From an uncultured virus (IMG/VR IMGVR_UViG_3300011888_000003) (lineage: Duplodnaviria > Heunggongvirae > Uroviricota > Caudoviricetes): a stretch of DNA of 64,000 nt. The stretch lies in IMG/VR virus record IMGVR_UViG_3300011888_000003, one strand, 5' to 3'. This document shows, piece by piece, positions 1-64,000 of this stretch (positions are counted from its first letter, which is position 1; the number at the start of each line of letters is the position of its first letter). The translations under genes were made by a program, and so were the position numbers. A model generated the notes under the pieces. That model had not been told where the DNA came from. It saw nothing but the letters and a program-made list of their open reading frames with translations, and searched no databases.

Positions 1-12
1 GAATCCTGCATA

Positions 13-495
13 TTAGAGGGGAGAAGAGGTGGGGAGGGAGGTGAAGGAGTGGAGGGCGCGAGGGATATTGTCATAAAGAAGGGTGATGCTTTTGGTTTCT
101 ACTGTGCTGTGTAGGGTGTTTGTTTGACTGATGAAGAAGAGAAGGTGGTCTTTGTCTTTGACGGGAATGAGCTCACTTTTATTAAGGTACTGGACGCGTA
201 GTGTAGAGTCAGAGGAGTTAGTGATGAGGGCGCGTAGTTCATATTGAGTGGATACGGGGGATTGCTGTTGGAATCGTTTTAGGTTTTTGACGAGGTAGTC
301 GGTGATGATGTCTTGGTTGGTCGGTGAGAAGTAGCAGAAGGCACGGTGGCGAGGCGAGCGTTCATGAAAATGTCGGGTGAGTTGAATGACAAAGACGTGA
401 GGTTCTTTGTCGATGAGTGTGTCTTTGGAGTAGAGGACAAGATAGAGTTGATTGAAGATAGGGCTGTGTACGAATTGTCCTGGTGTGAGTTCCAT
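13..495 (-). CDS. hypothetical phage protein (160 aa)
   Basis: ORF with upstream AGGAG RBS, in tandem with neighbouring minus-strand genes. Confidence 0.7.
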   Translation of the reverse strand: MELTPGQFVHSPIFNQLYLVLYSKDTLIDKEPHVFVIQLTRHFHERSPRHRAFCYFSPTNQDIITDYLVKNLKRFQQQSPVSTQYELRALITNSSDSTLRVQYLNKSELIPVKDKDHLLFFISQTNTLHSTVETKSITLLYDNIPRALHSFTSLPTSSPL

Positions 496-509
496 GGGAG
501 TCTCCTTTC

Positions 510-992
510 TTAGAAGGGTTCTTGGATGGGAGTATAAGGGTCGAGTGTCTGTTTATTGACTTTGCGATAGAGTTGAAGGATGTTGTAGCGGGCGGGGCCA
601 AACTCCAGTTCAGAAAGCAGTAGCTTCTTACTATCAAGGATAGCTTCAAGTTCTGCCAAGCTCTTTATCTCGACGAGTCTATGATACATGGGATAGAAGG
701 TCGCGATTTTGTTGTACATGGCTCGAACGGAACTGAGGAGGTCTTTGCTTTGTTTGTCATTGAATGTATTATCTAAGAGACGGAAAATGACGTCATCGAG
801 TTCAGGAAGACAGTGGAGCGGGAAACCTGAATACGTATATTCATGGTGTAATAAGTAGGACTTGAGTGGGGTGAGAACGATACAGAGTGGCGTCGTGCCA
901 TCTTCTGGTTTAAGACTCATGTTCGTTGAATCGACGGAGAACAAGAGGCCTTCGCGACGCGGATGATAATAAAACTTTCCTTTTGTAATCAT
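510..992 (-). CDS. hypothetical phage protein (160 aa), C-terminus IQEPF
   Basis: ORF with AAAGGAG RBS. Confidence 0.75.
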   Translation of the reverse strand: MITKGKFYYHPRREGLLFSVDSTNMSLKPEDGTTPLCIVLTPLKSYLLHHEYTYSGFPLHCLPELDDVIFRLLDNTFNDKQSKDLLSSVRAMYNKIATFYPMYHRLVEIKSLAELEAILDSKKLLLSELEFGPARYNILQLYRKVNKQTLDPYTPIQEPF

Positions 993-1087
993 AGTTATCT
1001 CCTTTCAACAGGGGAGCCATAGTGGATGTGTCAGGTTTTTTAAAAGAACTCCATAGGGAGGCCATCGCGGATGTGTCTCGGCTAAAT

Positions 1088-1168
1088 TAAAAAAACGCCC
1101 TCCGATGCAGTCCAGGTACGAGGAGAGGGGTAGGCTCCTACAATACCTGAACTACACCGAAGGGCGTA
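1088..1168 (-). ncRNA. putative long-hairpin small RNA or extended terminator with C-rich loop
   Basis: Minus strand pairs ACGCCCUUCGG/UCGGAGGGCGU, UGUAGUUCAGGUA/UACCUGGACUGCA and AGGAG/CUCCU, then a U-run. Confidence 0.45.
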
Positions 1169-1200
1169 TATGTCCCTAAGGGTGAGTCAATGAATCAACA

Positions 1201-1230
1201 ATCAAGAAAGGAAGGCCGAAGGCCCTCCGC
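1201..1230 (-). promoter_or_regulatory. GAA-triloop hairpin element (putative phage RNAP promoter)
   Basis: ATCA-AGAAAG-GAAGGCC-GAA-GGCCCTCCGC. Confidence 0.6.
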
Positions 1231-1237
1231 ACTTGAC

Positions 1238-1828
1238 TTAGAACGGCTGGTTGTCGTCCCCTGCACCGATGATGCCTGGTACAGCTGGAGTCTCAACAGC
1301 CGGTGCAGGCGCTTGTACGCCCGCACTTTGTTGTTGCATTTGCTGGAACGCCAAGAACTGTTGGAACTGAGCCATGAGTTCAGGGGTCATACCAGCAGGC
1401 GCCACCTGTGCTTGCGCGACAGGTTGAGCCGGTGCTTGCGCCTCTGCCTGAGCAGACGCTTCACACAATTTGTGGACGTGACGAAGGATTTGCGCGCGGA
1501 TAGGACGTACGATAGAGAGGATGTCCGAATACTTCGTTTCCCCGTTCTCTTTGTACGAATCCTGTGGCACGACAAGACGTAACGAATGCCCGTCATCATT
1601 GCGGAAGACTGAGACATTGATACCGCCGACGACAGTATTCAAGAATACGTTCGCGACGACACCCTGTTTCTTCTGTGCTTCCGAGTGCGCGGCTGTTACC
1701 TTCATCGAGATGATACCGAGTTTCGCATTCGAGTCTTTGTCCGTGACGTCATCAAGACCTTTCGCGTCAGACAAATACCAAAGACGTCCAGTACCTTCTT
1801 GTTGCACGTTCGTGTTAATTTGTAGCAT
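1238..1828 (-). CDS. SpoVG/SSB-like nucleic-acid-binding protein
   Basis: Beta-rich core (LRLVVPQDSYKENGETKYSDI) reminiscent of SpoVG, a Q/A/P-rich linker and an SSB-like acidic tail DDNQPF; AGGAGG RBS. Confidence 0.55.
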   Translation of the reverse strand: MLQINTNVQQEGTGRLWYLSDAKGLDDVTDKDSNAKLGIISMKVTAAHSEAQKKQGVVANVFLNTVVGGINVSVFRNDDGHSLRLVVPQDSYKENGETKYSDILSIVRPIRAQILRHVHKLCEASAQAEAQAPAQPVAQAQVAPAGMTPELMAQFQQFLAFQQMQQQSAGVQAPAPAVETPAVPGIIGAGDDNQPF

Positions 1829-1913
1829 GTGAATTCCTCCTTTTAATGTCGCGTGGACAATATGGTTTGCCTAAGACGATGTTGAACCCTGAGTGGGCGA
1901 ACATGGTCGCTGA

Positions 1914-1978
1914 TACACCTTGCCTCATCAGACCTACGGAAGGCACCCGTAGATGACGCCCAAATGGACGTTTCGGCT
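1914..1978 (-). ncRNA. type II hammerhead ribozyme
   Basis: GCC-GAAA-CGUCC(auuu)GGGCG-UC^-AUCUACGG(gugccuu)CCGUAGGU-CUGAUGA-GGC; loop I can pair with downstream AAGGUG (pseudoknot); predicted cut between 1955 and 1954. Confidence 0.9.
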
Positions 1979-1993
1979 TGTAGAACAAAAAGA

Positions 1994-2080
1994 ATCAAAA
2001 AAAGAAGGCCGAAGGCCCTGCGCTCTTAAGGTTTTCAAGAACGCTTTTAATCATTAAAAGAAGGCCGAAGGCCCTGCGCT
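1994..2080 (-). promoter_or_regulatory. two tandem GAA-triloop hairpin elements
   Basis: ATCA-AAAAAA-GAAGGCC-GAA-GGCCCTGCGC (1994-2023) and ATCA-TTAAAA-GAAGGCC-GAA-GGCCCTGCGC (2050-2079). Confidence 0.6.
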
Positions 2081-2087
2081 TTTGGGT

Positions 2088-2294
2088 TTAAAGGGTCAGA
2101 TAGATGAATCCGACAACGAACGCGGTCATGCCTATAGAGAGGATGACGCACTCGTAGCAGTTGGTGAACGCATAACTACGTTTGACTTTATCCTTGGAAT
2201 GACGGACACGGATATATTTAAGGGTCGCGCGGAACGTCAAGGAATAGAAGAACAACAAGAAGAGAATCAAGACGGCAATGAGTACTGGAATCAT
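2088..2294 (-). CDS. small membrane protein (2 predicted TM segments)
   Basis: Two hydrophobic stretches; GGAGG RBS. Confidence 0.7.
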   Translation of the reverse strand: MIPVLIAVLILFLLFFYSLTFRATLKYIRVRHSKDKVKRSYAFTNCYECVILSIGMTAFVVGFIYLTL

Positions 2295-2303
2295 GAGTAC
2301 CTC

Positions 2304-2492
2304 CTATTGTAGGTGGAATGCTTGATAGAATAGGTAAAAGGCGAGACCGAAGAATATCATGTAACCGATGAAGTGGTCGTCGAGCCGGTTCTCCTTGTAA
2401 GATAGATATAAGAGTCCGAGACCGATGAGGAATGAGATGAAGCCGACGAAGCAGATGACGAATGCGAATTCACTGGCTGTACCTTCAAACAT
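2304..2492 (-). CDS. small membrane protein (2 predicted TM segments)
   Basis: Two hydrophobic stretches; AGGAGG RBS. Confidence 0.7.
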   Translation of the reverse strand: MFEGTASEFAFVICFVGFISFLIGLGLLYLSYKENRLDDHFIGYMIFFGLAFYLFYQAFHLQ

Positions 2493-2538
2493 GAGAATAC
2501 CTCCTAAAAGGGAGAGGGCAGGGCGACCCTCTCATGTA

Positions 2539-3123
2539 TTATGCTGTCGTTTCCGCGACAGGTGCTTCAGGTGCTGGTGTTTGCTTTGCGTCCTGTTGAC
2601 TCTTGAGGAGCTTGACGATTTCAGAGAACGATGCTTGTTGCTCTTGGAGCTGGACTTGCGTCTGTGCGAACTGCTGTTCAAGTTTGTTGAGACGCTCATC
2701 TTCGATTTCTTGTCCACCAAGGAGTTCCTTCGGTAACTGGATGTTGATGACTGGCTGAAGCTCTTCTTGTTTACGTGGGTCGACAGGTGCGCCACCGAGC
2801 ATGCGACGAGCTTTCTCCAGGATAGAACCATCATGGTACGCGGCTTCACGTTTCTCGAAGACATCGATTTGTTTATCGACGACTTTCTTCTCGCGATGGA
2901 GTCCTACCATTTCGACAGCTTTTGCATGGACGTCTGGGACTTCGAGTCCGAGCTTCTCATAGAGACCGTTGATGAGCAAAGCGTTCTCCATGTTGCTGAC
3001 GTCACTTTCGTTTTTGTGCTCCATGAACTTGTTGCCGGATACCGGAAGCATGCCTCCGAGTTTAGAACCGACTGAACGACTGCGTGGGTTATTATATTCC
3101 TCAATAAAACGTTGTGCTGACAT
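2539..3123 (-). CDS. hypothetical protein with Q/E-rich coiled coil
   Basis: 194-aa ORF with GAGGAAG RBS. Confidence 0.75.
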   Translation of the reverse strand: MSAQRFIEEYNNPRSRSVGSKLGGMLPVSGNKFMEHKNESDVSNMENALLINGLYEKLGLEVPDVHAKAVEMVGLHREKKVVDKQIDVFEKREAAYHDGSILEKARRMLGGAPVDPRKQEELQPVINIQLPKELLGGQEIEDERLNKLEQQFAQTQVQLQEQQASFSEIVKLLKSQQDAKQTPAPEAPVAETTA

Positions 3124-3154
3124 ATGAATCTTCCTCTCTAAAATAGATTGATGC

Positions 3155-3184
3155 CCTAAAAAAAGAAGGCCGAAGGCCCTCCGC
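3155..3184 (-). promoter_or_regulatory. GAA-triloop hairpin element
   Basis: CCTA-AAAAAA-GAAGGCC-GAA-GGCCCTCCGC. Confidence 0.55.
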
Positions 3185-3203
3185 CTTTAGGGGTTGACTG
3201 ATG

Positions 3204-3566
3204 TTAGACGCTAACGACTTGTTTGATACCACCGAAGCGATATCCTTGTGTACCATCTTTACGGACGTGACCATACGGCACATGGTTCAATACATCGATG
3301 ACTTCATAGTAGAGCATGCCGTCCTCTGCTTGGATAGTGGCGACGATGCTCGTATCCATGAACGGATTGACGATGGCGAACGCGTCTCCGTTCTTTAAGT
3401 CAAGGACTTGGTCGGAGGCAAGACAGAGGTCTGCTAGGATTTCATATTGCGACAGGTTCATGTCTTCAATCTTCTGGAGTGGTTTCTCAGGGATGATGAA
3501 CTTGGCGTTCATTCCGCTGACGATGACTTTGTCTTCGAACGTGTGTGCTTGAGTAGTTGGATGCAT
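3204..3566 (-). CDS. hypothetical protein
   Basis: ORF; start moved to the ATG (MHPTT) following the GAATGGAG RBS. Confidence 0.7.
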   Translation of the reverse strand: MHPTTQAHTFEDKVIVSGMNAKFIIPEKPLQKIEDMNLSQYEILADLCLASDQVLDLKNGDAFAIVNPFMDTSIVATIQAEDGMLYYEVIDVLNHVPYGHVRKDGTQGYRFGGIKQVVSV

Positions 3567-3599
3567 GATTGATTTCTCCATTCGTATTTAGATTTAGGA

Positions 3600-4130
3600 T
3601 TAGTATTGTAATGAGCTTTGTGGAACGGGATTGTCGAGGTTCTTCTGGACATATTCCTTCCACGGGAAGACGTAACCAGGTTTCTTCTTCCAGATGAGGT
3701 GCTGATAGGAATCGGTCTGTACACCGTCCCATAACCAGAGGATGGCGTCGCTCTCTCGAATCAGGATGAGGTTGCGATTATCGAGGAGCTTCTTCATCGG
3801 CTTATCTTCGTCGCGTTCCTGCATGTAGGTCACTTGCTTGGCATGTTCCAGTTGTTCACGGACATGTACCCAATCGGCGCCTTGCTTCTTACCGAAACCA
3901 GGGAAGGGAAGGATGAGGTGAATCTGCTTCTCATAGCCGTTGTGATAGAGCCACTTCATGGCACGGCAATCCCAATGGTCGGCGCAACCAATCAAGAAGG
4001 TATGCCCTTCTTTTGCTAAGACTTTCAATTGTTTGATTTGCCAATCGAAGATGTCGTCGAGATAAGGACTCTTCCGATTGTAGTAGAGATGATGGGGACG
4101 CATACGCATACCGATGATACCTATCTTCAT
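3600..4130 (-). CDS. SLOG-superfamily (YspA/DUF1273-like) protein
   Basis: MKIGIIGMR..P, FLIGCADHWD, LILPFPG and RNLILIRESDAILWLWDG follow the YspA-like pattern. Confidence 0.65.
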   Translation of the reverse strand: MKIGIIGMRMRPHHLYYNRKSPYLDDIFDWQIKQLKVLAKEGHTFLIGCADHWDCRAMKWLYHNGYEKQIHLILPFPGFGKKQGADWVHVREQLEHAKQVTYMQERDEDKPMKKLLDNRNLILIRESDAILWLWDGVQTDSYQHLIWKKKPGYVFPWKEYVQKNLDNPVPQSSLQY

Positions 4131-4444
4131 GAACCTGCACCTACCTTTTCTTCCCATGAGATAAGAAGATGAGAGGGATGCGTTTGATGGACAGTGAACC
4201 CACGATATGTCAATTGCTCCATGATAGCTTCATCGTAAGCATGAATGTTTGAGAAAAGGAATTCATAGTCAGAGAATGAGACATGATGAGAGTATAAGCC
4301 TCGTGCGGCACGTGGCATGCAATCTGCTATCATTTCTTCGGCGACATTGATGATTCTAGTATTGAGTACGGCGTCTTCATGTTGGTTCTGAAGATTCCGT
4401 TCGTTTGCCATGAAACGAAAGATTTCTGCTTCTGTAGACATCAT
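4127..4444 (-). CDS. hypothetical protein
   Basis: ORF; start placed after the GAATGGAG RBS. Confidence 0.7.
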   Translation of the reverse strand: MMSTEAEIFRFMANERNLQNQHEDAVLNTRIINVAEEMIADCMPRAARGLYSHHVSFSDYEFLFSNIHAYDEAIMEQLTYRGFTVHQTHPSHLLISWEEKVGAGS

Positions 4445-4471
4445 AGGTATCTCTCCATTCATATGAAATTT

Positions 4472-4501
4472 ATCAAGAGAAGAAGGCCGAAGGCCCTCCG
4501 C
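4472..4501 (-). promoter_or_regulatory. GAA-triloop hairpin element
   Basis: ATCA-AGAGAA-GAAGGCC-GAA-GGCCCTCCGC. Confidence 0.6.
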
Positions 4502-4503
4502 TC

Positions 4504-4794
4504 TTAATGTTTAACGACATAGATGACGCGATATGGTGCGACATCCTTGAAGTGGTGGTAGCCGAAATAGCATTGGTAACCGCATGAGTAGAAGAACAAT
4601 GAAAGGGCGAGCTCCTCTGCTGACGTGAGCTCTAGTTTAGTGACGCTTCTCGTGATGCGTGTATCATGTTGGAAGAATAAGGCGTCACGCATGTCACTTA
4701 AGATGTCTTCGATTAAGTCTTGGATGCTTGTGTTGAATTGGTTCAGTAAAGGGATAGAGTTCTCTGGTGTGAGAGAAAGCAATTTTTCGTTCAT
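4504..4794 (-). CDS. hypothetical protein
   Basis: 96-aa ORF with GAACGGAG RBS, flanked by two hairpin elements. Confidence 0.7.
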   Translation of the reverse strand: MNEKLLSLTPENSIPLLNQFNTSIQDLIEDILSDMRDALFFQHDTRITRSVTKLELTSAEELALSLFFYSCGYQCYFGYHHFKDVAPYRVIYVVKH

Positions 4795-4824
4795 AGGTAT
4801 CGCTCCGTTCGTGTTGGATTTAAA

Positions 4825-4854
4825 ATCAAGAAAAGGAGGCCGAAGGCCCTGCGC
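4825..4854 (-). promoter_or_regulatory. GAA-triloop hairpin element
   Basis: ATCA-AGAAAA-GGAGGCC-GAA-GGCCCTGCGC. Confidence 0.6.
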
Positions 4855-4856
4855 TC

Positions 4857-5153
4857 TTAAGATTGAAATTGTGCGTAATACTCTTCTTCCAGGCGTGCGA
4901 GTTCCATTGGGGATAAGACTTCAATATCAGGAAGCAAAGGCGTGAACGGGCAATTGGCGCGATATGCTAAGTGTTTCTCACAAGCCCGTGCCCGTGTGAG
5001 TAGACTGTCGAGTTTCCCACTAGGCCGAAGGCTAACGATGTCTTTATCTTTGGCGACGATTTTATTGACACATCCATTGACGAACAAAGCTTCCTGGACG
5101 AATGCTTCTGCGTAATCTGTTGGATTCTGTAATATCTCTTGATAACCGTACAT
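4857..5153 (-). CDS. hypothetical protein
   Basis: 98-aa ORF with AGGAGG RBS. Confidence 0.7.
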   Translation of the reverse strand: MYGYQEILQNPTDYAEAFVQEALFVNGCVNKIVAKDKDIVSLRPSGKLDSLLTRARACEKHLAYRANCPFTPLLPDIEVLSPMELARLEEEYYAQFQS

Positions 5154-5210
5154 GTTAACTCCTCCTTTTTAGTAGACTGACGAGACCGCTCTTAAGCTGA
5201 AGGCAAGAAG

Positions 5211-5262
5211 AAGGATATGTCCTCTTATCACTTGATATGTCAGCCAGTGGATATGTGTCCAC
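5211..5262 (-). repeat. three tandem GA-CAUA-UC mini-hairpin/palindrome motifs
   Basis: AGGATATGTCCT, TGATATGTCA and GTGGATATGTGTCCAC; related copies near 1023, 1069, 1165, 7017, 7035 and 8011. Confidence 0.55.
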
Positions 5263-5266
5263 TTAT

Positions 5267-5292
5267 AAAAAAAAGAGAGCCCGAAGGCCCTC
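5267..5292 (-). terminator. intrinsic terminator related to the hairpin element
   Basis: Minus strand GAGGGCC-UUC-GGGCUCUC followed by an 8-U run, immediately after a stop codon. Confidence 0.55.
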
Positions 5293-5623
5293 AAGGACGA
5301 TGCTGGTCAAAATGTTCTGCTAGGTCGACAATTTGTCGTTGCTCATGCAAGAGTAAGCGCTCTGTGTCTTCATAGAACTCGAAGATACGAGTGACGGCGT
5401 AATCATAGTCAGCGCCGGTATATCCGACGAGGTCAGCAATCCGTTCCGCCGTATAATACCGAATGTCTTTGCTATGCTCTCCGATGAAGTGGAAGCTAGA
5501 GACTGTAATGAACTCCTTTGTCTCAGGATGGTCCTTGTGGGCATATTGTTCAGTGAAGACCGCATTCATGGCAAGAGCTAGACGATGTGTAATGCCATTG
5601 TTTGAAAGTGGATGTGTCGGCAT
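5291..5623 (-). CDS. hypothetical protein
   Basis: 110-aa ORF with AGGAGG RBS. Confidence 0.7.
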   Translation of the reverse strand: MPTHPLSNNGITHRLALAMNAVFTEQYAHKDHPETKEFITVSSFHFIGEHSKDIRYYTAERIADLVGYTGADYDYAVTRIFEFYEDTERLLLHEQRQIVDLAEHFDQHRP

Positions 5624-5665
5624 GATGTGTCCTCCTTTAAATAAAAAAAGAGAGGCCGGAGCCCC

Positions 5666-5938
5666 TCACTGACTGAACTTAGCGTGCGTAATCATCATGT
5701 TGATATCTTTGCCTTCGAACTGATACGGGATATCGAAACCATAAGGAATCGGGTAGAACGTCGTGCCGTCGACAGAGACTTCATACATGCGTTGTCCTTC
5801 ATTGTTGAAGTGCGTCATGCGAGCTTCCTTGATGCCTTCATACAGGACACCGTCACGATAGATATCCATGTATGCTTTTGTTTCCGTTTCATGATGTAAA
5901 GGTTTGATAGTAGTAGTAGGTTGGATAATAGTGTTCAT
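5666..5938 (-). CDS. hypothetical protein
   Basis: 90-aa ORF, GGAGG RBS, start overlaps the upstream stop. Confidence 0.7.
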   Translation of the reverse strand: MNTIIQPTTTIKPLHHETETKAYMDIYRDGVLYEGIKEARMTHFNNEGQRMYEVSVDGTTFYPIPYGFDIPYQFEGKDINMMITHAKFSQ

Positions 5939-6210
5939 GCTGTTGCCTCCTCTAAAATGTCGAATGAAATGATGCGTTTGCTTTCAATACATGATTCATT
6001 GTATTCCGCGACGGCCTCGTCAAGAGACTTATAGCGTGTATCGACGTTTCCTGCAATTGAACGACGACTGAGGACACGCTTCTCGAAATCGAAGTCGTTG
6101 ATGCATGAGATATTGTTATTAACGAATACCCCCCGTTGTCCGTTTTTAAGCAAAACAGCAACGAGAGGACGGTCGACGATAATACTATAGTGCATATCAA
6201 AGTATCTCAT
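5935..6210 (-). CDS. hypothetical protein
   Basis: 91-aa ORF, translationally coupled to its neighbours. Confidence 0.7.
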   Translation of the reverse strand: MRYFDMHYSIIVDRPLVAVLLKNGQRGVFVNNNISCINDFDFEKRVLSRRSIAGNVDTRYKSLDEAVAEYNESCIESKRIISFDILEEATA

Positions 6211-6386
6211 TACATCGTCCCCGTTTCTTTTAAGATAGCATGCGTGCGAAGACGACTTGCCTTCGCTTGTTCGATGAGGCGTTCGCGTTCTTGACGGTCA
6301 CGTTCCGCAATCGTGATACCTGCGACTACCATAGAGAAGGCGTATAATAACCAAGCTTTACCGATAAATGTTAATGTACGTTTCAT
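6210..6386 (-). CDS. small membrane-anchored protein
   Basis: MKRTLTFIGKAWLLYAFSMVVAG hydrophobic segment; GAATGGAG RBS. Confidence 0.6.
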   Translation of the reverse strand: MKRTLTFIGKAWLLYAFSMVVAGITIAERDRQERERLIEQAKASRLRTHAILKETGTM

Positions 6387-6417
6387 GAGTTTCTCTCCAT
6401 TCGTATAAGGTTTTAGT

Positions 6418-6600
6418 TTAGAAGGTGATATTAACGACAAAGACTAAGATGCTGACAGTACAGAAGAAGATGACGCCCGCGCCGAGCATATCACGTTTCT
6501 CTTTGAAGAAATACATGGTAAAGCCACTCCCTACGACTACGATGAGTAGAAGTAGGAAGTAGAAGAAACAATAGGTCATGAAATCGATTAACGTCCACAT
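6418..6600 (-). CDS. small membrane protein (2 predicted TM segments)
   Basis: Hydrophobic 60-aa ORF with AAGGAG RBS. Confidence 0.65.
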   Translation of the reverse strand: MWTLIDFMTYCFFYFLLLLIVVVGSGFTMYFFKEKRDMLGAGVIFFCTVSILVFVVNITF

Positions 6601-6932
6601 TTGCGACTCTCCTTTAGTTGGCGGTCAGCCACTTTGATTTCATCAGCAAGGGAAGGAGCAGTCGTCATGAGACGATACTCCAATTGAACTTGTGATGCGG
6701 CACAACGTAACAATTCGCGTTCAATCCAGAAGACCTTTTGCTGATAGGCTACTTTGAGCTTTTGCTTGATGGACGCTGAACCGTCACGGTGCTTGATGAT
6801 ATGTGGCGTCTTCGCTTCGAGGATGATGCCCGTACGCACCTGTTTGTGTTCCGGTGCCTGATGCTCCGCTTCATCATAGCGGAAAGGCTTATCCATATTT
6901 GCTTCACGTTCGATTTGTTGATGTACTGACAT
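6588..6932 (-). CDS. hypothetical protein
   Basis: ORF; start placed after the GAATGGAG RBS. Confidence 0.7.
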   Translation of the reverse strand: MSVHQQIEREANMDKPFRYDEAEHQAPEHKQVRTGIILEAKTPHIIKHRDGSASIKQKLKVAYQQKVFWIERELLRCAASQVQLEYRLMTTAPSLADEIKVADRQLKESRKCGR

Positions 6933-6961
6933 TTGAATCGCTCCATTCATATTAGATTATA

Positions 6962-6991
6962 ATCAGACAAAGAAGGCGGAACGCCCTGCGC
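6962..6991 (-). promoter_or_regulatory. GAA-triloop hairpin element (covariant stem)
   Basis: ATCA-GACAAA-GAAGGCG-GAA-CGCCCTGCGC. Confidence 0.6.
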
Positions 6992-7065
6992 CCTTATCTT
7001 TTAAGCCGAAGGCGCTGGATATGTCCGATGCCCTGAATATGTCAATGCATAAAAAAGAAACACGC

Positions 7066-7323
7066 TCATAGACGAATCGAGCGTGCCCCGTTGAATACCA
7101 ATACATGGTCATTGCAGTCGCCACCACAATCACAGTCGTGACCAAGAAGACCTTGTGTATCGAACCCAAGAGCCTGGAACCCTTGAGCAAGCGTCATACG
7201 CCCGTAGACTTTTTTAGCTAAACGATTCGAGAGAACGAACCGGTCTTTCTTCCCAATGCCTAAGTCAGAAAGCAAAGGGCGGATAGTACGTGCCAATGCT
7301 TTACGTGCAGATTTGTTTGTCAT
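7066..7323 (-). CDS. hypothetical protein with HDCDCGGDCNDH Cys/His cluster
   Basis: 85-aa ORF with AAGGAGG RBS. Confidence 0.7.
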   Translation of the reverse strand: MTNKSARKALARTIRPLLSDLGIGKKDRFVLSNRLAKKVYGRMTLAQGFQALGFDTQGLLGHDCDCGGDCNDHVLVFNGARSIRL

Positions 7324-7373
7324 GAGTAAGCCTCCTTGAATGTGTATGTAAATAAAAAAGAAAGACGCCCCGA

Positions 7374-7745
7374 TTAAAACGGGACGTCGTAAGAACCACG
7401 TTCATTATTTAAATCAGCCCCACGAAGGTGGGATTTCAAACGCATTGCGTCAATCCCCTCAAGAACAGGGAAAGAAGAATCGCCTGGGTCAACAGGCGTG
7501 AAACGAGCGCAAGATGCCAAGATATCGTATGTTGCGTCAATAGCTTGTGTCTGCGGTACGTCCCATGCATCAGCAGGATTCAGTAATTCCGCCATGTATT
7601 GCAGATAATAAGGCGTATTGCCCATTTCCTCTGCATGGAAGACGAAACTGTGTACGAAGACGCAATCCTCAGAGATAGCGCCGCGCTTGAGCAATTTGTT
7701 CATAGATAGAGCAAGACCGTGTAACATCTCAGTATTAGGTAACAT
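7374..7745 (-). CDS. hypothetical protein, C-terminus YDVPF
   Basis: ORF downstream of a hairpin element; exact start uncertain. Confidence 0.65.
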   Translation of the reverse strand: MLPNTEMLHGLALSMNKLLKRGAISEDCVFVHSFVFHAEEMGNTPYYLQYMAELLNPADAWDVPQTQAIDATYDILASCARFTPVDPGDSSFPVLEGIDAMRLKSHLRGADLNNERGSYDVPF

Positions 7746-7770
7746 TAGAACCATTCCCTTCGATATTAGA

Positions 7771-7799
7771 TTCACGTACAGGTGGCCAAGGGCCCTATG
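7771..7799 (-). promoter_or_regulatory. hairpin element variant (AAG loop)
   Basis: TTCA-CGTACA-GGTGGCC-AAG-GGCCCTATG. Confidence 0.45.
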
Positions 7800-8186
7800 A
7801 AGTTGTGTGTAACATTAAGTATTTGCTATGTGCCGGAGGTTGGGTAAGCCTCCGCGCTACATAACACCTACTATCTATGACCGGCACACCCCTGTGCGTC
7901 GCATAGAATACGAATCCCCTATCCGGTAGGACAGAAAGGAGACCTGATGTCGTGTTCCTACCAAGTAGGAATTACGACCGTCTTTTCACCAACCCCCATC
8001 AGGGTAAAGTTGGATATGTCCAAAGACGGAAGTGCTCATGCTCTGATGACGCAATCCCCCTACTGGACAGTAGGAAGAAAGCGAGAGCCTTCACCGATAC
8101 TCTGGTGCAATTCAATGAGGTGTGAAGGCTCTATCCCGAAGGAACAAGAGAGCGTCTGGGTGGAATTAGATTCCCCTCATTGAATC
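7800..8186 (-). ncRNA. putative large structured ncRNA (about 385 nt) with a 5' pseudoknot
   Basis: Two crossing perfect 11-bp helices (8175-8185/8110-8120 and 8122-8132/8084-8094) plus several more helices; no credible minus-strand CDS; begins at the predicted start site of a hairpin element. Confidence 0.7.
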
Positions 8187-8286
8187 AAAAGCAGAAGGCC
8201 GAAGGCCCTATGCTCTTTTGGTACTGATTCGCCTCCTCCAAGAAGAAGGAGACGATATCACAAACAGGTGGCGGAACGCCCTGCGC
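8184..8286 (-). promoter_or_regulatory. two GAA-triloop hairpin elements upstream of the ncRNA
   Basis: ATCA-AAAGCA-GAAGGCC-GAA-GGCCCTATGC (8184-8213) and ATCA-CAAACA-GGTGGCG-GAA-CGCCCTGCGC (8257-8286). Confidence 0.6.
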
Positions 8287-8294
8287 CCTTGCCC

Positions 8295-8531
8295 TTAAAA
8301 CGGTAAGCCGTTGTCTTCTGCTAAGACGAGAGGCTTACGCTTCAACTGTGCCGCAATGCGACGGTCATCGGCCTCGAACGCCAATCGTACCCGTGCCTCG
8401 GAAATCTCACGACGACGGTCGCTGTACATTCCCTGAAGCTGATGGGTCGACTGCTCCTCATACCAATGACAGGGATACGGTAGTACCAGTTTCAATTGTT
8501 GAATCAGTGTAGTGCGTGACATATTCGTCAC
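8295..8531 (-). CDS. hypothetical protein, C-terminus DNGLPF
   Basis: 78-aa ORF with AAGGAG RBS; GTG start or the downstream ATG. Confidence 0.65.
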   Translation of the reverse strand: MTNMSRTTLIQQLKLVLPYPCHWYEEQSTHQLQGMYSDRRREISEARVRLAFEADDRRIAAQLKRKPLVLAEDNGLPF

Positions 8532-8549
8532 TCCTTCCTATGTGTTTAT

Positions 8550-8579
8550 TTCCAACGAAGCGGGCGGAACGCCCTACGC
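8550..8579 (-). promoter_or_regulatory. GAA-triloop hairpin element
   Basis: TTCC-AACGAA-GCGGGCG-GAA-CGCCCTACGC. Confidence 0.5.
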
Positions 8580-8647
8580 TCTTGCAGTGTGAGAAACAAT
8601 AGCCGAAGGCCCACCTTAGATAGGCAGGCCGTTCGACAAAGCGTGGC

Positions 8648-9991
8648 TCAGTTTGTAACACCTGCACGCTGTTTAGCTGTAATCTCTGTCATGTTGACAG
8701 GATTGTAGTCATGAGAAGCAGGGAACTGTTTCTGCACGACTTCTTGCCCGATACGACGAGTAGCAAGTAATGACCATGGGCAGATGTTGACTTGTGCACC
8801 ACGGAGTTTCTTGTACAGACGTGTAGCGACATCTTCTTTGCCATGTGGCATGAAGCGGATGACGTTGTCAGCGCCTTGTACAGCGGCTTTGCGAAGCTCA
8901 TAAGCATTACCATTGACCTCGATGATAGCGTCAGCCATCGAGCGAATAGCAGAGCTCATACGAGCAGGAGAGAAGATGTTACGCGCCTTCTCTTCTTCGA
9001 GCGTATCGCAATACTTTTGGAAGTGCTGTTTGTTCGTGAAAAGAATCAATTTGACATTAGGATGCACCTTCTTGATTTCTTTCCAAACAAACGGAATCGC
9101 AAACACTTCTAAGCCATTGAACTCTCCGACATGGAACGTATCCACCCCACGTTGAATCATACCAAGCATCGTCATGTGAAGCGCATGTGCAACCTCTTTC
9201 ATGAAGACGCCTGTCTGATGATGGTGTGAGAGACGACCGCTGTTGAAGACCGAGCTGAGCTCAGTAGGTGCGGCGATGACGGCTACATTGTTCGCTTTAG
9301 CGACTGTGACAGGTTTAGAGACCTGTTTCACTTCCTCCTTCACCTCCACTGGAGTGTCTTGTTTGACGGGCTCCTTGACTTCTTCCTTGACTGATGCGAC
9401 CTCTTCTTTGATGACAGGATTCTTTGCATAAGAAGCAATCAAATCATCCATTGACTCTTCGCTTGAAGCACCAGGGATTTTGACTTTGTCGAGGATAGAC
9501 AACGGCTTCTTCTCAACGACAGGTGTTTCGACAGGTGCTTGTTTGCTAAGCTCTTGTGAAAGAGCGTTCACAGCACCAGCATCTTGCATGTCTTGCATGT
9601 TTGACTCAACATCTTCGTTGCGTTCTTCTTTCTCGATGACTTCATCTTCGTCTTCATCGTCTTCGTCTAACTCATCGTAGAAGTTTTTGACTTCCATCGT
9701 TTTCATAGACTCTTTGAGCTCATCGATGACGACTTTGTTGCGAGCTTCTTGCGAAAGCTCAGCTTCTTCTTCTGAATCAGCGTCCGACATGTCTTCTTCC
9801 ATCTGTGCAAAAGCAGACAAGTTCTCTGCTTCTTCGTTGACTTCAACTTCAGTGACTTCGACTTCAGTGACAGTAGTGACGACAGATTGTGCTTTGAACG
9901 TTTCAAACATCTCGTTCAACTTAGCAGTTGTTTCATTCACGAGGTTTACTTGTGCTTGCATCATTTCGATAGTTACTGTTACGTTTGTCAT
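8648..9991 (-). CDS. acidic low-complexity N-terminus fused to a divergent SLOG/YspA-like domain
   Basis: E/D-rich first half; C-terminal RGVDTFHVGEFNGLEVFA...IKKVHPNVKLILF...ADAIIEV resembles DUF1273. Confidence 0.55.
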   Translation of the reverse strand: MTNVTVTIEMMQAQVNLVNETTAKLNEMFETFKAQSVVTTVTEVEVTEVEVNEEAENLSAFAQMEEDMSDADSEEEAELSQEARNKVVIDELKESMKTMEVKNFYDELDEDDEDEDEVIEKEERNEDVESNMQDMQDAGAVNALSQELSKQAPVETPVVEKKPLSILDKVKIPGASSEESMDDLIASYAKNPVIKEEVASVKEEVKEPVKQDTPVEVKEEVKQVSKPVTVAKANNVAVIAAPTELSSVFNSGRLSHHHQTGVFMKEVAHALHMTMLGMIQRGVDTFHVGEFNGLEVFAIPFVWKEIKKVHPNVKLILFTNKQHFQKYCDTLEEEKARNIFSPARMSSAIRSMADAIIEVNGNAYELRKAAVQGADNVIRFMPHGKEDVATRLYKKLRGAQVNICPWSLLATRRIGQEVVQKQFPASHDYNPVNMTEITAKQRAGVTN

Positions 9992-10068
9992 GTTAATTTT
10001 CCCCTTTCAAAGGAAAGAGCCCCTACTTTGTAGGAGCCCTTGAGAGTATTTGTATTACTTATCGGGTA

Positions 10069-11910
10069 TTACTTGCAGAACATTGTTGTTCCATCACATG
10101 AGAAGACATCTACGTCTTCAACCATCTCATCAGATGTCATGAGAAGGTAACGGTTACCATCGTTAAGGAGGTATCCGTTCGTGCCACCATCTTCGACGAG
10201 GAATTCGAATTCAAGACCAAGGATGACATCTGCACCGTGATGAGCGACGAGTTCACGACCATCTTGGTTGAGCTCGAATGCATAGAACTGTTGTGATGCG
10301 ACAGCCTCCATGACTTCTTCCTCTTGACGTGCCTCTTCGAGCGTTGAAGAAGCAATTGCTTCTCCGTTGAGCAAGAAGTCTTTCAACTTGATAGAAACAC
10401 CATCTTTACCAATCTGTGTTTCGTTGTACTCTTGGATGACAGCCGTATAGAACATATCATCAGAGACAAGTGGGAACGTCGAAGCAGATTTCGCATCGAT
10501 TTTGACTGGGAAGAATCCAGCTTCGAACAAGAGACCCATCGCATCTCCTTGACGAACGATTTGAACGATGTCGCCTACTCCATGCTTCTTCACTTGTTTC
10601 TTCGTGAAGAGTTCAGCAAGTCCTTCCGCACGTGCTGTAGCTGAATCGTGCGTGAAGAAGACGAACTGTGCTTCCGTTGGAGCATGGTAAACGAACGGTG
10701 TATCACTTTCGTTTGCAAGCTCCATGAGTGCCATCTTGATGCCTTTCATGAAGACGTCCCAAAGAATCGAGAAGTTCTTTGAGTCTTTCGCACCATCGTA
10801 TTGTTTGATATACGTGGCAATCGTGATTTTGAGCAATGCGTTCTCTTCGCCATGAGACTGAGCGAATTCGACGAGACCTGCTTGTTTGTGCCCTTCGATA
10901 GCTTTCGCATAGTCCTCATTTGCGAGACCGAGCACATACTTGTCGTGGTCCGTCATCGTTTTGTTGAGGAGAGATTTCTTGTCTCCTGTTGACATGTAGT
11001 CCGCAGTCCACATCTCAAGACCAGTCGACCAAGCATAGCGGTCTTCTTCACGCATACCGCTTTTGATGAACGCCTCAGAGTTCATGAGGTTGCGTTCACC
11101 GAGTGCTTTGATGGCTTTCTTTTCGAACCCTTTGCGGAGTTCGTCAATCTTCTTGAACTCAGAGATAGCTTTTGAAATCCAAGAAGAGCCAATAACTGCG
11201 CCATCTTTCATTTCTTCTTCTGTCATACCAAGCTTCTCTTTGACAGTCGTCATTTCCTCGATGAGGTTTTGGTGAATACCGAAAGCGGCAGAGCTGAATC
11301 CAGCAATCTTGTAGACTTGACGTGCGAAGTCTGCTGATGCTTGGACAGAAGAGTTACGATGCGTAACATTAATACCTGACGTCATTTTCTGACGAGCCAA
11401 GTATTCTGGTTTAGCTTGTGATACTTTCAACTCTGTATCCATGATGCTTTCTTTCTCTTTGATGATAGCGACTTTCGCCTCTACATCAGCAAGAACGTTA
11501 CGGATTTTCCGTGACTGTTGAATTTCAACAATCAACGTTGAAGATACGAACGGGCCGAGTGTCACTGAGTACGTGTACTCGACCTTCTTCTTATCGACTG
11601 TCAATCCTTCCCACATGACGATAAGAGTGATGTCTTCTTTGACGACTGTTAAGCCTTTGTTGAACGGCTCCTCAATCAATTCATAGAACGCTTGAAGCTC
11701 TTTCTCTGACGATGCGTGAAGCATGACGAAGTCTGGACCGAACTTCGCCTTGAGTGAAGCGACAGCACGCTTCACGAGGATTGCGTCGACATCAGTCAAC
11801 TCAGATGCGTTGACTTGGAAGCTATCGACGGCAAATGCTTTGCCCATGATAGCTGTGAGCTTCTCCTCCGTTGTTAATTCTTTCTTCTTACTGTTTGTTT
11901 GTTCTGACAT
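10069..11910 (-). CDS. hypothetical 613-aa protein next to the RNA polymerase gene (possible accessory subunit)
   Basis: Long ORF with AAAGGAG RBS; function inferred from position only. Confidence 0.75.
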   Translation of the reverse strand: MSEQTNSKKKELTTEEKLTAIMGKAFAVDSFQVNASELTDVDAILVKRAVASLKAKFGPDFVMLHASSEKELQAFYELIEEPFNKGLTVVKEDITLIVMWEGLTVDKKKVEYTYSVTLGPFVSSTLIVEIQQSRKIRNVLADVEAKVAIIKEKESIMDTELKVSQAKPEYLARQKMTSGINVTHRNSSVQASADFARQVYKIAGFSSAAFGIHQNLIEEMTTVKEKLGMTEEEMKDGAVIGSSWISKAISEFKKIDELRKGFEKKAIKALGERNLMNSEAFIKSGMREEDRYAWSTGLEMWTADYMSTGDKKSLLNKTMTDHDKYVLGLANEDYAKAIEGHKQAGLVEFAQSHGEENALLKITIATYIKQYDGAKDSKNFSILWDVFMKGIKMALMELANESDTPFVYHAPTEAQFVFFTHDSATARAEGLAELFTKKQVKKHGVGDIVQIVRQGDAMGLLFEAGFFPVKIDAKSASTFPLVSDDMFYTAVIQEYNETQIGKDGVSIKLKDFLLNGEAIASSTLEEARQEEEVMEAVASQQFYAFELNQDGRELVAHHGADVILGLEFEFLVEDGGTNGYLLNDGNRYLLMTSDEMVEDVDVFSCDGTTMFCK

Positions 11911-11919
11911 AGTCGAGAA

Positions 11920-11957
11920 CTCCTTTCGTACCTCATCCAGTTTCTCTGGCTTGTTGG
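11920..11957 (-). promoter_or_regulatory. conserved 5'-leader motif, copy 1
   Basis: CCAACAAG-CCAG(agaaa)CUGG-AUGAGG-uacg-AAAGGAG. Confidence 0.6.
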
Positions 11958-11962
11958 CAATG

Positions 11963-12031
11963 CGACCTATCTCATCAGTATGGGGCTGGTCAATACCCCA
12001 CAGAGCCCCTCCGAAGAGGGACTTTCGAAAA
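11963..12031 (-). ncRNA. type II hammerhead ribozyme
   Basis: UUC-GAAA-GUCCCUC(uucg)GAGGGGC-UC^-UGUGGGG(uauugaccag)CCCCAUA-CUGAUGA-GA; loop UGACC can pair with downstream GGUCG; predicted cut between 12003 and 12002; stem II is short. Confidence 0.85.
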
Positions 12032-12050
12032 GTCCTTCCGAAGAAGGACC
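12027..12050 (-). terminator. hairpin/terminator directly after the RNAP gene
   Basis: GGUCCUUC-UUCG-GAAGGACU-UUUC. Confidence 0.55.
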
Positions 12051-12056
12051 AAGAGA

Positions 12057-14876
12057 TTAAACGAATAGACGTACAGGGAAGAAGTGCTCTGATTTTGCAT
12101 GATACAAGAGCTCTTCTGGTGTTGGGTTTGTTTCAAACACATCGACGATGTGGCTGAGTGGCTCATCAAATGCTCCACCGTGTTTCGCCTCATCAATCGC
12201 CCAACGGACGATACATACCAACCAGTTAGCGATGTCTTCATAGTTACCGTACTCAACAGCAAGCAGGTAACGTTGGTGCGTCATTTCGAGCTTTTCTTGT
12301 GCATTCTCAGAGACAGCGATATCCTCTGAAAGCACGATGATGTCACGTTGGATATCAAGTAAGATATCTTCAACGTTCATCAAGCGGTTCGTCCACTTAC
12401 CGATAGACGAGACTTTCGCTGTCGCAACGATGTGAGCCGCCGCCATACGGTTGAAGACGTAGTACACGAGCTTCGCACGTTCTTCGTCGAGAACGTCTGC
12501 TTTATCGAACTTCAGTGTCCACGTGCGTGAACCGTTGACAACTTCTTGTTCGACGTTAAGCTTGTTGGCTTCGATGAAATCACCAACAAGAGCAAAGACG
12601 TCTGGTGCTTCTTCAGGACGCGCCCATGGGCAACCTCCTTCAACTTCTCCGTTTTCATCTTTGAAGAAGTCGAGCATTTTAACTTTATTTTTGAAGCTGT
12701 TGACAACATACTGGTTGAAGATAACCAAGCAAGTGTCACCGTCAAAGTCAGCGCCAGACATCGCTTCTGTCGTCATATCGACAGAGTTGAACAAGACCAA
12801 CCCTTTGAAGAATCCAGCTTTCGCCGCTTCGACGTAATAGCGCATTGCTTCTTCGTTCGCAAGCGTATCAACAGCGAGAACTTTACGGACTTCCTCTTTC
12901 TTGAGGATTGGGTAACGGACAGCGAGGAAGTAACCACGACGCAAGTTCCCTTTGCTGTCGACGACAATCGCACAACCAGCAGGGATAGAATCAACGTACT
13001 TGACGACTGGTTCTTTCCCATCGAACAGTTCATCGACAACTCCTTGGATGGCTTTCACGACCATGAAGATATCGAAGCCCATGTGACGCATTTTAGCGTC
13101 CTTGACCAAGATGCCACCTTTCTTGATTTTCTCAAGTGGCTTCGTTAACAAGTTTTGAACTTTACGTTTGACTGCCATATCCTTGATGATTTCAGGATTC
13201 GTTGAGAGCAAATTCTTGATGTCGATTAAGACATCATCCATCATGACATTCTTGTCGATTTCTTCTTCTTCGACCTCGACTTCCACTTCTTCTGCGTCTG
13301 CATCTTCATCAGCAGAAGTATCGCCTTTCTCCATCTTGTCGTAGTAGTCTGACTCGACGTTGAGGAGTTTGAGTGCCATCTTGCCGTCAAACGGTGCAGA
13401 CTTGACGTAAGATGCTGTGAACATGTTGAGAAGCTTCATGTTCTTTTGTGGGACGTCCATCGCGAGCAATGCTTGCGTTGCGACGAGTGCCATATCCTCT
13501 TCCTCTTCCATCCGTGATGCTTGGACGATAGAGAGTTTGAACGACCCATCAAGAAGCGATGGGAGAAGGTCGAGCTTCATTGCTCCATCCATGAAGACCA
13601 TGTCCGCTCCAGTCATCTGACGGAGTTTGTACGTGCCGTAAGCGAACGGCTTAAGACCATTCGCACCACGAGCTTGTACGGACTGGCCTTCGTCTTTCAT
13701 GTTGCCTTCCTGTTTGAGGTAGTAAGCTACCTCTTCAGAGAAGAGGATACCGCCATCCGTCATGTTCTTGACGAATTCGATATCTTCTTCGATGAGTTTC
13801 GGCATTTCAGCGCGTTGAACGATGACTGCACGTTCTGTTACCGTACGCATCATATCACCAATCAAGATGATACGACGTTTCCGGCCGTTGAGCATTTTGT
13901 GCTTAGACTGCAACACAGTGACGTGTTCTTTCTTGCCAACACCATTCGTGTAGTCACCCTCACGGATGATTTCCATCTCACCGAACAATGCTTCCATTAC
14001 CGTTGAAAAGCGTGACCCTGAAGCCGCCATATCCAGACGTTTCGGGTCCTTATCGATTTTGAACTTCCACTTGCCATCTTGCTCTCCACCGTAGACAGAG
14101 AGTTCGAATGACGCATTGAACCGGCTGTATACAGCAGTGACACGAAGATTGTGGTCTTTAAGCTTCTGCTCAAGAGTCGGACGGTTCGCGCGAGCAAACT
14201 CATAGAATGCCGCTTCCCCTTTCCGAGTTTGGGCTGGTGACGCCGAATTTGGCGTATAGAGAATCAATTCTTGCCCGTTGTGAAGTGCAATACCATTCAA
14301 AATGAATTTTTGAACGATTTTGGCAAGTTCGAGCAATGACATCTTGAAGAGCTTCGCGTACTGCTTTGTGAGCATGAACGCGAGTTCTTCAACGACTGGC
14401 ACAACACGGAAGTTGAGTTGCTTCGTGTTGTCGAACGCTTTAACGACAGACGTTTCAATGACTTTGCGGTCATTGTTTTGACGCGTGTACATTTCGAAAT
14501 CGTTGAACTCACACAAGTCACGGACAAGATGGTTTTCCGAGTTGCGTTGAACGAGCGTGTTCGAAAGTAAACGAGAAGTCTTAACATCAACGAGTGAATG
14601 CATAACGCCCGCTTCATCTTTTTCGAATCCACGGATGTAGATGAACGGCGTTACGTTATCACGTAATACGTATCCATCTCCTTTAAGCGTCAACATTTTA
14701 CGAAGAGCCGCGACACGTTGTGCTTTCTCTCCTTCAATTAAGACTGTCTCGCCGTTAACGATAAATGCCAGCACATATTCGCGTGCTGACAAGTTGAATG
14801 ATGGTGCCTTTGGTCCGTGATGACGAACCTTAATCTCTGCGTTTACTGCCTTTTTGAAACTGTTTGATACTGCCAT
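12057..14876 (-). CDS. YonO-like / cellular-RdRP-like single-subunit two-barrel RNA polymerase (939 aa)
   Basis: Ordered motifs SPAQTRKG, TDGGILFSEE, SVQARG..GLKP, AVRYP, MSGADFDGD (12735-12749), IGKWTN and AIDEAKHG. Confidence 0.88.
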   Translation of the reverse strand: MAVSNSFKKAVNAEIKVRHHGPKAPSFNLSAREYVLAFIVNGETVLIEGEKAQRVAALRKMLTLKGDGYVLRDNVTPFIYIRGFEKDEAGVMHSLVDVKTSRLLSNTLVQRNSENHLVRDLCEFNDFEMYTRQNNDRKVIETSVVKAFDNTKQLNFRVVPVVEELAFMLTKQYAKLFKMSLLELAKIVQKFILNGIALHNGQELILYTPNSASPAQTRKGEAAFYEFARANRPTLEQKLKDHNLRVTAVYSRFNASFELSVYGGEQDGKWKFKIDKDPKRLDMAASGSRFSTVMEALFGEMEIIREGDYTNGVGKKEHVTVLQSKHKMLNGRKRRIILIGDMMRTVTERAVIVQRAEMPKLIEEDIEFVKNMTDGGILFSEEVAYYLKQEGNMKDEGQSVQARGANGLKPFAYGTYKLRQMTGADMVFMDGAMKLDLLPSLLDGSFKLSIVQASRMEEEEDMALVATQALLAMDVPQKNMKLLNMFTASYVKSAPFDGKMALKLLNVESDYYDKMEKGDTSADEDADAEEVEVEVEEEEIDKNVMMDDVLIDIKNLLSTNPEIIKDMAVKRKVQNLLTKPLEKIKKGGILVKDAKMRHMGFDIFMVVKAIQGVVDELFDGKEPVVKYVDSIPAGCAIVVDSKGNLRRGYFLAVRYPILKKEEVRKVLAVDTLANEEAMRYYVEAAKAGFFKGLVLFNSVDMTTEAMSGADFDGDTCLVIFNQYVVNSFKNKVKMLDFFKDENGEVEGGCPWARPEEAPDVFALVGDFIEANKLNVEQEVVNGSRTWTLKFDKADVLDEERAKLVYYVFNRMAAAHIVATAKVSSIGKWTNRLMNVEDILLDIQRDIIVLSEDIAVSENAQEKLEMTHQRYLLAVEYGNYEDIANWLVCIVRWAIDEAKHGGAFDEPLSHIVDVFETNPTPEELLYHAKSEHFFPVRLFV

Positions 14877-15001
14877 TCTAAATTACCCCTTTGCGTCAAG
14901 TGCGCCCACGATGTCGTAGTTTAAGGTCCTCGCCAAGACCACTTCTTCTATATGAAAAGCCCTCTTATACGAATGGGTACAAGAGAGCTTTATAAATAGA
15001 A

Positions 15002-15037
15002 GAATCCCCCTCAAGAAGAGAGGGATTTCTTTTTTTA
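15002..15037. terminator. possibly bidirectional terminator hairpin
   Basis: GAATCCCCCTC-AAGAA-GAGAGGGATTTC followed by a T-run. Confidence 0.45.
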
Positions 15038-15352
15038 GAAGATTGGCGCTTGTTCTGCCAATTTCTTAACTTTTACTGTGCGTGTTCGGAGTTTGTATGC
15101 AAGATTTTTCTCCCACGTGCAGAATTGATTTTCTAGGATTTCCGCACATTCATCTGCCATCCATTGACGGATTCTATCCTCTTGAAGAAGTGACATTGGT
15201 GTTACTTCGATAAGAAGAGTTAACAAATCCTCTGCTTCTTTGATTGTTGAATCACCATCAAGAAGCTGACCTGTGATTTCATGAAGCTTAGCAGAGAATG
15301 CTGGTTGACGAAGTACATAAGTGTGGAGTTCTGAAAAAGTGAAGTTTGACAT
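15035..15352 (-). CDS. hypothetical protein
   Basis: 105-aa ORF with AAAGGGG RBS. Confidence 0.7.
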   Translation of the reverse strand: MSNFTFSELHTYVLRQPAFSAKLHEITGQLLDGDSTIKEAEDLLTLLIEVTPMSLLQEDRIRQWMADECAEILENQFCTWEKNLAYKLRTRTVKVKKLAEQAPIF

Positions 15353-15360
15353 TGGGATTT

Positions 15361-15398
15361 TCCCCTTTCGCCCTCATCCGGTTTCTCCGGCTTATTGG
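15361..15398 (-). promoter_or_regulatory. conserved 5'-leader motif, copy 2
   Basis: CCAAUAAG-CCGG(agaaa)CCGG-AUGAGG-gcg-AAAGGGG. Confidence 0.6.
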
Positions 15399-15520
15399 AT
15401 GTTCTTATCTGGTAAGACCTCCCTATTGAAGCAATAGAGAAGCCTTATACAAATAAGAACCCCCTATATAGACCCCCCTTTATAGAGGGGCCTTATATAG
15501 AGGGCCTTTATATGGACCCC

Positions 15521-16096
15521 TTAATAGAGGACCATCTTTACAGGACAGCCCGAATACAGGCTGTTTAACGCAAACATGCAGTTATTTCGACCGTTCTCCT
15601 TGCACAAGATATACGTCATGATGCCTTGTGCCCGTGCCTGATTAATATCCATTTCTTTTACATTCAAGCCCATATGCTGTGCCATATGGTAAATCAACCG
15701 TGAGTTAGCATACACAGTTTTATATCCTTGCTCCTTGATGTGCTCTAAGAACTCGACTAACTGTGGGTGCACCTTAACGTACATGTCGTGTACATATTCC
15801 TTATTGTTCATGCTAATATCAAACGACAAGAAGGCCCCTTCTGCATGAGGCTTCTGAGGACCAGTGCCCTCCACCATGCGCTTGACGATTGCATGGTGCA
15901 TCTTATTGTTTAAGATGAATGCCTTGATTTCACTATAAGATACTTGGCATAGATGGCTTTTCTTACCCATGAGACGTGCCGCATCAGCCGCTCTACCCTT
16001 CTTAGCGAACGCATATACAGGGAAGGTTAAACCTTCAATTAGCGTTGGTAATACGAACTGAGTAGTAGTAGCAGTAGTAGTAGTGTTGTTTGTCAT
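15521..16096 (-). CDS. hypothetical protein with Thr-rich N-terminus
   Basis: ORF; start MTNNTTT placed after the AAAGGAG RBS. Confidence 0.75.
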   Translation of the reverse strand: MTNNTTTTATTTQFVLPTLIEGLTFPVYAFAKKGRAADAARLMGKKSHLCQVSYSEIKAFILNNKMHHAIVKRMVEGTGPQKPHAEGAFLSFDISMNNKEYVHDMYVKVHPQLVEFLEHIKEQGYKTVYANSRLIYHMAQHMGLNVKEMDINQARAQGIMTYILCKENGRNNCMFALNSLYSGCPVKMVLY

Positions 16097-16105
16097 GATA
16101 GTAAT

Positions 16106-16141
16106 CTCCTTTGTCCTCATCCAGTATCCCTGGCTTATTGG
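16106..16141 (-). promoter_or_regulatory. conserved 5'-leader motif, copy 3
   Basis: CCAAUAAG-CCAG(ggaua)CUGG-AUGAGG-ac-AAAGGAG. Confidence 0.6.
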
Positions 16142-16181
16142 TATACATATAGGCCCCCATATAGAGGGCCATATATATGAA

Positions 16182-16661
16182 TCAATAGAATTCAGTAGCT
16201 AGTGCAAGGTGCATGTTATACCACTCCACTGCACTAGGGATTTGTTGCATGTACCGCGCCATGCAACCTTTGATATAGTCTTGATACTTAGGATTATATA
16301 AATCCTTAGTCAAGCCACCGTGCAATTCAATCACCAATACTGGTACATCGAAACGTACCATGGCATTAGCAATACGGATGCTAACACCAAAGTCTCCTGA
16401 TGTAGCACCACTACCACATACAGTAGTCTGTGGTGTTACATTGTCGTTCATTTTCTTATCACGCTTATTGTTAGCCGTGATATCCAATCTGACCATGGTA
16501 TCCACACCATTGTGCATACCTGTGAACAGGACAATATCTGTGCCTTGTTCCTTGTCCATCTTGCTTCCTTTCGGAGTCTGGACACAATCGTATCCATACT
16601 CCTGCATTGCCTCGAAGAACATATCTTCAAGGATTTGACCTGCCTGCTTTACCTCTTCCAC
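16182..16661 (-). CDS. PD-(D/E)XK-like nuclease-fold protein
   Basis: GQILEDMF...MDKEQGTDIVL...RLDIT pattern. Confidence 0.45.
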   Translation of the reverse strand: MEEVKQAGQILEDMFFEAMQEYGYDCVQTPKGSKMDKEQGTDIVLFTGMHNGVDTMVRLDITANNKRDKKMNDNVTPQTTVCGSGATSGDFGVSIRIANAMVRFDVPVLVIELHGGLTKDLYNPKYQDYIKGCMARYMQQIPSAVEWYNMHLALATEFY

Positions 16662-17156
16662 TTGGAAGTCATCCTTTCTGGTATATGATTAGGGGGTGGG
16701 CGTCGAAAGATTCTCCGCACATACACCTATACCATTACCATGCCGCTGAGAATTTTGAAGCATTTCTCCCCTATAAAGGTTTTTCTCGACCATCGTCCCG
16801 CTCTTCTTCTCATTCGGGTCAAATCTCTTGCTCCTCTCTCTCCCCCTGCCACTACCAGCACCGCCCCCCTTCAAAAAGAGACCCCCACCCTTTATCTCTT
16901 TTTTGCAAATTCTCAAAAATAAAATAATAAAAAATTACCCATTCTCTAGAAAAATGAGAACAAAACACCCTAAAAGGGGAACATATGTACGTATTATGAA
17001 AGGGAAGAACCCTTAATCTGCAAATGCTTTCATGAATATGTGTGATAATGCGTCAATCAGGAAAAGAACTATTGGTGTTTGTGTAATAAAGCTGATAGGA
17101 TAAGGATAAAGATATCCAGATACAGCCATCTTAAGACTTGTAAAGGAGTGAAGGTG

Positions 17157-17336
17157 ATGGGAATGCACATCAAGTTGGAAGTCTCAGGAGAGCGTCGGTG
17201 CATGTCGTGTGACGCGCATATACGGGACAATCATCGCTTTTATCTATTGAAGGATACCAAACATCATGTCGTGCTGTGCGGGCGCTGTAGTGAAGCGTTA
17301 GAGAGCAAGATGAAGAAGCAAGAGGTGGTGAAGTAA
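17157..17336 (+). CDS. small zinc-finger protein
   Basis: CMSC...CGRC; start placed after AAGGAGTGAAGGTG. Confidence 0.65.
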   Translation: MGMHIKLEVSGERRCMSCDAHIRDNHRFYLLKDTKHHVVLCGRCSEALESKMKKQEVVK

Positions 17337-17623
17337 TGGAAACCTTGCTTGATAACGCAATTGATATGCGATATCAAAAGAATCCAGAGGGGACGGACGG
17401 GGTCCTCGTCTATATCAGCCGAATCGATGTCGGCGGGATGATTCGCGATTTGAATGAACTATTCTTTAATTATGAACACGTACATTATGAGTTTTTCGAT
17501 ATTGAGATGGTCGGATGGAGAAAGCATAAGGCAGAGGGTCATGTCTATTTTATTTATTATATTGAGTTCCAGCGTATGCGATATACGAAGCAAAAACGAA
17601 GAGAATTGAGCAAGACGTCCTGA
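17336..17623 (+). CDS. hypothetical protein
   Basis: 95-aa ORF coupled to the upstream gene. Confidence 0.65.
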   Translation: METLLDNAIDMRYQKNPEGTDGVLVYISRIDVGGMIRDLNELFFNYEHVHYEFFDIEMVGWRKHKAEGHVYFIYYIEFQRMRYTKQKRRELSKTS

Positions 17624-17814
17624 TGCATCCTGTATTGATAGCATTATCGTTCATATGGTTCGTCAGCACCTATTATTGTTATGAAAAGACCCTGGATTTA
17701 GTGCGAATGGAGACATCATTCGCTGTATTCGTCAGTTTCATCCATACATGGCTGGTTTGGGCGGGAATCAGCTGTTGTTTTTATCTTTATCTCAATTACG
17801 TATTCATTACATAG
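17623..17814 (+). CDS. small membrane protein
   Basis: Two hydrophobic stretches; coupled start. Confidence 0.6.
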   Translation: MHPVLIALSFIWFVSTYYCYEKTLDLVRMETSFAVFVSFIHTWLVWAGISCCFYLYLNYVFIT

Positions 17815-17823
17815 GGGGATACT

Positions 17824-17985
17824 ATGAATGTCATCATCGGGGCGATTGTCTTAGGGGTATTGCTGTATGTGTTCTTCTATATCCTAGGGAATGCCATAGA
17901 GGATAGCTTCTATGCAATATATGTCGCGTACTTATTTGTTCTCGGAATCTTTATTATCTATACGGTGGACTTCATCTTCCTGTAG
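17824..17985 (+). CDS. small membrane protein (53 aa, below the ORF-track cutoff)
   Basis: Translated by hand: MNVIIGAIVLGVLLYVFF...VDFIFL*; GGGGGA RBS. Confidence 0.6.
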   Translation: MNVIIGAIVLGVLLYVFFYILGNAIEDSFYAIYVAYLFVLGIFIIYTVDFIFL

Positions 17986-18384
17986 GGAAGCATATAAAAA
18001 GTAGACGGTCGGCCGCACATACTATTGTATGGGGAGGCATCAGCCTCCTGTATCCTTATCTTCTAACTCTATAGGGGGGAAGACTATAAGGAGATAATAG
18101 AGAGAGACCTTATAAAGAAAGTATCAGCACTTCATACAAGAGGATAGTAACCAAGCGAAGCATCAGGCATCTAACCCGACGTTTCGCTTTTTTGCTGTAC
18201 CGTGTGCTACTTGAAATCTTCAAGGCAAATGGTTACATTTCCGGTAATCCTTATATGCCTCCACACGCTTTTAGGGCAAAGGTTGGTTAGAAGGTCTGGA
18301 AAAATGCAAATGATTAACTGGTGCCGACAGCCTCGTGTGTTGTTGCGCTCTAAATAAGTCAGGAAAAGAAAGAGGGAAAGACGT

Positions 18385-19089
18385 ATGGCAGAACAAGAGA
18401 AACGCAAGGAAGAGCTTTCACTGCTCGCTCCACGTGCTTATATGAATGTACAGAAAGAAGAACTTCCTTCCTCATGGAAATTGAGTGAGCAAGGAATTGA
18501 AGCGATTAAGTTCGGGGTTGCGATGAACAAGACGAAACATGGCATGTATGCGTCCATCCCAATGTTGTGTAAGGCAGAGGAATGCCAATATGCAGATATA
18601 TGTCCTATCCTTGACCAAGGATACAATCCAAAAGGAGAACGCTGTCCACTTGAAATCTCATTGATTCTGACGAACTTTGATAACTATAAGAAAGAGTTCG
18701 AGACGAAAGATGATGATATCGTAGACATGAGCTTCATCAAGGACTTGATTGACTGTGATATCCAACTCATGCGTGCTGAGAACAAGATGGCATTAGAAGG
18801 AGACTTCGTGCAAGATAACGTCGTCGGTATGGGGGAAGACGGAGAACCTATCGTCCAGAAACAAATCTCGAAGGCTTCTGACTATAAGGAACGTATCATG
18901 ACGAAGAAACACAAGATTCTAGAATTGATGCATAGTACCCGTAAGGATAAAGCCGGTAGCAAGCTCACGATGACGATGGACCCATCGAGTTATGCGGCAA
19001 GTCTCTTAAAAGAGAAGGAATCCGCACCAGGTCAAGTCATTGATGCTGACTACCTAGAGAGTATCATGATTGAAGATGAGGACGAATGA
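18385..19089 (+). CDS. Cys-rich protein, candidate terminase small subunit
   Basis: KHGMYAS followed by C-x4-C-x5-C...C and a helical C-terminus; first large gene of the packaging cluster (positional inference). Confidence 0.45.
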   Translation: MAEQEKRKEELSLLAPRAYMNVQKEELPSSWKLSEQGIEAIKFGVAMNKTKHGMYASIPMLCKAEECQYADICPILDQGYNPKGERCPLEISLILTNFDNYKKEFETKDDDIVDMSFIKDLIDCDIQLMRAENKMALEGDFVQDNVVGMGEDGEPIVQKQISKASDYKERIMTKKHKILELMHSTRKDKAGSKLTMTMDPSSYAASLLKEKESAPGQVIDADYLESIMIEDEDE

Positions 19090-20096
19090 GTCATCATGCC
19101 TTGAATGGACAATCCTTATTGATTGATATGCTTGGGATGAACCCGATGTCTCAACATATGCAAGAATACTCTTCTTACAAAGGAACGGTATCGGGGGGTT
19201 ACTGGAACCACAAACTACTTGAATCGACCAACATCGAAGTACAGCGACAACAAAAAGGTGGCCGAAGGCCCTTCGCCTTTCAAGTGTCCGAAAAACAATA
19301 TGTCAAAGCCCTTGAAGGGTTAAGAAAGAATGACAATGGGTTTATCAAACAACGCGCGATTGATGTTAAGAGCCACATCAGCAACATGTCTGGTAGAAAC
19401 AAGATATCAGCTCTTGCCGGTATCGGGCTTAAGATGGGGATTACGCACAGCATGATGGATGATGATGAAGATGGTGTTGTCTCTACTCTCGTGACTTCTG
19501 GTATCTATGCAGGAGCAGTCGGAGGCGCGGCACTCGTCGGAAGAGAGATGTTGAAGAAAGTCGAGATGCGGTCGAAGAAAATTCCACTATGGGAAAAACA
19601 AGTCAAACAGTTTGAGATGCAGTTGAAGGTAGAAGCCTTGAAAAAACAACAGCATCGTAATGCTGTCCCTAAAGGAGACTTCAAGCAAGAAGAACGTATC
19701 GAACGATTGGAACAAAAAGAGGCAAGGCGAACAAAAGAGACCCCAACGGACCGTCTCCATCGATTAAAGAACTCTTCTTCTGGTGAGTTAGGGAATCTAT
19801 TGTCGCACGAAGAACGTGTCGTAAGGACGAACAAACGTATCATGAAAGGAGGCAAGATTGCATTAGGGACGATTGCTGTAGGAGGCGCTCTTTCTGCCCT
19901 GCATGGCATCAAGCATAAAATGGATGTCAATGACATGAAGGAAGCACAAGAGAAAAACCTAGAGCGCAAACAACAGGAGCGCAAGAATAAACAACAAGAC
20001 TTGAGCTACAATAACCCGTCGTTTGGCAACATCGTCTTTGATATGTTTGAAGAACGGACGGCTCATTACCGAATGGGCGACGAAAAGTTTAAGTGA
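19086..20096 (+). CDS. hypothetical protein with Gly/Ala hydrophobic segments (possible virion protein)
   Basis: 336-aa ORF. Confidence 0.7.
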   Translation: MSHHALNGQSLLIDMLGMNPMSQHMQEYSSYKGTVSGGYWNHKLLESTNIEVQRQQKGGRRPFAFQVSEKQYVKALEGLRKNDNGFIKQRAIDVKSHISNMSGRNKISALAGIGLKMGITHSMMDDDEDGVVSTLVTSGIYAGAVGGAALVGREMLKKVEMRSKKIPLWEKQVKQFEMQLKVEALKKQQHRNAVPKGDFKQEERIERLEQKEARRTKETPTDRLHRLKNSSSGELGNLLSHEERVVRTNKRIMKGGKIALGTIAVGGALSALHGIKHKMDVNDMKEAQEKNLERKQQERKNKQQDLSYNNPSFGNIVFDMFEERTAHYRMGDEKFK

Positions 20097-20108
20097 GGAG
20101 AATAACAA

Positions 20109-20675
20109 ATGGCAAAAATGCGATTTAATCGAAGAAGTCCAGTCATCAACATGGATGGTTCAGCAGAACGGACCATTAGTCGGAAACAGGGCGCTATCAA
20201 CATGTTTAAGAAACAAAAGAAGACGGGTTCAGGGGCAGACCTCTTAAAACGTCGAAAATACCAAAAACGTGGGTTCAATGAAGGTATCCATGCGGCGGCA
20301 CTTTCTCATGACATGAAATCAAACTTCCATGGAGCAGGGGGCTGGAGTGAAGTCGGTAAGACAGCTATTCGTGGTGCCGCTGTCGGTGGTCTTGCAGGAG
20401 GTTCCATTGAAGCCATGCAAGGTGGAGATTTCTGGGATGGAGCAAAAACCGGTGCATTCATGGGAGGTACGGGCATGGCGGGAATGAAAATCGCCAAACA
20501 ATCGACAGGTGCTCGTAAATACCTCGGTGAAGAAGGTATCTTAAGCAATTATAAAGGCATGAAAGAAGAGTACGGCGTCGGGGTCAAAGCTTTGATGACG
20601 AACCAACGTCATGTGAAGAATGCGACGAACTGGGTCACAGGCAATACGAAGAAAAAGAAGAGAGAGCAAGGGTGA
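20109..20675 (+). CDS. basic Gly-rich (glycine-zipper-like) protein
   Basis: GAAVGGLAGG and GAFMGGTGMAG segments; GAGGAG RBS. Confidence 0.7.
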   Translation: MAKMRFNRRSPVINMDGSAERTISRKQGAINMFKKQKKTGSGADLLKRRKYQKRGFNEGIHAAALSHDMKSNFHGAGGWSEVGKTAIRGAAVGGLAGGSIEAMQGGDFWDGAKTGAFMGGTGMAGMKIAKQSTGARKYLGEEGILSNYKGMKEEYGVGVKALMTNQRHVKNATNWVTGNTKKKKREQG

Positions 20676-20681
20676 TGAAAC

Positions 20682-21131
20682 ATGGCAAAGAATAAACTCG
20701 TCGAAGCCCTAGGGACTGCTGGAAAACGAATTCATTCAAAACCATATCGTATCCATGAAGCAATGAACTCGAAGAACAAGGTACGAAACACCGCTTCGGA
20801 GATTTTTCTGAAGAATGATAAACAAGGAGCACGTATCGGGAACCTTTATACAGGGAAACAAGTCCGTTGGTTACCGATGATGGCTATCGGAGGTGCGGCG
20901 GCGACCGTTGCCCTCGGAACAGACATGTCTGGACGGTCTGGTTTTGATTCTGCTAACTTCGGAGCAAAGACAGGGCTTCTTGATGTACAAACAGCACTGA
21001 AGACCCGACAAGGGACTTTGGAATCTGGCGAATCCCCGATGATGTTATCAGATGGTAGCTCTAAGGGAAGTAATACACTCGGTGCTAGTGGCGATATCGT
21101 ACTTGGTCTACATAATAAGCGTAAAGGGTGA
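20682..21131 (+). CDS. hypothetical Gly-rich protein
   Basis: 149-aa ORF. Confidence 0.7.
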   Translation: MAKNKLVEALGTAGKRIHSKPYRIHEAMNSKNKVRNTASEIFLKNDKQGARIGNLYTGKQVRWLPMMAIGGAAATVALGTDMSGRSGFDSANFGAKTGLLDVQTALKTRQGTLESGESPMMLSDGSSKGSNTLGASGDIVLGLHNKRKG

Positions 21132-21137
21132 TAAACT

Positions 21138-21590
21138 ATGAGTCAGAACAAACAAGGATTCATCTCAAGTAGCTTCAAGGCGGCGCATGGCGGGCTTAAG
21201 AGTATGGGGTATGTCGGGGTCGGGATGACCGCTCTTGACTTCAAGAGTAACCTCGACCAAGGTCAAGGTGCAGGAACCGCTCTCGTCAAGTCAGCGGCAA
21301 GCTACGCGGCCTGGACGATGGCTTCTCCTTTGATGTGGGCCTACACGGGAGCAACGACAGGATATGAACTTGCGAACTCTGCGTACACGTGGCGTCGTCA
21401 GCAAGCAGAGAACTGGAACCAAACACTTCGTCCCGACTACAGCGTCGGTGGAAACTATCAGGACACAGCCGCCGCACAGACGATGCGACAAGCGGCAGTC
21501 CAAGCGATTCAAGGTTCTCGCTTGAATGCACGTTCTGCTTTAGGTGGAGAAGCACGTATTTTCCACAATAATACACCACGTCAATGGTAA
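21138..21590 (+). CDS. hypothetical Gly/Ala-rich protein
   Basis: 150-aa ORF. Confidence 0.7.
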   Translation: MSQNKQGFISSSFKAAHGGLKSMGYVGVGMTALDFKSNLDQGQGAGTALVKSAASYAAWTMASPLMWAYTGATTGYELANSAYTWRRQQAENWNQTLRPDYSVGGNYQDTAAAQTMRQAAVQAIQGSRLNARSALGGEARIFHNNTPRQW

Positions 21591-21624
21591 GGTATTGACA
21601 GACAGGAAATAAAAGGTTTTATTC

Positions 21625-21655
21625 AGGGCGGAAAGAAAATTTTCCGCTCTTTTTC
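21625..21655 (+). terminator. intrinsic terminator
   Basis: AGGGCGGAAA-GAAAA-TTTTCCGCTCT followed by a T-run. Confidence 0.55.
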
Positions 21656-21691
21656 GCGTCGATAAAGAGAAAGGCAGTTGAATGAATCATT

Positions 21692-24600
21692 ATGAATGAT
21701 TTTGCATCAGAAATCGAACAGATTGTACGAGACCCTGTTAAGTTTGCACGACACCATCTAGGAGGAGATATCCCTCGTTGGTATCAAGAAGAAATCCTTC
21801 GTCATCCGCATCATCGAAAAGTTTTACGATGTGGACGACGTATCGGTAAATGTATCGCTGGTACTCAGCGTATCATGGACCCATTAACAGGAAAGTACAT
21901 TGCAATCGAAGAATTGTATCAAGCACAAGGAACGGAAGGGGCAAACCCTAATCTTTTGACATTAAATGAAAAATACAAGCTAGAAAACTCCAATGCCTTC
22001 TTCATTGAAGATAATGGAGTGAAAGATGTCTTCAAGGTACGAACAAAGCATGGAGCAGAAGTCATCTTGACAGGGAATCACCCTGTCTTGACGATTGACG
22101 GATGGGTCGAGGTCGACCTCCTTGAAATCGGACAGAACATTGCTGTTCCACGCCATATCGATTACCAAGGAAACATCACGAAAGACATGTTCGTCAAAGG
22201 GATGAAAGCGCAAGACCGTGCCCGCATCCTTGGATACTTGGTAGCTGGAGGACGAGACATTCAAGATAAATTGTATGTCGAAGGACGATTCCCTGAAGTC
22301 ATGCAGAAAATGGATGAGTTGTTACAAGAATACGATGGCTCATTGACGAAGATGGCGAATCGAAAACAAAGTTATCGTCTCAGAATCGCCCATCATGAAG
22401 CAGAGTTCATGCGTATTGCCTCAGATGCACGAGAAGGACGTTTTCCGAAGGAAGTATACCAATACGATGCAGAAGTCTTACCGTACTTCTTAGGGGCATT
22501 GTACGACATCGCAGGATGGGATTATGCAAAACGTATCACGGAAATCGGATACGGGACGCCAAATCACCAATTCGCCAAGGATTTGAAGCATTTACTGCTT
22601 CGGCTCGGAATTAAGGCGAATATCTTGAAAAAACGCATCAATGACAGTGATTATTACCATGTCATGATTTATTACCGTGAACACGTCATGTGTTTCATCA
22701 GTTTGATGCGAAAATATGAATGTACGAGCAAGTCTTATGAACATACCTATAACCATGCACTCGGGATGCAATCGAGTGGATATGTTTTACCGAAAGACAT
22801 ATGGCCACATATTGAGAAAGAACGACGCGAAAAGAAAATGACAAAAAAAGATGTAAGTGGTTCAAAGACAGAACGTCTTCGTATGAACAGCGGTGTGAGT
22901 TATCAGAAAGCTCGCAATTATGCACATAATTTACAGTCAGCCTTCTTACTCGACTTGGTGCAGAGTGATGTGCTATGGGAAGAAGTCGTTGCCATCGAGC
23001 CACTCGGTCCACAACAGACCTATGATGTGTTCGTACCCGAAACACATAACTTGGTCGTAGAAGACATACTCGTTCATAACACATGGACGATGACGGCACA
23101 CATGCTGTGGGTTGCGTATACGTGTAATGGTGGACGAGAAACGCTTAAAGGGGCGACATGCCTCGTTGCGACACCATATGACTCACAGGCACGAGAAATC
23201 TTCGACCAATTGAAGAACTTCATCGAAAACAATGAAGCATTACGAGCTTCAGTCGCTCATATCCGGCAATCCCCATATGAAATCGTATTTAAGAATAAAT
23301 CGCGTATCAAACTCTTCACCGCTGGTACTCGTTCTGGTTCTGAAGGTGGTAGCCTTCGGGGTCAAAAAGCGAGCTGGCTCTACATGGATAAACTTTTGTC
23401 CCTTATGTTGGTGACAGCATAAGCAAATCGGGTGAAATCAGGGAAACCTAAACAATGGAGGAATACACATGCATCAATCAGACAAAGTATATCGGCAAAA
23501 TCTTCAACACTTATCGGAAATCGTCGGTCAATCCATTGTCGACATGGTGCGAAGTGCTCCTTTGCATGGCAATCCTGAGGAATGTCCTGTTCCAGCAACA
23601 GGATGGTCCGCAACGACTATCTCGAAAGAGAGTAGAGAACAAGCGTTCTCGAAGCGCCCGACAACTCTTGTGATGATGAAAATGAAAATGCGTCAATCCG
23701 TTGGTAATTATAAACGAGGCGGTCAGTATTATTTCATCGGAGAAGGAACAAGCTGGGATGATATCACGTTCTATCAGTGGAAAGCATATGAACTGATTCC
23801 TGTCGTCTTGACGATTACAGGAGAGAGCGTGGATAGTCTTAAAGCTTATACGGATTTGAAGTATGTGCCACAAGAAGACTTTATCGTCTATCGGACGATA
23901 GAGATGATGCATACGGCTTATCAAGAGTTGATGATATAGTCTCATCCCCAGTGAAAGCTGGGAGTAAGGGTCGCGCCTTACGGAAGGTAAATGGAAGTAG
24001 ATTACCTCGGTGATAAAGACTTTGAAGCGATTTTTGCGATTACATTTGAGGACCCTGAAGGTATCGGTGTCATGGTTGCCTCGACACCAACCGGACGACG
24101 AGGAACCTTCTATAAGATATGTACAGAAGATAAGTTCTCTCAAAATGATAAGGTCGCTCCTATCAAGACAAGGGACGGCATTCATTACGATATTCGAAAC
24201 TATGACCGCTCGACAGCGGAAGGATGGAAAGAATTCCACTATCCGACGATGGTCAACCCGAAGTGGGACTCGAAGATGGAAAAGACCCTTCGAGGCATGT
24301 ATACGAACTCGGCTTATGAGCACGAAGTTTTAGCAGATTTTGGTACAGAGGATGCAGGGGTATTCAACAAAGACTACATTGACGAAGCTGGTTCAAGTGG
24401 TTATGGTTACTCTAGTCAACGGACAGATGATGCGCCGATAGCCATCGGGGTCGATTGGGATATAGAGTTGACATGTCTTATTTCAACTGGTTAAGCTCCT
24501 AAAAAGGAGTGATTCCATTGAAAAAATATCAAAATGAACAACTATTAAGAGAGTGTTATGAGAAACACAAGAGCATGGTAGAAGTTGCGAAAGAATTGGA

Positions 24601-26462
24601 AGCAAATGAGAAAACAATTGCGATATGGATGAAGAAATTCAATATTCAGAACGTAGGAACTCAAGGCGCCCGAAAAAACAACTTTAATCATGATTACTTC
24701 AAAGAAATTGACACAGAAGAAAAAGCATATTGGTTAGGCTTCATTATGGCTGATGGATGTGTTTATAAAGGTAGTAAAGGAACATCCTACCGTCTTCAAA
24801 TCAATTTGAAATCAACTGACATTGAACACTTAAATAAGTTTCAACAATCAATTGGTTCTTCTTACAAAATTCAAGTCAAGAAAATCAAACAACATGAAGC
24901 GTGTTTACTGAAAGTAAACTCAACTATCATGTGTAAGGATTTAATGAAATGGAATGTAATTCCTTCAAAAAGCTTGATTTGTGAAATGCCGATTCTTAAA
25001 AAAGAATTAAAGAAGCATTTCATACGCGGTTACTTTGATGGAGATGGTTCTCTTGACCTTCATAAAAAGAAGGACCCAAGAGCACGAATTGTAGGTGGAG
25101 AAACGATGCTTCAACAGATAAAAGATTTTCTGGATGAAGAAGGAATGCAATCGAAAGTAGCGGCGCCGACAAAAAACAAATCGACGTACACTTTAGAAAT
25201 TCCTGTTGGAAAAGAATCAATGAAGTTCATGTCATGGTTGTATGAAGATAGCAGTATCTCTCTTGATAGAAAAGTTCAACGATATGAGACATATAATGTC
25301 CCCTTCAGGAGTAATCCTGTCGACAAAATACAGGTGAATTGCGGGGAATCCCTTAGAGCCTTCACTACCAACCATGTTCAGGGATGAATGTGGGGCAAAC
25401 GGTAATGCGTTTGAGATGGTAAAAACGTGAATGGATTGGGTAATCGCGCATGCAAGCCTCTAGAACAGAGGAAGCTTCAACGACTATCCCTTAACTGGAA
25501 GATGGAAGAGTCTTCAATAGGAGTAGGGCCACAGTAGTGGTAGGTGAGAATCCTTTAAACCGAAGTGCCTGTCTCCATTCAGAAGAATGGATGATGATAT
25601 AGTCTAGCCCCTATTAAATACCAGGAAACTGGGGGTATAAACGAAAAGTGGTGCCGCGACTCAAATCATTGTCACAAAATGGGATAGACTGGATGAACGA
25701 CGAAAAGATGAAGATGACATCATGAACGAAGTATTACCTGATTTCGGGCGATTCAAGGTCATCAATCGAGTCGAGATTCCACGAGGCGAATATACATATG
25801 ATATCGCGGTCAAAAAGTTACAAGAACTCGACCGTCTCTATAATCCTTTTGCGATTTATGTCGACAAAGGAGCCGGAGACTATCAATCCGAAGTCTTGCG
25901 AAAGACGATAGGAGATAAGGTCCGAGCGGTTGCTTTCGGAAGCACGGAACTTGTGCGAGACCCGATTAGTCGAAGCGTCGATAAGAAGCCACTCAAAGCC
26001 TTCATGGTCAGCGTGGCGACTCTCTTACTCGACCGTGGACAACTTCGTATTCCATCGAAAGACATTGATGAATTACTAGGTAAACAGATGACGGACTATC
26101 AAATCAAGCGTATCGCACCGAAGACTGGTGAACCGACTTTTTCGAGTGAGAACGAACACGCACTCGATGCCTTCGTCTTAACGTTGTATGCCTTCAATAC
26201 AGAATTTCCAGAACTTGCACGTGCCATGCAAAATAAAGATGTGGCACGGACGTTCACGAGCGTCAAGCGTGAGTTCGTCGACCCACTGAAGTCTGTTTTC
26301 ACAGATGGATTCCGAGATAAGAAGGAATTAGTGGATGATTGGGATGAGCCTACACCAAAACCGTTAAAACGGGTAGGACTTGGTACAAACAAACGAAACA
26401 AGAATGACGATTGGGGAAGTCGGGGAACAAGAGGTTCTTTCAAAGGAAGAACTCATTTTTAA
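21692..26462 (+). CDS. terL: terminase large subunit; exons 21692-23389, 23994-24461 and 25644-26462; about 584 aa after RNA and protein splicing
   Basis: Splicing restores Walker A (CGRRIGK|T), Walker B (WLYMD|EVDY) and the nuclease motif (GVDWD|KSGAATQ); also VASTPTG and EHALDA. Confidence 0.93.
21851..23080 (+). mobile_element. intein (410 aa) with LAGLIDADG-type endonuclease region, in the TerL Walker A motif
   Basis: Starts C-IAGTQRI, block B TGNHPVL, ends TYDVFVPETHNLVVEDILVHN followed by Thr; internal LGYLVAGG and FLGALYDIAG. Confidence 0.93.
23390..23993 (+). mobile_element. group I intron 1 in terL
   Basis: P1 with U.G at the splice site (GGAU|A...UGUCC); core strings AAATCAGGGAA, GCAATCCTGAG, CAACGACTAT and GATATAGTCT; P8 CAACTCTTG/CAAGAGTTG; terminal G. 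Confidence 0.9.
23469..23939 (+). CDS. intron-1-encoded ORF of unknown function
   Basis: GGAGG RBS before the ATG at 23469; frame stays open through the ribozyme core and the L8 insert; no homing-endonuclease motif seen. Confidence 0.45.
   Translation: MHQSDKVYRQNLQHLSEIVGQSIVDMVRSAPLHGNPEECPVPATGWSATTISKESREQAFSKRPTTLVMMKMKMRQSVGNYKRGGQYYFIGEGTSWDDITFYQWKAYELIPVVLTITGESVDSLKAYTDLKYVPQEDFIVYRTIEMMHTAYQELMI
24462..25643 (+). mobile_element. group I intron 2 in terL
   Basis: P1 GGGAU|AU/AUGUCUU with U.G; core strings GAATTGCGGGGAA, TAATCGCGCA, CAACGACTATCCC and GATATAGTCT; terminal G at 25643 restores the frame. Confidence 0.9.
24509..25387 (+). CDS. LAGLIDADG homing endonuclease with N-terminal HTH (intron 2)
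   Basis: AYWLGFIMADG and FIRGYFDGDGS motifs. Confidence 0.9.
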   Translation: MIPLKKYQNEQLLRECYEKHKSMVEVAKELEANEKTIAIWMKKFNIQNVGTQGARKNNFNHDYFKEIDTEEKAYWLGFIMADGCVYKGSKGTSYRLQINLKSTDIEHLNKFQQSIGSSYKIQVKKIKQHEACLLKVNSTIMCKDLMKWNVIPSKSLICEMPILKKELKKHFIRGYFDGDGSLDLHKKKDPRARIVGGETMLQQIKDFLDEEGMQSKVAAPTKNKSTYTLEIPVGKESMKFMSWLYEDSSISLDRKVQRYETYNVPFRSNPVDKIQVNCGESLRAFTTNHVQG

Positions 26463-26578
26463 GGATGTGAAGGGGAAACCCTTTCATCATATATCCCTCC
26501 CTCTCCCTTTTTAGTGTAGCTCCGATGGCCTCCTCCCCTGCCTAGGGGCTACTTTTTCATTATAAAGGAGGAATTACG

Positions 26579-26884
26579 ATGGAGAAAAAAGTAACGCGTC
26601 ACGGGGAACAACGGATACGTGAACGGATTGGTGTATCAAAAAAAGGTGCAGAACGACAATCAGAGCTCGCACTCGAACGAGGCATCTCGCATGGAGAAAT
26701 GAAAGGACGATTACATAAATGGGTGACAAGTGTCGCGATGAACGAAGCGAAAACGCGTGGAAAATATCATATCTACAATAACAAGTTGTTCATCTATAAA
26801 AGTAATGTCCTGATTACAGTCATTCCCGTTCCTTCAAATCTACACAAAGCAGTAGCGGAACAAACGAAAAAGAAGAAGGTTTGA
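26579..26884 (+). CDS. small basic hypothetical protein
   Basis: VTRHGEQRIRERIG N-terminus; AAGGAGG RBS. Confidence 0.75.
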   Translation: MEKKVTRHGEQRIRERIGVSKKGAERQSELALERGISHGEMKGRLHKWVTSVAMNEAKTRGKYHIYNNKLFIYKSNVLITVIPVPSNLHKAVAEQTKKKKV

Positions 26885-26888
26885 TGAT

Positions 26889-28202
26889 ATGGCAGAGATG
26901 TACGATGAATTGAATCAAAATCCAGGGATTGATACGGAACAAGAACGCGCCCGCATCAACTATAAACCGATTGAACAATTAACGGAAAAAGAACGAAAAG
27001 TCATCATTGAGACGAAAACGACGCCAGATGAGTCAGAAATCATCATTCGGGACGATTATCCGATTAGTGACCTCTCTGACCAGCTCGATGAACTCTATGA
27101 GAACATTCAAGAGCTAAAAACCATCATCGAGGCACAAATCCGCGACATCAAGATTGATTTGACGAAGGAATACCCTGAAGCAGTCACCGTCGCAACACTT
27201 CTTGGCATCAAACCACCAATCCTGACAGCTGATGTCTACAAAGGATTGTTACTTCAAGAACAAAGCCCAGAGGCAGAGTATTTGATGGATATCTGGGAAA
27301 GCGAAGCAGAAGACGTCGGCGGGACACTTGCGATGGAATACTATGAAGACGTCCTTGAGATTGAGAAGGATTTCAATCTGAGCTTAGAGTTCATCAACGA
27401 GACCATCTTCCATGATACGAATATCGACTATGAGGTCGGTGTGAGTCAAAGCAAAGTGTTGAGTGAGGCCGAACGTGTCTTGTATGAAGAACGCAAAAAG
27501 CTAAAAGAACAAGAAGAGAAACTTGAAGAAGAGATACGAACGGCGACTATCTACCGAGACCCGAAGCGTTTAGCTGAATTAAAGGATGATTCGCGTAAGC
27601 TAAAGCAGTTATTGACGGCACTCGAACTTCAAGAAACGATTGAAGAAGAAGGATATGAGACGATATCGGGCAAAATGGGCTATCAGTATATGAACATTCG
27701 GACAATGAAGCGAAATCTATCCAAAGAACTCTATGCTGAAGGTACATATTTGAAGAAAATGTTCCCTTATCACGAAAATGAGCAAGAATTGAAGGATTCG
27801 ATGCAAAAAGCTAAAGGATTGCTAAAAGTATCGGTTGATAAGCAAAACACCGACAAGCAAAAGAAAAAAGAAGTGATTCGTCAGCATTTGTCCATTGATA
27901 AGCGAAAACGTGTCCAAAACAACGTCCTCGACCACATCGACATGACGAAATCCTGGTCTTCGCAATGGAAGCAATTACTCTTAGAACAGGATGAAGCAGA
28001 CGAAGAACAAGAGATGTTCTTTGAATCCTTGGCTGTTGGCATGAAAGAGACGTTTGATAAACGTTACCAGATGATGCAAGAGTATTATACGGTCAGTCTT
28101 GAAGAGGGCTTGAACCGCAATGATAAAATCAAGGGCGTTTTCCAAAAGGAAAAGGCACGAGAAGGATACAAACAAGTCAAAAACCTGATTGATAACTTAT
28201 GA
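26889..28202 (+). CDS. acidic coiled-coil protein
   Basis: 437-aa E/K/L-rich ORF. Confidence 0.75.
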   Translation: MAEMYDELNQNPGIDTEQERARINYKPIEQLTEKERKVIIETKTTPDESEIIIRDDYPISDLSDQLDELYENIQELKTIIEAQIRDIKIDLTKEYPEAVTVATLLGIKPPILTADVYKGLLLQEQSPEAEYLMDIWESEAEDVGGTLAMEYYEDVLEIEKDFNLSLEFINETIFHDTNIDYEVGVSQSKVLSEAERVLYEERKKLKEQEEKLEEEIRTATIYRDPKRLAELKDDSRKLKQLLTALELQETIEEEGYETISGKMGYQYMNIRTMKRNLSKELYAEGTYLKKMFPYHENEQELKDSMQKAKGLLKVSVDKQNTDKQKKKEVIRQHLSIDKRKRVQNNVLDHIDMTKSWSSQWKQLLLEQDEADEEQEMFFESLAVGMKETFDKRYQMMQEYYTVSLEEGLNRNDKIKGVFQKEKAREGYKQVKNLIDNL

Positions 28203-28232
28203 CCTATCACATTATGAAAAGAGGAACTACAT

Positions 28233-29123
28233 ATGAAGAAGAAAGCACTTGAGAAAGCAGTTAGCGCATTCAAAACAACGCTCAGTTTGACAGAGGAAAA
28301 AACACGTTCGCTCGAACACTTCTATCGTATTCGTAATGAAAACAAAATCAAAGGTAAGAAAGTTCATACATATGTCTTCGATGCACCTGTCTTCAAAGAG
28401 CAAGGGTTGATTCTCGTCCCTATTAATGACTTACATGCAGGGCATAAAGAATGCAATATCGAGCTTTTTGATGAATACATCAATTATATCCTGGAAACAC
28501 CGAACGCTGTCACTATCTTGAATGGTGATTTGGCAGAAACAGCGACAAAAGTATCCGTTGGGAAAGGAATGTTTGAAGAAAGCTTTAGTTTTCCCGAACA
28601 AATGAAGTTTTTAGAAGAAAAGCTAAAACCACTCGCGGAAGCAGGTAAAATCCTTGGATGTGGACCAGGGAACCATGAAGAACGGATTGCTAATATGATT
28701 GGCATCAATCCAATGGAGATGCTTGCTGAAAAGTTAGAAGTTCCATATTTCGGGTATCAAGGGTTCTTCCGTCTGACAGTTGGCAAACAAATGTATAAAA
28801 TCATGGCATTCCATGGAGCAGGTGGCGGAGCAACGACAGGTTCTAAAGCCAATAGTGCTGAGAAGATGAATAAAGTCTTAGCAAATGCCGACCTTTATAT
28901 CTCTGGGCACACGCATGGTCGCCAATCTCATACAGACCTTATCTTCACGATGGATGATGCGACTGATATGCTTCTCCCACATAAGCGGACCTATGTCGTC
29001 GGCGGAAGCTTCATCGAATACTGGGGAAGCTATCCAGAAATGAAAGGACTCTCTCCTGCACTCACTGGTCTTGTTCGTTGTGAACTACGAGCAGATTGTA
29101 AGGATATTCGAGTCGATATTTAA
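28233..29123 (+). CDS. calcineurin-like metallophosphoesterase
   Basis: DLH, NGD, GNHE, FHG and GHTH motifs in order. Confidence 0.85.
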   Translation: MKKKALEKAVSAFKTTLSLTEEKTRSLEHFYRIRNENKIKGKKVHTYVFDAPVFKEQGLILVPINDLHAGHKECNIELFDEYINYILETPNAVTILNGDLAETATKVSVGKGMFEESFSFPEQMKFLEEKLKPLAEAGKILGCGPGNHEERIANMIGINPMEMLAEKLEVPYFGYQGFFRLTVGKQMYKIMAFHGAGGGATTGSKANSAEKMNKVLANADLYISGHTHGRQSHTDLIFTMDDATDMLLPHKRTYVVGGSFIEYWGSYPEMKGLSPALTGLVRCELRADCKDIRVDI

Positions 29124-29142
29124 AGAATAGGAGTAGTCGTAG

Positions 29143-31236
29143 ATGAATCCAATAAACATGTTTAAAATGAAAAATCTACTTCCTAAACGTCAAAAGGTAG
29201 AAGAGGCTGGCGCGGCGCGAGACCCGAAAAAAACGGGTATCAAGGCGGTCAGTCTTCCACTGACGTCAGGAGGTTCAGGGGCAGGCTTTGAAGAAAGCCC
29301 GATTGACCTAGAGCAGGTGTCCCGTGCCTATCATTCTGATTCCTATATCCGTCGTGCAGTCGACCGTGTTAGCGCGGGCATGTTCAAATCAGGGTGGGAA
29401 CTAAAATCAGGGAACGATGCCGCGACAGAATATGTCTGGATGCGACTTAAACTGATGGCAGAAGCAACGGAAATCCCGACAGACGAATTATTGCGTCAAA
29501 TCGGTCGAGATTACATCCTTTTCGGTAATGCTTACGTCTTAAAGGTGCGAGCGAAGAAATCCGTACAGGTACCAGGCGTACAAGCCATCGGGTATACGAA
29601 TAAACAGCCGATTGCCGGTTATTTCCCTTTACCACCGACTACCGTCACCATCTCTCGGGATGAGAACGGGAACGTCGATGCATATCAACAGTCTGCTGGT
29701 GGTGGGTCCGGTGTCGAATATGCGAAAACAGAAGTCGTACATATCCCATATCAAAAACCAACAGGTCGTGCTTACGGCGTACCTTATATCCATAACGTCT
29801 TGCAAGACGTTCTCTTACTTCGTCAAATCGAAGATAATGTCTATCGTTTGATTTACAAACATTTGTTCCCAAAACAAGTATTAACGGTTGGTCTTCCAAA
29901 GGATACCTTTGAAGCAACGGAAGAAGAGATTGAAACGGCGCGTGAAGAGATGCGACTCATGTCAACGGATTCGATTCTCGTCGTACCGGAACGTTATAAG
30001 TTAGAAGCAGTCGGAGGAGACTCTTCTGTACTCGATGTATCGAACTATCTGAAGTATTTCCGTCAACGGGTTTTTACAGGGCTTGCGGTCAGTGATTCTG
30101 TCATGGGTGTCGGGGATACCGCCAATAAATCAACATCAGACAACATGTCTTCTGATTTGAATGATGTTGTCAAAGACTTTCAAGAGAATTTTGCGATTAT
30201 CGTCCAACAAAAAATCATCAATGAATTGTTATTCGAGGGTGGATTTGACCCGACACTCAATCCTGAAGATGAAGTCATCTTTAGTTTCACGGAAATCGAA
30301 CAATCAGCGAAGATTGCACGGGAAAACCATGCGATTCAGTTGTTTACACAAAATGCCATCACGTTTGAAGAAATGCGTATGGAGATGAACCGTGACATCA
30401 CAGTCGATGAAGGACGCCTCTTCTTCCAGATGATTACGGCGACACAAGCACAGCAAAATGTAGATTCAGAAACACAGGCGGCGATGAACCAGACAGACAA
30501 TCAGAATCAGCCAGAGAATCAAAATGGGAAACAATCTTCTCCGAATACGAAGAAACGGGAAAACGGCAAAAAATCAGGAATTTCCGAGTCTTTGGAAAAA
30601 GTTGAAGAAAGTAGCTTGACGAAGAAACCACAAGTGGTTAACTTAACGAGTGAGTTAGGTGTTGACCAATTAGAAAAGTCGTTGTCGAAACACTGGGAGT
30701 CGTTACGAAGCGACTTGACTTCAGAAGACGTCACTGAAAAACAAATCGTCTTTGGAACGAAGATGCTCACAGAAAGTATCGAACCTCGGGCAATCCGACT
30801 TGTCAAAGAAGCAATGGAAAAAGGAAGAAGTCAATCTACGAATGTCGAGAGACACAGTGCGATGGCAGTAGAAGCAGATGCATACATAGTTAAACGCATG
30901 AAACAAGCAAATGCACGACTGTTCAAGAATCTAGAGGAACGACTCCGGTCGTCGGAAACCAAGGAAGAGCGTTCTCGAATCTTTACTTCATTCCAGTATC
31001 GTATTGCATTGATTAGCAAATCGGAATTGTTCACGGCTTATAACATTGGTCTTTGTCTAGCCGCAAGAGAATCAGGTCTTACATCAGTCACGTGGAAAGC
31101 AAATGAAACAGCTTGCGCGCTATGCAAGGATACGAAACAGATTTCCCTGACCGAAAAGGATTGGATGAACCTTGTACCACCACACCATCCTGGTTGTGAG
31201 TGCACAATCGAATCAGAAGTAGGAGGTCAACTATGA
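29143..31236 (+). CDS. portal protein with C-terminal Mu gpF-like head-morphogenesis domain
   Basis: DYILFGNAYV, EVVHI...YGVPYI and position after terL; C-terminal W...CALC...PPHHPGCEC. Confidence 0.85.
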   Translation: MNPINMFKMKNLLPKRQKVEEAGAARDPKKTGIKAVSLPLTSGGSGAGFEESPIDLEQVSRAYHSDSYIRRAVDRVSAGMFKSGWELKSGNDAATEYVWMRLKLMAEATEIPTDELLRQIGRDYILFGNAYVLKVRAKKSVQVPGVQAIGYTNKQPIAGYFPLPPTTVTISRDENGNVDAYQQSAGGGSGVEYAKTEVVHIPYQKPTGRAYGVPYIHNVLQDVLLLRQIEDNVYRLIYKHLFPKQVLTVGLPKDTFEATEEEIETAREEMRLMSTDSILVVPERYKLEAVGGDSSVLDVSNYLKYFRQRVFTGLAVSDSVMGVGDTANKSTSDNMSSDLNDVVKDFQENFAIIVQQKIINELLFEGGFDPTLNPEDEVIFSFTEIEQSAKIARENHAIQLFTQNAITFEEMRMEMNRDITVDEGRLFFQMITATQAQQNVDSETQAAMNQTDNQNQPENQNGKQSSPNTKKRENGKKSGISESLEKVEESSLTKKPQVVNLTSELGVDQLEKSLSKHWESLRSDLTSEDVTEKQIVFGTKMLTESIEPRAIRLVKEAMEKGRSQSTNVERHSAMAVEADAYIVKRMKQANARLFKNLEERLRSSETKEERSRIFTSFQYRIALISKSELFTAYNIGLCLAARESGLTSVTWKANETACALCKDTKQISLTEKDWMNLVPPHHPGCECTIESEVGGQL

Positions 31237-32645
31237 ATATCTTGAAGTTTAACGGGCTCGATATCGACCCGTCGAAGATTCATGAGTCGACACAAGTCTC
31301 CTTGTCTTTTGAAAAGCCACAAATCCAAATGAAAGAAGCGTTCGGTGACGAGCGTTTCCTTCTTCCTCGGATTGAAGCGATTCATGCAGGGGCAACACGC
31401 AACGATACCGTCTACCTTCGGGAAAAATTACGGGGCGATGCGGAAATCAAATCAGGCGTGTACTCATGGTTACACCCATATGCAAAACCTATCATCTACA
31501 ACCATGACGTGAATACGAAAGCAACAGGTCGCGTGCATACGGCGGCATTTGCTGAGTATACACAAGCAGGACGTCCAGGTATTATCGTGGTACCGAAAAT
31601 CACTGACCCTGAAGCCATCGATGGCATCCTAGGGGAACGATTACTGACGGTATCGATTGGGGCAGAGACGGATTCCGTCATCTGTTCAGAATGTGGTACG
31701 GACATCGTAAACGAAGGGTTCTGTGGACATATGAAGGGTGAGAACTATAGCGGACGGCCAGTCCAATGGATTGCCGGAAACCTTTGGTTCGATGAACTCT
31801 CGTGGGTGAACGTCCCAGCAGATAGCGATGCGATGATTGTCGATTCACAAAGCAGTGTCATGATGGCACACAGCACAGAATCTAAAGGCATCATCACATT
31901 AGGCAAAAAACAAATGACAAAAGAATCATTGGTGGGCATCGAGAAACATTCAGAAGATGACATCATTCTCATGGAAGGAGAACTTGCAATGACGGAAGAA
32001 CAAATCAAGGCATTACAAGAAGAGCTCGAAGCACTCAAAGCTGAGCAAGCAACAGTCAAAGAAGAACTCGAAACAGTGAAAACAGAATTAGAGACTTCAA
32101 AAGAATTGGCAGAAACGTTAAAAAATGAAAAAGATGCGTTGACAGAAGCTAATGAAAAGGTTTTGGTAGAAAAGGAAGAGTTAGTTAACTCTACTACTGA
32201 ACTCCAGGCAAAACTCGACGAGTCGACACAAGCTATCTCGGAGAAAGAGGAAGCTCTTACGGCTCTTGAAGAAGAGAAGACTTCTCTTACAGCGGAACTT
32301 CAAGAAGCAAAAGATTCTATCTCTCAACTTGAGACAGTCACTGAATCGCTTTCATCTGAACTGTCAGAATCACAAAAAGACCATTTCGCGACATTACGTC
32401 TTGCGATTGGTAAAGAAAGTACATATGAAGAAGCATTGAAGAAGACAGAAACACGGGAATCAGCTTCGATTAAAGACGCTATCTCGGACATGAAAGAAGA
32501 CCTTGCAAAAGGTGATGTTCAGTCATTGGGTCAACTTCGTCAATCAGTAAAACCTGGAGTACAAGAACAAAAACAAATCAAAGAAGAGACACTTACAGCA
32601 GAACAAGCACTTAAAGGTTTGTTCGGCGGAAGTATTTCTAAGTAA
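31233..32645 (+). CDS. prohead protease / scaffold
   Basis: YNHD, TVSIG, CSECG...CGH and ELSWVNVPAD, then a long coiled coil; AGGAGG RBS. Confidence 0.8.
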   Translation: MNILKFNGLDIDPSKIHESTQVSLSFEKPQIQMKEAFGDERFLLPRIEAIHAGATRNDTVYLREKLRGDAEIKSGVYSWLHPYAKPIIYNHDVNTKATGRVHTAAFAEYTQAGRPGIIVVPKITDPEAIDGILGERLLTVSIGAETDSVICSECGTDIVNEGFCGHMKGENYSGRPVQWIAGNLWFDELSWVNVPADSDAMIVDSQSSVMMAHSTESKGIITLGKKQMTKESLVGIEKHSEDDIILMEGELAMTEEQIKALQEELEALKAEQATVKEELETVKTELETSKELAETLKNEKDALTEANEKVLVEKEELVNSTTELQAKLDESTQAISEKEEALTALEEEKTSLTAELQEAKDSISQLETVTESLSSELSESQKDHFATLRLAIGKESTYEEALKKTETRESASIKDAISDMKEDLAKGDVQSLGQLRQSVKPGVQEQKQIKEETLTAEQALKGLFGGSISK

Positions 32646-32662
32646 TCTGAGGAGGATATAAA

Positions 32663-33910
32663 ATGGGTCTTTTTCCAAACGTAAATGATTCATATCAGTT
32701 CGGCGGTAAAACGCATACTGGACTGGTCGTTTCAGAAGGTAACGCACCTGCTGAACAATTCAAAGTAGCGAAAGACAACAACGTTCGTAAACACCAAGAT
32801 GGTTCGGTCATCGCACCTGAGTTTACATATGTGTTCGGTCCAGAAGGTAACCAAACAGTTCTTATCGCAAAAGGTAAAATCGTAGAAGCAGTCGCAACTG
32901 AACTTGACCGTGAGTCAGGTCACAAACATACAGCTATCCGTGTTGCAGATGAGAACTCTACTAAAGTAATCGGTGTCAACCATCACAACGTCTATGAGCA
33001 ACGTCGTGACAAAATGGAAGGCAACCTTCCAACAGTCATCCGTCGTGCTTACATCGAAGTTCCACTCTTCGAGCACGCTGTTCCTGCAACAGCTGAAGCT
33101 TTTGCTAAAGCAATGCACTTTGGTGCGGCTTATGGTCTTAAAGACGGTCTTCAACCTGGTGACCGCGTCAAAGTTGGTAAGAACGGTAACTTCGTCAAGG
33201 CAGTTCTTGATGGCGATACTCCAGACTCACCATTCGCTATCGTTGGTCAAGTTCTTGCAGTAGAACGCGAATTGCCACCAGCTGGATTCCTCCAGTACTT
33301 CCTCGACCTCCGCAACCCAGAGCTCGAAGAAATGATTAAAGCAATGTCTCACGCACCACGCCCAGCAAACGGTGAATACCCAATGGGTTACCCGTACACA
33401 GCTAAAGGTTGGAAACCAGAATTCGAGAAAAACCTCGTTGAAGGTTCACTCCTTGGTTCTGATAAAGGGATTCCTTTCCTCACTGACGGATTCTTCCGTG
33501 CGAAGAAAGTTCTCACTGGCGTAGACATCAAAGACATCTATGATGCAACAGCTAACAACGATGGTACAGTCGAAGCGGTTCGTCCTTCTGGCGACGTTGA
33601 GTTCGACAAAGCTACTGGTAAAGTCACAGTCGGTGCAAAAGGTGGAGCACTTTTCATCAAACTCCGTCACGCTATCGACAAAACAGAAGCAAACGCTGTC
33701 GTCGTTAAAATCGATGGTGAAGCGGTTAGTGCAAAAGACGTTCACGTCGACATCCAAAACAACACAGTTGTTGTCTATCTTGATGATGCAGTCACAGCTA
33801 CAGCTGTCACAATGGACATCAAAGCTATCGTAGACCCAGTCGCTGGTATCCCAACATCTTGGGACCATGCAGGTTCGGTCGGTGCAGTTCGTATTCAACT
33901 TCTCGGTTAA
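32663..33910 (+). CDS. head structural / decoration protein
   Basis: Lies between protease and capsid genes; strongly biased codon usage. Confidence 0.6.
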   Translation: MGLFPNVNDSYQFGGKTHTGLVVSEGNAPAEQFKVAKDNNVRKHQDGSVIAPEFTYVFGPEGNQTVLIAKGKIVEAVATELDRESGHKHTAIRVADENSTKVIGVNHHNVYEQRRDKMEGNLPTVIRRAYIEVPLFEHAVPATAEAFAKAMHFGAAYGLKDGLQPGDRVKVGKNGNFVKAVLDGDTPDSPFAIVGQVLAVERELPPAGFLQYFLDLRNPELEEMIKAMSHAPRPANGEYPMGYPYTAKGWKPEFEKNLVEGSLLGSDKGIPFLTDGFFRAKKVLTGVDIKDIYDATANNDGTVEAVRPSGDVEFDKATGKVTVGAKGGALFIKLRHAIDKTEANAVVVKIDGEAVSAKDVHVDIQNNTVVVYLDDAVTATAVTMDIKAIVDPVAGIPTSWDHAGSVGAVRIQLLG

Positions 33911-33916
33911 TCAAGT

Positions 33917-33943
33917 GCGGGGAGGCAACTCCCCTTGCTTTTA
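33917..33943 (+). terminator. intrinsic terminator
   Basis: GCGGGGAG-GCAA-CTCCCCTTGC-TTTT. Confidence 0.6.
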
Positions 33944-34019
33944 ATGTAAGACATCTATAACACATATCTAGTACTTACTTAAGAAAATCGCAACAGTATA
34001 TATTAGGAGGACCTACATA

Positions 34020-35138
34020 ATGGAAGATAAACAACTTAAACTTGTCGAAAATTACTCAAATATGATGAAATTCGGTAAGACAAAAGAAAACCGTGTATCG
34101 GTACACGAAGCATTAACAACAGCAGATGCAAACATCTTGCTCCCGAAAGTTATCTCGACAGTCATCCTTGAAGCGGCAGAGCCACTTTACTTGGCTTCAC
34201 AATTCTTCAAAGAAGTTCAACTCTCTGAAGGTCGTTCAATGGAGTTCATCCACTTCGGCGCTATCCGTGCATTCAAAATCGCGGAAGGTCAAGAGTATCC
34301 AAATCAATCGCTCGACTTCACTCGTGAAGGCGCTGGCTCGGTTGACGTCCGTATCCACAAATACGGTTTGAAAGTCCAAATCACAGACGAAATGATTTCT
34401 GACTCTCAATGGGACGTCATCGGTCTTCACCTCCAAGCGGCTGGTCGCGCAATGGCTCGTTTGAAAGAAGAAAACATCTTCCGTGAGTTCTCTACACACG
34501 GTCACGTCGTCTTCGATGCAAAAGAATACGCTCCTGGCGATGAAGGGTATCCAAAAGGTCGCGGTTTCGACGGCGAACTCAACGGTACACTCACTGCTGA
34601 CGACTTAATCGACATGGCAGTATCAATCATGTCTGCTGGTTTCACACCAACTGACATCATCATGCACCCACTTTGCTGGGCACTCTTCGCGAAGAACGAA
34701 GCACTTCAAGGTTCTTCAGTCGCGGCATTTGGTCAAGGTCAAGATGGACGTGACCCAAGTGCATTCGGTACTTCGAACGCACTTGGACTCAACATCATCT
34801 TCTCTCCATATGCACCATTTAACCATGCAGAGAAAACATTCGACTTCTACATCGTCGACCGTAACAACGTTGGTGTCATTCTTACGAAAGAACCAATCTC
34901 AACTGAGCAGTTCGATGACCCACTCCGTGACATCCAAACGCTTAAAGTCAAAGAACGTTATGGTGTTGGTATCTTAAACGGTGGTCTTGGTATCGCGGTT
35001 GCCCGCAACGTACGATTCCTCAAAACATGGCCTGCTCCAGACCGTTCGTTCGAGGACATGAAGCTTCCTAGCGACATGCAACCAAAACTCGCTGACGGTT
35101 CTGCTAACCCAGCAGTCAAGAAACACGACGAAATCTAA
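34020..35138 (+). CDS. major capsid protein (HK97-like)
   Basis: LLPKVIS, IAEGQEYP, KYGLKVQITDEMISDS, IIMHP and ERYGVG pattern; position in cluster. Confidence 0.88.
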   Translation: MEDKQLKLVENYSNMMKFGKTKENRVSVHEALTTADANILLPKVISTVILEAAEPLYLASQFFKEVQLSEGRSMEFIHFGAIRAFKIAEGQEYPNQSLDFTREGAGSVDVRIHKYGLKVQITDEMISDSQWDVIGLHLQAAGRAMARLKEENIFREFSTHGHVVFDAKEYAPGDEGYPKGRGFDGELNGTLTADDLIDMAVSIMSAGFTPTDIIMHPLCWALFAKNEALQGSSVAAFGQGQDGRDPSAFGTSNALGLNIIFSPYAPFNHAEKTFDFYIVDRNNVGVILTKEPISTEQFDDPLRDIQTLKVKERYGVGILNGGLGIAVARNVRFLKTWPAPDRSFEDMKLPSDMQPKLADGSANPAVKKHDEI

Positions 35139-35206
35139 TAGCTAAACCCCTATAGGGACCCTTCTTATCGGGGTCCCTTATTTTCATATCCAGGAGGAAA
35201 CTAATC

Positions 35207-35620
35207 ATGAAATACATCGAAGTAATGGTATCAGCTTATTATCGTGGAGAAGCATTCGAAGACGTTAAGTCAAACACACAATTCGAACTCCCTGAAGCAC
35301 AAATAAAAATCTATGCTATCCCGACGACATCTGACCTTTCAGGTATTGCGTCTCTTATCCGTAAAAATCAACTCGTTCTCGTCTCAGGAGAGCTTCCGAA
35401 AGAAGAGAAGAAGGAAGTCAAGGAAGTAGCGAAAGAAGAACCAAAAGAGGAAACGAAGCAAGAAGTAAAAGAAGAAAAAACAGTCGAAGCAGAAGTTCCT
35501 GCTGAAGAAGTAAAGCTTGAAGACCTCGACATGGCGGCACTCAAAGCACTCGCTGATGAAAAAGGCGTTCAGTATAAAGGAAACATCTCTAAAGCGGCAC
35601 TCTTGAAAAAATTGAAGTGA
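35207..35620 (+). CDS. protein with C-terminal Rho-N/HeH-like helical motif
   Basis: LKALADEKGV...KAALLKKL after an E/K-rich linker. Confidence 0.6.
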   Translation: MKYIEVMVSAYYRGEAFEDVKSNTQFELPEAQIKIYAIPTTSDLSGIASLIRKNQLVLVSGELPKEEKKEVKEVAKEEPKEETKQEVKEEKTVEAEVPAEEVKLEDLDMAALKALADEKGVQYKGNISKAALLKKLK

Positions 35621-35630
35621 GGTGGCATGA

Positions 35631-37217
35631 ATGCCCATCAATAATTATTTGATTACGATGACGAACCCTGCACCGAACGAGATGGGTGTTCCAATCGAAC
35701 GCATCATGACTGTCACTTTCCAAAAGAATATGATGGCAAGTACGTTGACGGCTTCGACTATCAAACTTCGCAAGGTCAATGGTGACCTCATTCCGACAAA
35801 GCTCAGTTATGATAATGTCAAAAAAATATTGTCGATTGAACCAGCATCGACATTAGAGCCGACGACACAATATCAATTGGAAATCGTCGGGGGACTCAAC
35901 GGAATTCAAAGTGTCATCGAAGAAACGATGGGAACTTCTCGCTTCTATGAGTTCTATACCGTAGAACAAGAGATTGCCGCTCCTGTCGCAAGCGTAAAGG
36001 CAGAGGCTGTCAACGGATTCATCAATGCCTCATGGGAAGCTATCAGCATCATTGGCTCCTATGAGTATGAAGTCAAGTTGTCTCGCTCCAGCTCACCGCT
36101 CAATGCTAGTCTATGGCCCGACCAAGGACCTTATGTATCCAGCTCCTTGAGTATCAACATTCCGAAAAAACTAGAGGCTGGGACATATTATGTTCATGTT
36201 CGTACGAAGAAGGGCGAATTGCGCTCAGAATGGACGACACAGAGCGTTGCAGTCAAGGAAGAACCTGTGGAGCAAGGCACGCCTGAAGGCTCACCAGGAG
36301 GCTCTAGTGGTGATTTAGACCTCTATTTAAAAGTCATCGAGACGTTCCCGAAAGATAAAGCGTTCAACGTGCTTCCTGAGAAGGTCGGTGTCCTGTTCTC
36401 AGAAGAACTGGACTTAACGAAATATAGTGATTGGTTACGGGTCGAAGAAGTGACAGGGCAGGAGATGGCTTCCTTCATGGGCGTGTCCGCTTCTGTCGTC
36501 TCTGGGGTCATCGAACAAGTGCGTGACGGGATGAGTACCTCGAAGGTGTTGACGTTCGTACCTGACGTACCGTTTGAGAAGGATAAAGAATATCGTATCG
36601 TCGTCAAAGATGCGATGACGCTTCCTTCAGAAGATAAGACGATGGAAGTCGAAGGTAGTCTTGTCATCATCAGTGGCGAAGCCAAGAAGTTAAAAACAGA
36701 ACATATCGTCTCATTCCGTTCAAAGTTCACGCATTTCTATATCACAGTGCCTGAGGTCAAGGCAGAGCTTCAATATTTCGGGCAATTCGTCGATGAAGAT
36801 GTCCTTGCGATGTTGATTGCCTCGAATAGTCGTGCGGCATATGAAATCGCATCAGGATTAAAGAACTTTGATGCGTCGTTGTTCACGGAGACGAGTTATC
36901 CCTTCTATATGCATGAATACGTCAAGTATAAGACGTCTTATGATGTCGCTATCAGCTCGATGGTCGAGTTATCGATGGGAACAGATAAGACGATTCAGCT
37001 TGCGGACATGTCGGTCGGGGAACGTGGTCGTCAATCATTCGTTCTTCAATCCCTTATCAATGAACTCAAGGCAAAGATTAAGCCATGGGAAGACTTGATG
37101 CATGGGAAGACGGCGCGTGGATATGCATCGATGGGCAGTGCCATTTATGCAGAGACGGGTTCACCGTACCCAGACTTCTTCGAGGGTCGGGCAGAATATC
37201 CAGAGCTAGGGAAGTGA
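35631..37217 (+). CDS. Ig-like (Big_5/FN3) domain virion protein, possible head-tail adaptor
   Basis: TNPAPNEMGVP...VTFQK...LEPTTQYQLEI and GTYYVHVR. Confidence 0.65.
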   Translation: MPINNYLITMTNPAPNEMGVPIERIMTVTFQKNMMASTLTASTIKLRKVNGDLIPTKLSYDNVKKILSIEPASTLEPTTQYQLEIVGGLNGIQSVIEETMGTSRFYEFYTVEQEIAAPVASVKAEAVNGFINASWEAISIIGSYEYEVKLSRSSSPLNASLWPDQGPYVSSSLSINIPKKLEAGTYYVHVRTKKGELRSEWTTQSVAVKEEPVEQGTPEGSPGGSSGDLDLYLKVIETFPKDKAFNVLPEKVGVLFSEELDLTKYSDWLRVEEVTGQEMASFMGVSASVVSGVIEQVRDGMSTSKVLTFVPDVPFEKDKEYRIVVKDAMTLPSEDKTMEVEGSLVIISGEAKKLKTEHIVSFRSKFTHFYITVPEVKAELQYFGQFVDEDVLAMLIASNSRAAYEIASGLKNFDASLFTETSYPFYMHEYVKYKTSYDVAISSMVELSMGTDKTIQLADMSVGERGRQSFVLQSLINELKAKIKPWEDLMHGKTARGYASMGSAIYAETGSPYPDFFEGRAEYPELGK

Positions 37218-37221
37218 TTGA

Positions 37222-37752
37222 ATGAAACCATTAAAAGAAGAATTCGAAGAGATTCTACAGCGTTATGGATATCCGATATTGCTCGTTCGTCAACAGAAAG
37301 AAGTCAGATGTTCGTGTTATGACGAAAAGACACAATCTGTAGACCGTGAGTGCCCAATGTGCTTCGGTCTAGGTTTTGTCCCTCTTGTCGAGAAGCATAC
37401 TGTCAGAGAGGTCGATATGACGGTTCCTCAGACGATGCCACTGTTGGCACAAAGTCAAAACTTCGGGGAAATCGCCGTGCCGACAAGAAGCTATTTCTTC
37501 TTACCGGAAACCAAAGTCTCAGAACAAGATTTGATTCTTGATGTGGGTTGGGTTGGAGAGATTCCTGTCATGAAGAAAGGGAAGATATGGGAGGTTTCTC
37601 ATGTCGACCCTGCTCGTTTTGAAAAAGGAGAACTCATCTTCAAGAAAGTCTATGTGAAGGCAGAACCTGTGGAAATGAAGATTCGAGGATTCCATATCCG
37701 ACAAGTCGAAGGCATTTTAAGTTATGAATTGATAGGAGAGAAAAAAGGATGA
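37222..37752 (+). CDS. putative head-closure / neck protein
   Basis: CSC...CPMCFGLG; position in cluster. Confidence 0.55.
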   Translation: MKPLKEEFEEILQRYGYPILLVRQQKEVRCSCYDEKTQSVDRECPMCFGLGFVPLVEKHTVREVDMTVPQTMPLLAQSQNFGEIAVPTRSYFFLPETKVSEQDLILDVGWVGEIPVMKKGKIWEVSHVDPARFEKGELIFKKVYVKAEPVEMKIRGFHIRQVEGILSYELIGEKKG

Positions 37753-39293
37753 AATATAGTCAAGTTCGTCCTTTCTTGATGGAGGAAGACCCAAAAGGAA
37801 AAGTCCTGCTCGTAGGTACAGCCTACGACGGGATTCCTCGTCAAGGGTTTCGTATCAAGGAAGGTCATGCACCAGAAGATATATTAGGAGAGTGTGAACT
37901 GGCTGAAGCGTATACGACCTGTTTACGTGGTGGTCTCACAGCAAACGACGTTTTCATTTACCGATTGAATGGTGTCCGAGGCGAGATGACTCTGATTGAT
38001 ACCGTCATGAACCGTGAAATCCTTCGTATCTTCTCGATTGGAGCAGGAGATAGTGATGAAGACATCGAGGTGTTGGTGACACAACAAGGATTGTTCATTC
38101 AACACCCGACAGAAGACGATATCGTCAGCAAGTCTTTTTTGTTTGAAGAATATCTGACGACGAAAGAACTGGCGGACGCCATCAAACGTGCGGCAGACTT
38201 CGGAATGATAGAAGTGGATGTACAACTGTTACATAACCAAATGCTTGCGACCTGCCGATTCCAAGAACAAAGTCATCCTTTTCACCAAGCAGATAAGGAG
38301 GACTTCGTCGTTCGAACAGAAGAAACAGATGAGGTGGCATTCTCTCAATGGTATGAAGAGATGATGCGACAAGAGATGTTGAATGAAGAAGGAGAAGTCG
38401 GAGAGGTATACAGCGTTCCAGCAGAGGCGATTGTACTGGTCAGCATTCATCCTGAAGAACGTCCCGCGATTCTCGATATCTTAGGTGAATTCTGCGCATT
38501 GAAGACACAAGAAAATGAACTGTTTACTCTTGGTGTCGTCAACACGGCAGAAGTGCCAGGGATGCAAGAGATGGAAGAGACTGACATCGATGAAGAAGGA
38601 AACCCGATTGATGATGAAGGACTTCCGTTCATCTTCGACCCATATGAAGAACGTTCTGCTTTCTTTGATACTCTCGATGCTTTAGCACAACGAGAAAAGA
38701 ACGAGAACTATAAATACCTCCATGTATTAGTAGGAACACATGAAGGAGACGAAGGAAACATTGGCGTACATTCGGCGTATGCGACGATGTATGTCCAAAA
38801 TGATTGGCACAAAAGTGCAACAAATAAAGAATTAGTCGGTATTGGTAACCTTTTCTACGATTTGAAGAAAAAAGAACTTGTGCGACTTGAATCAAGTGGT
38901 TATATATGTATTGTGCCTTCAGTACGTAGACGAGCTGTCGCGAAGAAAAGCCAACACTTCTATACATATGAGTCACCTCGATATGAGGTGCAACCGCATC
39001 TTCTACGTTTGTCTCACGAAATAAGTCGTATCGTTGTCGGACAGATGGAGCGATTCATCGGAGAGCCTAACACGGTAGACATTAAAGTTTCAGAGGCCAA
39101 CTTGAATCAAATACTAGCAGATTATGTGAAAGCAGATATTATCCGAGACTTTGATTTATCCATCGAGCGGACAGACATTGACAAGGTAGAGGTCAAGCTC
39201 AATCTATCGGTGTTCGGTTCCGTCGAGAAAGTCCTGCTTCAGCATGAAGTGAAGTATCAACAACAGGAGGTCTTTAGATGGATGGACGTTTAA
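37749..39293 (+). CDS. tail-sheath-like protein (divergent paralog)
   Basis: VLLVGTAYDG N-terminus; FIGEPN and SATNKEL echo motifs in the 39922 sheath. Confidence 0.55.
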   Translation: MKYSQVRPFLMEEDPKGKVLLVGTAYDGIPRQGFRIKEGHAPEDILGECELAEAYTTCLRGGLTANDVFIYRLNGVRGEMTLIDTVMNREILRIFSIGAGDSDEDIEVLVTQQGLFIQHPTEDDIVSKSFLFEEYLTTKELADAIKRAADFGMIEVDVQLLHNQMLATCRFQEQSHPFHQADKEDFVVRTEETDEVAFSQWYEEMMRQEMLNEEGEVGEVYSVPAEAIVLVSIHPEERPAILDILGEFCALKTQENELFTLGVVNTAEVPGMQEMEETDIDEEGNPIDDEGLPFIFDPYEERSAFFDTLDALAQREKNENYKYLHVLVGTHEGDEGNIGVHSAYATMYVQNDWHKSATNKELVGIGNLFYDLKKKELVRLESSGYICIVPSVRRRAVAKKSQHFYTYESPRYEVQPHLLRLSHEISRIVVGQMERFIGEPNTVDIKVSEANLNQILADYVKADIIRDFDLSIERTDIDKVEVKLNLSVFGSVEKVLLQHEVKYQQQEVFRWMDV

Positions 39294-39901
39294 TGTCCGA
39301 AGAAAACGCATTGGATTATGAAGGATTTACGGATTTACTCTATCGTTTGTTCTCGAACGCATGGGGTGATGGATGGGGGACGTTCACGGAAGAGTTTCCG
39401 ACGACGACCACTCCAAGTGATGTCGCTTACCCTATCATCACTTATTCAATTGTAGAGATGCAACCTGCCATGATTGGAAAGAATGTACGAGAGATTAAAC
39501 CACGTATTCGGTCATATAACAATGCCGTGGTCAACGGAAAATCAGAAGATGTCGTAAAAGTACTCGCACAACGGCTCGACTATGTTATTGAGTTTCGTAT
39601 CTGGGAGGAGAACAACAAGAAGCTGGAAGAGTTGAGTAAACGATTCCGCGACTTCATGAAATCCTATACTGGTTACATCATGAAAAAAGGTACACCTGTT
39701 CTTATTTTTCAAAGAATGGAACGGAAGGAAGCGAGCGTAGGTGATAATGGCGTCTCTCAAAGTCACTATTACCTCGTTCGCCTCGAAGAAGTCACGATAG
39801 CACCATCTATGAGTCTATCCAAAGTGACACAACAAGTCGACTATGATTTGACCGTCAATGAATTAAGTTCAGGCACGCTCAAGGATTTCGACACCCCTTA
39901 A
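39278..39901 (+). CDS. putative tail terminator / neck protein
   Basis: YPIITY...IKPRIR; located just before the sheath gene. Confidence 0.5.
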   Translation: MDGRLMSEENALDYEGFTDLLYRLFSNAWGDGWGTFTEEFPTTTTPSDVAYPIITYSIVEMQPAMIGKNVREIKPRIRSYNNAVVNGKSEDVVKVLAQRLDYVIEFRIWEENNKKLEELSKRFRDFMKSYTGYIMKKGTPVLIFQRMERKEASVGDNGVSQSHYYLVRLEEVTIAPSMSLSKVTQQVDYDLTVNELSSGTLKDFDTP

Positions 39902-39921
39902 AAATCAAGGAGGAATAATAA

Positions 39922-41502
39922 ATGGCAAAGTATCCAAACCTTCCAGGAACATCTGTCAATCTTGCTGACGGTGGTCTGGTCATCAACCAAGCAGGTAACG
40001 GTCCTCGTTTGATGATTGTAGCTCCTTCACTCGTTGCTACAGCACCTGACGAGCCAACACTCATCCGTCAAGAAACGGAACTTGCACAATTTGGTTATGG
40101 TGGACTTTATGTAAACGGGGAAGTCAACCCGATTGCCGCTGAATTCCGCTTGGCACAACAATCAGGTGTTTCAAACATCTATGTGCTTGCACTCAAAGGC
40201 GCGACAGATAAAGAGAAATTCATCAACTTGCACTCTCATTTCTTTGGCACACTCGTTGACTTTGAAGTCGACCACGTCGTTCTTGCTGGCCCTTCTATCG
40301 AAGACCAAGCAACGGTTGCGGCAACAGACTTCGAAGACCCAGAAGACAAGTTAGCTTTCCCTTCACTTCCTGGTATTGCAAAATACGGTGAAGTTTTAAA
40401 AGGTAGCTTGGCTGTTCAATTGCCGTTGACGATTACTACGACGACAAACGATAAACTCACTATCGTCGACAAATCGACTGGTGCAGTTGATAAAGTCATC
40501 ACACTCTCACCAAAAACATACGACGGTACAGAAGGCAAGACTATCGCAACACTTGCGGCAGACTTATCAACTCAACTTGCTACAGCAGTCCCTGGACTTA
40601 AAGCAGTCGCAGTGGAAGGTCGTATCTTAATCGTTGGTAAAACGAAGTTTGCATTGAAAGAAACGACAGCTCTTGCAACAGCGCTTCAATTGACACCAGG
40701 AGATGCTGTTAAAGAAGAAAGTACAGTCGGCGAAATCGTCGTAGGTCAATTCGCTAAATTGCTTGCGGCTTATGCTGAAGCACAATCACTTGGCAACAAC
40801 GCTACGATTGCATACATCGGGACTCCTGAAATGCAAACTGGTGTTTCTCTCGCAAATGTACGTGAACATGCGAAGAAAATCATGGAACTGAACACGAAGT
40901 ATTCTGGATTCTTACAAATTGTAGGACAAGAAGTCACAATGATTCTCCCTGGTGGGACATCACACTACTTGAATGGTGCAACTCTATACGCCGCCCTCGT
41001 CATGAGTCTTGCTCCACAGTCTGCTCCGACATCAAAACAATTGTTTGGTTCAGTTGGTCTTCGTTACCAATATGGTGCAAGTCAGCGTAATGCGCTTACT
41101 GGTCATCGTGTTGTCACGTTCTACGTCAAGAACGGTCAAGTCCTTGTAACGGATGGTATCACGTCTGCACCACAAATCTTCATCGGTAACAAATGGGTCG
41201 ATTCTGACTACACACGTCTGTCGACAGTTCGTATCACGAACTTCATCGCACAAGAAATTCGCGATGTTTGTGAAACATTCATCGGGGAACCGAACGAAAT
41301 GCCACAATACAACGCAATGAATGCTTCTATCAAAGGAGCACTTGAGCGAGCAGTGAGTTCTCGTATCATCCGTGATGCGAAGTTCTCTATCATCCCAGGT
41401 CGTGACCTCGGTTCGGCAGTCGTTAAACTTCGCGTCTTGCCACAATTCGAAACACGTTCTATCGACATCAACATCGCACTTTCTACACCAGACACTTTCT
41501 AA
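39922..41502 (+). CDS. contractile tail sheath protein
   Basis: YPNLPG start; C-terminal LSTVRITNFI...FIGEPN...LPQFETRSI. Confidence 0.85.
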   Translation: MAKYPNLPGTSVNLADGGLVINQAGNGPRLMIVAPSLVATAPDEPTLIRQETELAQFGYGGLYVNGEVNPIAAEFRLAQQSGVSNIYVLALKGATDKEKFINLHSHFFGTLVDFEVDHVVLAGPSIEDQATVAATDFEDPEDKLAFPSLPGIAKYGEVLKGSLAVQLPLTITTTTNDKLTIVDKSTGAVDKVITLSPKTYDGTEGKTIATLAADLSTQLATAVPGLKAVAVEGRILIVGKTKFALKETTALATALQLTPGDAVKEESTVGEIVVGQFAKLLAAYAEAQSLGNNATIAYIGTPEMQTGVSLANVREHAKKIMELNTKYSGFLQIVGQEVTMILPGGTSHYLNGATLYAALVMSLAPQSAPTSKQLFGSVGLRYQYGASQRNALTGHRVVTFYVKNGQVLVTDGITSAPQIFIGNKWVDSDYTRLSTVRITNFIAQEIRDVCETFIGEPNEMPQYNAMNASIKGALERAVSSRIIRDAKFSIIPGRDLGSAVVKLRVLPQFETRSIDINIALSTPDTF

Positions 41503-41563
41503 AAGACGCGGGGGCTAGACCCCCCTTCTTATATAAGCAACCTTTTGAAGGAGGAAAATGATA

Positions 41564-42145
41564 ATGGCAGTTAGCTCATATCAAAAAACGTACACAGCCT
41601 TCGGTGGTGCAGACATCACTGCAACATTCGGTGGTATCGTAATTGGGGAACTTCAGGCGATTACATACTCTGTAACTCGTGAGAAAGCACCTGTATACGT
41701 ACTCGGCGACCCGAACCCGAAATCGTTTGCCCGTGGTAAACGTGGTATTGCGGGAAGTTTAGTTTTCACAGTGTTCGACCGTGATGCTCTTCATAGCATG
41801 AAGACAAAAGCGAACGTCTTCCGCCATGGTCTTAATACGACTGGTAAAGAAGTTCAAACAATGGAAGAAATGTTTGAAAACCAAACAGAAGCTTCTATCA
41901 TCGAAGGATGGAAGAAAGCACAAAAACCAAAATATTCTGATGAGATTCCTCCATTCGACATCACTATCAACTTCTTGAACGAATATGGTCAAGCGGCGGT
42001 TATGACGATTTATGGCGTTGAAATCTTGAACGAAGGCATGGGGATGTCAGTCGATGATATCACGACTGAAAAAGCATGTACATTCGTCGCTCGTGACATT
42101 GCAGATATGGAAGCAATGGAATCTGAGCCAAATAAAAACTGGTAA
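41564..42145 (+). CDS. tail tube protein
   Basis: Follows the sheath; RGKRGIAGSLVF and DEIPPFDITI. Confidence 0.75.
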   Translation: MAVSSYQKTYTAFGGADITATFGGIVIGELQAITYSVTREKAPVYVLGDPNPKSFARGKRGIAGSLVFTVFDRDALHSMKTKANVFRHGLNTTGKEVQTMEEMFENQTEASIIEGWKKAQKPKYSDEIPPFDITINFLNEYGQAAVMTIYGVEILNEGMGMSVDDITTEKACTFVARDIADMEAMESEPNKNW

Positions 42146-42193
42146 GAACGGGAGGGGAGGAAACTCCCCTCTTTTTTAATAGGAGGAATACGT

Positions 42194-42703
42194 ATGGAAC
42201 CAAGTATGCAAAACAGTATTTATAAAAACACTTATACATCTTTTGCTGGAACAGATATCATCGCTACATTCACACCTAAAGGTGGGTTGCCTGTTCCGTT
42301 TGGTGAACTTGCGACCATTAGTTATTCGATTTATCGCCCGATGACACAAGTCTATACAATGGGACGCGTCAATCCGTCTGGGTTTGTGAGAGGACAACGA
42401 ACCATTGCAGGCAGTCTTATCTTCACTATCTTTGACCGACATGCACTCTACAATGCAATCAAACAAGGATTTCAGTTGAAGGACGCCGCTTGCATGATGC
42501 TTAAGGGAGATGAATTACCACCCTTTGACATCAATATTGATTTCTTGAATGAATATGGTCAAGCCGCTACCATGACGATTCATGATATTCGTCTCATCTC
42601 AGAAGGTCAGACGATGTCGATTGAAGACCGTATCACAGAAAATACGATGCAATACATTGCCAATGATATCACCTTGATGTCTCCAGGCTCTGATGCATTT
42701 TAA
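42194..42703 (+). CDS. tail-tube paralog
   Basis: Shares TYTxFxGxDI, RGxRxIAGSLxFTxFDR and PPFDIxIxFLNEYGQAA with the preceding gene. Confidence 0.75.
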   Translation: MEPSMQNSIYKNTYTSFAGTDIIATFTPKGGLPVPFGELATISYSIYRPMTQVYTMGRVNPSGFVRGQRTIAGSLIFTIFDRHALYNAIKQGFQLKDAACMMLKGDELPPFDINIDFLNEYGQAATMTIHDIRLISEGQTMSIEDRITENTMQYIANDITLMSPGSDAF

Positions 42704-42715
42704 GGAGGTTCTCTA

Positions 42716-43489
42716 ATGGCAGAAGAAGCTTTACCATCTTATTATAATGAAATGCTATCTTTTTCAAAAGAATATTTTTCAGGCGCGCGGGTTCAGATTT
42801 ATTTTGGCGATACGTTCATCGAAGAAATCACGTCGCTCGAATATAGCTTAAATGAGAACGTTGCCCCGATTTATGGGTTTGCTTCCCATACTTTCGATAA
42901 GATGGCACGGGGAACACGTATCGTCCAAGGAAGCTTTACCATCAACTTTACGGAGTCAGGGTATTTACAAACGGTACTCGACAGGTTAAGTAATAAGATG
43001 ACATCTGTTACAGGAAAGGCAAACGGTATCGTTCAACCCGTACTCGCACAATATACGGATGGTTTTCGTGGCGCAAACATCGAAGAACTGATGTTATTAG
43101 AAGGGACTTCCTTCGATGATGCGATGCAAGCATATGAAGATGCGATGTGGAACATTGGCGACAAGGCGAAAGACCTGACGAACAAGAAGGATACTACATA
43201 CTTTTATCCGATGAATGCCAATGATGTAGTCACGCCTTACTATAGTGAAATGCGTGACAATGGATTCAATATTTTCATCGACTTCGGGAAAAACATTGAT
43301 TTAGGGAGAATCACATGCTTGAACGAAGGTCAATATGCTGGAAATAATGACGTTAAAACATCACAGACGATACTGAATGTACAACTAACAGGTGTCTCAA
43401 AACGAATGGGCGCAAACAATGAACCTGTGCAGGAAGTCTATACATTCCTTGCAAAAGACATTGATGGCCCAGCAAACTATAAATATTAA
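42716..43489 (+). CDS. tail-tube-like / baseplate-proximal protein
   Basis: YFSGA and RGTRIVQGSFTINF resemble the tube paralogs. Confidence 0.6.
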   Translation: MAEEALPSYYNEMLSFSKEYFSGARVQIYFGDTFIEEITSLEYSLNENVAPIYGFASHTFDKMARGTRIVQGSFTINFTESGYLQTVLDRLSNKMTSVTGKANGIVQPVLAQYTDGFRGANIEELMLLEGTSFDDAMQAYEDAMWNIGDKAKDLTNKKDTTYFYPMNANDVVTPYYSEMRDNGFNIFIDFGKNIDLGRITCLNEGQYAGNNDVKTSQTILNVQLTGVSKRMGANNEPVQEVYTFLAKDIDGPANYKY

Positions 43490-43506
43490 AACGGGAGGCA
43501 ACACAC

Positions 43507-43962
43507 ATGGCACCACGTAAGAAACAACCAACAGAACAAGTAGAAATGTCAGTCGAAGAATTAGAAGGCGAAACGGTAGAACTCGAAGGACAAGAAGTAG
43601 ACCCTGACCAGTTCGAAGATGAAATCGACGGCGATGAGGAATTACTTCCGAATGGTCCGACACATAACCAGGTTGAAGACTGGAAAGGTCGTTTCAACGG
43701 AAAAGTATTCTTGACGCAAGTCGGTGGACAACCATATGTCTTCCGCCCGATTCGTCGAAATGAATATAAAGCTGTCATGAAAGTACGCTCGGATGACCGA
43801 TACTATACGGAAGAAAAGATTTGCGCGACATGCGTCATCTTCCCAGAGAACTTCCAGCAAACAGCAATGGCACATGGACTCGCAGGAACACCAACAGTAT
43901 TAGCTGAAATGATTCTCGAACAATCAGGATTCAACCCGAACATCGAATCGATTCAATTATAA
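43507..43962 (+). CDS. putative tail assembly chaperone
   Basis: YVFRPIRRNEY...CVIFP...ILEQSGF; position in cluster. Confidence 0.55.
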   Translation: MAPRKKQPTEQVEMSVEELEGETVELEGQEVDPDQFEDEIDGDEELLPNGPTHNQVEDWKGRFNGKVFLTQVGGQPYVFRPIRRNEYKAVMKVRSDDRYYTEEKICATCVIFPENFQQTAMAHGLAGTPTVLAEMILEQSGFNPNIESIQL

Positions 43963-44019
43963 GAACAAGAAGGGGAGGAGGCAGACGCCCCTCTCTTTTT
44001 TCATGAAGGAGGAATACAT

Positions 44020-44604
44020 ATGAAAGAGTTAGAGTATGAGATGGAAGAATACGAAGAAGAATCCGTGGATTATGAGCTATTGATGGAATTAAAGAAAAAG
44101 TATTTTGATATCTATCAAACAGAGATAGGCGGTGTCGTCTTCACCTATCGTTCCATTGGTTTCTCTGAATATGATGCCATTCGGACGACGATTCCTGAAA
44201 ACGAGGAACGAGAAGAAGCCGTCTGTCGGGCGGCCGTCCTTGACCCCGTCATTGATGATGAAGGCTGGAGTGAACATATGTTTGGTATGATTCCTCAAAT
44301 CCTTGCATTGAAAATTCTTCAAGATTCATTGTTGACGCAAAACATGTCACCTGAAGTCAAACGTTATCGCTTGCAACAGGAATTGATGATGGAGAGTAGT
44401 GTTGAGCATCAACTTGCGCTTCTCATCAAGGAAGTGTTCCCTGAATATACATTCGAAGAAATCTTATCATGGAGTCTTCGGAAGATGTGCCGATTTGAAG
44501 CGTATGCAAAATGGACGATGAAGAATCTACGTGGCATGGAAATGGAAGAAGGAGACCCGTTAGAGAGACAGCTTGAGATTGAGAAAATGAAAGCAGAACA
44601 ATAA
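44020..44604 (+). CDS. putative tail assembly chaperone (paralog)
   Basis: FTYRSIGFSEY...AVLDP...ILQDS parallels the preceding gene. Confidence 0.5.
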   Translation: MKELEYEMEEYEEESVDYELLMELKKKYFDIYQTEIGGVVFTYRSIGFSEYDAIRTTIPENEEREEAVCRAAVLDPVIDDEGWSEHMFGMIPQILALKILQDSLLTQNMSPEVKRYRLQQELMMESSVEHQLALLIKEVFPEYTFEEILSWSLRKMCRFEAYAKWTMKNLRGMEMEEGDPLERQLEIEKMKAEQ

Positions 44605-44617
44605 GGAGGACGCTTAG

Positions 44618-47600
44618 ATGGCGGATATGCGAGATTTCCAAAGAGAACAACAAAAACAAGAACAAAGCAGTCACCTGAGTGGGCTTATCAAGGTATCCGC
44701 CGTCGGTGCTATCGGGTATGGAGCCGTAAAATATCGCCATACGATAGCGGCGCCTCTTGTTCGACGTGCGATGGAGAGTAAAACACTTGGAAGAACAGGA
44801 AACATCTTGTCAGATGCTTTCGGGCGTGGTGAGACATTCATCAATGCGCTGGGAACAAAACCAGGGTTCAACTCTTTTGTTCGAAATGCGATGGACCCAT
44901 CAGACTTCGAACGACGCACACGGATTGCATACCGTGCCCAACAAGCGGCGCGTAATCAAGAAGGACAACTAAAGAACGCTCCACGTTTAGCACGTCGTAC
45001 AATGGAGCACATCAGCTCAGAGAAAAGCTTGCACCATGAAGCCATTAAGATGGCACGTGTCCAGTACGGAAAGCAAGCCGTCAAAGAGAACAAAGCACTT
45101 GAACCGTATCTCGGACAAGGTCTTGAACGGATGCTTATTGATGATGGCATGTTCAGCCGGAGAACGACACAACAAGGTGTCGTTCGATTCCTCGATAAAT
45201 ATTCAGGAGAGAAAGCGAAGAAGACAAGCAACTTCCACCTCGATTTCTCTGGTCAACCTGAAGGAGCGAAAGAAAGCTTCGTCGATGAATTGTTCAACAC
45301 GCTTCATCAAACGACATCCCGTATCGGGCGGAAGTATGATAAAGAGACGGGTGGATTAATACTTAACAAGGCGATGTCTGACGAAGAGAAAAAGTTCGTC
45401 AGAGACCGTATTGAAGTATTAGGAAAGCTAGAGTTCAATGCATTGATGAAGTCAACGACGACAGAAGCCAATGCGAGTTTCATGAACAACTCGATGGCAT
45501 TGCAAGGCTTTGATGTCTTACGCGGAAAAGACTTTGCCAATGGTGCGAACAAAGAACTCTACAATCAATTGATGCCGATTGACCGTTCGAACGGGAAACG
45601 TAAACGTCTCGACTTCTTGCAAGAAATCCGAAGAAATGCGGAACGTTACGGTGAAAGTCCTGACATCGTCAATGAAATGGTCATCGACGGGTCATGGTAC
45701 ATCAATCGGAAGACGAACAAAATCATCGATGGTTCGAACGTTGAAAGACGGGCAGACAAAGGTGTCGAATTCTTACGCAACAACTTCCAAGTGCCCTTCT
45801 TGAACTTCAACCCAATTGACTTGATTCAGTACAGTTCCATCAAGGCAAGTAAGGATGCGCCACTATTCCGAGTCTTCAAAGAAGGACAGACGATGGCGTT
45901 TGCGAACAAGCAAATCTTTGACATGGAATCAAAGACCTTTAGCAATGCTTATGAGACAGCCGACAGCAATATGCTCAAACGTAATAGCAATGCGGCGGTC
46001 ACTCCACTTGCAAAAGACTATGCTTATTCAGGGAATGCCTCATATGACATCGATACACTCGTCGACAATTTAAACAAAGTAAAAGGCGACATCACAAAGC
46101 TTGATGTTAATACAGGAAAAATCGAAGACAACTTGATTCTAGTATCGAATGAGTTCGGTGTGCCAAAACGATTCACAGAATCGATGGCAGGGGTGACACA
46201 ACATGATGGCGAAATTGGATTGCTTCGTGCCATATGGGGTGGACGACAAGAGAATGAATCGATTGGTGGACGTATCAAACGTGGTCTAACGAAAGGGAAT
46301 AATCCCGATTACGGTCCAAACCTACTTGATGCCTTAAAAGGAAAGCAAAGCGTTCTCGAAGTAGAAGAAACCTATAATCGGATGACAAGCCTATTGTCTC
46401 GTGGAACACGAGGCATGAGTCATGATGCACATTACTTCTGGGGCGAAGAACTGAATAAGTCGATGAATAAAGCCTACGGAATAGACATCGACTTTGCACG
46501 GATGGGTGCATCAGAAGAATATACGATTGATGTGGCGCAACAATTATCAAATGTCATTGCTGGTCGTAAGAAGATGCCAGAAGAAGACATGGCACTAATT
46601 GGTGGGGCTCAACGGAAAGTACTCGATATCTTTGAGAACTATAACAAAGAACAAGCATTGTTCATGCGTCAACAAACGACGGCACCTGACAAGTCGCTTA
46701 TCTCAAGTGAGTTCATCAATATCGCATCCGTTGGATATGACCGTTTGATTCCACAAACGGAAGACTTGCGCAAGTCCATTGAACAATTGAGTCTCGCAAG
46801 CTATCGAAGAGCAACTGGTAAGACGATAGAAGAGACGATGAATGAAGGACTTAAGAACGGAATGGTGCGGGCGCCAGAAATTCAAGAGACGTTAGACCTC
46901 CAGAACTTGACACGTCTTGAATCATTTGGCTCAAGAATCAAGAATGAAGACATCGATGTCTCGACAGAAGGACTAAAGGAATTCAAGTCAACCTTCAATC
47001 AAGGGACAGCCTATGAATCCATGATGGGAAGCATGAAACGAAAAGACCCTGCCTTCGGTCCAGGTCCAGGGGATGAAATCGTCGAGCACTATGGTAAGGA
47101 TGTCCACTTCCAGATGATTAAGCGTCACCGTGGCATGCTAGAGACCATCAACCAAGGGATAGAAGACTTTGCTGGTGAGAACGGGTCGTATGCAGAAAAA
47201 GCATATGGTGTCGCTCATGGTGTAGGGGATTACTTTGGACATCTATTTGCTTCGAACAAAAAGATGGAGAACGTCACAGCAGGGACGATGGTCCCGTGGT
47301 TCTTCGCTTCTCGTCTCGATGATGCGATGGCTCAACTGGGTCTTGGTCTAGGAAACAATCTCCGTGGTTCTGCGATGAGTATCATCATGAACCAATGGGC
47401 ACGACGTATCGTACTCCCATATGTCGCCTATCAACAAGCGATGTATTTCGATGGATTGACGGGAGATACAATCAGCGACACAGCGGCTGACGGATACGTG
47501 AACATGCAGATGGACACGGCGAAGGTCAAAGAAAAGCTTGGTATCAATGACATTGGTCGTTCATGGAGTCGAGTGTTTGCTGGAACAGACCAGATGGCAG

Positions 47601-50600
47601 AATGGATTCCATCCAAACTATTGAATGTCGCAACCGGTGGAGCACTCACGGACTTCCGTAGTCCTGAAGAATTACAAGAGTACTATGAATCGGGCGAAGA
47701 TGCGATTCGCAAAGGGCGCTACTGGAGTATCGGCTCGACGACTCCTTGGTTCGGTGGCAAGATAGAACGCTGGCAACCCAACTGGTATCGCCGCATGAAA
47801 TCCGATTACAAGTTCAGTGAGAATGGACTTGGTTCAGAATCGGAATACTTTGCTAACAGTTGGATGCCGACGCTGACCCACCCACTTGCACCACTGCGTC
47901 ACTTCATTTTTGACCGTTATCACTATGAAAACAAGTTGAAAGACGAACGTCCATTCGCTGTTACAGGTGGATTCGCCGAGCTCGACAACATTCCGTTGTT
48001 CGGACCATTGATTGATGACACGGTCGGTCGTCTCATCAAACCACGTCTCGTTGACCCAAGGCTAGAGAAGTCACACCGTGAATACTTAGAAGCATACAAT
48101 GAGCGTCTTGCTTCGGCTTATATGGGTGCTAATAGTGGGGCGATATTGGAAGGTATGCCTTCAGGTGGCATCAATCGAATCGATGATGCGGTCAACGTCG
48201 ACCTCGGAGAAGCAGGTGGCATCGAAAGCCCGATGTATGAAGGAGATATCTATAGCTCTGGAGCGCTCTCAGAAGGCGTCGTAGGCGCTTCTGGCTCTGG
48301 TGGGGGCGTAGGTACTGGTAGTGGTGCAGGAGGCTCAGGAGGACGTACTACGGTCAATGACGTGTCTCGAAACGATTTAGCAAGCTTGAATGCATCGATA
48401 TCGGCGACAACGTCTCCGACAAGTCGAGGTATTAGTAGTGTGGATGGTATGCGTGACCCGAACGTCCTCTATGATTTAGACAATGCCATCTTCAAGGATA
48501 GCTTGACGAACCTACAATATGGTTCGTACCGAGACGTCTTCTACAATGCATCGGAGATTGCCGGTATCTTTGGTTTCGCGACGAAAGCAACGAGTGGGTT
48601 CGAAGAGGGTGGACGAGGTGCGACGTTACAAGATTCGAGTCTTATGGGGTCTTATAACAAAGCATTCTGGGACATGGAACTTGGTGGACTCGGTGGAGAT
48701 ATCTCCGAGATTGCCCGTCGTTACCTTGCTCGTGACCCGAACAAGAACTATTACAACCCGATTCGGAACAATATGCCTGAATTCATGCCTGGGGCAGAGT
48801 ACTTTACGGACTTCAAGCATGGGGACCCGTACTCGAAAATCAGTGCTGGTTTGATGCGACTTCCTGGTGAGGCATATGAAAAGTTGTATTCGGTCAAGAA
48901 GGATGAATACGGGAACTACTCGGCGCTCGACCGCTTACGGATTCTGGGTGACGTCGCGCCGTACTCTGACCAGTACCGAATGGCAAAAAAACAAGTGTCT
49001 CTTTTAAACAGTAATGGACTGTTGTCTGAAGAAGACAATGAAGAATATAAAACGATTCGAGAACAGGTCAAACAAAAGAAAGAAAAGAAACATTTCTATG
49101 ACCGGAAGTTCAACAAGGCTGACCTTGATAAAGAGACAGTCACGGTCACGAAAGTACTCGATGCGAACACGTTCGTTACAAAAGAGTACGGTGAAGACAA
49201 TCCAATTAAGCTCGCTGGTGTCCAAGTCAAAAACAGTGACCAAGAAACGGTCGACTTCATTCGTCAGTTTATCTATGAAGGGGCACGGGTCAAGGTCGGA
49301 CTTGATGCCGACCCGCTCTTCCGTGAACGCGACGACTTGATGAATACGATGCGTGCCGTCGTCTACACGAATCACAATGAAGAAGGCAATCCATTCTACT
49401 TAACGAACAAGGGCGCCAACTTGAACTTCATGCTCGCGAACCGTCCTGAGACGAAAGATAAGGTCACGATACGTGATGACGGGACAGCGGTCGCAACAGC
49501 GGCACTCTATACGAAAGAACAAATCACAGTAGGTCGAATGTACGATACCGTTGTCCGTGATATCTTACCGCAACTTCCGATTGCTGGAGTATTCGCGGAT
49601 AAGTTCTTACAAGTTCGTTCTCCTGTCGAATCATATCGCCGAGAACTCTACGGAAAGTCATGGCGTGACTGGGCAAGCCCATGGTCTGGCTGGATTGAGC
49701 CGATGGTTGACACCATTGCTTCTCGTAACCCGATTATCGCCGCCGCCGAAGGATATGGTATCGGATATATGTTCGGTCGAAATCGTTCCGGTGGGATGAT
49801 TGGTCTTGGTCTTGGTGCAGTGACTGGTCTTCTTGCGACGGCTCGCACCGTCAAAGAGATTGGAAGCGATATCGTTGGTAGTGATACAGCATCAGTACCT
49901 GGTCGCCGTCAAAAAGAACGAGAGATGGATGAATACTTCGATAAGCTCAAATACGTCAAGTTCAAAGGACTCTATGAGAGAGCGGCTGACATGGCCCTTG
50001 AACAAGAAGGATTCGATGTACGGGGTTATATCGAAGAACAAGATGAACGAGGTAAATCAAATAAGGGATTAAAGAAATATATCCAAGAACAGAAAAAGAG
50101 GTTGTCGATTCAGAAGAAAAGTGGTTATGGTGACATAGAAGTCCTTCGAGCAGAGCTTCGAGGGCATAATGAAACCTTAAAAGAAATCAATGATACCCGA
50201 CCTCAACAAAAAGTCGGACCGCTTGCGGCGCTTGCTCTTCGTTATAAACAAGAATATGAAGCGACGATTTACGCGGCAGATGAGAACATCAATTTCCAAA
50301 ACATCTATCGTGCACTTCCGGCAAAAGACCGTGAGTATTTCACGAAGTTTTTAGAAGCAGGACCAGAAGAACGAGAAGAGATTCTACGACTCGTTCCACA
50401 GTATCAACGTGCCATCTATCAAAAGTCATGGGGACTTGAACCAGACAAAAAAGAAACGCTCGTCCAGTACTTCAAGAAACATCCTCTTCCAAAAAGCAAC
50501 TGGGAAGGATGGCAAGCAAGTAAAAGTCTTGATAGCGTCCGTGTCAAAGTCATGCAGAACGAAGGCATGGAGCTGACGGAAGCGAACTATTGGGATGATG

Positions 50601-50836
50601 ACGAGGCACGTGCGATGCAATCAAATGCGAAAGCCATCCCAATCAATGGTGGGGGCTCGCTCGATATCGACCGGCTCCAGAAAGTACTCAAAGGAGCAGG
50701 ACTAAAGGACGTCCAAGTCTCCATGAGTACGATTCAAGGAGATGGCGGCATCAAAGCTCAAATGGATATCCAACTAGATAGAACGAAAGAAGTATTAGAG
50801 GGTATGACGAGCAATTGGCAAAACTTATTCAGTTAA
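44618..50836 (+). CDS. giant virion protein (2072 aa), tape-measure/ejection-type, with an SNase-like OB segment
   Basis: Follows the chaperones; hydrophobic Gly-rich segments; VTKVLDANTF...IKLAGVQ near 49145-49225. Confidence 0.6.
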   Translation: MADMRDFQREQQKQEQSSHLSGLIKVSAVGAIGYGAVKYRHTIAAPLVRRAMESKTLGRTGNILSDAFGRGETFINALGTKPGFNSFVRNAMDPSDFERRTRIAYRAQQAARNQEGQLKNAPRLARRTMEHISSEKSLHHEAIKMARVQYGKQAVKENKALEPYLGQGLERMLIDDGMFSRRTTQQGVVRFLDKYSGEKAKKTSNFHLDFSGQPEGAKESFVDELFNTLHQTTSRIGRKYDKETGGLILNKAMSDEEKKFVRDRIEVLGKLEFNALMKSTTTEANASFMNNSMALQGFDVLRGKDFANGANKELYNQLMPIDRSNGKRKRLDFLQEIRRNAERYGESPDIVNEMVIDGSWYINRKTNKIIDGSNVERRADKGVEFLRNNFQVPFLNFNPIDLIQYSSIKASKDAPLFRVFKEGQTMAFANKQIFDMESKTFSNAYETADSNMLKRNSNAAVTPLAKDYAYSGNASYDIDTLVDNLNKVKGDITKLDVNTGKIEDNLILVSNEFGVPKRFTESMAGVTQHDGEIGLLRAIWGGRQENESIGGRIKRGLTKGNNPDYGPNLLDALKGKQSVLEVEETYNRMTSLLSRGTRGMSHDAHYFWGEELNKSMNKAYGIDIDFARMGASEEYTIDVAQQLSNVIAGRKKMPEEDMALIGGAQRKVLDIFENYNKEQALFMRQQTTAPDKSLISSEFINIASVGYDRLIPQTEDLRKSIEQLSLASYRRATGKTIEETMNEGLKNGMVRAPEIQETLDLQNLTRLESFGSRIKNEDIDVSTEGLKEFKSTFNQGTAYESMMGSMKRKDPAFGPGPGDEIVEHYGKDVHFQMIKRHRGMLETINQGIEDFAGENGSYAEKAYGVAHGVGDYFGHLFASNKKMENVTAGTMVPWFFASRLDDAMAQLGLGLGNNLRGSAMSIIMNQWARRIVLPYVAYQQAMYFDGLTGDTISDTAADGYVNMQMDTAKVKEKLGINDIGRSWSRVFAGTDQMAEWIPSKLLNVATGGALTDFRSPEELQEYYESGEDAIRKGRYWSIGSTTPWFGGKIERWQPNWYRRMKSDYKFSENGLGSESEYFANSWMPTLTHPLAPLRHFIFDRYHYENKLKDERPFAVTGGFAELDNIPLFGPLIDDTVGRLIKPRLVDPRLEKSHREYLEAYNERLASAYMGANSGAILEGMPSGGINRIDDAVNVDLGEAGGIESPMYEGDIYSSGALSEGVVGASGSGGGVGTGSGAGGSGGRTTVNDVSRNDLASLNASISATTSPTSRGISSVDGMRDPNVLYDLDNAIFKDSLTNLQYGSYRDVFYNASEIAGIFGFATKATSGFEEGGRGATLQDSSLMGSYNKAFWDMELGGLGGDISEIARRYLARDPNKNYYNPIRNNMPEFMPGAEYFTDFKHGDPYSKISAGLMRLPGEAYEKLYSVKKDEYGNYSALDRLRILGDVAPYSDQYRMAKKQVSLLNSNGLLSEEDNEEYKTIREQVKQKKEKKHFYDRKFNKADLDKETVTVTKVLDANTFVTKEYGEDNPIKLAGVQVKNSDQETVDFIRQFIYEGARVKVGLDADPLFRERDDLMNTMRAVVYTNHNEEGNPFYLTNKGANLNFMLANRPETKDKVTIRDDGTAVATAALYTKEQITVGRMYDTVVRDILPQLPIAGVFADKFLQVRSPVESYRRELYGKSWRDWASPWSGWIEPMVDTIASRNPIIAAAEGYGIGYMFGRNRSGGMIGLGLGAVTGLLATARTVKEIGSDIVGSDTASVPGRRQKEREMDEYFDKLKYVKFKGLYERAADMALEQEGFDVRGYIEEQDERGKSNKGLKKYIQEQKKRLSIQKKSGYGDIEVLRAELRGHNETLKEINDTRPQQKVGPLAALALRYKQEYEATIYAADENINFQNIYRALPAKDREYFTKFLEAGPEEREEILRLVPQYQRAIYQKSWGLEPDKKETLVQYFKKHPLPKSNWEGWQASKSLDSVRVKVMQNEGMELTEANYWDDDEARAMQSNAKAIPINGGGSLDIDRLQKVLKGAGLKDVQVSMSTIQGDGGIKAQMDIQLDRTKEVLEGMTSNWQNLFS

Positions 50837-50838
50837 GC

Positions 50839-50868
50839 AGGGAGGGGGGGTTTCCTCCTCCTCTTTTT
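50839..50868 (+). terminator. intrinsic terminator
   Basis: G-rich/C-rich stem followed by TTTTT. Confidence 0.5.
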
Positions 50869-50890
50869 ATTCAAATTGGAGGAATTCATT

Positions 50891-53800
50891 ATGGCGAAAC
50901 GACAAGACTTAGAACGCATCAATCTCGATGCCTCAAGAAGTCATCAGCTGTTTGGTATCGGAAAGAACTCAAACCACTTCGGTGCAGATGAAGAATACAT
51001 TACACAAACAGATAAAATCCTTGAGCTTATCAATGCAGATGAATCGACACCTGCTGAGAGAAAGGCATGGGCTTCGATGGGTGCGTTCCAAGGTGACCGT
51101 TTCTCAAGCGGTCAAGGTACGTATGAAGCCTTGATGGGTATCAACAATGCATCAAAGATTGCCGTCTGGGACATGGAGACCATCGGGACACCGGATTTCA
51201 TGCGAGAAAATGACCTGGCACGAGGCAAGAAGAACGTGGCAGACTTTTTCAGCGTGACGGAGATTGCGATGAAGACAGTAAACGGTAAAGGAAAGACGAC
51301 GAAAGCAAGCCAAGAACTTTCGATGCTCATCCGTCCTTCGAAATCTGCTCTTGAAAAACTAGAAGAAACGGTCGCACAACTCGATAGAGTCGGTTGGATT
51401 GGATTATCGGAAGACATGCGCCGAACACTTTCTGATATTACACAATATGGGAAAGGAGCACAGATTCGAAAAGAAGGCGATATCACCTATCTTGATGGAC
51501 ATGGTACGAAGTTCAAGGAAGTTGCTCTAGGAAGCAAGAATGGACGAGCACAGATTGAGCATGCGATGAATACTCTTCGACAAGCGACACCGATTGAGAA
51601 AGCGTTGATGATGATAAATGAAGTCGTTGACGAAAAGACAGTCTTAGCAGGGCATAACGTCCATGGATTTGACCAACGCGGAATGCTCGATGTCCTGAGC
51701 GCAACAAAACAACATTTCAAAGATAGCCCGACACAATACAAAGCCATCGACCGATTGCATCAAAACATGCAACGGGCACAACTGGATACACTCGAATTCT
51801 TCCGTACATATTATGAAACACCATTGCGTGACTTTGGTGGGAACATGACGCTAGGAAACTTGTATCGAAACTTATCAGGGAAGAAAAGTGAGAATGCCCA
51901 CTTTGCGTTAGCCGACATCAACATGAACATCTCGTTGCTTCAAAAAGCATTGAAGGATGGGAAGAACACACGTGCTGTTCAAGCATTGAAGCGTTTATCG
52001 AAGAACACAGTCAATGTCGGACAAGTCTATTATTCAGAGCGGGGTATCGGGGGCGACGGCAAATACGATGGGATTTACGATAAGAACGAACAAGGGAAGT
52101 TCATTCGTGCGCGTGATTTTCGTAGTGCCGCCATCAATAAGAACAATCAATATGAAGTCGTCTCTGAAATCCAGAAGATGCAAATCGATGGAACGGACAA
52201 GTATGGTATTACATTACTAAATAAAGATACAGGATATTATCACCAGATTGTACGAGACCGTTTTGATGACATTGCGAACATCTTCCAAAAGAACATGACG
52301 CTTGAAAGCAATATACCAAAAGCACAACGGGAGCAACGGAGCGCGACGACAGCAAAAGACCGTGCACGCCGTGAATACTTAAAACTATTCGACGTAGCGG
52401 AATCAAAAGGAGTCGAACGACTCAAGAAGAACTATGCTTTCCTCGATGCGTATGATTCAGCCATCGACCAGATGCGTGAAGGCGGCAGTGCGATAAGCAA
52501 TGATACACATCAACTTGCCTTGAAGAACGCATTAGGTGTTATCAACAAAGGTGTCGATGAACAGTATCAAGTTGGTGAGAACTATGGGAACAATGTCGTT
52601 AACATGCGAGGACGTCTCGATGCGGAACGTGCCATCTGGGAACAAGCGATTGACCGTATTGAAAAAGAAGATTTCCATTACACGTTCACGAAAGATGGTA
52701 AAAACGAACGTCACGTTGATAAGAAAAAACAAACGTTAGCCCTTTCCAAGATTCAAGAACAATTAGAAAGCATGGGAACTGGAGAACGAGAGCAATATGC
52801 GACACCTGGTCGTCGTGTGATGACGATGACGATTGCCGGACAAGTCCGTAATTTTGATTTAAGTGACCGTACCGCCTTCATCTCTTCGATGTCGAACGTT
52901 CTGAAGAAGAAAGGAAACTTGAATGAAGCTCGTAGCATTCTGATGGAAGTCATCACGAAAGCTGAACAAGAAGGTATGATTTCTGCCAACCAGCGAAAAG
53001 CTTATCTGAAAATGGCAGAAGCCCGATTCTTAAAGAACCAAGGTCTTCAACCGAACGAATTGACACGTATCTCAAAAGCGCTCTATGAATCAACACGAAA
53101 CGGTGTCTTGAGTCCACGTGTATTACGTGGAAAGAATGCTGTCCCAAGTGAAGTGATTCAAGGAGAACACGGGACATATCTTCGTCCGATTCAACAAATC
53201 ATGCAAAATGAATACATTGAAGGGACTCCGATTACGAAATCACCGATTGGCTCCGTCGCACATGAATTGACGACGACAGGGGTAACGGGACAACACGGGA
53301 AACTCTTTGCAGAAGATGTCATCCGTAGTGCGATTGAACAAAGCAAAGGATATACGAAATATAATATCAGCGAACAAATCTTCTTGAATGCACCAAAGAA
53401 TGTCAAAGAACGACTCAAGGAGCATGAAGCAGGAGTCAAGATGGCGCTCGAACGTTCAGGATTGGTGAACCTACCTAAGATGAACTTATCCTTACCGAAT
53501 GGCACAGGGAAAGAAAGCAATACGATTGAAAGCAAGGTCATTGCTCTTGCGAATCAATATGGTCAAAACTTTGGTGTTCGTGTCGACTTCGATAAAAAGA
53601 CGAACAAGATGTTTATGTTCTTAACCGACAAGACAAAAGCAGAGAGCATGATGGGAATGAGTTTTGATGAGGCGCGTGCTTCAAGAAGCGTCGCACATTT
53701 CGAGATTCCGATGATGCGACCTGATGGAACGATTGAGATGAGTGGACAACAATTCGTCGGTCGATTGAGCTCTCGTGTTGGAAGTGGGAATAACTTAAAA

Positions 53801-56800
53801 GTCACGAACGTCTCCGATGAGTTCTTTGAAGAGATGAAACGGCATGCGAATTACTTGAATCAAAGTGTTGAAGAAGGAATCAAGGCAGGGACACCATTGA
53901 CGGCTGGAGATATCCATGCCCGCATCAATGGGAAGATTCGTTCGATTCGTGAAGGGTTGATTACGAACCACAGTCGTTTCGAAGCAAACCCTGAAAAAGA
54001 ATACCGTCGAAAATCTCGTCTTGCGAACCATAACCGTGCGACACAAATTGATGTCACAGGAATGGCAGAACCTTGGTTCGCTGACAATCAACATAAGTTC
54101 AAAGAAGGACGCATCGAAAAGATTCAGCAACGAATGAAAGAAGAAGGCATCAGTTTCTTTGATGCGATGAACCGTGTCGAGCAAGGAACCTTCCATCGTG
54201 AGATTGACGGGTATTACAATGAACACTATCTTGCAGGAACAGGTGCGAAAATCAGTCAACACGGTCTATCGGACTCACAAGCACTCCGAGGTATTCGTTC
54301 GACAGTCGATAACCGTGACTACTTTGCTTTTGGTGGACTCAACCCGACTGCCCGTGAGAACTTGAACAAGGCGATGAACTATCGTGCACTCGCGGACACC
54401 GATGATGAAATCGGGGCATACAAGAATCGCTTGATTCAACACACAGGAGATAGTCGTGTTGCTCACCGTGCTTTGACGGGTCTATCGATGACGGAACTCG
54501 GAAAAGAAATCAAGGGCAATGAAATCAGTCACTTGAATGTGCGGACAGCACTATCAAACGAGCTCCAAGTGAGTTCGATGGTGAAGGGTGCTATTTCAAA
54601 CGTCGAAAATGATATCAAATCCCTTGAAGCAAAAGCCAACTTAACAGATGGTGAAAAAGTCAGATTGCAAAGCTTGCATACGATTCGAAAAGAATTACAA
54701 AATGCATCACAAATGTCGATTCATGATGGGATGATTATCGCCGCGAAATCATTGCAAGATTCCTTTGCGGTTAAGCAACAGACGTCCGTCGACATCGGTG
54801 TTCAGAATCGCCTTGACCCTCGCTTGAAAGCTTTGATGGAAGAAGCAGGATTCTTCACGGAACAAGGACTAGCAAAAGCAGGAGNNNNNNNNNNTAGGAA
54901 AGGAAATCACGTTCAATCAATTGGAGCAAGCAGGGCTCATTCAAAAGACACAAGGTGGATATCGTCTGACAGTCGGAGAGCTTGTAAAGATGAATAACGG
55001 AGAGCTGTTCACACAACGAACAGGAGAGTTCAAGAACTGGCACAAAGACTTTTCCATCACAGGATTTGATGCAGATAGTGGCAAAGCCATCATTGATATC
55101 AATGACAAAGCAGGGCAAGGAAACAAGTTCATTCTCATGAGTGGTGGACGTCATACGGCGCACTTCGTTTCCGATGGTGCACTTGAATACATGCTTGGTG
55201 ACTCTGAAGTCAAAGCCATCGTCCCTGAAGTCGAGATGAAGAAGAAAATGGGTGGTACGTATATTGCCGGTGTCGTCAATGCCCATGTGTCTGAAATCAC
55301 ACGACAATTGACAGGAGAAGTCGAAGCGAGTGATGCCATCAAGCAGTTGGCTCAAAAACATAAGTATACGATTGGGGATTTAAGCCAAGCAGGACTTCAT
55401 GATGCTATCCTCGAAGAAGCAATGGCGCCAGGACTCAAAAAACTTGGAGTGGCAGGAGCATATCGCTTTGATGGTGGTAGCCTCATCCTTAATAAAGAGT
55501 GGAGCAAAGGGTTCGGCGAAGGAACCGATATCTTATCAAACATTGAAGGATTCGAAAATGCCGTCACCGCTGTATCTGGTTTCCAACGTACATCGAAGAA
55601 TGGTACGTATGAAGTCATCAATGAAGGGTTCGGGAAACATGATATCTACACGTACGAATCGACAGGTGAGAAAACCCGTGTGGGCAAGAAAGAATTGAAT
55701 GTTCTTCGAAGTATCTATGGTGATAGAAAGAGTGCGATTCCTGAAAAGATTGTCGGGGGAGCAGACTTCACGCACTGGTTCGAACAAGACATGAAGGCAA
55801 GTCAACTTCATGCAGAAGAAACCGGTTCGATGATGAAAAGCTACTTTGACATGATAGAAAAAGGAGGACCAGGGAAAGGAGATGTTGTTCTTGACTTCTC
55901 TGGAGAGACGGTTGGTAACGACGTCAATAATGTATTCAAGAAGAATGGTGTGAAATATGTCGATGGTGATGTCGTCCATAATACACGAAAAGCGATTACC
56001 GCTCGTGATATGGTCATGCTCGGGGAAGACTATGCTGGAAGTATCATCAACTATAAAGGTTCAAACATTTTGATGAATGGTGAGGAACGTAGAATTCAGG
56101 ATATCGCTAAAAAAGGGACATACTTGAAGCTTCCTGAAATCTTCGGAGAAGACCGATTCGTACCGATGATTGATACGTCTCACTTGTCACGGATGGATGA
56201 ATCGGAGGCAATGCTTCTTGAAGTCCAAAAGAAACAATTGCGTCTCTACGGAGAACTTGAAAAGTTCCGTAACCTTGGAAAAGGAACAGGAACAGAAGAA
56301 GAGCTCCTCGCAATCCGTGATAAGCTCGTAGGTAAAATCGAGACCAGTGTCACAGAACTAGAGAAGACGACAGGGCAGTTCATGAGTGAAGCACGTGATG
56401 GCGGAGCACTCAAAAAATTGACATCGGCGAAAGTCAGTAACTCTGGTCAGTTCCGAGTGCAGACCATCAATCCGTTCGAGAACAACAGCATGGTCGATGG
56501 AGAATGGAAAAACACAGGACCATACAAAGAAGGCACGATGTATATGTCTCGTGAACGTGTCAAAGAATTGATTCATGGAAATGAAAAAAATGTTGCAAAA
56601 GTCATTCTTTCTGAAGCAGAAATCGAAGACCATTATACTCGGATGACAGAATATGCTTATGACAATTTTGATGATGAGATGCTCCAAAAGCATAAAAAGA
56701 ATCTTATTGGCATGGCAGAAAAACATTCAGGTGAAACTTTGATTGATAAAGCACTGGATAAGATGACCCTTGGTCAAGGGGATGAGGGGCTTTATGGGAA

Positions 56801-58535
56801 CGTACTTCGTAACCCGACCATCTCCGACTCGACGATGCAAGCTCAAAAAATCATGATTGACCCGACGATGGCTTCGGATGACCGACGGGCTCTCGTATCC
56901 GTCGGAACATTGAAACTGATGGCCGCCGATACCGATGGTGACGTTATCAATGCCATGTTGAACCATTACAAATCAGGTGAAGCGCAGAAGTGGCATAACG
57001 TCATCAAGGAACGTCATAAGTACACAGCGCTTGATGCGATGGGGAAAACAAATGACATCATGAATGATTATCGAGAAGACCTCATCAATACATATGAAGC
57101 GAATGCAAAATATGCTGATGGAAACATGAATGTCTCTCGTGCTGAAATCGAGAAACAAGTCGACTTGATGATTCAAGACAATCAAGCAGGCAAACAGACG
57201 ACGGTACAAGCCCTCGTCCGAAATGGATTCGATAAAAAAACGGCACAGAACTTCTTAAGCAACAAGATGACTTTGGATGAAGACATCATGGCTGTCGAAT
57301 CCCGTCAAGGTAAAGGTGCTGTCGGACCGATTGATAACTTGCGTGAACGGATGCGTGAACTGCATACGATGACACAAGAAGCCCTTGTGGGCGGAGGCGT
57401 ACTCGATGCAGAAGAAGCACGACGCAATAGCTTCATCGTTCAAAAGTTCGGTTCTACTCTTTCCCAAGAACTTATCTCTTCCAAGAAATTGACGATTGAT
57501 AAGTATGCGGCAGAAGTCGAAGGAGAAGGAACGTATACGACGAAAGAAGAAATCCGAAGAGAAGCACAGGCTCGAATGAAAGCCCGTCATGAAAAAATCA
57601 GTGACATCCAAAACATGCTTCGCAATCCAAGTGCTCAGAACATTGATACCCTTCGGACAGAGCTTGATGCCCTTGGTATCTTCAGCAGTGGGACGGAGAT
57701 GTATCATGGAGAACGTGTCCAAAAGTCAGAGATTTTAGAGACAGGGTTAAAAGAACTCCGCATGATGCAAGAGTTGAATCAACGCCAAGGTGGATTAAGT
57801 GCCGATGCCTTGTCCATCAATGAATCGACAGGTATCAAAGATTCCAGTCGTATCCGTGAAGCAACGCTTGGAAACAACTTTATGCCGACATCAACGAACC
57901 GTGCGAGTTATGCTCATCTCTATGACAACGGTGAAGAAGTATTTGACCAGGCAAAAGAAAAATGGAACCAGAGCGTTTTGAATAAATACATGGACATTCA
58001 AGCGGCACGGGAAACCGTCAATGACCAGATATTGCGAGCAGACCAACAGCCGTTCCGTTCCATCAGTGAAATAGAACGACGTGGAGGTGGATTCATTTCA
58101 GGTGCGACGTCCGATGCACTCGGTTCAGCCAAGCGTGCGACAAGCACAGCGTTTGATGGTCTAAAGGTACAAAAGATTGCACCTGTCGCGGCTGTGTTCG
58201 GTGCGATATGGGGTGCAAGTGCGATGCTTCGTACGGCACCGACACCAGAAGGATTAGAAGAACAACAACGTGCGGCTCACGTAGAAGTTGCACCAGAGCA
58301 GATGTTGACTTCCCCTACAGCAAGGGTTACAACTAATCCAGAGAGTACGATGTTGCGAATCAGCGGGCGAGGCACAGGTGGTCTTGACCACAATGCACTT
58401 GCTGGTATCGTCAACTCTGAAATTCAACAGATGAAAGGTATGGCATTGGATATGAACGTTAATCTCAATGACAATACCGCAAAAATAACGAATAGCTGGA
58501 TACAGCAAAAACTGAATGAGTCATTGAATCAGTAA
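50891..58535 (+). CDS. putative virion single-chain two-barrel RNA polymerase with N-terminal DEDDh exonuclease (about 2,550 aa, one gene across an N gap)
   Basis: WDMET, GHNVHGFD and HFALAD; then beta-like and beta'-like motifs ending in RNPT...MAADTDGD (56928-56942); both reading frames are open up to the gap. Confidence 0.75.
54885..54894. other. assembly gap (10 N)
   Basis: Run of n characters; true length unknown. Confidence 1.
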
Positions 58536-58556
58536 GATTGGAACAGGAGGAACATT

Positions 58557-61500
58557 ATGAGCGCGACAGAAGCGTTGATTGTATCACTACAAAAACCTGC
58601 CGAGGATAAACCTTGGCGGGTGGTAATGTTAATCCAAGGAGAATTGTTGACGGCAACGAGCATCGGGGCTGGCGGGCAAACGCCTGCCGGTCCTCGTTTG
58701 CTTGAAGCCATTAATCACTTGGAACAACACATCAAAGGATACCCATTCGAATATGGCATGACGATGGTTGCTGACGGGACGAACCGCTTGCTTGCTGTGC
58801 GTTACATTGGCAAAGACATCGGTATGATGGAAGCAACGAAAAAGACCCTTCAATACATTAAGAAAAGTAAAGTCACACCACGAAACTTTAAAATTGATGA
58901 GAATGTCATGTTCTCTGAGACCTTCAATGCGCAAGACTTCATGGAGACGGAAGAAGAGCCTGCTATGATGATGATGATGGCAGTCGCTGAAGGACCAGAT
59001 GGCGGAGGGACACCAGAAGAGACAGAACCACAAGAAATGGAAGAAAACATTGGTTCTCCTGACCAATTCTTACTGTATGGAGAAGTGGCGAGGGTCGTCG
59101 ATGGTGATACCGCGACCATCAAGACTCTTGCCATGCATAAAAGTCTAAAAGGAAAAAAGATTGGAAAGTACTTAATGGATGTAAACGTCGAGTTCAATCT
59201 TCGTTTCATCGGTATTGATAGTCCTGAGACACGTAAGCAAGGGAATGCCGCCATCTATGCTGATAAACAAAACTCTGCACTTGCGGCACTCTGGGGCGTA
59301 ACGACAGATGTCGTGTATGATGTCGGAGAAGAAGCGAAACACACGACAGCGGCGATGATTACCCCTGGTACGGACAATGCTTATGTTCTCGTTGCATTAC
59401 AATACGATAAAGTAAAAAATGTACCGCTTCATGATAATGGAGACGGACAACGTCCTCTTGGTGTCTTGTATCATGTCAAACCAAACAAAAAAGACAAAGA
59501 TAAATACAAGACGACAAAAGAAGGACTCATCATCAATGTCGATGAATTCTTAAAGGCGATGTCAGAAGACAATGTCAAAGGAACGAACATCAATAAGACA
59601 TTGCTCGGAAAACGATACTCAAAAGACCCACGTCTTCCTTTATATCAACACGATACATACAACAACAATAAATCAACCGAACAAGGCATCGATGTCATCA
59701 CATGGGGTGATGAAGTCGGATATAAAGAGCCAAGTGATAGTTATTATAATGAGAAAGACCCGAAATCGACGACGACCGATGACATCTCAGAACAAGACAG
59801 CATCGATAAAGCAGAGACATTGTATGAGAACAAATATAAAGAACCAGTCTCGAATGCACTTGATTTCGTCTTGCCATATGATGACCGTCTTGCTGATGAG
59901 AACGGTATCTATTCTCGTAGCATCAAGTTGTCAAAAGATGAAGATGCACTCGAAGAACCGTTCAACTATGTGTATAAAGTGCGTATCGGAGATGTCTTGA
60001 TGACAGTCCCGCCGCTCTCGATTCAAATGTCACGTATTAGTCAGATTGAAAAGGTGAAGACACTTCGGACACAGACATCGATGATGAAGGGAGTCGGGAG
60101 TGCGAAGACGACGATTGAGCTGGAATTGTACTTCCACGGAATGGATGCCATCAACGGGAAAGAATGGGGTTCATATGAGATGGACGGAAAGACATATCCA
60201 TTCTACATGGACGGTCTTCGGACACTCATCGCTCAGTTCAAGAAAGCACCTTTCTTGCCGATTGACAATAAATACATCAATGAAAGTCTGAACATTCACA
60301 ATGTGGCATTGATGAACTTGACGGTACAGACAGTCCCTGATTTCCCACAATCGTTAAAAGCAGTCTTGACACTCGCGAAGTTCGAACCAGAAGCGTTCAT
60401 GATTGAGGAACCGAGTCTTTCGAACGTCATGAACTATCCATTGTTCCGTTGGTACTATCAGCAAGCACTTCGTAAGCCGGAAGACTATGAAATTCCGAAC
60501 CGGATGTATTTAGAAAAAATCGAAGAGTTGACGAACGAGTTTAATTTCTTCATTGCTGACGAATCGAAATTGAAATACCGAATGGATGCCATCAATGAAT
60601 TGTTCCGAATGGTTCGTCCTGAGGAGTATGAAAAACAAGTCAAAGAAAAAACGTCTGATAGTGGTCAATTGATTGAAGACGAGAACCGTGTCAAAAAAGT
60701 CCTGAAACAATATGACATCTATGAAGGATACCGAGAAGAAGACAAAAAGAAATTCAAAATCGGACCAGAATCCAAGGATGCGTGGGGACGAGAAGCTTAT
60801 CAAGAAATGTATGAAGGAAGCATGCCAGTCTTTAAAGGTTCGGGCGCGAACTCATCGTTCGTCTCAAAGAGTTATGTCTTCTACCAATACTTCCTCGATA
60901 ACTATTTCCTCGACAACCCGAAATTCAAGGAATACTGGGAAAAAGTAGAAGGGGCAAAAACGCCTGGGTTCTTCATCATTGCCTTCAATAACCAAGAGAA
61001 CGCAAAGAAAATTGATGCACGTGCGGCATTGATGCTTGAAGGAAAACATAAAAAACGTTCTGATGGTAGTGCTTATTTCGTCATTCCAGCAACAAAAGCA
61101 AACATCAAGATTCTTGAATCGATGAAAGGTGCACGAGAAATGGTTGAAGGAGACGTGCAGACGTATGCCGAGAAGTATACGCAACTCCAAGACATCGTCG
61201 ACTCGACCGAGCAATCAATTGCCATGGTGCCATATGACATTCCTGGATTGATTCCGACGTCCATCAATGTCATGTATGAGAATCAATTCTCTAGCATGCA
61301 GATGCAAATGCTTGATTCTCCGACACTTCAATACATGGGAGGGCAAGACCCTTACATCCAGTTAATCTTTGAAGGGGACCAAAACACGGTCATGGCAGTG
61401 AACGAGATGCTTCTTGTCATTGAACGCTACAATCGTCAATATCGTCAAGGTATCGTTGCTGGTTTCATGGATGTCACGAATCCCCTTCTGAAAATGTTTG

Positions 61501-64000
61501 GGGTCAAGACACTGATGCCAGAGAATGTCCAAATCAACACGGTTCCTGGCTTCCCTGACCGCTTCCAAATTGTCATGGCATTATGTGGCTTCGACCGCAC
61601 ACAGCGCCGTCAGGAACGCTTAGATGGCATCAGCGGGGCATATGACGACACACGACTTCAAGATAGACGTGTTAATAACTACAGTGAAGAAAAAGATTAT
61701 GCCATCATGGAATACCGGATGCGGGGCATGGAAGTTTATCCAGACCTAGAACTTCCGACATTCGAAGAATTGAATAAAGTCCTACCTTCACTCAAAGCAG
61801 GATTCGATACATACGAGAATCGAAGCGACCAAGTCTATGTCGACCCTGACTTCTATATCGGTTCACAAAAGACACTTCGTGACATGATTGCACAAGTCGT
61901 CAAGAAAGACAGTGAGTTCAAGGTCGTCGCCTATGACAACCGAGGATTGAAAACGACTTCAAAACTGAATGGTGTCGGATTCATCGACCCAGCAGAATCA
62001 AAGACGTTCGTCGATGCGTTCAATAGCCTAGACAAAGCCGTCGATTATGTACCTTCCGATTTCACATGGCAGAACGAAAAAGAGAAGGATTCGACGACGA
62101 GTGCGAAGTCAGAAGAGGATGCACTCGATAGTGTCGAACTTGAAGGAGACATCAAGGATTATGTAACCATCGGTGAAGATGGAAAAGCACCATATCAGAA
62201 ATTGCCAGGATATGAGAACTGGAAAAAGTTCAGTGGCAATAAAGGTAAGTCAAAAGAAGAGTATGAGAAATGGAAAAAGAATCCTGATAAAAACCCACGA
62301 GAAGAAGTCGTCTGGTTCGCCATCATGCAAAAAATGATTGAAAAGATTGGTAGAAAATATCTAGAAGGTATGGACGACGACTTCAAGATGATTGCGAATG
62401 GATTAGAAGGAAAACATAATCTACCTTCGGACATGACGAATGAAGACTGGTCTGACCGTTACCGTAAGAGTAATTGGCACAACGTCGGAGACATGATAAT
62501 GAAGATAACGGACGGGAACTACGGCGCTACGACATTTATGCCAGATGACATCTATGGAAAGAGTATGTATCTTTACTACAAAGGACTTGCGGAAGAAGAA
62601 GACGACTACGAGAATTGGAAGAAGATTCCGAAGTCGGACTTGTCTTACATTAAATCGAGCGCGGAGTTCAAAGCATCTCCAATGTGGGCGTATAACGGGA
62701 AACGAACGAGTTGGGGTAACATCAGTAAAAACTTGTTCAATAACTATTATGACGGCTCCATCGTGCCGTATGATGATGACCCATTAAAAGGAGTCGTCAA
62801 GATTCCGCTTCATCGTATGGGTGGTATCATCAAATCGATTGCAAAGTATCATTCACGTTGGACACCATTTGAAGGTGATGGTTCTGGTAAATTGACGGAC
62901 GGATGGCGCGCGGGACTCATGGGGTATCCTCTCGACATCGTCAAAGACAAAGCAGAAGCAGAGCGTTTGATGTATGACTGGAAATACAATCTTGAGAAAT
63001 CGATGGAATTGCTCGCTAAGTATTACAAACATGCGTTCTCTCAAAAAGAATTACGGTACAAGGCGTTTGCAAGTGAATGGATGGTTTGGCAATATGGACT
63101 ACCAAATCAAGACCGTGAAGATGACTTGTTGCCGATTGGGAAGAAATCGGATGCTTCTGAGGTCCTGATGCCGAATGCTTTGAAGCCTGCCATGGGTTAT
63201 CGTAATGTCATCATGCGAGAATGGCGGACGACGTATGCGGCCGTTGATAAAGAAGCACCAGCTGGTATCTTCGCTGGAGGGAAAGGGCCTGTCGTCCCTG
63301 CCGTGTTTGCGATGTATAACGGATTTGAAGGTAATACGATGGATGTCTTTACAGGAGATAAGGATGCCATCATCAAGAGTCTCGTCAATGACTTGTATTA
63401 TCCGATGGATGCATACAAAGTCAATGATGATAAGACGAAGATTGTCGCCGCTTACAAGAAAGAGAAGATGGCGTCCATAAAGGCAGAGACGAGAGCAAAA
63501 CTTGAGAAGAAAAGTCGTAACGAGGTCGATTTGATTTTCTACAACCATCTCTCTCAACTGAAGAATGTCATCGGTAAAGGAGACAATGAAAAGAAATTTG
63601 CGGCGAGTGTGTTCGCAAGTATCTTGACCGGTATCGGAGCGGTGTTACTCGCATTGTTCGGAACGGTCACATATGGACTCGGTTTCCTTGCGGCAGGTGC
63701 ACTTGGCATCGGAGCAGGAATGCTTAGTGATAGCGATAGTGATAAGATTGCGAACATGGCACCAAAAGCAAAAGAAATCATGGATGCCTACAATCAGATG
63801 GACGGGGCGAACGAAACGCTTCAGAACAACCGTCTCGTCAATCGGAATACACCGCAAGAGAATCACTTCAACATGTATAAAGACATGTTAGAGTATGACA
63901 TGCAAGGACGCATGGTCAGGGCGTTCCCGACCTTCCAGATGTTCATAGTCGACGAAGGAAAATGGATGGCGAACTATCGTATTTGGGACAACCTCTATGG
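58557..64000 (+). CDS. giant virion protein (over 1,800 aa, runs off the window) with thermonuclease-like and degenerate lytic-transglycosylase-like regions
   Basis: AGGAGG RBS; absent from the ORF track because it has no stop in the window; start and end are in the same frame; VARVVDGDT...RFIGIDSPE and AGLMGY...DWKYNL. Confidence 0.75.
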   Translation, partial: MSATEALIVSLQKPAEDKPWRVVMLIQGELLTATSIGAGGQTPAGPRLLEAINHLEQHIKGYPFEYGMTMVADGTNRLLAVRYIGKDIGMMEATKKTLQYIKKSKVTPRNFKIDENVMFSETFNAQDFMETEEEPAMMMMMAVAEGPDGGGTPEETEPQEMEENIGSPDQFLLYGEVARVVDGDTATIKTLAMHKSLKGKKIGKYLMDVNVEFNLRFIGIDSPETRKQGNAAIYADKQNSALAALWGVTTDVVYDVGEEAKHTTAAMITPGTDNAYVLVALQYDKVKNVPLHDNGDGQRPLGVLYHVKPNKKDKDKYKTTKEGLIINVDEFLKAMSEDNVKGTNINKTLLGKRYSKDPRLPLYQHDTYNNNKSTEQGIDVITWGDEVGYKEPSDSYYNEKDPKSTTTDDISEQDSIDKAETLYENKYKEPVSNALDFVLPYDDRLADENGIYSRSIKLSKDEDALEEPFNYVYKVRIGDVLMTVPPLSIQMSRISQIEKVKTLRTQTSMMKGVGSAKTTIELELYFHGMDAINGKEWGSYEMDGKTYPFYMDGLRTLIAQFKKAPFLPIDNKYINESLNIHNVALMNLTVQTVPDFPQSLKAVLTLAKFEPEAFMIEEPSLSNVMNYPLFRWYYQQALRKPEDYEIPNRMYLEKIEELTNEFNFFIADESKLKYRMDAINELFRMVRPEEYEKQVKEKTSDSGQLIEDENRVKKVLKQYDIYEGYREEDKKKFKIGPESKDAWGREAYQEMYEGSMPVFKGSGANSSFVSKSYVFYQYFLDNYFLDNPKFKEYWEKVEGAKTPGFFIIAFNNQENAKKIDARAALMLEGKHKKRSDGSAYFVIPATKANIKILESMKGAREMVEGDVQTYAEKYTQLQDIVDSTEQSIAMVPYDIPGLIPTSINVMYENQFSSMQMQMLDSPTLQYMGGQDPYIQLIFEGDQNTVMAVNEMLLVIERYNRQYRQGIVAGFMDVTNPLLKMFGVKTLMPENVQINTVPGFPDRFQIVMALCGFDRTQRRQERLDGISGAYDDTRLQDRRVNNYSEEKDYAIMEYRMRGMEVYPDLELPTFEELNKVLPSLKAGFDTYENRSDQVYVDPDFYIGSQKTLRDMIAQVVKKDSEFKVVAYDNRGLKTTSKLNGVGFIDPAESKTFVDAFNSLDKAVDYVPSDFTWQNEKEKDSTTSAKSEEDALDSVELEGDIKDYVTIGEDGKAPYQKLPGYENWKKFSGNKGKSKEEYEKWKKNPDKNPREEVVWFAIMQKMIEKIGRKYLEGMDDDFKMIANGLEGKHNLPSDMTNEDWSDRYRKSNWHNVGDMIMKITDGNYGATTFMPDDIYGKSMYLYYKGLAEEEDDYENWKKIPKSDLSYIKSSAEFKASPMWAYNGKRTSWGNISKNLFNNYYDGSIVPYDDDPLKGVVKIPLHRMGGIIKSIAKYHSRWTPFEGDGSGKLTDGWRAGLMGYPLDIVKDKAEAERLMYDWKYNLEKSMELLAKYYKHAFSQKELRYKAFASEWMVWQYGLPNQDREDDLLPIGKKSDASEVLMPNALKPAMGYRNVIMREWRTTYAAVDKEAPAGIFAGGKGPVVPAVFAMYNGFEGNTMDVFTGDKDAIIKSLVNDLYYPMDAYKVNDDKTKIVAAYKKEKMASIKAETRAKLEKKSRNEVDLIFYNHLSQLKNVIGKGDNEKKFAASVFASILTGIGAVLLALFGTVTYGLGFLAAGALGIGAGMLSDSDSDKIANMAPKAKEIMDAYNQMDGANETLQNNRLVNRNTPQENHFNMYKDMLEYDMQGRMVRAFPTFQMFIVDEGKWMANYRIWDNLY

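Follow-up and report, generated by a model that had tools for sequence, protein, structure and literature searches.

A repeated 35-nt hairpin element in the small-gene arm of a phage genome, a possible RNA punctuation signal

What does a hairpin that recurs between the small genes of a phage do for the genes on either side? In the window (the whole 64-kb stretch of DNA analysed here), many small genes are separated by the same 35-nt signal. The initial annotation took it for a promoter built on a template-strand DNA hairpin, as in phage N4. Two parts of that interpretation stand: a family that goes beyond plain termination, and a helix that begins at the G of UGAU. The N4-like template-strand DNA hairpin is not supported. 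We propose, with about even confidence, that the elements are RNA-level punctuation signals of the early/middle gene arm.

A repeat family in one orientation

The window contains 12 copies of the element (e1 to e12, Table 1), all oriented on the minus strand, the gene sense. The unit opens with AAGAGCG, continues with a GC stem of 7 bp that carries a 3-nt loop, and ends with UGAUU after a pyrimidine-rich spacer of 6 nt. Eleven copies had been listed before; the full copy at 19246-19280 had been missed. Exact matches to the core GGCSGAASGCC number 11 on the plus strand and 0 on the minus strand. Allowing up to one mismatch raises the count to 15, where 1.58 would be expected, and 0 of 100 shuffles reach it. 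Ten of the eleven listed sites carry the exact core; the other, at 7771, reads GGCCAAGGGCC, yet is exact in the near-identical relative G001. A covariance model trained on 24 copies (12 from the window and 12 from a distant syntenic relative, G004) recovers these copies and nothing else in a two-strand search of 126,827 bases, with the next best match at 16.9 bits (E 0.36). Every one of the 24 copies but e12 lies in the small-gene arm, on the gene-sense strand.

Eight of the 12 window copies have UGAU (ATCA on the plus strand) at a fixed register, with its G at 1203, 1996, 2052, 4474, 4827, 6964, 8186, and 8259. The constant ATCA spacing reported for 8 of the 11 listed sites therefore holds, and TGAT keeps this register in 17 of the 24 copies of the two distant phages. 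The conserved right flank described earlier is, in gene sense, the 5′ block AAGAGCG. Together with UGAUU it is richer in information than the U-tract. The closing pair does vary compensatorily (C-GAA-G in eight copies, G-GAA-C in three, and a variant in one), and copies without a U-tract do exist (e8, e10, e11, and e12, T-score <1). The proposed partial copies are something else: those near 5275 and 5650 are another kind of hairpin (perfect 7-bp stem, UUCG or UCCG tetraloop, 7-8 U), and those near 7003 and 8601 are bare 4-bp hairpins.

Table 1. Features of the window discussed in the text, with covariance model scores for the elements
Feature	Position	Strand	Description	Bits
e1	1200..1234	-	AAGUGCG, 8-bp stem, UUC loop, spacer CUUUCU, UGAUU; 5′ end 3 nt past the stop of the SSB-like gene 1238-1828; terminator-like (d = 13.0)	50.5
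Type II hammerhead ribozyme, candidate	1918..1978	-	in the leader of the SSB-like gene; e2 lies immediately upstream	
e2	1993..2027	-	UUUUUU spacer, then UGAUU; in tandem with e3, 56 nt after it; hammerhead 18 nt further on	58.8
e3	2049..2083	-	about 5 nt past the stop of gene 2088-2294	53.8
e4	3154..3188	-	no UGAUU (UAGGG in its place, pairing with CCCUA of its own 5′ flank); strong U-tract; MFE -23.5; terminator score d = 23.9	42.7
e5	4471..4505	-	16-bp extended hairpin, MFE -21.8; AAGAG block contains the stop codon UAA of gene 4504-4794	55.2
e6	4824..4858	-	AAGAG block contains the stop codon of gene 4857-5153	56.7
Ordinary strong terminator	5275..5292	-	GAGGGCC UUCG GGCUCUC, then U8; precedes three ACAUAUC boxes; a family apart from the elements; its 18-nt hairpin is present twice in G004	
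Ordinary strong terminator	5650..5667	-	GAGGGGC UCCG GCCUCUC, then U7	
e7	6961..6995	-	GGCG/CGCC closing-pair variant; upstream, a strong terminator, two ACAUAUYC boxes, and a small hairpin; downstream, UGAUUAUAAUCUAAUAUGAAUGGAG, then a start codon	51.8
Ordinary terminator	7364..7388	-	9-bp stem, then U-rich tail; followed by a ACACAUUC box and a ribosome-binding site	
e8	7770..7804	-	weakest copy; loop CUU, UGAAU, no U-tract; after a structured RNA block	28.9
e9	8183..8217	-	unbroken extended stem (C12·G32 pair)	49
e10	8256..8290	-	GGCG/CGCC variant, ACC bulge type, no U-tract, UGAUA	41.3
e11	8549..8583	-	first of the series, after a 447-aa gene; no U-tract, no UGAUU; tail GCUUCGUUGGAAAU	36
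YonO/RdRP-type two-barrel RNA polymerase	12057..14876	-	939 aa, motif SGADFDGDTC	
e12	19246..19280	-	orphan copy, no UGAUU; antisense within the plus-strand ORF 19086-20096; missing from the G004 orthologue	33.7

The 12 copies of G004 are its own and are partly at orthologous sites. The proteins of the two phages are 28-65% identical (RNA polymerase, 42%). AAGAGCG, UGAUU, and the spacing are unchanged between them, and the stem and loop differ (UAC for UUC, with 4-nt loops in four of the G004 copies), so that each genome has its own uniform version of the element. In both phages the elements occur only past the polymerase gene cluster, in the segment downstream of it.

The hairpin fits sense RNA

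It is the sense RNA, and not the template DNA, that the hairpin fits. In 21 of the 24 copies the sense RNA folds more stably, with minimum free energies of -12.7 vs -9.6 kcal/mol. The 168 cells of the 7-bp stem comprise 125 Watson-Crick pairs, 22 G·U in sense, 8 A/C, and 13 others, and in the extended stem G·U wobbles in sense make up 84 of the roughly 278 paired cells, although the copies share descent and cell counts are not independent events. Because such wobbles become A·C mismatches on the template strand, they and the stability of the sense fold mark the hairpin as suited to the sense strand. The template strand has only four reliably Watson-Crick pairs; position 5, G·U in sense in 15 copies, is a conserved C·A mismatch there.

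The 15-pair extended hairpin is paired in 78.8% of 353 cells, compared with 54.1-63.7% when slid by one to three columns, and its covariation score is 0.218 compared with 0.112-0.184. The paired percentage was reached by 1 of 500 shuffles. Covariation includes stem position 1 (CG in 21 copies, GC in 3) and position 2 (CG in 18, GC in 3, AU in 1). Pairing between each copy's own two flanks was not significantly better than cross-pairing of flanks among the copies (-5.9 vs -5.3 kcal/mol, permutation p = 0.06).

Position and terminator character

Most copies closely follow a stop codon. Six of the 12 window copies (e1, e3, e4, e5, e6, and e10) start at most 11 nt from the stop of a minus-strand gene, and the remaining ones come after another hairpin, a box, or an RNA. 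The 6-nt spacers are rich in T, and the U-tracts are graded. A terminator consensus scan flags eight window copies, and an approximate implementation of the d'Aubenton-Carafa score is positive in 7 of the 24 copies and finds no closed hairpin in two.

Plain termination was already considered insufficient in the initial annotation, and we agree: only these seven copies pass the terminator score, and the flanks and spacing outlast the change of stem and loop in a relative as distant as G004. The same arm also has ordinary strong UUCG terminators, which would make a second type puzzling if its task were termination alone. Terminators of the late arm all differ from each other in sequence, so the uniformity of the elements is special. 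At three G004 sites and one window site, promoter-like ACAUAUCC boxes precede the element and a gene follows it closely; a terminator would be out of place there, except as a regulated attenuator.

A possible role as RNA punctuation

It is about an even call that the elements are terminators or attenuators and 3′-end hairpins, fused at fixed spacing to the 5′-boundary motif of the next RNA. During transcription of the minus-strand genes, each unit would fold in the nascent sense RNA, where the purine block AAGAGCG could pair with the pyrimidine tract and stretch the 7-bp stem to about 15 bp. The upstream transcript would be ended or attenuated at UGAUU, between its conserved U and G and about 7 nt beyond the stem, and would keep the hairpin as protection for its 3′ end. 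Most polymerases would stop at copies whose U-tract is good and pass those whose tract is poor, giving co-transcription of genes in graded amounts. The conserved flanks imply that a specific partner recognises the elements, and the phage's own transcription machinery is the most likely candidate, as for the conserved terminators of phiKZ and P23-45.

The U|GAUU junction may also be the start of the next RNA. The 5′ end of that RNA would come either from a cut or from a polymerase that re-initiates on the T-rich-TGATT motif, as where terminator and promoter are fused in P23-45. Predicted folds of two structured RNAs have their first helix starting at the G of UGAU: that of the large ncRNA at 8186, as had been noted before and as found in its minimum-free-energy fold, and that of a 10-bp hairpin RNA at 8259, in e10.

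In the Thermus phage P23-45, a 26-nt hairpin motif (GGGGSG-N-CTAG-CCCCTC-TTTT) is common to 7 of the 24 RNA 3′ ends that were mapped. That genome has two fused terminator-promoter pairs, in which 6 nt separate a mapped RNA 3′ end from the following mapped start (TTS1 340/TSS2 346 and TTS8 3399/TSS11 3405), so a T-run belongs to both signals (PMC10770324). As described there, P23-45 resembles our phage in its single-chain two-barrel RNA polymerase and its ORFan-rich arm of short units, each closed by a sequence-conserved hairpin. Sequence similarity is absent, the P23-45 promoter motif TTATTCCTTTA is 6 to 49 nt from the hairpin whereas UGAUU keeps one fixed distance, and the P23-45 ends were mapped experimentally whereas those at our elements are predicted. 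Phage phiKZ, according to PMC10914365, has 61 mapped terminators that share one hairpin and a TTAT motif; like our phage, it has its own two-barrel-type polymerase(s) and a uniform stem-loop with a short T-rich word in place of a long U-run. Its sequence is different, and its sites are genome-wide, whereas the family here occupies one 7.4-kb segment, with ordinary terminators elsewhere.

Alternative explanations

We consider it unlikely that the elements are hairpin promoters, in which template DNA would extrude a C-GNA-G mini-hairpin that a phage polymerase binds, starting at the G of TGAT(T). The fixed TGAT register, the conserved initial GAUU, leaders of 26-30 nt to the start codons, the two RNA helices that begin at this G, and the confinement to the segment downstream of the polymerase genes are all consistent with a start site. 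A genome-specific uniform version is also seen with phage polymerase promoters. A DNA role is further favoured by 3-nt loops whose template complement is GNA (GAA or, in G004, GTA) in 20 of the 24 copies, a class of stable DNA mini-hairpins (PMC13037366). As described for the N4 virion RNA polymerase, where four template A's act as a ruler, the layout of hairpin, T-run, and start is similar: the hairpin is small and GC-rich, its loop has 3 nt, and its template form has a G...A pair; a template A-run serves as spacer, and the distance to a purine is fixed (PMC4496689). N4, however, has three promoters with Watson-Crick stems of 5-7 bp, a loop centre at -11, and a T7-type polymerase (PMC4496689). 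Here there are 12 copies, the four template pairs are followed by the conserved C·A mismatch, the extended-stem wobbles are present in the sense strand only, the GAA loop is not conserved, and the loop centre would be at -16.

The only polymerase identified in the window is the two-barrel protein, its one DxDGD polymerase (PF05183 match at E 1.2e-4, below the cut-off), encoded upstream of the element series and on the same strand; no T7/N4-type polymerase was seen in the window. The elements are anchored to the upstream stop codon and not to the downstream gene, which is typical of terminators. At about 5170-5200 the window has lost a hairpin that G004 keeps (copy 30966), with the gene retained. 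The orthologous pairs e4/33188 and e11/26496, the latter with similar tails, lack TGATT in both phages. An N4-type template-hairpin promoter is thus not supported.

Cleavage sites for a host or phage endonuclease are likewise improbable. A single cut at U|GAUU in a polycistronic RNA would leave a hairpin-protected 3′ end and the 5′ end of the next RNA, as RNase III does in T7 early genes. In T7 and the Bacillus phage SP82, RNase III processing hairpins between early genes are conserved and protect the 3′ end of the upstream message with a hairpin that stays on it, as the elements might, and they are longer, at about 20 bp with an internal loop; the elements are candidates for cleavage, with stems of 13-17 bp that are short for RNase III. 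The conserved single-stranded motif at a set distance from a conserved hairpin would suit a nuclease, as would the unpaired and invariant C12 and the G13·U31 wobble in 21 of the 24 copies. The copies counted as lacking a U-tract include long stable hairpins (e8, e9, and e10), RNA helices begin at the G, and RNA cleavage is predicted elsewhere in the arm (the hammerhead below). Against this, most copies are terminator-like, and no recognisable nuclease gene was found among the ORFans of the window.

There is a slim chance that the elements are ordinary terminators held uniform by mutual conversion and used as crossover points for cassette swaps, like the promoter-early stem-loops (PeSLs) of T4-like phages. 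The window and G001 are mosaic: identity is 76.0% over 7741-8220 and 69.7-83.0% over 5200-5599, compared with 94.7-99.1% in the neighbouring blocks (1-5290, 5291-7740, and 8221-9000), with block edges at or beside conserved intergenic hairpins. Gene content between orthologous elements also varies between the window and G004. PeSLs, as far as they are described in PMC2839356 and PMC4122927, behave in this way; they are repeated intergenic stem-loops around small orphan genes, with a terminator or attenuator role and with modules bounding the mosaic differences of close relatives. They include a consensus sigma-70 promoter, whereas no promoter of that type is associated with the elements (26 promoter-like sites vs 27.2 expected), and our element is shorter (35 nt), with flanks conserved between distant phages. 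Intragenomic gene conversion cannot account for identical AAGAGCG, UGAUU, and 6-nt spacing in two phages whose proteins and stems have diverged so far.

A nut-like site, where a phage protein would bind AAGAGCG and the hairpin in RNA and modify the polymerase or translation, would account for the conserved single-stranded block beside a conserved hairpin and for copies between promoter-like boxes and a gene, but is very improbable, given that 12 copies per arm far exceed known nut or put systems, that a string we take to be boxA-like is on the antisense strand only, and that no candidate protein was identified in the window.

A candidate hammerhead ribozyme

The candidate hammerhead matches RF02276 at 33.3 bits (gathering score 37, E 7.9e-4). 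It is identical in G001, and its core and stems I and III are retained in G004. Its place directly after an element in both phages suggests that some transcripts read through the element and are then processed.

The element family

The 35-nt elements of the minus-strand arm are read here as a new form of phage punctuation signal. In gene sense, the unit comprises AAGAGCG, a 7-bp stem (GSAGGGCC...GGCCUUC) with a UUC loop, a 6-nt pyrimidine-rich spacer, and UGAUU. The edges of the unit are sharp and information beyond it is nil. Information is high in AAGAGCG, positions A7, A8, and C12 are invariant, and the bases of UGAUU carry 1.6, 1.3, 1.1, 1.1, and 0.8 bits, with lower values in the spacer. 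The core GGCSGAASGCC has 11 exact matches on the plus strand of the window, whereas no exact match occurs on the minus strand; with one mismatch allowed, the count is 15 versus 1.58 expected.

The initial annotation, made without database searches, counted about 11 copies of the hairpin. The family is real, with an exact core at 10 of those 11 sites; at the other, 7771, the core has drifted in the window, and the close relative G001 has it in exact form. All 11 sites stand, and a twelfth copy (e12) had been missed. This copy runs antisense within a plus-strand ORF and is missing from the orthologue in G004, a distant syntenic relative. Two supposed partial copies (5275 and 5650) are instead textbook terminators with perfect 7-bp stems, UUCG/UCCG loops, and 7-8 U. 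Half of the window copies (6/12) start no more than 11 nt from the stop codon of a minus-strand gene, and the AAGAG block of e5 and e6 includes the stop codon; the remaining copies come after another hairpin, a box, or an RNA. A decayed element retains AAGAGCGG and has lost its hairpin, at the site of a full G004 copy (30966).

We give about an even chance to the following function. The sense-RNA hairpin would terminate or attenuate the upstream message and protect its 3′ end, the phage transcription system would recognize the hairpin sequence-specifically, and the hairpin would be joined at fixed spacing to a motif that marks the 5′ boundary of the next RNA.

Features of the window, with positions in the relative G004 where indicated
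Feature	Position	Strand	Remarks
Element e1	1200..1234	-	
Element e2	1993..2027	-	
Element e3	2049..2083	-	
Element e4	3154..3188	-	
Element e5	4471..4505	-	
Element e6	4824..4858	-	
Element e7	6961..6995	-	
Element e8	7770..7804	-	
Element e9	8183..8217	-	
Element e10	8256..8290	-	
Element e11	8549..8583	-	
Element e12	19246..19280	-	
Decayed element	5170-5200	-	
ACA(CA)UAUCC boxes	8019, 7345, 7042, 7024, 5258, 5241, 5220, 1175, 1076, 1031	-	gene-sense motif
ACA(CA)UAUCC box	33960	+	gene-sense motif
ACA(CA)UAUCC boxes	G004 27948-35725		gene-sense motif
sRNA-like structured stretch	1085-1165	-	
SSB-like protein, 196 aa	1238-1828	-	Q/A/P-rich linker, C-terminal tail GDDNQPF
Hammerhead ribozyme, type II (predicted)	1918-1978	-	RF02276 at 33.3 bits, below the gathering score of 37; E 7.9e-4
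Folded non-coding block	7800-8186	-	
Hairpin RNA, 10 bp	8229-8255	-	
Gene starts after AAUCUAAUAYGAAUGGAG leader	3566, 4444, 4794, 6386, 6932, 7745	-	
RNA polymerase, two-barrel, YonO/RdRP-type (predicted), 939 aa	12057-14876	-	weak PF05183 match, Atlas neighbours, SGADFDGDTC
Group I intron	23380-23963	+	88.4 bits
Group I intron	25280-25626	+	57.6 bits
HNH endonuclease ORF	24509-25387		between the introns

Conservation in related phages

Over window positions 1-19795, G001 (26 kb) aligns collinearly at 95-99% identity, and the same 12 copies are present in it. G004 (53.7 kb), identified via a profile of the 939-aa polymerase (polymerase identity 42%), is syntenic with the window arm and shares 16 orthologous proteins of 28-65% identity. 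It has 12 copies of its own, all in gene sense, with the form A(A/G)AGCG, GGGGGCC, UAC(G), GGCCUCC, N6, UGAUU. Elements of the window and G004 agree in both flanks, in the length of the stem, in a G·U at its position 5, and in the 6-nt spacer, and they differ in stem sequence and loop. UGAU is in exact register in 17 of the 24 copies. The family is uniform, and AAGAGCG and UGAUU are conserved across the phages, which points to a putative sequence-specific partner. A mobile or selfish repeat (REP/MITE-like) was rejected, as copies occur at orthologous positions in the distant relative (window/G004: e11/26496, e5/31756, e4/33188, e3/34306, and e1/35531) and terminal repeats are absent.

A covariance model from the 24 copies, run on both strands of the window (64 kb) and of G004 (53.7 kb), detected no further copies. 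The only carriers in IMG/VR pattern scans were G001 and G004, apart from one unrelated match in two contigs, and all 80 loci listed in a metagenome scan gave single, apparently chance matches.

The folding strand and the N4-type promoter

The 24 copies share descent, and with strand counts read in that light, the sense RNA is more stable than the antisense RNA in 21 of them (mean -12.7 vs -9.6 kcal/mol). With DNA parameters the template fold is slightly weaker (-4.7 vs -5.2 kcal/mol) and the non-template strand is more stable in 20/24. The 7-bp stem has 22 G·U cells in sense versus only 8 A/C cells (G·T when read on the template). In 15/24 copies the pair at stem position 5 is a sense-strand G·U, which becomes C·A on the template; only the 4-bp GGCC/GGCC (four Watson-Crick pairs) is reliable as a template-strand stem.

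A 15-pair extended hairpin can be drawn in which the pyrimidine tract pairs with AAGAG, and bases just 5′ of AAGAGCG pair with the U and G of UGAUU. Among these copies of shared descent, 78.8% of its 353 cells are paired versus 54-64% in slid controls, covariation is above controls, and 84 paired cells are wobbles that exist in the sense strand only. Together, the fold energies, sense-only wobbles, and extended pairing indicate that the structure under selection is that of the sense strand, most simply RNA. Copy-specific pairing of each element with its own flanks was not significant (permutation p = 0.06). Copy e4 has a neat compensated flank variant, CCCUA...UAGGG.

The initial annotation proposed promoters like those of phage N4, formed by a template-strand DNA hairpin, with transcription starting at the G of TGAT. 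As outlined in PMC4496689, N4 promoters have a template stem of 5-7 bp, a loop centre at -11, conservation from -17 to +1, and a T7-type polymerase. The elements have a similar layout, which combines a small hairpin with an A-run and places the candidate start at a constant distance. Neither the template hairpin nor the N4-like spacing holds up: the template stem has 4 bp rather than 5-7 and folds slightly more weakly than its complement, and the candidate start G sits 16 nt rather than 11 nt from the loop centre. The polymerase recognized in the window is of predicted YonO type. N4-type hairpins also have a 3-nt loop with a central purine and a sheared G:A pair. In the elements, the template-strand loop is GAA in 11/12 window copies; in G004 it is GTA, with a central pyrimidine, in 8/12 and has 4 nt in 4/12. 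We consider it unlikely that the elements are promoters with the G of TGATT as start site.

Host signals were also considered. Sigma-70 promoter-like sites number 26 in 20 kb versus 27.2 expected, and none falls in an element. TTGATT was rejected as a -35 box, the -10 box being missing 16-18 bp downstream, and TG was rejected as an extended -10, with variable spacing and the -11 A missing.

The U|GAUU junction

The first helix of a structured RNA of ~380 nt after e9 begins at the G of UGAUU in the MFE fold, as originally observed, and so does the first helix of the hairpin RNA after e10. The MFE fold of 7760-8300 has z = -6.6. The strongly folded non-coding block and the 10-bp hairpin RNA are found between e10, e9, and e8, and neither has an Rfam match. 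In six cases the leader from UGAUU to the start codon measures 26-30 nt.

A predicted hammerhead ribozyme with an intact CUGAUGA / GAAA / GUC core lies in the leader of the SSB-like gene; it is identical in G001, and its cleavage is predicted between 1955 and 1954. It is conserved in G004 with stems I and III kept, where the Rfam scan did not reach E 0.1. The ribozyme closely follows an element in both phages (18 nt after it in the window and 5 nt in G004), which argues that transcripts may cross elements and then be cut. The helix starts, leader lengths, and hammerhead make it plausible that the U|GAUU junction is a 3′ end, a 5′ end, or both. An endonuclease site seems to us as unlikely as the promoter.

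The tail of the protein downstream of the hammerhead suggests a single-stranded-DNA-binding-like function; this protein has no family match. Just before the ribosome-binding site, its leader reads GUCCACGCGACAUUAAAAGGAGG in the window, and the G004 version has one change.

Termination and antitermination

The elements form GC-rich RNA stem-loops in gene sense, downstream of genes. A consensus terminator scan flags 8/12 window copies, and our own stricter terminator score is positive in 7/24 copies and near zero in 3. Several copies are without a U-tract, as first reported (e8, e10, e11, and e12, T-score < 1). Plain termination explains the elements in part. The late-arm terminators are each different in sequence, and the early arm also has ordinary strong UUCG terminators, typically followed by ACA(CA)UAUCC boxes. 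That the elements are ordinary terminators homogenized by recombination is quite improbable. An antitermination site is very improbable; a lambda-nut-like reading was rejected, as a boxA-like string occurs on the antisense strand only.

Genome setting and RNA polymerase

The window comes from a large, unclassified myovirus of an uncultivated clade. Genes for the portal, the major head protein, the sheath, and four giant proteins lie in its plus-strand arm (~17-64 kb), and its minus-strand arm (~1-16.7 kb) contains small genes with strong ribosome-binding sites and no known-family match. Almost none of the small window proteins scanned belongs to a known family (PHROGs hits for 1/31; Pfam 1/26, sub-threshold), and there were no family matches among the proteins neighbouring the elements. 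A search of the GenBank phage collection returned nothing for the window. Two group I introns, with an HNH endonuclease ORF between them, appear to split a terminase-like gene starting at 21692.

The 939-aa minus-arm protein is, from its motif and homologues, a predicted YonO/RdRP-type two-barrel RNA polymerase. It has nine homologues in public data (44-99% identity), in which SGADFDGDTC is invariant, and it carries the only DxDGD motif in the window. The contig of one homologue measures 237 kb, suggestive of a clade of jumbo phages. Compared with solved-structure sequences, the protein gave only two chance hits (E 0.49 and 0.77) and no profile hit. Motif and family searches recognized no T7-like giant virion RNA polymerase within the 64-kb window. 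The four giant proteins have no DxDGD or DxDxD motif and no family hits, and an Atlas search with the 2072-aa virion protein found nothing.

Phages that bring a non-canonical RNA polymerase must also bring stop and start signals for it, few of which are known, and the 35-nt unit with its two invariant flanks is a concrete candidate for punctuation by a YonO-type polymerase system. On a bolder reading, which we rate as rather unlikely, the unit would be the first recognizable transcription signal for YonO-type single-chain two-barrel polymerases, serving both to stop and to restart. The RNA hairpin would free the polymerase from the upstream gene, and the DNA, as a hairpin or as the T-rich-TGATT word, would make that polymerase initiate again at the G of TGATT. 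The result would be a chain of self-contained units of one gene each. This is worth testing because the YonO promoter was described as still undefined in 2017 (PMC5467207) and the literature searched contained no later definition of a YonO-family promoter.

Comparison with mapped phage signals

phiKZ and P23-45, which have two-barrel polymerases and experimentally mapped signals, are closer analogues than N4. The account of phiKZ gives 61 mapped terminators with one common hairpin and a TTAT word (PMC10914365). For P23-45, a 26-nt hairpin motif is reported as common to seven mapped 3′ ends (PMC10770324), and in two places the next mapped start is 6 nt beyond the 3′ end (PMC10770324, Supplementary Data 1), so the T-run there belongs to both terminator and promoter. 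The elements likewise combine a uniform hairpin with a short conserved word downstream of it, and their phage encodes a predicted two-barrel polymerase.

PeSL cassettes of T4-like phages are described in connection with orphan genes and mosaicism (PMC2839356, PMC4122927). As in PeSL, stem-loops stand between orphan genes and mosaic breakpoints fall near the modules; unlike PeSL, as described there, the elements carry no sigma-70 promoter. Between the window and G001, identity drops to 76.0% at 7741-8220, where the flanks are ~99% identical, and to 69.7-83.0% at 5200-5599, versus 94.7-99.1% in neighbouring blocks, and the edges of the divergent blocks are at or near conserved intergenic hairpins. 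Cassette content differs between the window arm and G004. The element family would account for the mosaic gene content of the arm.

Boxes, leaders, and a small RNA

Once a host or expression system is at hand, the elements, the hammerhead, and the ACAUAUCC boxes would serve as a compact toolkit for working out the transcription programme. ACA(CA)UAUCC boxes usually occur in groups of 2-3, ~20 nt apart, directly after strong UUCG terminators; one is upstream of the major capsid gene, and the boxes are conserved in the distant relative. They are candidate phage promoters or operator arrays. The sRNA-like stretch is preceded by a ACAUAUAC box and ends in a long-stem terminator, GGAGGGCG followed by U7. 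After it are two GACACAUCC-N-GAUGGC repeats, which are also present in G004 (35678 and 35725).

The leader AAUCUAAUAYGAAUGGAG, conserved into the ribosome-binding site, precedes many genes of the minus arm, whether or not an element lies upstream, and G004 has similar leaders. AATCUAW has no overall enrichment (11 matches vs 20.7 expected). All five of its minus-strand hits fall in non-coding sequence of the minus arm; four immediately precede a ribosome-binding site, and the fifth (8166-8172) is inside the ncRNA block.

Follow-up and report, generated by a model that had tools for sequence, protein, structure and literature searches.

Here, we report that the minus strand of a phage DNA very probably carries an RNA structure under purifying selection between positions 8186 and 7806 of the window, i.e., the whole 64,000-nt stretch that was analyzed. 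With a probability of roughly 0.45, we read this region as a lineage-specific non-coding RNA cassette in an array of small early genes, a folded multi-domain RNA that would act in its own right. The sequence has drifted while the complex fold has been kept, and for this reason we consider it probably a new structured phage RNA. Matches to portal, major head, sheath, and terminase proteins, together with two true group I introns elsewhere in the 64 kb (Rfam scores 88.4 and 57.6 bits), identify the window as phage DNA; its source is an uncultured Bacillus-type myophage that encodes a YonO-like RNA polymerase and has an ordinary large terminase and portal. The region, about 400 bases, is the largest non-coding gap of the minus-strand early gene array and lies between the stop of one small gene (8295–8531, minus strand; an ORF of 78 aa, with a probable ATG start that leaves 75 aa) and the start signals (ribosome-binding site and ATG 7745) of the next (7374–7745, minus strand; 123 aa, no family match). 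The upstream protein is a homologue of gp100 of Bacillus phage 0305phi8-36 (39% identity to ORF100 over 72% of the query by tblastn) and is 57% identical to its counterpart in L029, a distant syntenic relative, in which the homologue of the downstream gene is 39% identical. L029 has three protein genes at the position of our region, including paralogues of the downstream gene. If our reading holds, a slot of a phage early small-gene array can hold an RNA structure in place of a protein gene.

The evidence for selection comes from the comparison of alleles. In the collections searched, only two other copies of the region exist; they are near-identical and represent one diverged allele, so that there are two effective alleles (the window and the two relatives) and the covariation rests on single events. 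Identity between the alleles is 76% in the region against 97–100% in the background, and the slot as a whole is an island of 52–86% identity, a recombination mosaic patch that reaches into the first bases of the downstream gene. On the gene-sense strand, the whole region has a fold energy of −156 kcal/mol (z = −3.9), which none of 100 shuffles matched, and the other allele gives z = −6.5, compared with −3.15 and −2.95, respectively, for the antisense strands; the consensus fold energy is −122.9 in the sense and −97.8 in the antisense direction. Eleven pairs pass through G-U states, and six of the pairs broken on the antisense strand are A-C or C-A, i.e., G-U on the sense strand. When the 90 substitutions found in 382 aligned columns were placed at random, the fold energy was −117.4 ± 6.2 versus the real −151.2 kcal/mol, with 0 of 300 placements as low, and the reverse test gave −124.8 ± 6.3 versus −147.3 (0 of 300). 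Seven pairs changed on both sides are still paired, whereas six slid controls gave 0–2 and shuffles a mean of 3.1 (2 of 500 reach seven); with the window-only fold mapped onto the other allele, 23 of the changed pairs are kept and 20 broken. The proposal of the initial annotation that a structure lies on the minus strand is borne out in these three respects (compensated pairs, substitution test, and sense-strand bias), all of which are expected of RNA under selection.

Every helix proposed in the initial annotation was found by string search where it had been placed on the minus strand. At the 5′ end, helix A (8109–8186) joins AUUCAAUGAGG (8185–8175) with CCUCAUUGAAU (8120–8110) and is extended by G8186–U8109 to 12 bp; it encloses the small hairpins H1 (GGAA 8174–8171/UUCC 8165–8162) and H2 (UCC-UUCG-GGA, 8143–8134), it pairs with a probability of 0.99 in each of the three sequences, and all 12 pairs are invariant. 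Helix B (8084–8132), formed by AGAGCCUUCAC (8132–8122) and GUGAAGGCUCU (8094–8084), crosses A and thereby makes candidate pseudoknot 1; ten of its 11 pairs are invariant and the remaining one changes from G-C to G-U. The 5′ end of B can alternatively pair with GCUCU at 8153–8149, and its 3′ strand overlaps the base of P3 (8040–8088), a long hairpin with the tip CCUACUGUCCAGUAGG (8074–8059). Internal loops break up P3 in the window; in the relatives, it is an uninterrupted stem of 21 bp. One of its pairs is compensated (C-G to U-A), and through several one-sided changes pairs are kept or gained. Further downstream, helix S1 (7978–8029) pairs CCGUCUUU (8029–8022) with AAAGACGG (7985–7978) around GGACAUAUCC (8021–8012) and CCUGAUG (8003–7997), and two of its pairs covary (C-G/U-G/U-A and U-A/C-G). 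Helix S2 (7943–8003), between the same CCUGAUG and CAUCAGG (7949–7943), crosses S1 and is candidate pseudoknot 2; its seven pairs are all invariant, and a local ACCC...GGGU hairpin competes with it. The CUGAUG at 8002–7997 had been said to have two possible partners, and CAUCAG is indeed present at 8048–8043 and 7949–7944; only the downstream copy is kept, however, the upstream one being CAUGAG in both relatives.

The remaining part of the region is peripheral and more variable. A hairpin at 7949–7978 (GUCGU 7978–7974/ACGAC 7953–7949 around UUCCUAC 7971–7965, UUG, and GUAGGAA 7961–7955) loses exactly its tip by a 15-nt deletion in both relatives. It is followed by two hairpins in 7873–7939, one at 7939–7916 and one at 7910–7873 (CUAUG/CAUAG around GCACA/UGUGC). 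Divergence is greatest in this part (column identity is 52% in 7900–7999), and hairpins form here in both alleles. Each of the two has one compensated pair; please note that the alignment in 7873–7939 is uncertain, and that, among the 15 pairs in the second hairpin, seven deviate through unpaired cells only. At the 3′ end, a long hairpin (7819–7871; UGUUAUGU...ACAUAGCA around CGGAGG 7854–7849/CCUCCG 7839–7834 with a 9-nt loop) has 19 pairs, all of whose cells are paired, two of them compensated (G-C to A-U and C-G to U-A). It runs into AAUACUUAAUGUUACAC (7807–7823), a direct-repeat copy of codons 4–9 of the downstream gene (7736–7719) that is present in all three sequences.

As for the pseudoknot of helices A and B claimed initially, the A-B-A′-B′ order is real, with a single base (8121) between B and A′, and two perfect helices of at least 11 bp were found in 0 of 2000 dinucleotide-preserving shuffles of 7786–8190 (one such helix in 20 of 2000). 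These strands are also the most conserved ones: A and B together carry one substitution in 44 positions versus 89 in 338 elsewhere (p = 5.4e-5), and with S2 included one in 58 (p = 8.7e-7), such that 22 of 23 pairs are invariant in A and B and 29 of 30 in A, B, and S2. Nearly invariant as they are, A and B are therefore without covariation, which is confined to the local hairpins and S1. For the A/B domain, the nested fold has −56.9 and the crossing one −62.5 kcal/mol before any pseudoknot penalty, a gain of 5.6 kcal/mol; for S1/S2, the values are −31.5 versus −35.3 in the window and −24.4 versus −32.0 in L001, i.e., a gain of 3.8–7.6 kcal/mol before penalty. The usual pseudoknot penalty is 7–10 kcal/mol, and once a penalty of this size is charged, the nested folds are about equally stable. 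Both pairs of helices have the interleaved layout of H-type pseudoknots, with loops of 42, 1, and 15 nt for A/B and of ~18, 11, and 28 nt for S1/S2, which are judged sterically possible on general grounds. We consider the formation of the A/B pseudoknot plausible but unproven; as A, B, and S2 show no variation, the S1/S2 pseudoknot and a single global fold are likewise candidates.

The region is non-coding: no ORF is common to the alleles, on which ground a small-ORF reading was rejected, and six of seven internal indels between the alleles are not multiples of three. Searches against structured RNA families likewise agree with the initial annotation, which had seen no tRNA, tmRNA, RNase P, or group I hallmarks. 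ARAGORN predicted no tRNA or tmRNA gene in the 64 kb, and Rfam gave no tRNA, tmRNA, or RNase P RNA and nothing at E ≤ 10 on either strand of 7600–8450. In L001, Rfam returned four matches with E values of 1.3–8.1, each of which lies on the opposite strand and falls far short of the gathering score; the only one of leader type is His_leader (E = 3.5), so that no known aptamer or leader model is found by Rfam in the window or L001. ROOL, GOLLD, raiA, OLE, and HEARO are without a match at E ≤ 10 in the window and are not among the four of L001. Our candidate resembles these families in being several hundred nucleotides long, multi-domain, and phage-borne (as are many ROOL and GOLLD copies), with candidate pseudoknots and with peripheral stems that vary around a conserved core; it differs from them in the absence of such a match and of nearby tRNA genes and in its occurrence as three copies in one narrow phage lineage. 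The order of its elements, 5′A ... 5′B, 1 nt, 3′A ... small hairpin ... 3′B, is also reminiscent of the P3-P7 pseudoknot of the group I intron core (P3 ... P7-J7/3-P3′ ... P8 ... P7′). Unlike that core, however, the helices are perfect and 11–12 bp long, there is no room for J8/7 and no domain of P4-P6 size, and the sizes and junctions depart from the consensus; the region is intergenic and interrupts no gene, and the group I model (RF00028) has no match at E ≤ 10 in 7600–8450 or in the other allele.

The slot is bounded by copies of D1, a repeated hairpin with a U-run that looks like an intrinsic terminator and follows almost every small early gene. Three hairpins (all minus strand) precede the region. 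The first belongs to a degenerate D1 copy (8255–8295), in which the hairpin GGCG-UUC-CGCC is without a U-tract and is followed by CCACCTGTTTGTGATATCG; its identity to the D1 reference copy is 68%, and it was aligned to other copies by eye. The second, UCGUCUCCUUC/GGAGGAGGCGA (8229–8255), is a lone 11-bp hairpin between two D1 copies, 100% identical in the relatives (fold of 8223–8256: −18.2 kcal/mol, z = −4.65, unmatched in 200 shuffles). The third is a D1 copy (8182–8222; 85% identity to the family) with a terminator-like hairpin at 8209–8195 and the tail CUGCUUUUGA in the terminator scan; its terminal GAUUC runs into helix A, and the divergence island between the alleles begins here. On the other side, the region gives way to a degenerate D1-like element (7765–7805, minus strand), aligned by eye and absent from the D1 copies reported by the repeat tool, and then to the short leader of the next gene. 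Its hairpin GGCC-CUU-GGCC (7794–7784) has 4 bp, no U-tract, and a fold of −7.3 kcal/mol (z = −0.18); it fails as an intrinsic terminator, and none was found at the presumed 3′ end of the RNA. The two degenerate elements contain what had initially been taken for tandem promoters of the RNA (CCACCTGT...ATATCG, 8271–8255 and 7785–7761), a claim that could not be confirmed: they are degenerate copies of a terminator-like repeat. A sigma-70-type scan of 5000–11000 gave four promoter-like sites (shuffle mean 8.3), none of them in 8186–8300; this model covers sigma-70-type signals, and the YonO-like polymerase of the phage may use others. Inspection by eye showed no usable −35 for GGACATATCC, a possible internal promoter. 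Some sequence is shared between the region and its surroundings: H2 and the core of D1 have CCUUCGG in common, helix A starts with its 5′ strand within a D1 tail, and AAUCUAAU of H1 recurs in two gene leaders. Hairpins are present in other slots of the array as well, e.g., at 1160–1090 (z = −6.9).

Given that the slot is bounded by the same repeat that follows the neighboring protein genes, the cassette would most likely be transcribed with or like these genes, and D1 could end or process the transcripts and so release the structured RNA. Such an RNA would consist of a nearly invariant core, in which A interleaves with B and S1 (the helix that covaries) with S2, and of peripheral hairpins that vary in sequence and length with their pairing kept; acting in trans, it may, for instance, be a partner, decoy, or scaffold to which a protein of the host or the phage binds in early infection. 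It is a much more speculative proposal, to which we attach little probability, that the region represents a new class of large phage RNA with an invariant double-pseudoknot core (A/B and S1/S2) and a defined 3D fold, a swappable cassette of a host-takeover array that would be a putative ribozyme or a decoy capturing a host or phage protein (e.g., an RNase, an RNA polymerase, or a defense sensor) early in infection. To our knowledge, few large structured phage RNAs have been described, and none has a settled function. Should our candidate prove to be catalytic or to bind a host factor, phage host takeover would have a further tool made of RNA. The two natural alleles, which differ at a quarter of positions with the fold kept, are ready-made compensatory variants for probing and genetics.

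A terminator-like hairpin stands immediately upstream of the RNA and the hairpin at its 3′ side is without a U-tract, so the RNA may be the 5′ part of the mRNA of the next gene. It could then act in cis on the gene at 7745–7374, as a long 5′ leader or a conformational switch, with the interleaved helices as alternative pairings on which read-through, stability, or translation would depend. The 5′ domain has two copies each of GCUCU and AGAGC, which would allow a 1:2, 2:3, and 3:4 order of pairings, i.e., GCUCU 8153–8149 with AGAGC 8132–8128, helix B, and GCUCU 8088–8084 with AGAGC 8044–8040. The near-isoenergetic nested and crossing folds fit such a switch, as do the invariance expected of bases with two partners and three one-sided changes in the other allele that extend the base of P3, the competitor of helix B; that the divergence island reaches the first bases of the gene points in the same direction. 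Yet in L029 only an ordinary short leader, after a D1 hairpin, precedes the homologue of the downstream gene, so that the element does not travel with its gene as a riboswitch would, and in the window itself the same D1-like element and leader are kept between structure and gene. There is no terminator or helix sequestering the start site for the alternative pairings to control, Rfam finds no known aptamer, and the leaders of other genes of the array are only ~25–45 nt. A leader function is thus unlikely in our estimate, and we think that a folded RNA acting in its own right is more likely than a leader of the next gene.

The region might also be a run of independent hairpins, derived in part from elements at cassette boundaries, that insulates early units from one another in transcription or RNA decay, or serves as a processing site or stabilizer between them. 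The restriction of covariation to local hairpins and one helix of 52-nt span (S1) would be expected from this, and the three further hairpins upstream, the motifs shared with D1 and gene leaders, and the hairpins of other slots are compatible with it. Its difficulty is that conservation is highest in the long-range strands A, B, and S2 rather than in the local hairpins, and that two perfect 11-bp long-range helices never arose by chance in the shuffles; moreover, the repeat tool reported no D1 copy inside 7806–8181, and 400 bases are far above the ~40 nt between other genes. We regard this explanation as improbable too; either a leader or an insulator would be an unusually elaborate one. Conserved inter-cistronic hairpins are known from T7 (RNase III sites) and from the early-mRNA processing sites of SP82/SPO1, with protein genes in every slot. 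D1 resembles these in its repetition after almost every small early gene; it differs in looking like an intrinsic terminator and in that one slot holds a 0.4-kb RNA structure.

Reading the inverted repeats as DNA, e.g., as a replication origin, a packaging or terminal-repeat boundary, or a recombination site, would account for the perfect and invariant arms of A and B, for the mosaic patch, and for the location of the upstream gene, whose 0305phi8-36 homologue adjoins the right terminal repeat boundary. This is very unlikely, as folding is better in the sense than in the antisense direction for each allele and for the consensus, the eleven G-U intermediates would be mismatches in DNA, arms that interleave at spacings of 54 and 27 nt are unlike protein-binding palindromes, and there are no iterons or AT-rich stretches (GC 0.49–0.51). 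Already disfavored, and hardly credible, is a decaying, functionless remnant of paralogous small genes: the protein genes at this position in L029 and the 17-nt copy of codons 4–9 of the downstream gene would fit, but tblastn of 13 neighboring or paralogous proteins against the region gave noise only (best E 0.024), the folding stability has been kept through 90 substitutions, pairs are compensated, and the core is strongly conserved.

A structured non-coding RNA is found among the early genes of Bacillus phages in the phi29 family, namely pRNA. Our candidate is similar in its setting among Bacillus-type phage early genes; it is about twice the size, has no Rfam match and no pRNA helix/loop layout, and belongs to a phage with an ordinary large terminase and portal. 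The literature search, as far as the text available for the sources consulted goes, including PMC12474458, returned nothing on the element. By sequence, the cassette is specific to one lineage. A blastn search of 50,697 phage records gave nothing, as did tblastn with the downstream protein, a 447-aa protein, and the polymerase. Scans of viral contigs with five DNA patterns and two flanking proteins yielded one true relative, IMGVR_UViG_3300011874_000001, which also came up in the polymerase-alignment scan of viral contigs along with distant polymerase relatives including L029. Matches of a gapped core pattern to L017 and L019–L022 proved to be mutually identical, unrelated loci and were discarded, as was the single match of the genome scan, due to chance. 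When a covariance model built on the 5′ domain (R1) was run over the window, the relative, the complete 0305phi8-36 genome, and six loci of polymerase relatives, no additional copy emerged; a 16-bit match in L033 was spurious upon inspection. The metagenome scan gave three matches, one of them a true relative. Finally, protein searches returned a polymerase of 92% identity on a contig of 29,583 nt. They also show that there are closer intermediates: a homologue of the 78-aa protein (72% identity) and a polymerase (60% identity) were each located on a contig of 7,847 nt, possibly one and the same.

The largest non-coding gap of the leftward small-gene array is 519 bases long on the minus strand, from the stop of ORF 8531-8295, which encodes a 78-aa protein, to GTG 7775, where the downstream reading frame (123-aa protein, likely start ATG 7745) opens. 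The structured element lies within this gap (8186-7806, minus strand), and every helix that the initial annotation had named there was found in place on the minus strand. Helix A (8185-8175/8120-8110) and helix B (8132-8122/8094-8084) are perfect 11-bp helices and are interleaved, with a single base separating B from A'. In dinucleotide-preserving shuffles of 7786-8190, one perfect helix of at least 11 bp appeared in 20 of 2000 sequences and two in 0 of 2000, indicating that the two-helix pattern is real and not a chance observation.

The source phage is a myophage with portal, major head protein, tail sheath and large terminase matches. Its 939-aa ORF (12057-14876, minus strand) gives a weak match, below cut-off, to RdRP/YonO-type two-barrel polymerases (Pfam E=1.2e-4) and may encode a YonO-like single-chain two-barrel RNA polymerase; nine homologues in the protein collection share 44-99% identity with it, and a DFDGD motif is invariant in their alignment. 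Bacillus phage 0305phi8-36 has a protein, gp100, that shares 39% identity with the 78-aa protein encoded upstream of the element; a search for cultured relatives with the polymerase and neighbouring proteins found none. The true relatives recovered by viral-contig, metagenome and genome scans number only two, IMGVR_UViG_3300011874_000001 and JACCDR010020947.1; as these two hardly differ, effectively two alleles are compared; scanning with the polymerase alignment added further distant polymerase relatives, none of them carrying the element. Across 8.4 kb the relative and the window share 97-100% identity in most 100-nt bins, and the slot of the element is an island of 52-86% identity, from a copy of D1 (a repeated terminator-like hairpin) to just inside the downstream gene; within the element the alleles differ at 90 of 382 aligned columns. 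Other islands, sharing 45-87% identity with the same relative, at 5300-5600, 9300-9500, 9800-9900 and 10800-11100, are patchy mosaicism inside early-region genes. A direct repeat, AATACT(TA/GAG)ATGTTACAC, is present at 7823-7807 and 7736-7719 on the minus strand; the first copy, at the 3' end of the structured region, duplicates codons 4-9 of the downstream gene in all three sequences, which suggests past cassette turnover at this position.

The fold is conserved between the alleles, as four lines of evidence indicate. Relative to shuffles, the gene-sense strand has z=-3.9 in the window and -6.5 in the other allele (antisense, -3.15 and -2.95), the consensus fold reaches -122.9 kcal/mol in sense vs -97.8 in antisense, and six of the broken antisense pairs are A-C/C-A, i.e., G-U on the sense strand. 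For pseudo-alleles, the observed substitutions were moved to random columns that had the matching starting base; those derived from the window fold at -117.4±6.2 kcal/mol (real allele, -151.2) and those made in the reverse direction at -124.8±6.3 kcal/mol (real, -147.3); 0 of 300 were as low in either case. Seven pairs have changed on both sides and still pair: in P3, a long hairpin at 8040..8088, in S1 (8029-8022/7985-7978; two pairs), in two middle hairpins and in the 3' hairpin at 7819..7871 (two pairs). Slid controls (n=6) gave 0-2 such pairs and shuffles a mean of 3.1, with 2 of 500 reaching seven; with two alleles only, each covariation is a single event. One S1 pair reads C-G, U-G and U-A across the three sequences, and a 15-nt deletion takes away exactly the tip of one hairpin. 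Evidence against conservation is that the minimum-energy fold of the window alone, when placed on the other allele, keeps 23 changed pairs and breaks 20; this is due in part to the stretch 7910-7873, which aligns poorly, and in part to a difference between the minimum-energy fold and the true one. We consider it very probable that the element is an RNA structure under purifying selection.

Helices A and B, which had been picked without knowledge of the relatives, carry substitutions at 1 of 44 positions vs 89 of 338 elsewhere (Fisher p=5.4e-5). There is a second interleaved pair, in which the covarying S1 is crossed by the invariant S2 (8003-7997/7949-7943), and A, B and S2 together have one substitution in 58 positions (p=8.7e-7). 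The strands with tertiary or long-range potential are thus the most constrained and the local hairpins drift, a pattern expected of a folded RNA with a functional core. The same invariance (29 of 30 pairs in A, B and S2 never vary) leaves no covariation there. Before any pseudoknot penalty, A+B amounts to -62.5 kcal/mol vs -56.9 for the nested fold, and S1+S2 to -35.3 vs -31.5 in the window and -32.0 vs -24.4 in the relative; the usual penalty is 7-10 kcal/mol, which makes crossing and nested folds about equal. The pseudoknot proposed in the initial annotation is plausible; the interleaved A-B-A'-B' order is present, and covariation in A/B and a clear energetic preference over nesting were not seen. 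An alternative, which we regard as unlikely beside the constrained core, is a row of independent hairpins for termination, processing or stability. The 5' domain has two copies each of GCUCU and AGAGC, arranged so that either 1:2 plus 3:4 or 2:3 pairing is possible, and in the relative three one-sided changes lengthen P3 at its base, where it overlaps the 3' strand of B. CUGAUG had been given two CAUCAG partners as a hint of switching; the downstream one is kept, and the upstream one is CAUGAG in both relatives, a change that breaks this pairing and lengthens P3. The data fit two static pseudoknots or a switch equally well.

The tandem promoter elements once assigned to the element (CCACCTGT...ATATCG, 8271-8255 and 7785-7761) turned out to be degenerate D1 copies without the U-run; a scan for sigma-70-type sites found none in 8186-8300, and the whole 6 kb has fewer such sites than shuffles. 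D1 is about 41 nt long (minus-strand consensus AAGAGCGCAGGGCCTTCGGCCTTCTTTTTTGATT) and occurs in at least 10 copies within 1-8600, after almost every small early gene: 1239-1199, 2032-1992, 2088-2048, 3193-3153, 4510-4470, 4863-4823, 7000-6960, 8222-8182, 8295-8255 and 8588-8548, all on the minus strand. It resembles an intrinsic terminator in having a 6-bp GC-rich hairpin with a U-run behind it. Conserved inter-cistronic hairpins exist in the early regions of T7 and SP82, and the D1 system may be analogous. Downstream of most copies, within 25-45 nt, there is a ribosome-binding site with an ATG, and directly after D1 lies a short conserved leader; the genes beyond so many terminators may be transcribed through read-through, processing or a phage-specific promoter overlapping D1. 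The copy at 8222-8182 stops exactly at the start of helix A, and with D1 at both edges the structured stretch fills a slot delimited like those of the protein-coding cassettes.

Our main reading, to which we assign a probability of about 0.45 as a whole, is that the element would be transcribed from the minus strand, either together with the early cassettes or in the same way, would have the invariant A/B and S1/S2 helices at the core of its fold and would function as folded RNA, its most plausible role being that of a protein's ligand, decoy or scaffold in early infection; the transcript ends, the simultaneous formation of the crossing helices and the action in trans are what we infer. The structure lacks a U-tract terminator at its 3' end, before the downstream gene, so that co-transcription with this gene is likely and a cis role possible, i.e., a cis-acting switch or leader, which we nevertheless consider improbable on comparison with L029. 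This distant syntenic relative, found in the polymerase-based search, encodes homologues of the 613-aa, 447-aa, 78-aa, 123-aa and 110-aa proteins in an unchanged order and, though its polymerase is only 42% identical, also carries D1-type hairpins (16119-21420). Between its 78-aa and 123-aa homologues there are three ordinary protein genes, two of which share by eye the N-terminal motif of the 123-aa protein (BLASTP without match), and no long non-coding gap; a covariance model of the element's 5' domain found nothing in L029. Its downstream-gene homologue is preceded by only a D1 hairpin and a short leader, and the window's downstream gene retains its own D1-like element and leader, located between gene and structure, which together favor a lineage-specific cassette, in which an RNA takes the place of an ORF, rather than a leader of this gene. 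A DNA-level site is very improbable beside the sense-strand fold signal. A decayed gene remnant is the least credible. No reading frame is common to both alleles, six of seven internal indels between them are not multiples of three, and tblastn of 13 neighbouring or paralogous proteins gave only noise.

The Rfam comparison proposed in the initial annotation gave no match on either strand at E<=10; the second allele gave only four far-sub-threshold matches, all on the opposite strand, and ARAGORN detects neither tRNA nor tmRNA in the window, consistent with what had been noted. The element is like the 'ornate' RNAs ROOL, GOLLD, raiA, OLE and HEARO in size, domain build and being phage-borne, but is no member of these families, as no Rfam model matches. 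We regard it as a candidate structured RNA, as yet unclassified, that has reasonable evidence of selection and a very narrow distribution. The group I intron core has a P3-P7 topology, which the A/B order resembles, and two such introns are present in the window, at 23380-23963 and 25280-25626 (plus strand, 88.4 and 57.6 bits); identity of the element as a group I intron fails, however, on model match, genomic context and junction sizes. Both introns are located in the large-terminase region, and an endonuclease ORF (24509-25387; PHROG endonuclease E=4e-60, with a weaker HNH match) begins between them and extends about 100 nt into the second.

Other motifs were seen in the early array. A second upstream repeat of about 32 nt with a CCAG-N-CTGG hairpin, 5' of three larger early genes (11957-11926, 15398-15367, 16141-16110), is a regulatory class distinct from D1. 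At 1160-1090 (minus strand), in a 240-nt non-coding slot behind a D1 copy, a near-perfect 30-bp hairpin is followed by seven U (-52.5 kcal/mol, z=-6.9, 0/200 shuffles) and is a candidate small RNA, strong terminator or double-strand-RNase substrate. The motif GGACATATCC, on the gene strand in non-coding stretches of the early array, has 11 matches with at most one mismatch in the window vs 3.0 expected, among them 8021-8012, 7026-7017, 5222-5213 and, with one mismatch, 1175-1166 (minus strand). L029 has ACATATCC between two hairpins, upstream of the homologous gene (about 17580-17590), and in 7045-7017 the motif GGACATATCC comes 16 nt past a perfect TTGACA; it may serve as a -10-like promoter element or form a protein-binding hairpin.

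Follow-up and report, generated by a model that had tools for sequence, protein, structure and literature searches.

Does one phage encode two distinct RNA polymerases, and could these act in succession so that its transcription is independent of the host enzyme? The question is raised by a 64,000-nucleotide stretch of DNA from an uncultured tailed phage (hereafter the window), in which a YonO-like polymerase gene occupies the leftward arm and a second polymerase-type motif, ADTDGD, lies in the virion module, downstream of genes named by PHROGs as portal, major head protein, sheath and tube. The window is best explained as the left part of the genome of a jumbo phage with a contractile tail, belonging to the lineage of Bacillus phage 0305phi8-36. 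The full genome, of which the window represents 64 kb, is probably larger than 200 kb, and sigma factors or further polymerase genes could sit beyond the window. Three relatives are in culture. Features are listed in Table 1.

Table 1. Positions of the features discussed, in window coordinates, and the evidence for each.
Feature	Position	Strand	Evidence
GGCC-TTCG-GGCC hairpin, 12 copies between small leftward genes	1212..8613	-	most followed by a T-run, terminator-like
Two conserved genes downstream of the YonO-like gene, 613 aa and 447 aa	8648..11910	-	order retained next to the L004 polymerase (42% identical)
Leader stem-loop copy 1, upstream of the 613-aa gene	11931..11952	-	motif count
YonO/QDE-1-type single-chain RNA polymerase gene, 939 aa	12057..14876	-	hhalign to YonO/gp99 alignment; QDE-1 structures
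GADFDGD metal-binding motif of the YonO-like enzyme	12735..12755	-	translation; invariant in 9/9 homologues and in distant set A7
Leader stem-loop copy 2, upstream of a 105-aa gene	15372..15393	-	motif count
CCYCTATAWA(GG) palindromic motif cluster	15461..15530	.	7/20 matches here; two more at 16154-16167
Conserved upstream neighbour of the YonO-like gene, 199 aa	15521..16120	-	L004 homologue in equivalent position
Leader stem-loop copy 3, upstream of the 199-aa gene	16115..16136	-	motif count; L004 copy upstream of homologous gene
Orthologue of 0305phi8-36 gp145, 2,072-aa tail giant	44618..50836	+	BLASTP E 3e-107, 36% identity
One gene for the ~2,549-aa giant in the tape-measure slot	50891..58535	+	collinear tblastn of P0010; homologue lengths; gp145/gp147 flanks
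N-terminal DEDDh 3'-5' exonuclease domain of the giant (predicted)	51158..51941	+	PDB profile; PHROG 192; catalytic motifs
Beta-prime-type catalytic barrel region of the giant (predicted), LRNPTIS ... ADTDGD	56694..57056	+	profile A6 vs PDB; PF00623; invariant residues
ADTDGD motif of the giant	56925..56942	+	translation; inside virion module
C-terminal module with hydrophobic segment, common to 0305phi8-36 gp146	57990..58535	+	hhalign A2 vs gp146
Orthologue of baseplate hub gp147, runs off window end	58557..63998	+	BLASTP E 2e-31; PHROG 20474 at 1.5e-111

The product of the leftward-arm gene is a single-chain RNA polymerase of the YonO/QDE-1 type, its catalytic motifs intact, for which a two-barrel fold and DNA-dependent RNA synthesis are predicted; the original prediction of a YonO/RdRP-like enzyme at this position is borne out. 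Alignment of the protein with its homologues (A1) matched, by hhalign, an alignment of an SPbeta-type YonO homologue, Perkons, BUCT082, 0305phi8-36 gp99 and others (A8) over 516 columns (Prob 98.6%, E 1.4e-15), and the three A8 members scanned all exceeded the Pfam RdRP cut-off (2e-23, 5.3e-16 and 1.2e-18). A profile of the distant YonO-like set (A7) reached the QDE-1 structures 5fsw_A (4.8e-6) and 2j7n_A (4.1e-5) in PDB. Upstream of GADFDGD in the second barrel lies an RxP motif (R654, P656), also invariant in A7; the basic residues R403 and K409 of the first barrel are invariant in A1 and align to the R...KG motif of A8, and IDEAKHG is a further invariant of the family. Against Pfam PF05183 (RdRP) the window protein scored below the curated cut-off (E 1.2e-4, 21.4 bits; cut-off 23.8), and matches to this model in 9/9 close homologues had a best E no better than 1.2e-4. 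Close relatives formed nine clusters only, among 5.8 billion, and tblastn against 50,697 phage records gave zero matches. The gene stands alone near the start of the leftward arm, with hairpins on either side. Its 613-aa and 447-aa neighbours had zero Pfam or PHROG matches, and family searches with the 199-aa upstream neighbour gave none.

The gene carrying the second motif is interrupted in the record by a run of ten Ns (54885–54894), and it is because this run splits one gene that the open reading frame at 54921–58535 is not a gene of its own: it is the C-terminal half of a giant tail protein. Protein P0010 (2,544 aa, 90% identical) is collinear with the window by tblastn (residues 1–1330 with 50891–54880, residues 1333–2544 with 54897–58532), and the long homologues were single proteins in 10/10 cases (2,466–2,545 aa). 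The giant family comprises 62 credible clusters, with 46/62 falling within 2,334–2,564 aa (median 2,463), and takes in the cultured Bacillus phages KLEB27-3, WH1 and Edson. A fibronectin-repeat protein from the representative search, P0081, was removed as a false positive, and a profile scan of genome contigs with the giant alignment (A2) found zero relatives. The giant is flanked on one side by the tail chaperone pair and the gp145 orthologue and on the other by the orthologue of the hub gp147. These flanking genes recur in three relatives (KLEB27-3, WH1 and G004), and the homologues in KLEB27-3 and WH1 carry structural-protein annotation. Gene order supports this as the place where an ejected protein would sit. 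Comparison of A2 with gp146 of 0305phi8-36 by hhalign yielded a single match, covering the final ~180 residues (E 5.9e-4), and it is this weak C-terminal match (Prob 29%), taken with position, that suggests a virion location for the giant. Matching at its C-terminus alone and having no DxDxD, gp146 was rejected as a member of the giant family.

Two catalytic-looking domains were recognised in the giant. The N-terminus is confidently predicted to be a DEDDh (DnaQ/RNase T-type) 3'-5' exonuclease domain: its profile matched 9l8b_A (E 5.2e-7) and Exonuclease I (6e-4) in PDB and PHROG 192 at 3.6e-8, motif I reads VWDMETIG in the window translation, and the N/D of motif II and H/D of motif III are kept in 21/21 full-length rows. 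The Pfam RNase_T score, 21.1, fell below the cut-off of 24.

On profile evidence, the C-terminal half contains a homologue of the catalytic barrel that multisubunit RNA polymerases carry in beta-prime/RPB1, and its DxDGD is invariant. The best RNA polymerase match of giant profile A6 in PDB was phiKZ gp55 (7ogp_A, E 1.2e-4), followed by RPB1-homologue chains (0.011) and the beta-prime chains 7s01_d and 7s00_d (0.033–0.036), and matches to RNA polymerase large-subunit chains always spanned NRxPT...ADFDGD. The signature has two parts, RxPT and, after ~40 residues, DxDGD; R638, P640, D678, D680, G681 and D682 are invariant across 24 aligned rows, and RxP...DxDGD is kept in 58/62 family representatives at identities down to ~15–25%. 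When hhalign was restricted to barrels, the giant aligned with the YonO-like protein in the catalytic barrel only (Prob 62%, E 7.4e-5, 85 columns), and whole-family comparison with the YonO-type alignments was not significant. Pfam PF00623 was found in 8/26 members (E 1.6e-4 to 0.013), all below the curated cut-off of 25.3 bits, and the giant of the window itself did not match it. Single-sequence and shallow-profile searches of PDB returned nothing save one beta-prime chain at E=2, a PDB search with the DFDGD region of G004 gave zero matches, and only one fragment was recovered when the polymerase-like half was sought as a shorter protein on its own.

A two-barrel architecture for the giant is putative, one barrel being recognisable. 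Among the 23 PDB hits of its profile at E<=10 there was no beta-subunit chain and no detectable similarity to QDE-1 and, judged by hit names, none was from P23-45 or crAss-like phi14:2; four other segments of the giant, compared by hhalign with the first-barrel region of the YonO-like protein, gave Prob <=0.2%. Similarity between RNA polymerase families is, as described in the P23-45 paper (PMC10770324), often confined to the DxDxD region. Of the beta/beta'-like single-chain polymerase originally predicted here, the ADTDGD motif, its place in the virion module and a beta-prime-type barrel stand, whereas no beta-like barrel was detected. The two polymerase-type genes do belong to different lineages, as had been proposed, the YonO-like profile leading to QDE-1 and the giant profile to phiKZ gp55 and beta-prime/RPB1 chains. 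In the literature covered (on KLEB27-3, on 0305phi8-36 with RNA polymerase, and on two-barrel, tape-measure and virion RNA polymerases) the giant family is nowhere described as a polymerase; the alignments of 23 RNA polymerase families in PMC10770324 lay outside this comparison.

Repeated cis-elements, of which at least two classes had been noted earlier, occur far above chance. There were 15 matches to AGGGCCTTCGGCCTT against 0.74 expected (0/100 shuffles reached 15), three to the stem-loop AAGCCRGRGAWACYGGATGAGG against 0.01, and 20 to CCYCTATAWA against 6.0; in all, at least three motif classes are found, in different parts of the leftward arm. Among four copies of the leader stem-loop, a stem position varies between A-T and G-C. 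Phage-specific repeats are conserved in L004, the relative with a 42%-identical polymerase, where a hairpin related to GGCC-TTCG-GGCC occurs six times on the gene strand. Sigma-70-like sites showed no enrichment in the first 20 kb (26 in 1–20 kb against 27.2 +/- 6.2 expected).

The two polymerase-type genes need not occur together. The complete relatives KLEB27-3, WH1 and G006 have the giant and lack the YonO-type gene: PF05183 finds no match in them, and the giant is their sole open reading frame with a polymerase-like DxDGD; the giant therefore does not need a YonO-type partner. The reverse is seen in 0305phi8-36, which has the YonO-type gp99 and, in the slot, a gp146 without DxDxD. Both genes are present in G004 (complete, 213 kb): its YonO-type protein matches Pfam RdRP at 2e-23, and its slot giant, of 3,161 aa, has the same N-terminal module as the window giant, with RYP...DFDGD. 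The pairing of two RNA polymerases put forward for this phage is thus not obligatory, one of them often being missing in relatives.

The reading that we prefer, tentatively and at somewhat less than an even chance, is that the window phage combines a YonO-type RNA polymerase with an ejected tail giant bearing a polymerase-like domain, and that the two act as a cascade; the cascade is proposed on the basis of sequence, and independence from the host is conjectural, the window covering 64 kb of a genome that is probably larger than 200 kb. The giant would be housed in the tail and leave it together with the DNA, whereupon its polymerase-like domain would produce the earliest transcripts, starting from the entering end in the manner of P23-45 gp96, while its exonuclease may act on nucleic-acid ends during entry. 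A later class of genes would then fall to the YonO-type enzyme, in keeping with the role of YonO in SPbeta. A broader proposal, which we consider unlikely, is that these giants (~2,450 residues, 62 clusters) constitute an undescribed family of injected RNA polymerases, of the phiKZ gp55/RPB1-like multisubunit lineage rather than that of YonO or the crAss-like phages and uniquely fused to a DEDDh exonuclease, which, in phages of this kind, set off a programme run entirely by the phage through transcription of an unrelated YonO-type gene.

It is somewhat unlikely, though well worth weighing, that the YonO-type enzyme is the sole working phage RNA polymerase. The giant would then be a structural, ejected, tape-measure-like protein whose barrel and exonuclease grip, pull or trim the end of the genome as the DNA enters, or attack host nucleic acid; the host polymerase would make early transcripts, including that of the YonO-like gene, whose product would then read the late genes. 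Such a role is consistent with the single barrel detectable in the giant and with its tightly kept length, as expected of a ruler-type tail protein. Moreover, the slot protein of 0305phi8-36 lacks DxDxD though that phage has a YonO-type gene, and it was assigned as tape measure by Hardies et al. (PMC2147016); YonO itself is described as transcribing SPbeta late genes (Forrest et al. 2017, PMC5467207). Retention of RxP...DxDGD at such low identities is nevertheless hard to explain without catalysis, the giant is the only polymerase-like gene in three complete relatives, and the leftward genes show no local excess of sigma-70-like sites.

That both enzymes are active without forming a cascade appears distinctly unlikely. 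Each would have its own promoter class, the injected enzyme reading, for example, a few entry genes and the host polymerase expressing the YonO-like gene, so that the host polymerase would be needed for part of the programme. This would accord with the occurrence of either gene without the other in complete relatives, with the spread of at least three motif classes over different parts of the leftward arm, and with the dependence of P23-45 late genes on the host polymerase (PMC10770324). The YonO-like gene, however, is among the first leftward genes, beside CTATAWA and stem-loop motifs, as expected of an early target, although the sequence itself does not separate this arrangement from a cascade. 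It is very improbable that the acidic motif ADTDGD arose by chance or convergence, in a tail protein that has no relation to polymerases: DxDGD does arise by chance in unrelated small proteins of the relatives, and all Pfam matches of the giant are sub-threshold, but RxPT and DxDGD with their ~40-residue spacing align to a common region in several independent large subunits of RNA polymerase and to the barrel of the phage's own YonO-like protein, and the motif is invariant in 24/24 aligned rows.

If the giant is an active polymerase, as the cascade reading has it, transcription enzymes borne in the tail extend beyond a single Thermus phage: they would be a solution found recurrently among contractile-tailed jumbo phages of Firmicutes, drawn from another polymerase lineage and combined with a nuclease. 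This would bear on the ways in which large phages free themselves from host transcription, and on how two-barrel polymerases evolved early on. If it is not, a strongly conserved, catalytic-looking domain in a tail protein still calls for explanation.

Among known systems, 0305phi8-36 shares with the window its virion-gene order and a YonO-type gene, gp99 (treated in Hardies et al. 2007, PMC2147016, and Iyer et al. 2021, PMC7824862), that like the window gene is stand-alone and early in the leftward arm. The window enzyme is homologous to SPbeta YonO and gp99 across the 516 aligned columns and has the same MSGADFDGD-type site (PMC5467207, PMC2147016, PMC7824862), but is very divergent, falling below the Pfam RdRP cut-off. 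The slot protein gp146, a 2,537-aa 'hypothetical tape measure protein' identified in the virion by mass spectrometry according to its GenBank record, occupies the same gp145–gp147 slot at near-equal length and has the C-terminal ~180 residues in common with the giant, but has no DxDxD and no exonuclease or polymerase-like region detectable against the giant profile.

Jumbo phages of the phiKZ/AR9 type, which provide in gp55 the best solved match to the giant's catalytic barrel, are described as using one packaged and one non-packaged RNA polymerase (PMC7824862). Their enzymes, packaged in the head, consist of four to five subunits in which beta and beta-prime parts can be recognised, whereas the window giant is one chain, in the tail slot, with the catalytic barrel alone recognisable. 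The gp66 protein of crAss-like phi14:2 resembles the giant as a virion-module protein of >2,000 aa containing a DxDGD-type two-barrel RNA polymerase with similarity limited to the motif region, but gave no sequence match in the giant's PDB search, and phi14:2 is a podovirus. To our knowledge, no exonuclease domain is reported for gp66, and we know of no second polymerase in phi14:2. The structure of this virion enzyme is PDB 6VR4, as cited in PMC10770324.

The closest parallel is the Thermus phage P23-45, in which a virion two-barrel polymerase fused to the tape measure (gp96) transcribes the gene of a non-virion, single-subunit two-barrel polymerase (gp64; Chaban et al. 2024, PMC10770324), so that the earlier remark that no characterised phage with this pairing was known to its author is superseded. 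In both phages, by prediction in the case of the window, a giant protein of the tail slot contains a DxDGD polymerase domain, and the early region has its own separate gene for a single-chain two-barrel polymerase. P23-45, however, is a long-tailed siphovirus whose polymerase forms the N-terminal part of a tape measure of 5,002 aa, whereas the domain lies in the C-terminal half of the window giant, which is known from sequence alone and in which, unlike in P23-45, a DEDDh exonuclease accompanies the polymerase-like domain. The two P23-45 enzymes are paralogues of one clade, whereas those of the window phage are QDE-1/YonO-like in one case and nearest to phiKZ gp55/RPB1 in the other. A cascade passing from a virion to a non-virion polymerase is already known from P23-45, and the window phage would be a further version of that scheme.

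Profile comparison places the YonO-like gene in the YonO/QDE-1 clade, as a divergent member whose catalytic signatures are all intact, as the original prediction of a YonO-type RNA polymerase bearing GADFDGD had proposed. Direct family scans gave weak matches: 21.4 bits (E 1.2e-4) to Pfam RdRP, whose cut-off is 23.8, then 3e-8 to PHROG 8308 and 0.005 to PHROG 4291 ‘RNA-dependent RNA polymerase’. Membership was settled by matching a 9-member alignment of the protein family to one composed of an SPbeta-type YonO homologue, Perkons, BUCT082, gp99 of Bacillus phage 0305phi8-36 and three metagenomic proteins (Prob 98.6%, E 1.4e-15), with 516 aligned columns spanning both barrel motifs. A broader profile matched the solved QDE-1 polymerase (E 4.8e-6). 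Relatives of the protein formed only 9 clusters in 5.8 billion, and tblastn against the phage collection gave no match. The 199-aa neighbour on the upstream side of the gene and the two on its downstream side (613 and 447 aa), for which scans returned no family match, keep their order in a relative with a 42%-identical polymerase (L004). A YonO-type gene was already known from the 0305phi8-36 lineage: gp99 is reported by Hardies et al. 2007 (PMC2147016) and included in the list of Iyer et al. (PMC7824862). The DUF1273-like gp97 of the same phage lies two genes away. Distant YonO-type polymerases bear additional DNA-binding-type domains, namely an N-terminal Rho_N domain (1.1e-6) in that of the complete phage G004 (L006:8009-11779) and HTH and sigma-70 region 4-like matches at both ends in another (L009:8501-11182); such domains could be intrinsic modules for recognising promoters or nucleic acids.

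At least two classes of repeated cis-elements had been predicted, and three real classes were found. The GGCC-TTCG-GGCC hairpin, which also recurs in L004, had 15 matches in the window against 0.74 expected, and terminator-like sites within 1–20 kb numbered 41 (16.5 +/- 3.7 expected). The leader stem-loop matched three times against 0.01 expected; one stem pair alternates between A-T and G-C across four copies, one of them in L004, where it lies ahead of the homologous gene. GGACATATCC, a fourth motif, is found three times exactly, each after a hairpin, and, with GACACATCC, is a candidate phage-specific promoter of short single-gene units; no enrichment of sigma-70-like sites was found.

Features of the window, with coordinates in nucleotides unless stated otherwise
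Feature	Position	Strand	Remarks
GGCC-TTCG-GGCC hairpin, twelve copies	1.2-8.6 kb	- (gene strand)	between small genes; T-run after most
Further hairpin copy	19245-19285	opposite to ORF	inside rightward ORF 19086-20096
Leader stem-loop CCAAyAAGCC-R-G...C-Y-GGATGAGG	~20 nt ahead of start codons		three genes around polymerase gene
CCYCTATAWA(GG) palindromes	15.46-15.53 and 16.15-16.17 kb		clustered
GGACATATCC and GACACATCC motifs	993-8294, e.g. 5213-5222, 7017-7026, 8012-8021	-	soon after terminator hairpins, ahead of small genes
185-aa protein	3600-4157	-	weak YpsA/DUF1273 match, E 1.7e-4, below cut-off
YonO-like ORF	12057-14876	-	939 aa
GADFDGD of YonO-like ORF	12735-12755	-	from translation
Terminase large-subunit gene region	21692-25721		heavily interrupted
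Intein-like insert between terminase segments	ORF 21692-23422		PHROG terminase matches at both ends
Group I intron	23380-23963		88 bits
HNH-type endonuclease ORF	24509-25387		PHROG 4645, 4e-60
Group I intron	25280-25626		58 bits
Metallophosphoesterase/DNA-repair-exonuclease-like gene	26889-29123	+	PHROG 7339, 4e-40; in head module, immediately ahead of portal gene; preceded by 437-aa acidic coiled protein with weak SbcD_C match
Sheath paralogue, sheath, three tandem tube paralogues	37749-43489	+	likewise in 0305phi8-36; all three tube paralogues match PHROG 9206

The leftward genes occupy the minus strand at about 1–16.9 kb. The long rightward block (18.4–64 kb) runs terminase, portal, major head protein, sheath paralogue, sheath, three tube paralogues, chaperone pair and three giants, and the virion gene order is that of 0305phi8-36, gene for gene. 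The 2,072-aa protein is the orthologue of gp145 (BLASTP E 3e-107) and the last, truncated giant that of the hub gp147 (BLASTP E 2e-31); the ADTDGD protein between them occupies the exact slot of gp146. Mass spectrometry detected gp146, of 2,537 aa, in virions, and its annotation is that of a hypothetical tape measure (PMC2147016). Unlike the giant family, gp146 is without DxDxD, and only its last ~180 residues are in common (E 5.9e-4, Prob 29%). In KLEB27-3 and WH1 the family member has the same flanks, as does a 3,161-aa variant in G004 (213 kb). The tape-measure slot is therefore occupied by giants that are interchangeable and share a C-terminal module; the window's giant would be located in the tail. 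The closest cultured relatives, as judged by this protein, are the Bacillus jumbo phages KLEB27-3, WH1 and Edson (~24% identity; 3/50,697 records); the host of KLEB27-3 is Bacillus australimaris. The nearest record, of 26 kb, has a completeness rating of 11%, so that the complete phage is probably larger than 200 kb.

The gene for the giant is listed as two ORFs (50876-54997 and 54921-58535), with a run of ten Ns (54885-54894) between its halves that shifts the frame. P0010, a 90%-identical homologue of 2,544 aa, is collinear with the window across this gap, where it has 6 bases and the window 16; the long homologues are single proteins in 10/10 cases (2,466–2,545 aa), and KLEB27-3 gp034 is one gene (2,434 aa). 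It is therefore a single gene, with about 2,549 codons, and its split looks like a scaffold-gap artefact rather than a real frameshift. When 1.84 billion representatives were searched exhaustively with a profile, 63 proteins were recovered at E<=1e-3, one of which, a fibronectin-repeat protein, was dropped as a false positive; 46/62 were longer than 2,300 aa (range 2,334–2,564, median 2,463).

A profile from a 24-member alignment of this family was compared with solved chains in the PDB. The N-terminus matched DEDDh exonucleases (9l8b_A, 5.2e-7; Exonuclease I, 6e-4), with the exonuclease N/D and H/D residues kept in 21/21 full-length rows. The C-terminal half matched large subunits of RNA polymerases at their catalytic barrel, best phiKZ gp55 (7ogp_A, E 1.2e-4), and also four ‘RPB1 homolog’/RNAP-subunit chains, presumably of African swine fever virus (0.011), and 7s01_d and 7s00_d, both named ‘beta-prime subunit’ and presumably from phage AR9 (0.033–0.036). 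The aligned stretch was every time NRxPT, ~40 residues and ADFDGD. Pfam RNA_pol_Rpb1_2 was matched in 8/26 members scanned, all below cut-off. R638, P640, D678, D680, G681 and D682 are invariant in the 24 rows, and RxP...DxDGD is present in 58/62 representatives, the remaining four being three fragments (315–410 aa) and the weakest full-length match.

The giant had been described as a beta/beta-prime-like single-chain polymerase. The beta-prime-type catalytic barrel is supported, but no sequence signal of a second barrel was obtained: no beta-subunit chain appeared among the solved-chain matches, and segments of the giant other than the barrel bore no likeness to the first barrel of the YonO-like enzyme (Prob <=0.2%). 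The giant and YonO-like barrels compared on their own gave Prob 62% and E 7.4e-5 over 85 columns, while the whole-family comparison was not significant. The missing second-barrel signal is uninformative, because the DxDxD region is often the only detectable similarity between RNAP families (PMC10770324), but ‘two-barrel’ is for this protein a putative label. Odds are about even for the key claim, namely that the giant works as an injected polymerase.

Each of the two polymerase-type genes is able to exist without the other. G004, rated 100% complete, has both: the slot giant carries RYP...DFDGD, its N-terminal 650 residues matching the giant family (Prob 98.7%), and the YonO-type protein has 1,257 aa (Pfam RdRP 2e-23). 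KLEB27-3 (217 kb), WH1 (230 kb) and G006 (264 kb, rated 100% complete) have a slot giant with DxDGD and no YonO-type gene, in the sense that neither a PF05183 match nor a further polymerase-like ORF with DxDGD was found; 0305phi8-36 (219 kb) has gp99 and, in gp146, a slot giant without the motif. Edson has the giant and was absent from the records matched by either of two YonO-type queries. One IMG/VR sample contained both genes, on separate contigs. By the original prediction's own criterion, such separability weakens an obligatory cascade, although a cascade may still operate in the window's phage.

The original prediction knew of no characterised phage with this particular pairing, but the logic of its cascade is demonstrated in the Thermus phage P23-45, where the gene for another phage polymerase is transcribed by an injected one that is itself a fusion with the tape measure (PMC10770324); YonO was likewise already known as a late-gene polymerase (PMC5467207). 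What appears to be new, within the literature searched, is the tape-measure-slot giant family as such, its apparent combination of a beta-prime-type barrel nearest phiKZ gp55 with an attached DEDDh exonuclease, and its pairing, in some cases, with a YonO-type enzyme unrelated to it.

Follow-up and report, generated by a model that had tools for sequence, protein, structure and literature searches.

The question raised by this locus is whether the short spacer between an RNA polymerase-like gene and its downstream neighbour encodes a self-cleaving RNA and, if so, what such an RNA would do to a transcript spanning both genes. The window, i.e. the whole stretch of 64,000 nucleotides that was analysed, belongs to an uncultured, myovirus-like phage. 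Both genes lie on its minus strand, and the spacer between the 939-aa and the 613-aa ORF measures 146 nt. The original prediction placed in this spacer a complete type II hammerhead ribozyme with a loop-I/3'-tail pseudoknot. The features concerned are, from 5' to 3' on the minus strand:

14876..12057, minus strand: 939-aa ORF, RNA polymerase (RNAP)-like, upstream of the ribozyme (stop codon TAA at 12059-12057)
12031..12050, minus strand: hairpin T1 (GGUCCUUC-UUCG-GAAGGACU) with an 8-bp stem, immediately upstream of stem II
12027..12030, minus strand: UUUC, 5' strand of stem II (C11.1 = 12027, U11.2 = 12028, U11.3 = 12029)
12023..12026, minus strand: core G12 A13 A14 A15.1 (GAAA), placed by the sequence, the descriptor, and the Rfam and R2 alignments
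12004..12023, minus strand: stem III with UUCG loop (A12023-U12004, and 12022-12016 with 12005-12011)
12002..12003, minus strand: C17 and the predicted scissile bond 12003/12002, placed by the core alignments (Rfam, R2)
11979..12002, minus strand: stem I, UGUGGGG/CCCCAUA (12002-11996 with 11979-11985), with loop UAUUGACCAG of 8-10 nt
11972..11978, minus strand: core C3-A9 (CUGAUGA), placed by the sequence, the descriptor, and the Rfam and R2 alignments
11968..11971, minus strand: GAUA, 3' strand of stem II and linker A, read from the sequence
11963..11967, minus strand: 3' tail GGUCG, partner of the loop-I UGACC at 11992-11988
11926..11957, minus strand: leader motif CCAAYAAGCC(R)G-loop-C(Y)GGAUGAGG, some 10 nt upstream of the Shine-Dalgarno sequence (SD) of the 613-aa gene
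11910..10069, minus strand: 613-aa ORF, downstream (ATG at 11910)

The product of the 939-aa ORF is a candidate two-barrel (YonO/RdRP-like) RNA polymerase. It matches the Pfam RdRP family PF05183 with an E-value of 1.2e-4 and 21.4 bits, under the cut-off of 23.8; the same family is matched by seven of its nine homologues (E <= 0.01), and a GADFDGD stretch is invariant among the homologues. The protein is also a match to phrog_8308. A PDB sequence search with the RNAP alignment returned no match, and DNA and protein searches of GenBank phages showed no relative of the phage or of the 939-aa protein. Only nine relatives were present in a collection of 5.8 billion proteins, including P0002 (92% identity) and P0003 (60%). 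In the RNAP scans, the full-length viral relatives were G001 and G002 only; metagenomes yielded one full-length contig (L014) and an N-terminal fragment (L013), and none were found in bacterial and archaeal genomes. For the 613-aa protein, no Pfam or PHROG family was found, the Atlas search gave no usable match, and a viral scan retrieved the G001 record only. The neighbourhood of the two genes is shared by the relatives L006 (in G002) and L014, and in L006 a 28% identical 613-aa homologue comes after the RNAP homologue.

A genuine type II hammerhead with a complete core occupies 12030..11961 (minus strand), as had been observed in the original prediction. The position numbers used here follow the standard hammerhead convention. 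GAAA, C17 and CUGAUGA all stand at the minus-strand places from which the type II core had been read, and the conserved set C3 U4 G5 A6 N7 G8 A9, G12 A13 A14, A15.1-U16.1 and H17 is complete. The topology is that of type II, since loops close stems I and III and the 5' and 3' ends make an open stem II. Both closed stems had been put at 7 bp. Stem I has 7 bp with an optional extra U11995.G11986 pair (7-8 bp in all), and stem III runs from A12023-U12004 through C12016-G12011, i.e. the A-U pair plus 7 bp, 8 bp in total. The three pairs adjacent to the core (U12002-A11979, G11971-C12027 and A12023-U12004) are intact, without a mispair; the acceptance rule given for hammerheads in PMC3088659 is that no mispair occurs at 1.1-2.1, 10.1-11.1 and 15.1-16.1.

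Stem II is short, consisting of G11971-C12027 (10.1-11.1) and A11970-U12028 (10.2-11.2) followed by a U.U at the third position. The proposal that it borrows the U-run after the upstream hairpin agrees with the sequence and with the independent viral hammerheads described below. The UGACC of loop I and the GGUCG of the tail are indeed complementary, forming four Watson-Crick pairs and one wobble (the fifth, U.G), and the pseudoknot that they were predicted to make has the same register in the related subfamily. The predicted cleavage site, 3' of C12003, is consistent with both the sequence and the core alignments.

It might be objected that the motif is a chance look-alike, produced by tandem UUCG hairpins that have GAAA and CUGAUGA beside them by coincidence. 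Stem III nearly repeats the sequence of T1, UUCG hairpins occur 12 times in the window, and the GAAA lies within a palindrome, GGACUUUUCGAAAGUCC; all of this would favour such a coincidence, which we nevertheless regard as extremely improbable. A descriptor consisting of GAAA, a hairpin, U-H, a hairpin and CUGANGA with exact junctions was run on both strands of the window and matched four times. Two matches, both on the minus strand, were strong, namely the 12030..11961 element (8 and 8 bp) and 1974..1925 (6 and 9 bp). The two weak ones, on the plus strand inside coding sequence, had 4-bp stems (one with a 7-bp stem I) and a non-consensus N7. In 300 dinucleotide-preserving shuffles, no match had a stem III of at least 6 bp together with a stem I of at least 7 bp, and the mean at 5/5 bp was 0.077 descriptor matches per shuffle. 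The absence of the motif from the shuffles, and the junctions exact to the nucleotide, argue against chance.

Folding with ViennaRNA placed T1, stem III and stem I in both the minimum free energy and the centroid structures, with pair probabilities of 0.78-0.999. The nearest-neighbour model usually disfavours the short stem II of hammerheads; here its closure (two pairs, then U.U) costs +2.5 kcal/mol. The pseudoknot duplex is worth -6.9 kcal/mol, which is equalled by 75 of 2000 composition-preserving shuffles, so that the pseudoknot alone is weak evidence. An extended stem II invading T1 was considered as the main fold and rejected (-27.5 kcal/mol, against -34.2 kcal/mol for T1 with the hammerhead stems).

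A search with the Rfam Hammerhead_II model (RF02276), which had been suggested as a check, bore out the prediction in part. The element was matched in a 102-nt search (25.3 bits, E 0.0013), but below the 37-bit cut-off, and no match appeared at the element in searches of a 601-nt piece or of the whole 64-kb window. Because the E-value scaled to the window is about 1, Rfam alone would not carry the finding. Two group I introns, on the plus strand, were also noted in the whole-window Rfam search.

Further evidence comes from the hammerheads of other viruses in IMG/VR. A narrow pattern derived from the element retrieved one unrelated contig, L017, besides the G001 copy. In L017, a stop codon is followed by AUC-GAAA, an 8-bp UUCG-capped stem III, UC, stem I and CUGAUGA-GAUA, and the tail GCUGA complements the contig's own loop I UCAGC. 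A wider pattern, CGAAA..TCT..ACTGATGAGATA (as RNA: CGAAA, UCU and ACUGAUGAGAUA), into which neither stems nor pseudoknot were written, retrieved 124 loci, and about 150 stretches are estimated for all IMG/VR; it should be noted that GAUA belongs to the scan pattern and therefore defines the retrieved set. Stems III and I were contiguous and both at least 4 bp long in 114 of 131 pattern matches; by eye, the remaining 17 comprised about six bulged hammerheads and about eleven coding-sequence accidents.

After duplicates and the G001 copy were removed, 103 distinct hammerheads remained. The loop-I/tail pseudoknot, looked for in a window of 8 nt starting at the A of GAUA, reached at least 4 bp in 98 of these 103 members and at least 5 bp in 78, compared with 45% and 22%, respectively, for mismatched loop/tail pairs. 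The letters UGACC/GGUCA are found in L064, L065, L112 and L122, and loop I of L064 is nearly identical to that of the 12030..11961 element.

When RF02276 was applied to 20 loci of this CUGAUGA-GAUA subfamily, 17 were matched, 13 of them with at least 37 bits and four with 31.3-35.3 bits; L032, L034 and L056, all UUC variants, gave no match at E <= 10. Since 17 of the 20 loci are recognized, the subfamily sits inside the known family, and RF02276 under-scores part of it.

Two covariance models were built. R1 was made from the 12030..11961 element and its G001 copy, and was run without filters on 94 loci (L017 and 93 of the 124 loci, chosen for a descriptor match), from which evident duplicates and the G001 copy had been left out; at E <= 0.01, 96 sequences were matched over the full length of the model. 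R2 was made only from these 96 foreign hammerheads, without the element. R2 scores the element at 74.8 bits over its full length (E ~6e-14, a rough calibration), a score and alignment that lean towards the element because both the retrieval pattern and the aligning model derive from it; the members' stems, pseudoknots and Rfam matches are independent of that bias. By comparison, the second hammerhead of the phage (see below) reaches 43.4 bits under R2, and the best unrelated place in the window 13.9 bits. The score of the element under a model of foreign hammerheads, and the register of its tail and pseudoknot, which is that of the subfamily, likewise speak against a chance look-alike.

Across the 96 aligned sequences, pairing in the three helices amounts to 97.9% (63.6% when shuffled). 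The covariation is 0.706, compared with 0.143 in the shuffled alignments, none of 500 shuffles being as high, and slid controls gave at most 0.12; changes on both sides were seen in 15 of 17 pairs. A MAFFT alignment of four hammerheads of the phage group was misaligned and was set aside.

At the locus itself, the nearest record is G001, a 26-kb IMG/VR fragment (11% complete according to CheckV) that is 97.6% identical over 4.9 kb aligned. Its spacer, also 146 nt, differs by one base, G12001->A, by which a stem I pair changes from G.U to A-U. As this sole homologous copy has a single structure-preserving change, the locus is without covariation of its own. A search of G001 with RF02276 found the second hammerhead, and not the counterpart of 12030..11961. 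The hammerhead is missing from the RNAP/613-aa spacer of L006 and of L014, whose RNAPs are 42-45% identical to that of the phage; these spacers retain a terminator and the leader motif only. Given its absence from both, the element appears restricted to a narrow lineage at the RNAP/613-aa locus.

These data bear on the possibility that the element derives from a real hammerhead but has decayed until it is barely active, if at all, its hairpins then serving only as the 3'-end structure of the RNAP-like mRNA. We consider this unlikely, and the proposed source of the defect, the U.U in stem II together with the competing, stable T1, equally so. The element does have the lowest Rfam score among the hammerheads examined (25.3 vs 31-50 bits), its stem II is marginal, and its loss from the 42-45% relatives makes it dispensable at the locus. 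Yet the triplet before GAAA is AUC in 58, UUC in 21, GUC in 16, AAC in five and another in three of the 103 subfamily members. The U.U is therefore a common natural variant, and a UUC/GAU stem II present in 21 independent members is unlikely to be a crippling defect. In addition, the core and the core-adjacent positions are all intact, and the only substitution in G001 strengthens a stem I pair. Active ribozymes with a stem II of 1-2 bp have been reported (PMC3088659). The same source describes stem II of type II hammerheads as often 2 bp long and a pseudoknot joining loop I to the tail over 4 bp or more as common, and reports fast cleavage with a 1-bp stem II and tolerance of a U10.1-U11.1 mismatch, i.e. 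at the first pair. All told, the element is probably a functional self-cleaving hammerhead.

The phage has a further hammerhead, which provides a comparison within the same genome:

1914..1978, minus strand: second type II hammerhead (RF02276 33.3 bits, 1918-1978)

It comes after two tandem UUCG terminators, which end about 27 nt before it. A syntenic copy is present in G002 (L015 1501-1564, 31.4 bits with RF02276), standing before a homologous gene (39% identity), with one terminator ending some 10 nt upstream of the hammerhead and a second one downstream. Its pseudoknot covaries, from CCUU/AAGG to CCCU/AGGG in G002. With the HH1-only model, the second hammerhead was not detected under default filters and was weakly found with the filters off (16.7 and 10.4 bits). 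The two hammerheads have in common the strand, the gene block, the type II topology, the pseudoknot, UUCG hairpins or terminators before them and a gene after them. They differ in that the second has a GGCA tail and a 3-bp stem II, whereas the 12030..11961 element has the GAUA tail. Moreover, the second has been kept across about 40% protein divergence, while the 12030..11961 element has not.

Hairpin T1 had been described as terminator-like. The UUCG hairpin is present, with 12050-12043 paired to 12038-12031 at probabilities of 0.81-0.99, but the terminator part of the description was not borne out. The tail is UUU followed by C, so that UUUCGAAAG falls short of the U-tract threshold (at least 5 U in 8), and the terminator scan of positions 1-18000 lists 38 other sites and omits T1. 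Stem III is not only nearly the same as T1 in sequence but carries a compensatory U-A to C-G change, and R1 also matches the T1 counterpart in G001 (L001 2052-2069); this suggests a shared origin of T1 and the ribozyme stem III. Exactly 3 nt separate the end of T1 from C11.1, and the same spacing is seen for the hairpins of L064, L088 and L091.

The leader motif, for which conservation had also been claimed, proved to be a repeat family (D9) that is represented three times in the window, at 11926-11957, 15367-15398 and 16110-16141, and is also present in the two relatives L006 and L014. It forms a hairpin with compensatory changes and stands before three genes, its spacing to the SD being constant.

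The surroundings of the element could also be read in terms of ribozyme-assisted 3'-end formation. T1 would be a weak stop for the polymerase that reads the block, and the main task of the hammerhead would be to sever the read-through RNA, uncoupling or aborting downstream transcription, and not to provide the 613-aa mRNA with a 5' end; we hold this to be improbable, and it seems just as doubtful that the 613-aa mRNA would start from a signal of its own in the leader motif. Hammerheads of the phage group do lie close to UUCG hairpins or terminators (T1 at 3 nt, the terminators of the second hammerhead and of its G002 copy at the distances given above), T1 lacks a proper U-tract, and the leader motif, with its fixed SD distance before three genes, resembles a promoter or start signal. 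According to PMC5467207, YonO-type polymerases are without the flap used in hairpin-dependent termination.

An extension of this scheme would make T1 and the hammerhead one composite device that severs RNA left unterminated by a flap-less two-barrel polymerase, a proposal to which we give little credence. T1 could then stack on the three-position stem II and pre-organize it. That the device acts as a 3'-end-forming or termination module, expression of the 613-aa gene beginning anew at the leader motif, is a similarly slim prospect. In the subfamily, an upstream stable hairpin is not enriched: one of -12 kcal/mol or lower lies just upstream in 6 of 102 members and in 7 of 102 controls, figures on which 'terminator plus hammerhead' as a general module of the subfamily was rejected. 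In addition, most members are bounded immediately by a stop codon on one side and an SD on the other, which fits plain intercistronic processing and speaks against 3'-end formation as the role.

The placement was quantified on the 97 members flanked on both sides by 200 nt or more, with 485 control positions. The stop codon of an upstream ORF lies within 18 nt of C11.1, mostly at 1-4 nt, in 75 of the 97 members (9 of 485 controls), and the start of a downstream ORF within 70 nt of A9, mostly at 20-35 nt, in 76 (130 of 485 controls); 58 members have both neighbours. The members of the CUGAUGA-GAUA subfamily are thus intercistronic elements, widespread in phage genomes. In the element studied here, both distances are longer: the insertion of T1 moves the end of the stop codon to 29 nt upstream of C11.1, and that of the leader motif puts the start codon 61 nt downstream of A9.

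Plain intercistronic processing is the reading that we prefer. The RNAP/613-aa co-transcript would most likely be self-cleaved after C12003, and the inferred cutting of co-transcripts between the two genes fits the placement of the subfamily elsewhere. When transcription of the RNAP-like gene continues past T1, stems III and I would fold as local hairpins, and the tail GGUCG would dock on loop I, so that stems I and II would lie alongside each other. Closure of the core by the 2-bp stem II (G11971-C12027, A11970-U12028), possibly stacked on T1, would follow, and the RNA would cut itself 3' of C12003. The predicted 5' product would carry a 2',3'-cyclic phosphate end behind two UUCG hairpins, and the 3' product would begin with a 5'-OH, followed by the stem I hairpin, the leader motif, the SD and the 613-aa ORF. 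Such RNA ends slow exonucleolytic and 5'-end-dependent decay, and an effect on mRNA stability or translation may follow.

Comparison with known systems leads to the same picture. With the type II hammerheads of RF02276 (Perreault et al., 2011) the element shares the core, the closed stems I and III, the open 2-bp stem II, the pseudoknot of loop I with nucleotides 3' of stem II, and the phage intergenic setting; it departs from RF02276 in scoring 25.3 bits, under the 37-bit cut-off, in having G for the usual C at 15.2, and in the third-position U.U. Within the CUGAUGA-GAUA subfamily (L064, L112, L122 and L017), the tail design and the pseudoknot register are the same, and L017 also shares the GAAAG start and the UUCG-capped 8-bp stem III. 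The fifth pseudoknot pair, U.G, and the extra flanks, T1 and the leader motif, set the element apart from the subfamily.

Hammerheads have been reported to flank prophage genes and to cut polycistronic RNAs in vitro (PMC3088659). Like the hammerheads of A. tumefaciens, A. caulinodans and C. scindens prophages and the HHphage of HF1/HF2, the element would lie in a polycistronic transcript with a downstream start nearby; those prophage and halovirus hammerheads cleave in vitro, and some in vivo (PMC3088659), while the present one is a predicted ribozyme. In vivo cleavage has been reported for three type II hammerheads of D. vulgaris that lie close to genes of phage origin (PMC8782182). A 2019 review by Weinberg, Weinberg and Hammann gives polycistronic processing as a suggested role, with its purpose described as undefined (PMC6765202).

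The element therefore adds one more member, scoring below threshold, to a ribozyme class that is well known; its location is of a typical kind, and it holds nothing unexpected for ribozyme specialists. Default Rfam annotation would overlook it, as it would other members of the subfamily, 7 of the 20 loci tested being below the cut-off or undetected. The approximately 150 IMG/VR contig stretches, most of them with a hammerhead, constitute a clean data set on the roles of intercistronic ribozymes in phages. For the phage itself, the element implies that the RNAP-like gene and the conserved 613-aa gene next to it probably have their mRNAs separated post-transcriptionally, which may allow independent stability or translation of each.

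Besides the hammerhead lying between the gene for the 939-aa RNAP-like protein and that for its 613-aa neighbour, the window contains a second candidate type II hammerhead, and the features considered here are as follows.

1199-20250, family of 41-nt UUCG (GGCCUUCGGCC) terminator hairpins whose flanks are conserved, 12 copies (examples at 1992-2032, 2048-2088 and 4823-4863)
1914-1978 (-), second candidate hammerhead (Rfam 33.3 bits; R2, the covariance model from 96 foreign viral hammerheads, 43.4 bits)
10069-11910 (-), 613-aa gene
11926-11957, 15367-15398 and 16110-16141 (-), conserved leader motif, CCAAYAAGCC(R)G-loop-C(Y)GGAUGAGG
12019-12035 (-), palindrome GGACUUUUCGAAAGUCC
12057-14876 (-), RNAP-like gene
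23380-23963 and 25280-25626 (+), group I introns (88.4 and 57.6 bits)
24509-25387, HNH/endonuclease ORF between the two introns (phrog_4645, E 4e-60)
29143-41502 (+), structural gene block

A counterpart of the second hammerhead is kept in the relative G002 (locus L015, 1501-1564), and its pseudoknot shows a compensatory change between the window and the G002 copy. Two tandem UUCG terminators are located upstream, the second separated from the hammerhead by about 27 nt, and a 196-aa ORF lies about 60 nt downstream. The 41-nt UUCG repeats are placed 3' of many small minus-strand genes, and terminator-like sites are enriched in positions 1-18000 (38 observed, 14.2 expected). At the main hammerhead, the palindrome links the 3' arm of the UUCG hairpin T1 with the 5' arm of stem III and could form a third hairpin, mutually exclusive with both; since T1 and stem III both exceed it in stability, this third hairpin is predicted with low probability.

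On unrelated viral contigs, a predicted pistol ribozyme (L032, 5-77, plus strand, 68.2 bits) and a predicted type-P5 twister (L036, 692-749, minus strand, 44.6 bits) were located a few hundred bases from hammerheads of the CUGAUGA-GAUA subfamily, and in several cases (L029, L085, L090, L116) two to five hammerheads were clustered on one contig.

The structural block encodes a portal (phrog_9232, E 1e-63), a major head protein (phrog_3922) and a tail sheath (phrog_16991), the mark of a contractile-tailed phage. That CheckV rates the near-identical 26-kb fragment G001 as 11% complete is a hint that the genome measures at least about 200 kb. The region of the two introns includes an ORF (21692-23422) with weak large-terminase matches.

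The RNAP-like protein contains the invariant GADFDGD and weakly matches an RdRP Pfam family. Only nine relatives were found among 5.8 billion proteins, one of them carried by a 237-kb contig, and none was found in GenBank phages. A homologue of the 613-aa protein is encoded downstream of the RNAP-like gene in all the loci with readable DNA (G001, L006 and L014), and the 613-aa protein is possibly a partner of the polymerase. The leader motif, also conserved in the relatives (L006, about 5783-5812; L014, about 5097-5126), is found about 10 nt ahead of the SD of each of three genes in the vicinity of the RNAP-like gene, and its hairpin shows compensatory changes. The motif may serve the phage as a promoter or start signal, or represent a protein-binding site in the 5'-UTR.
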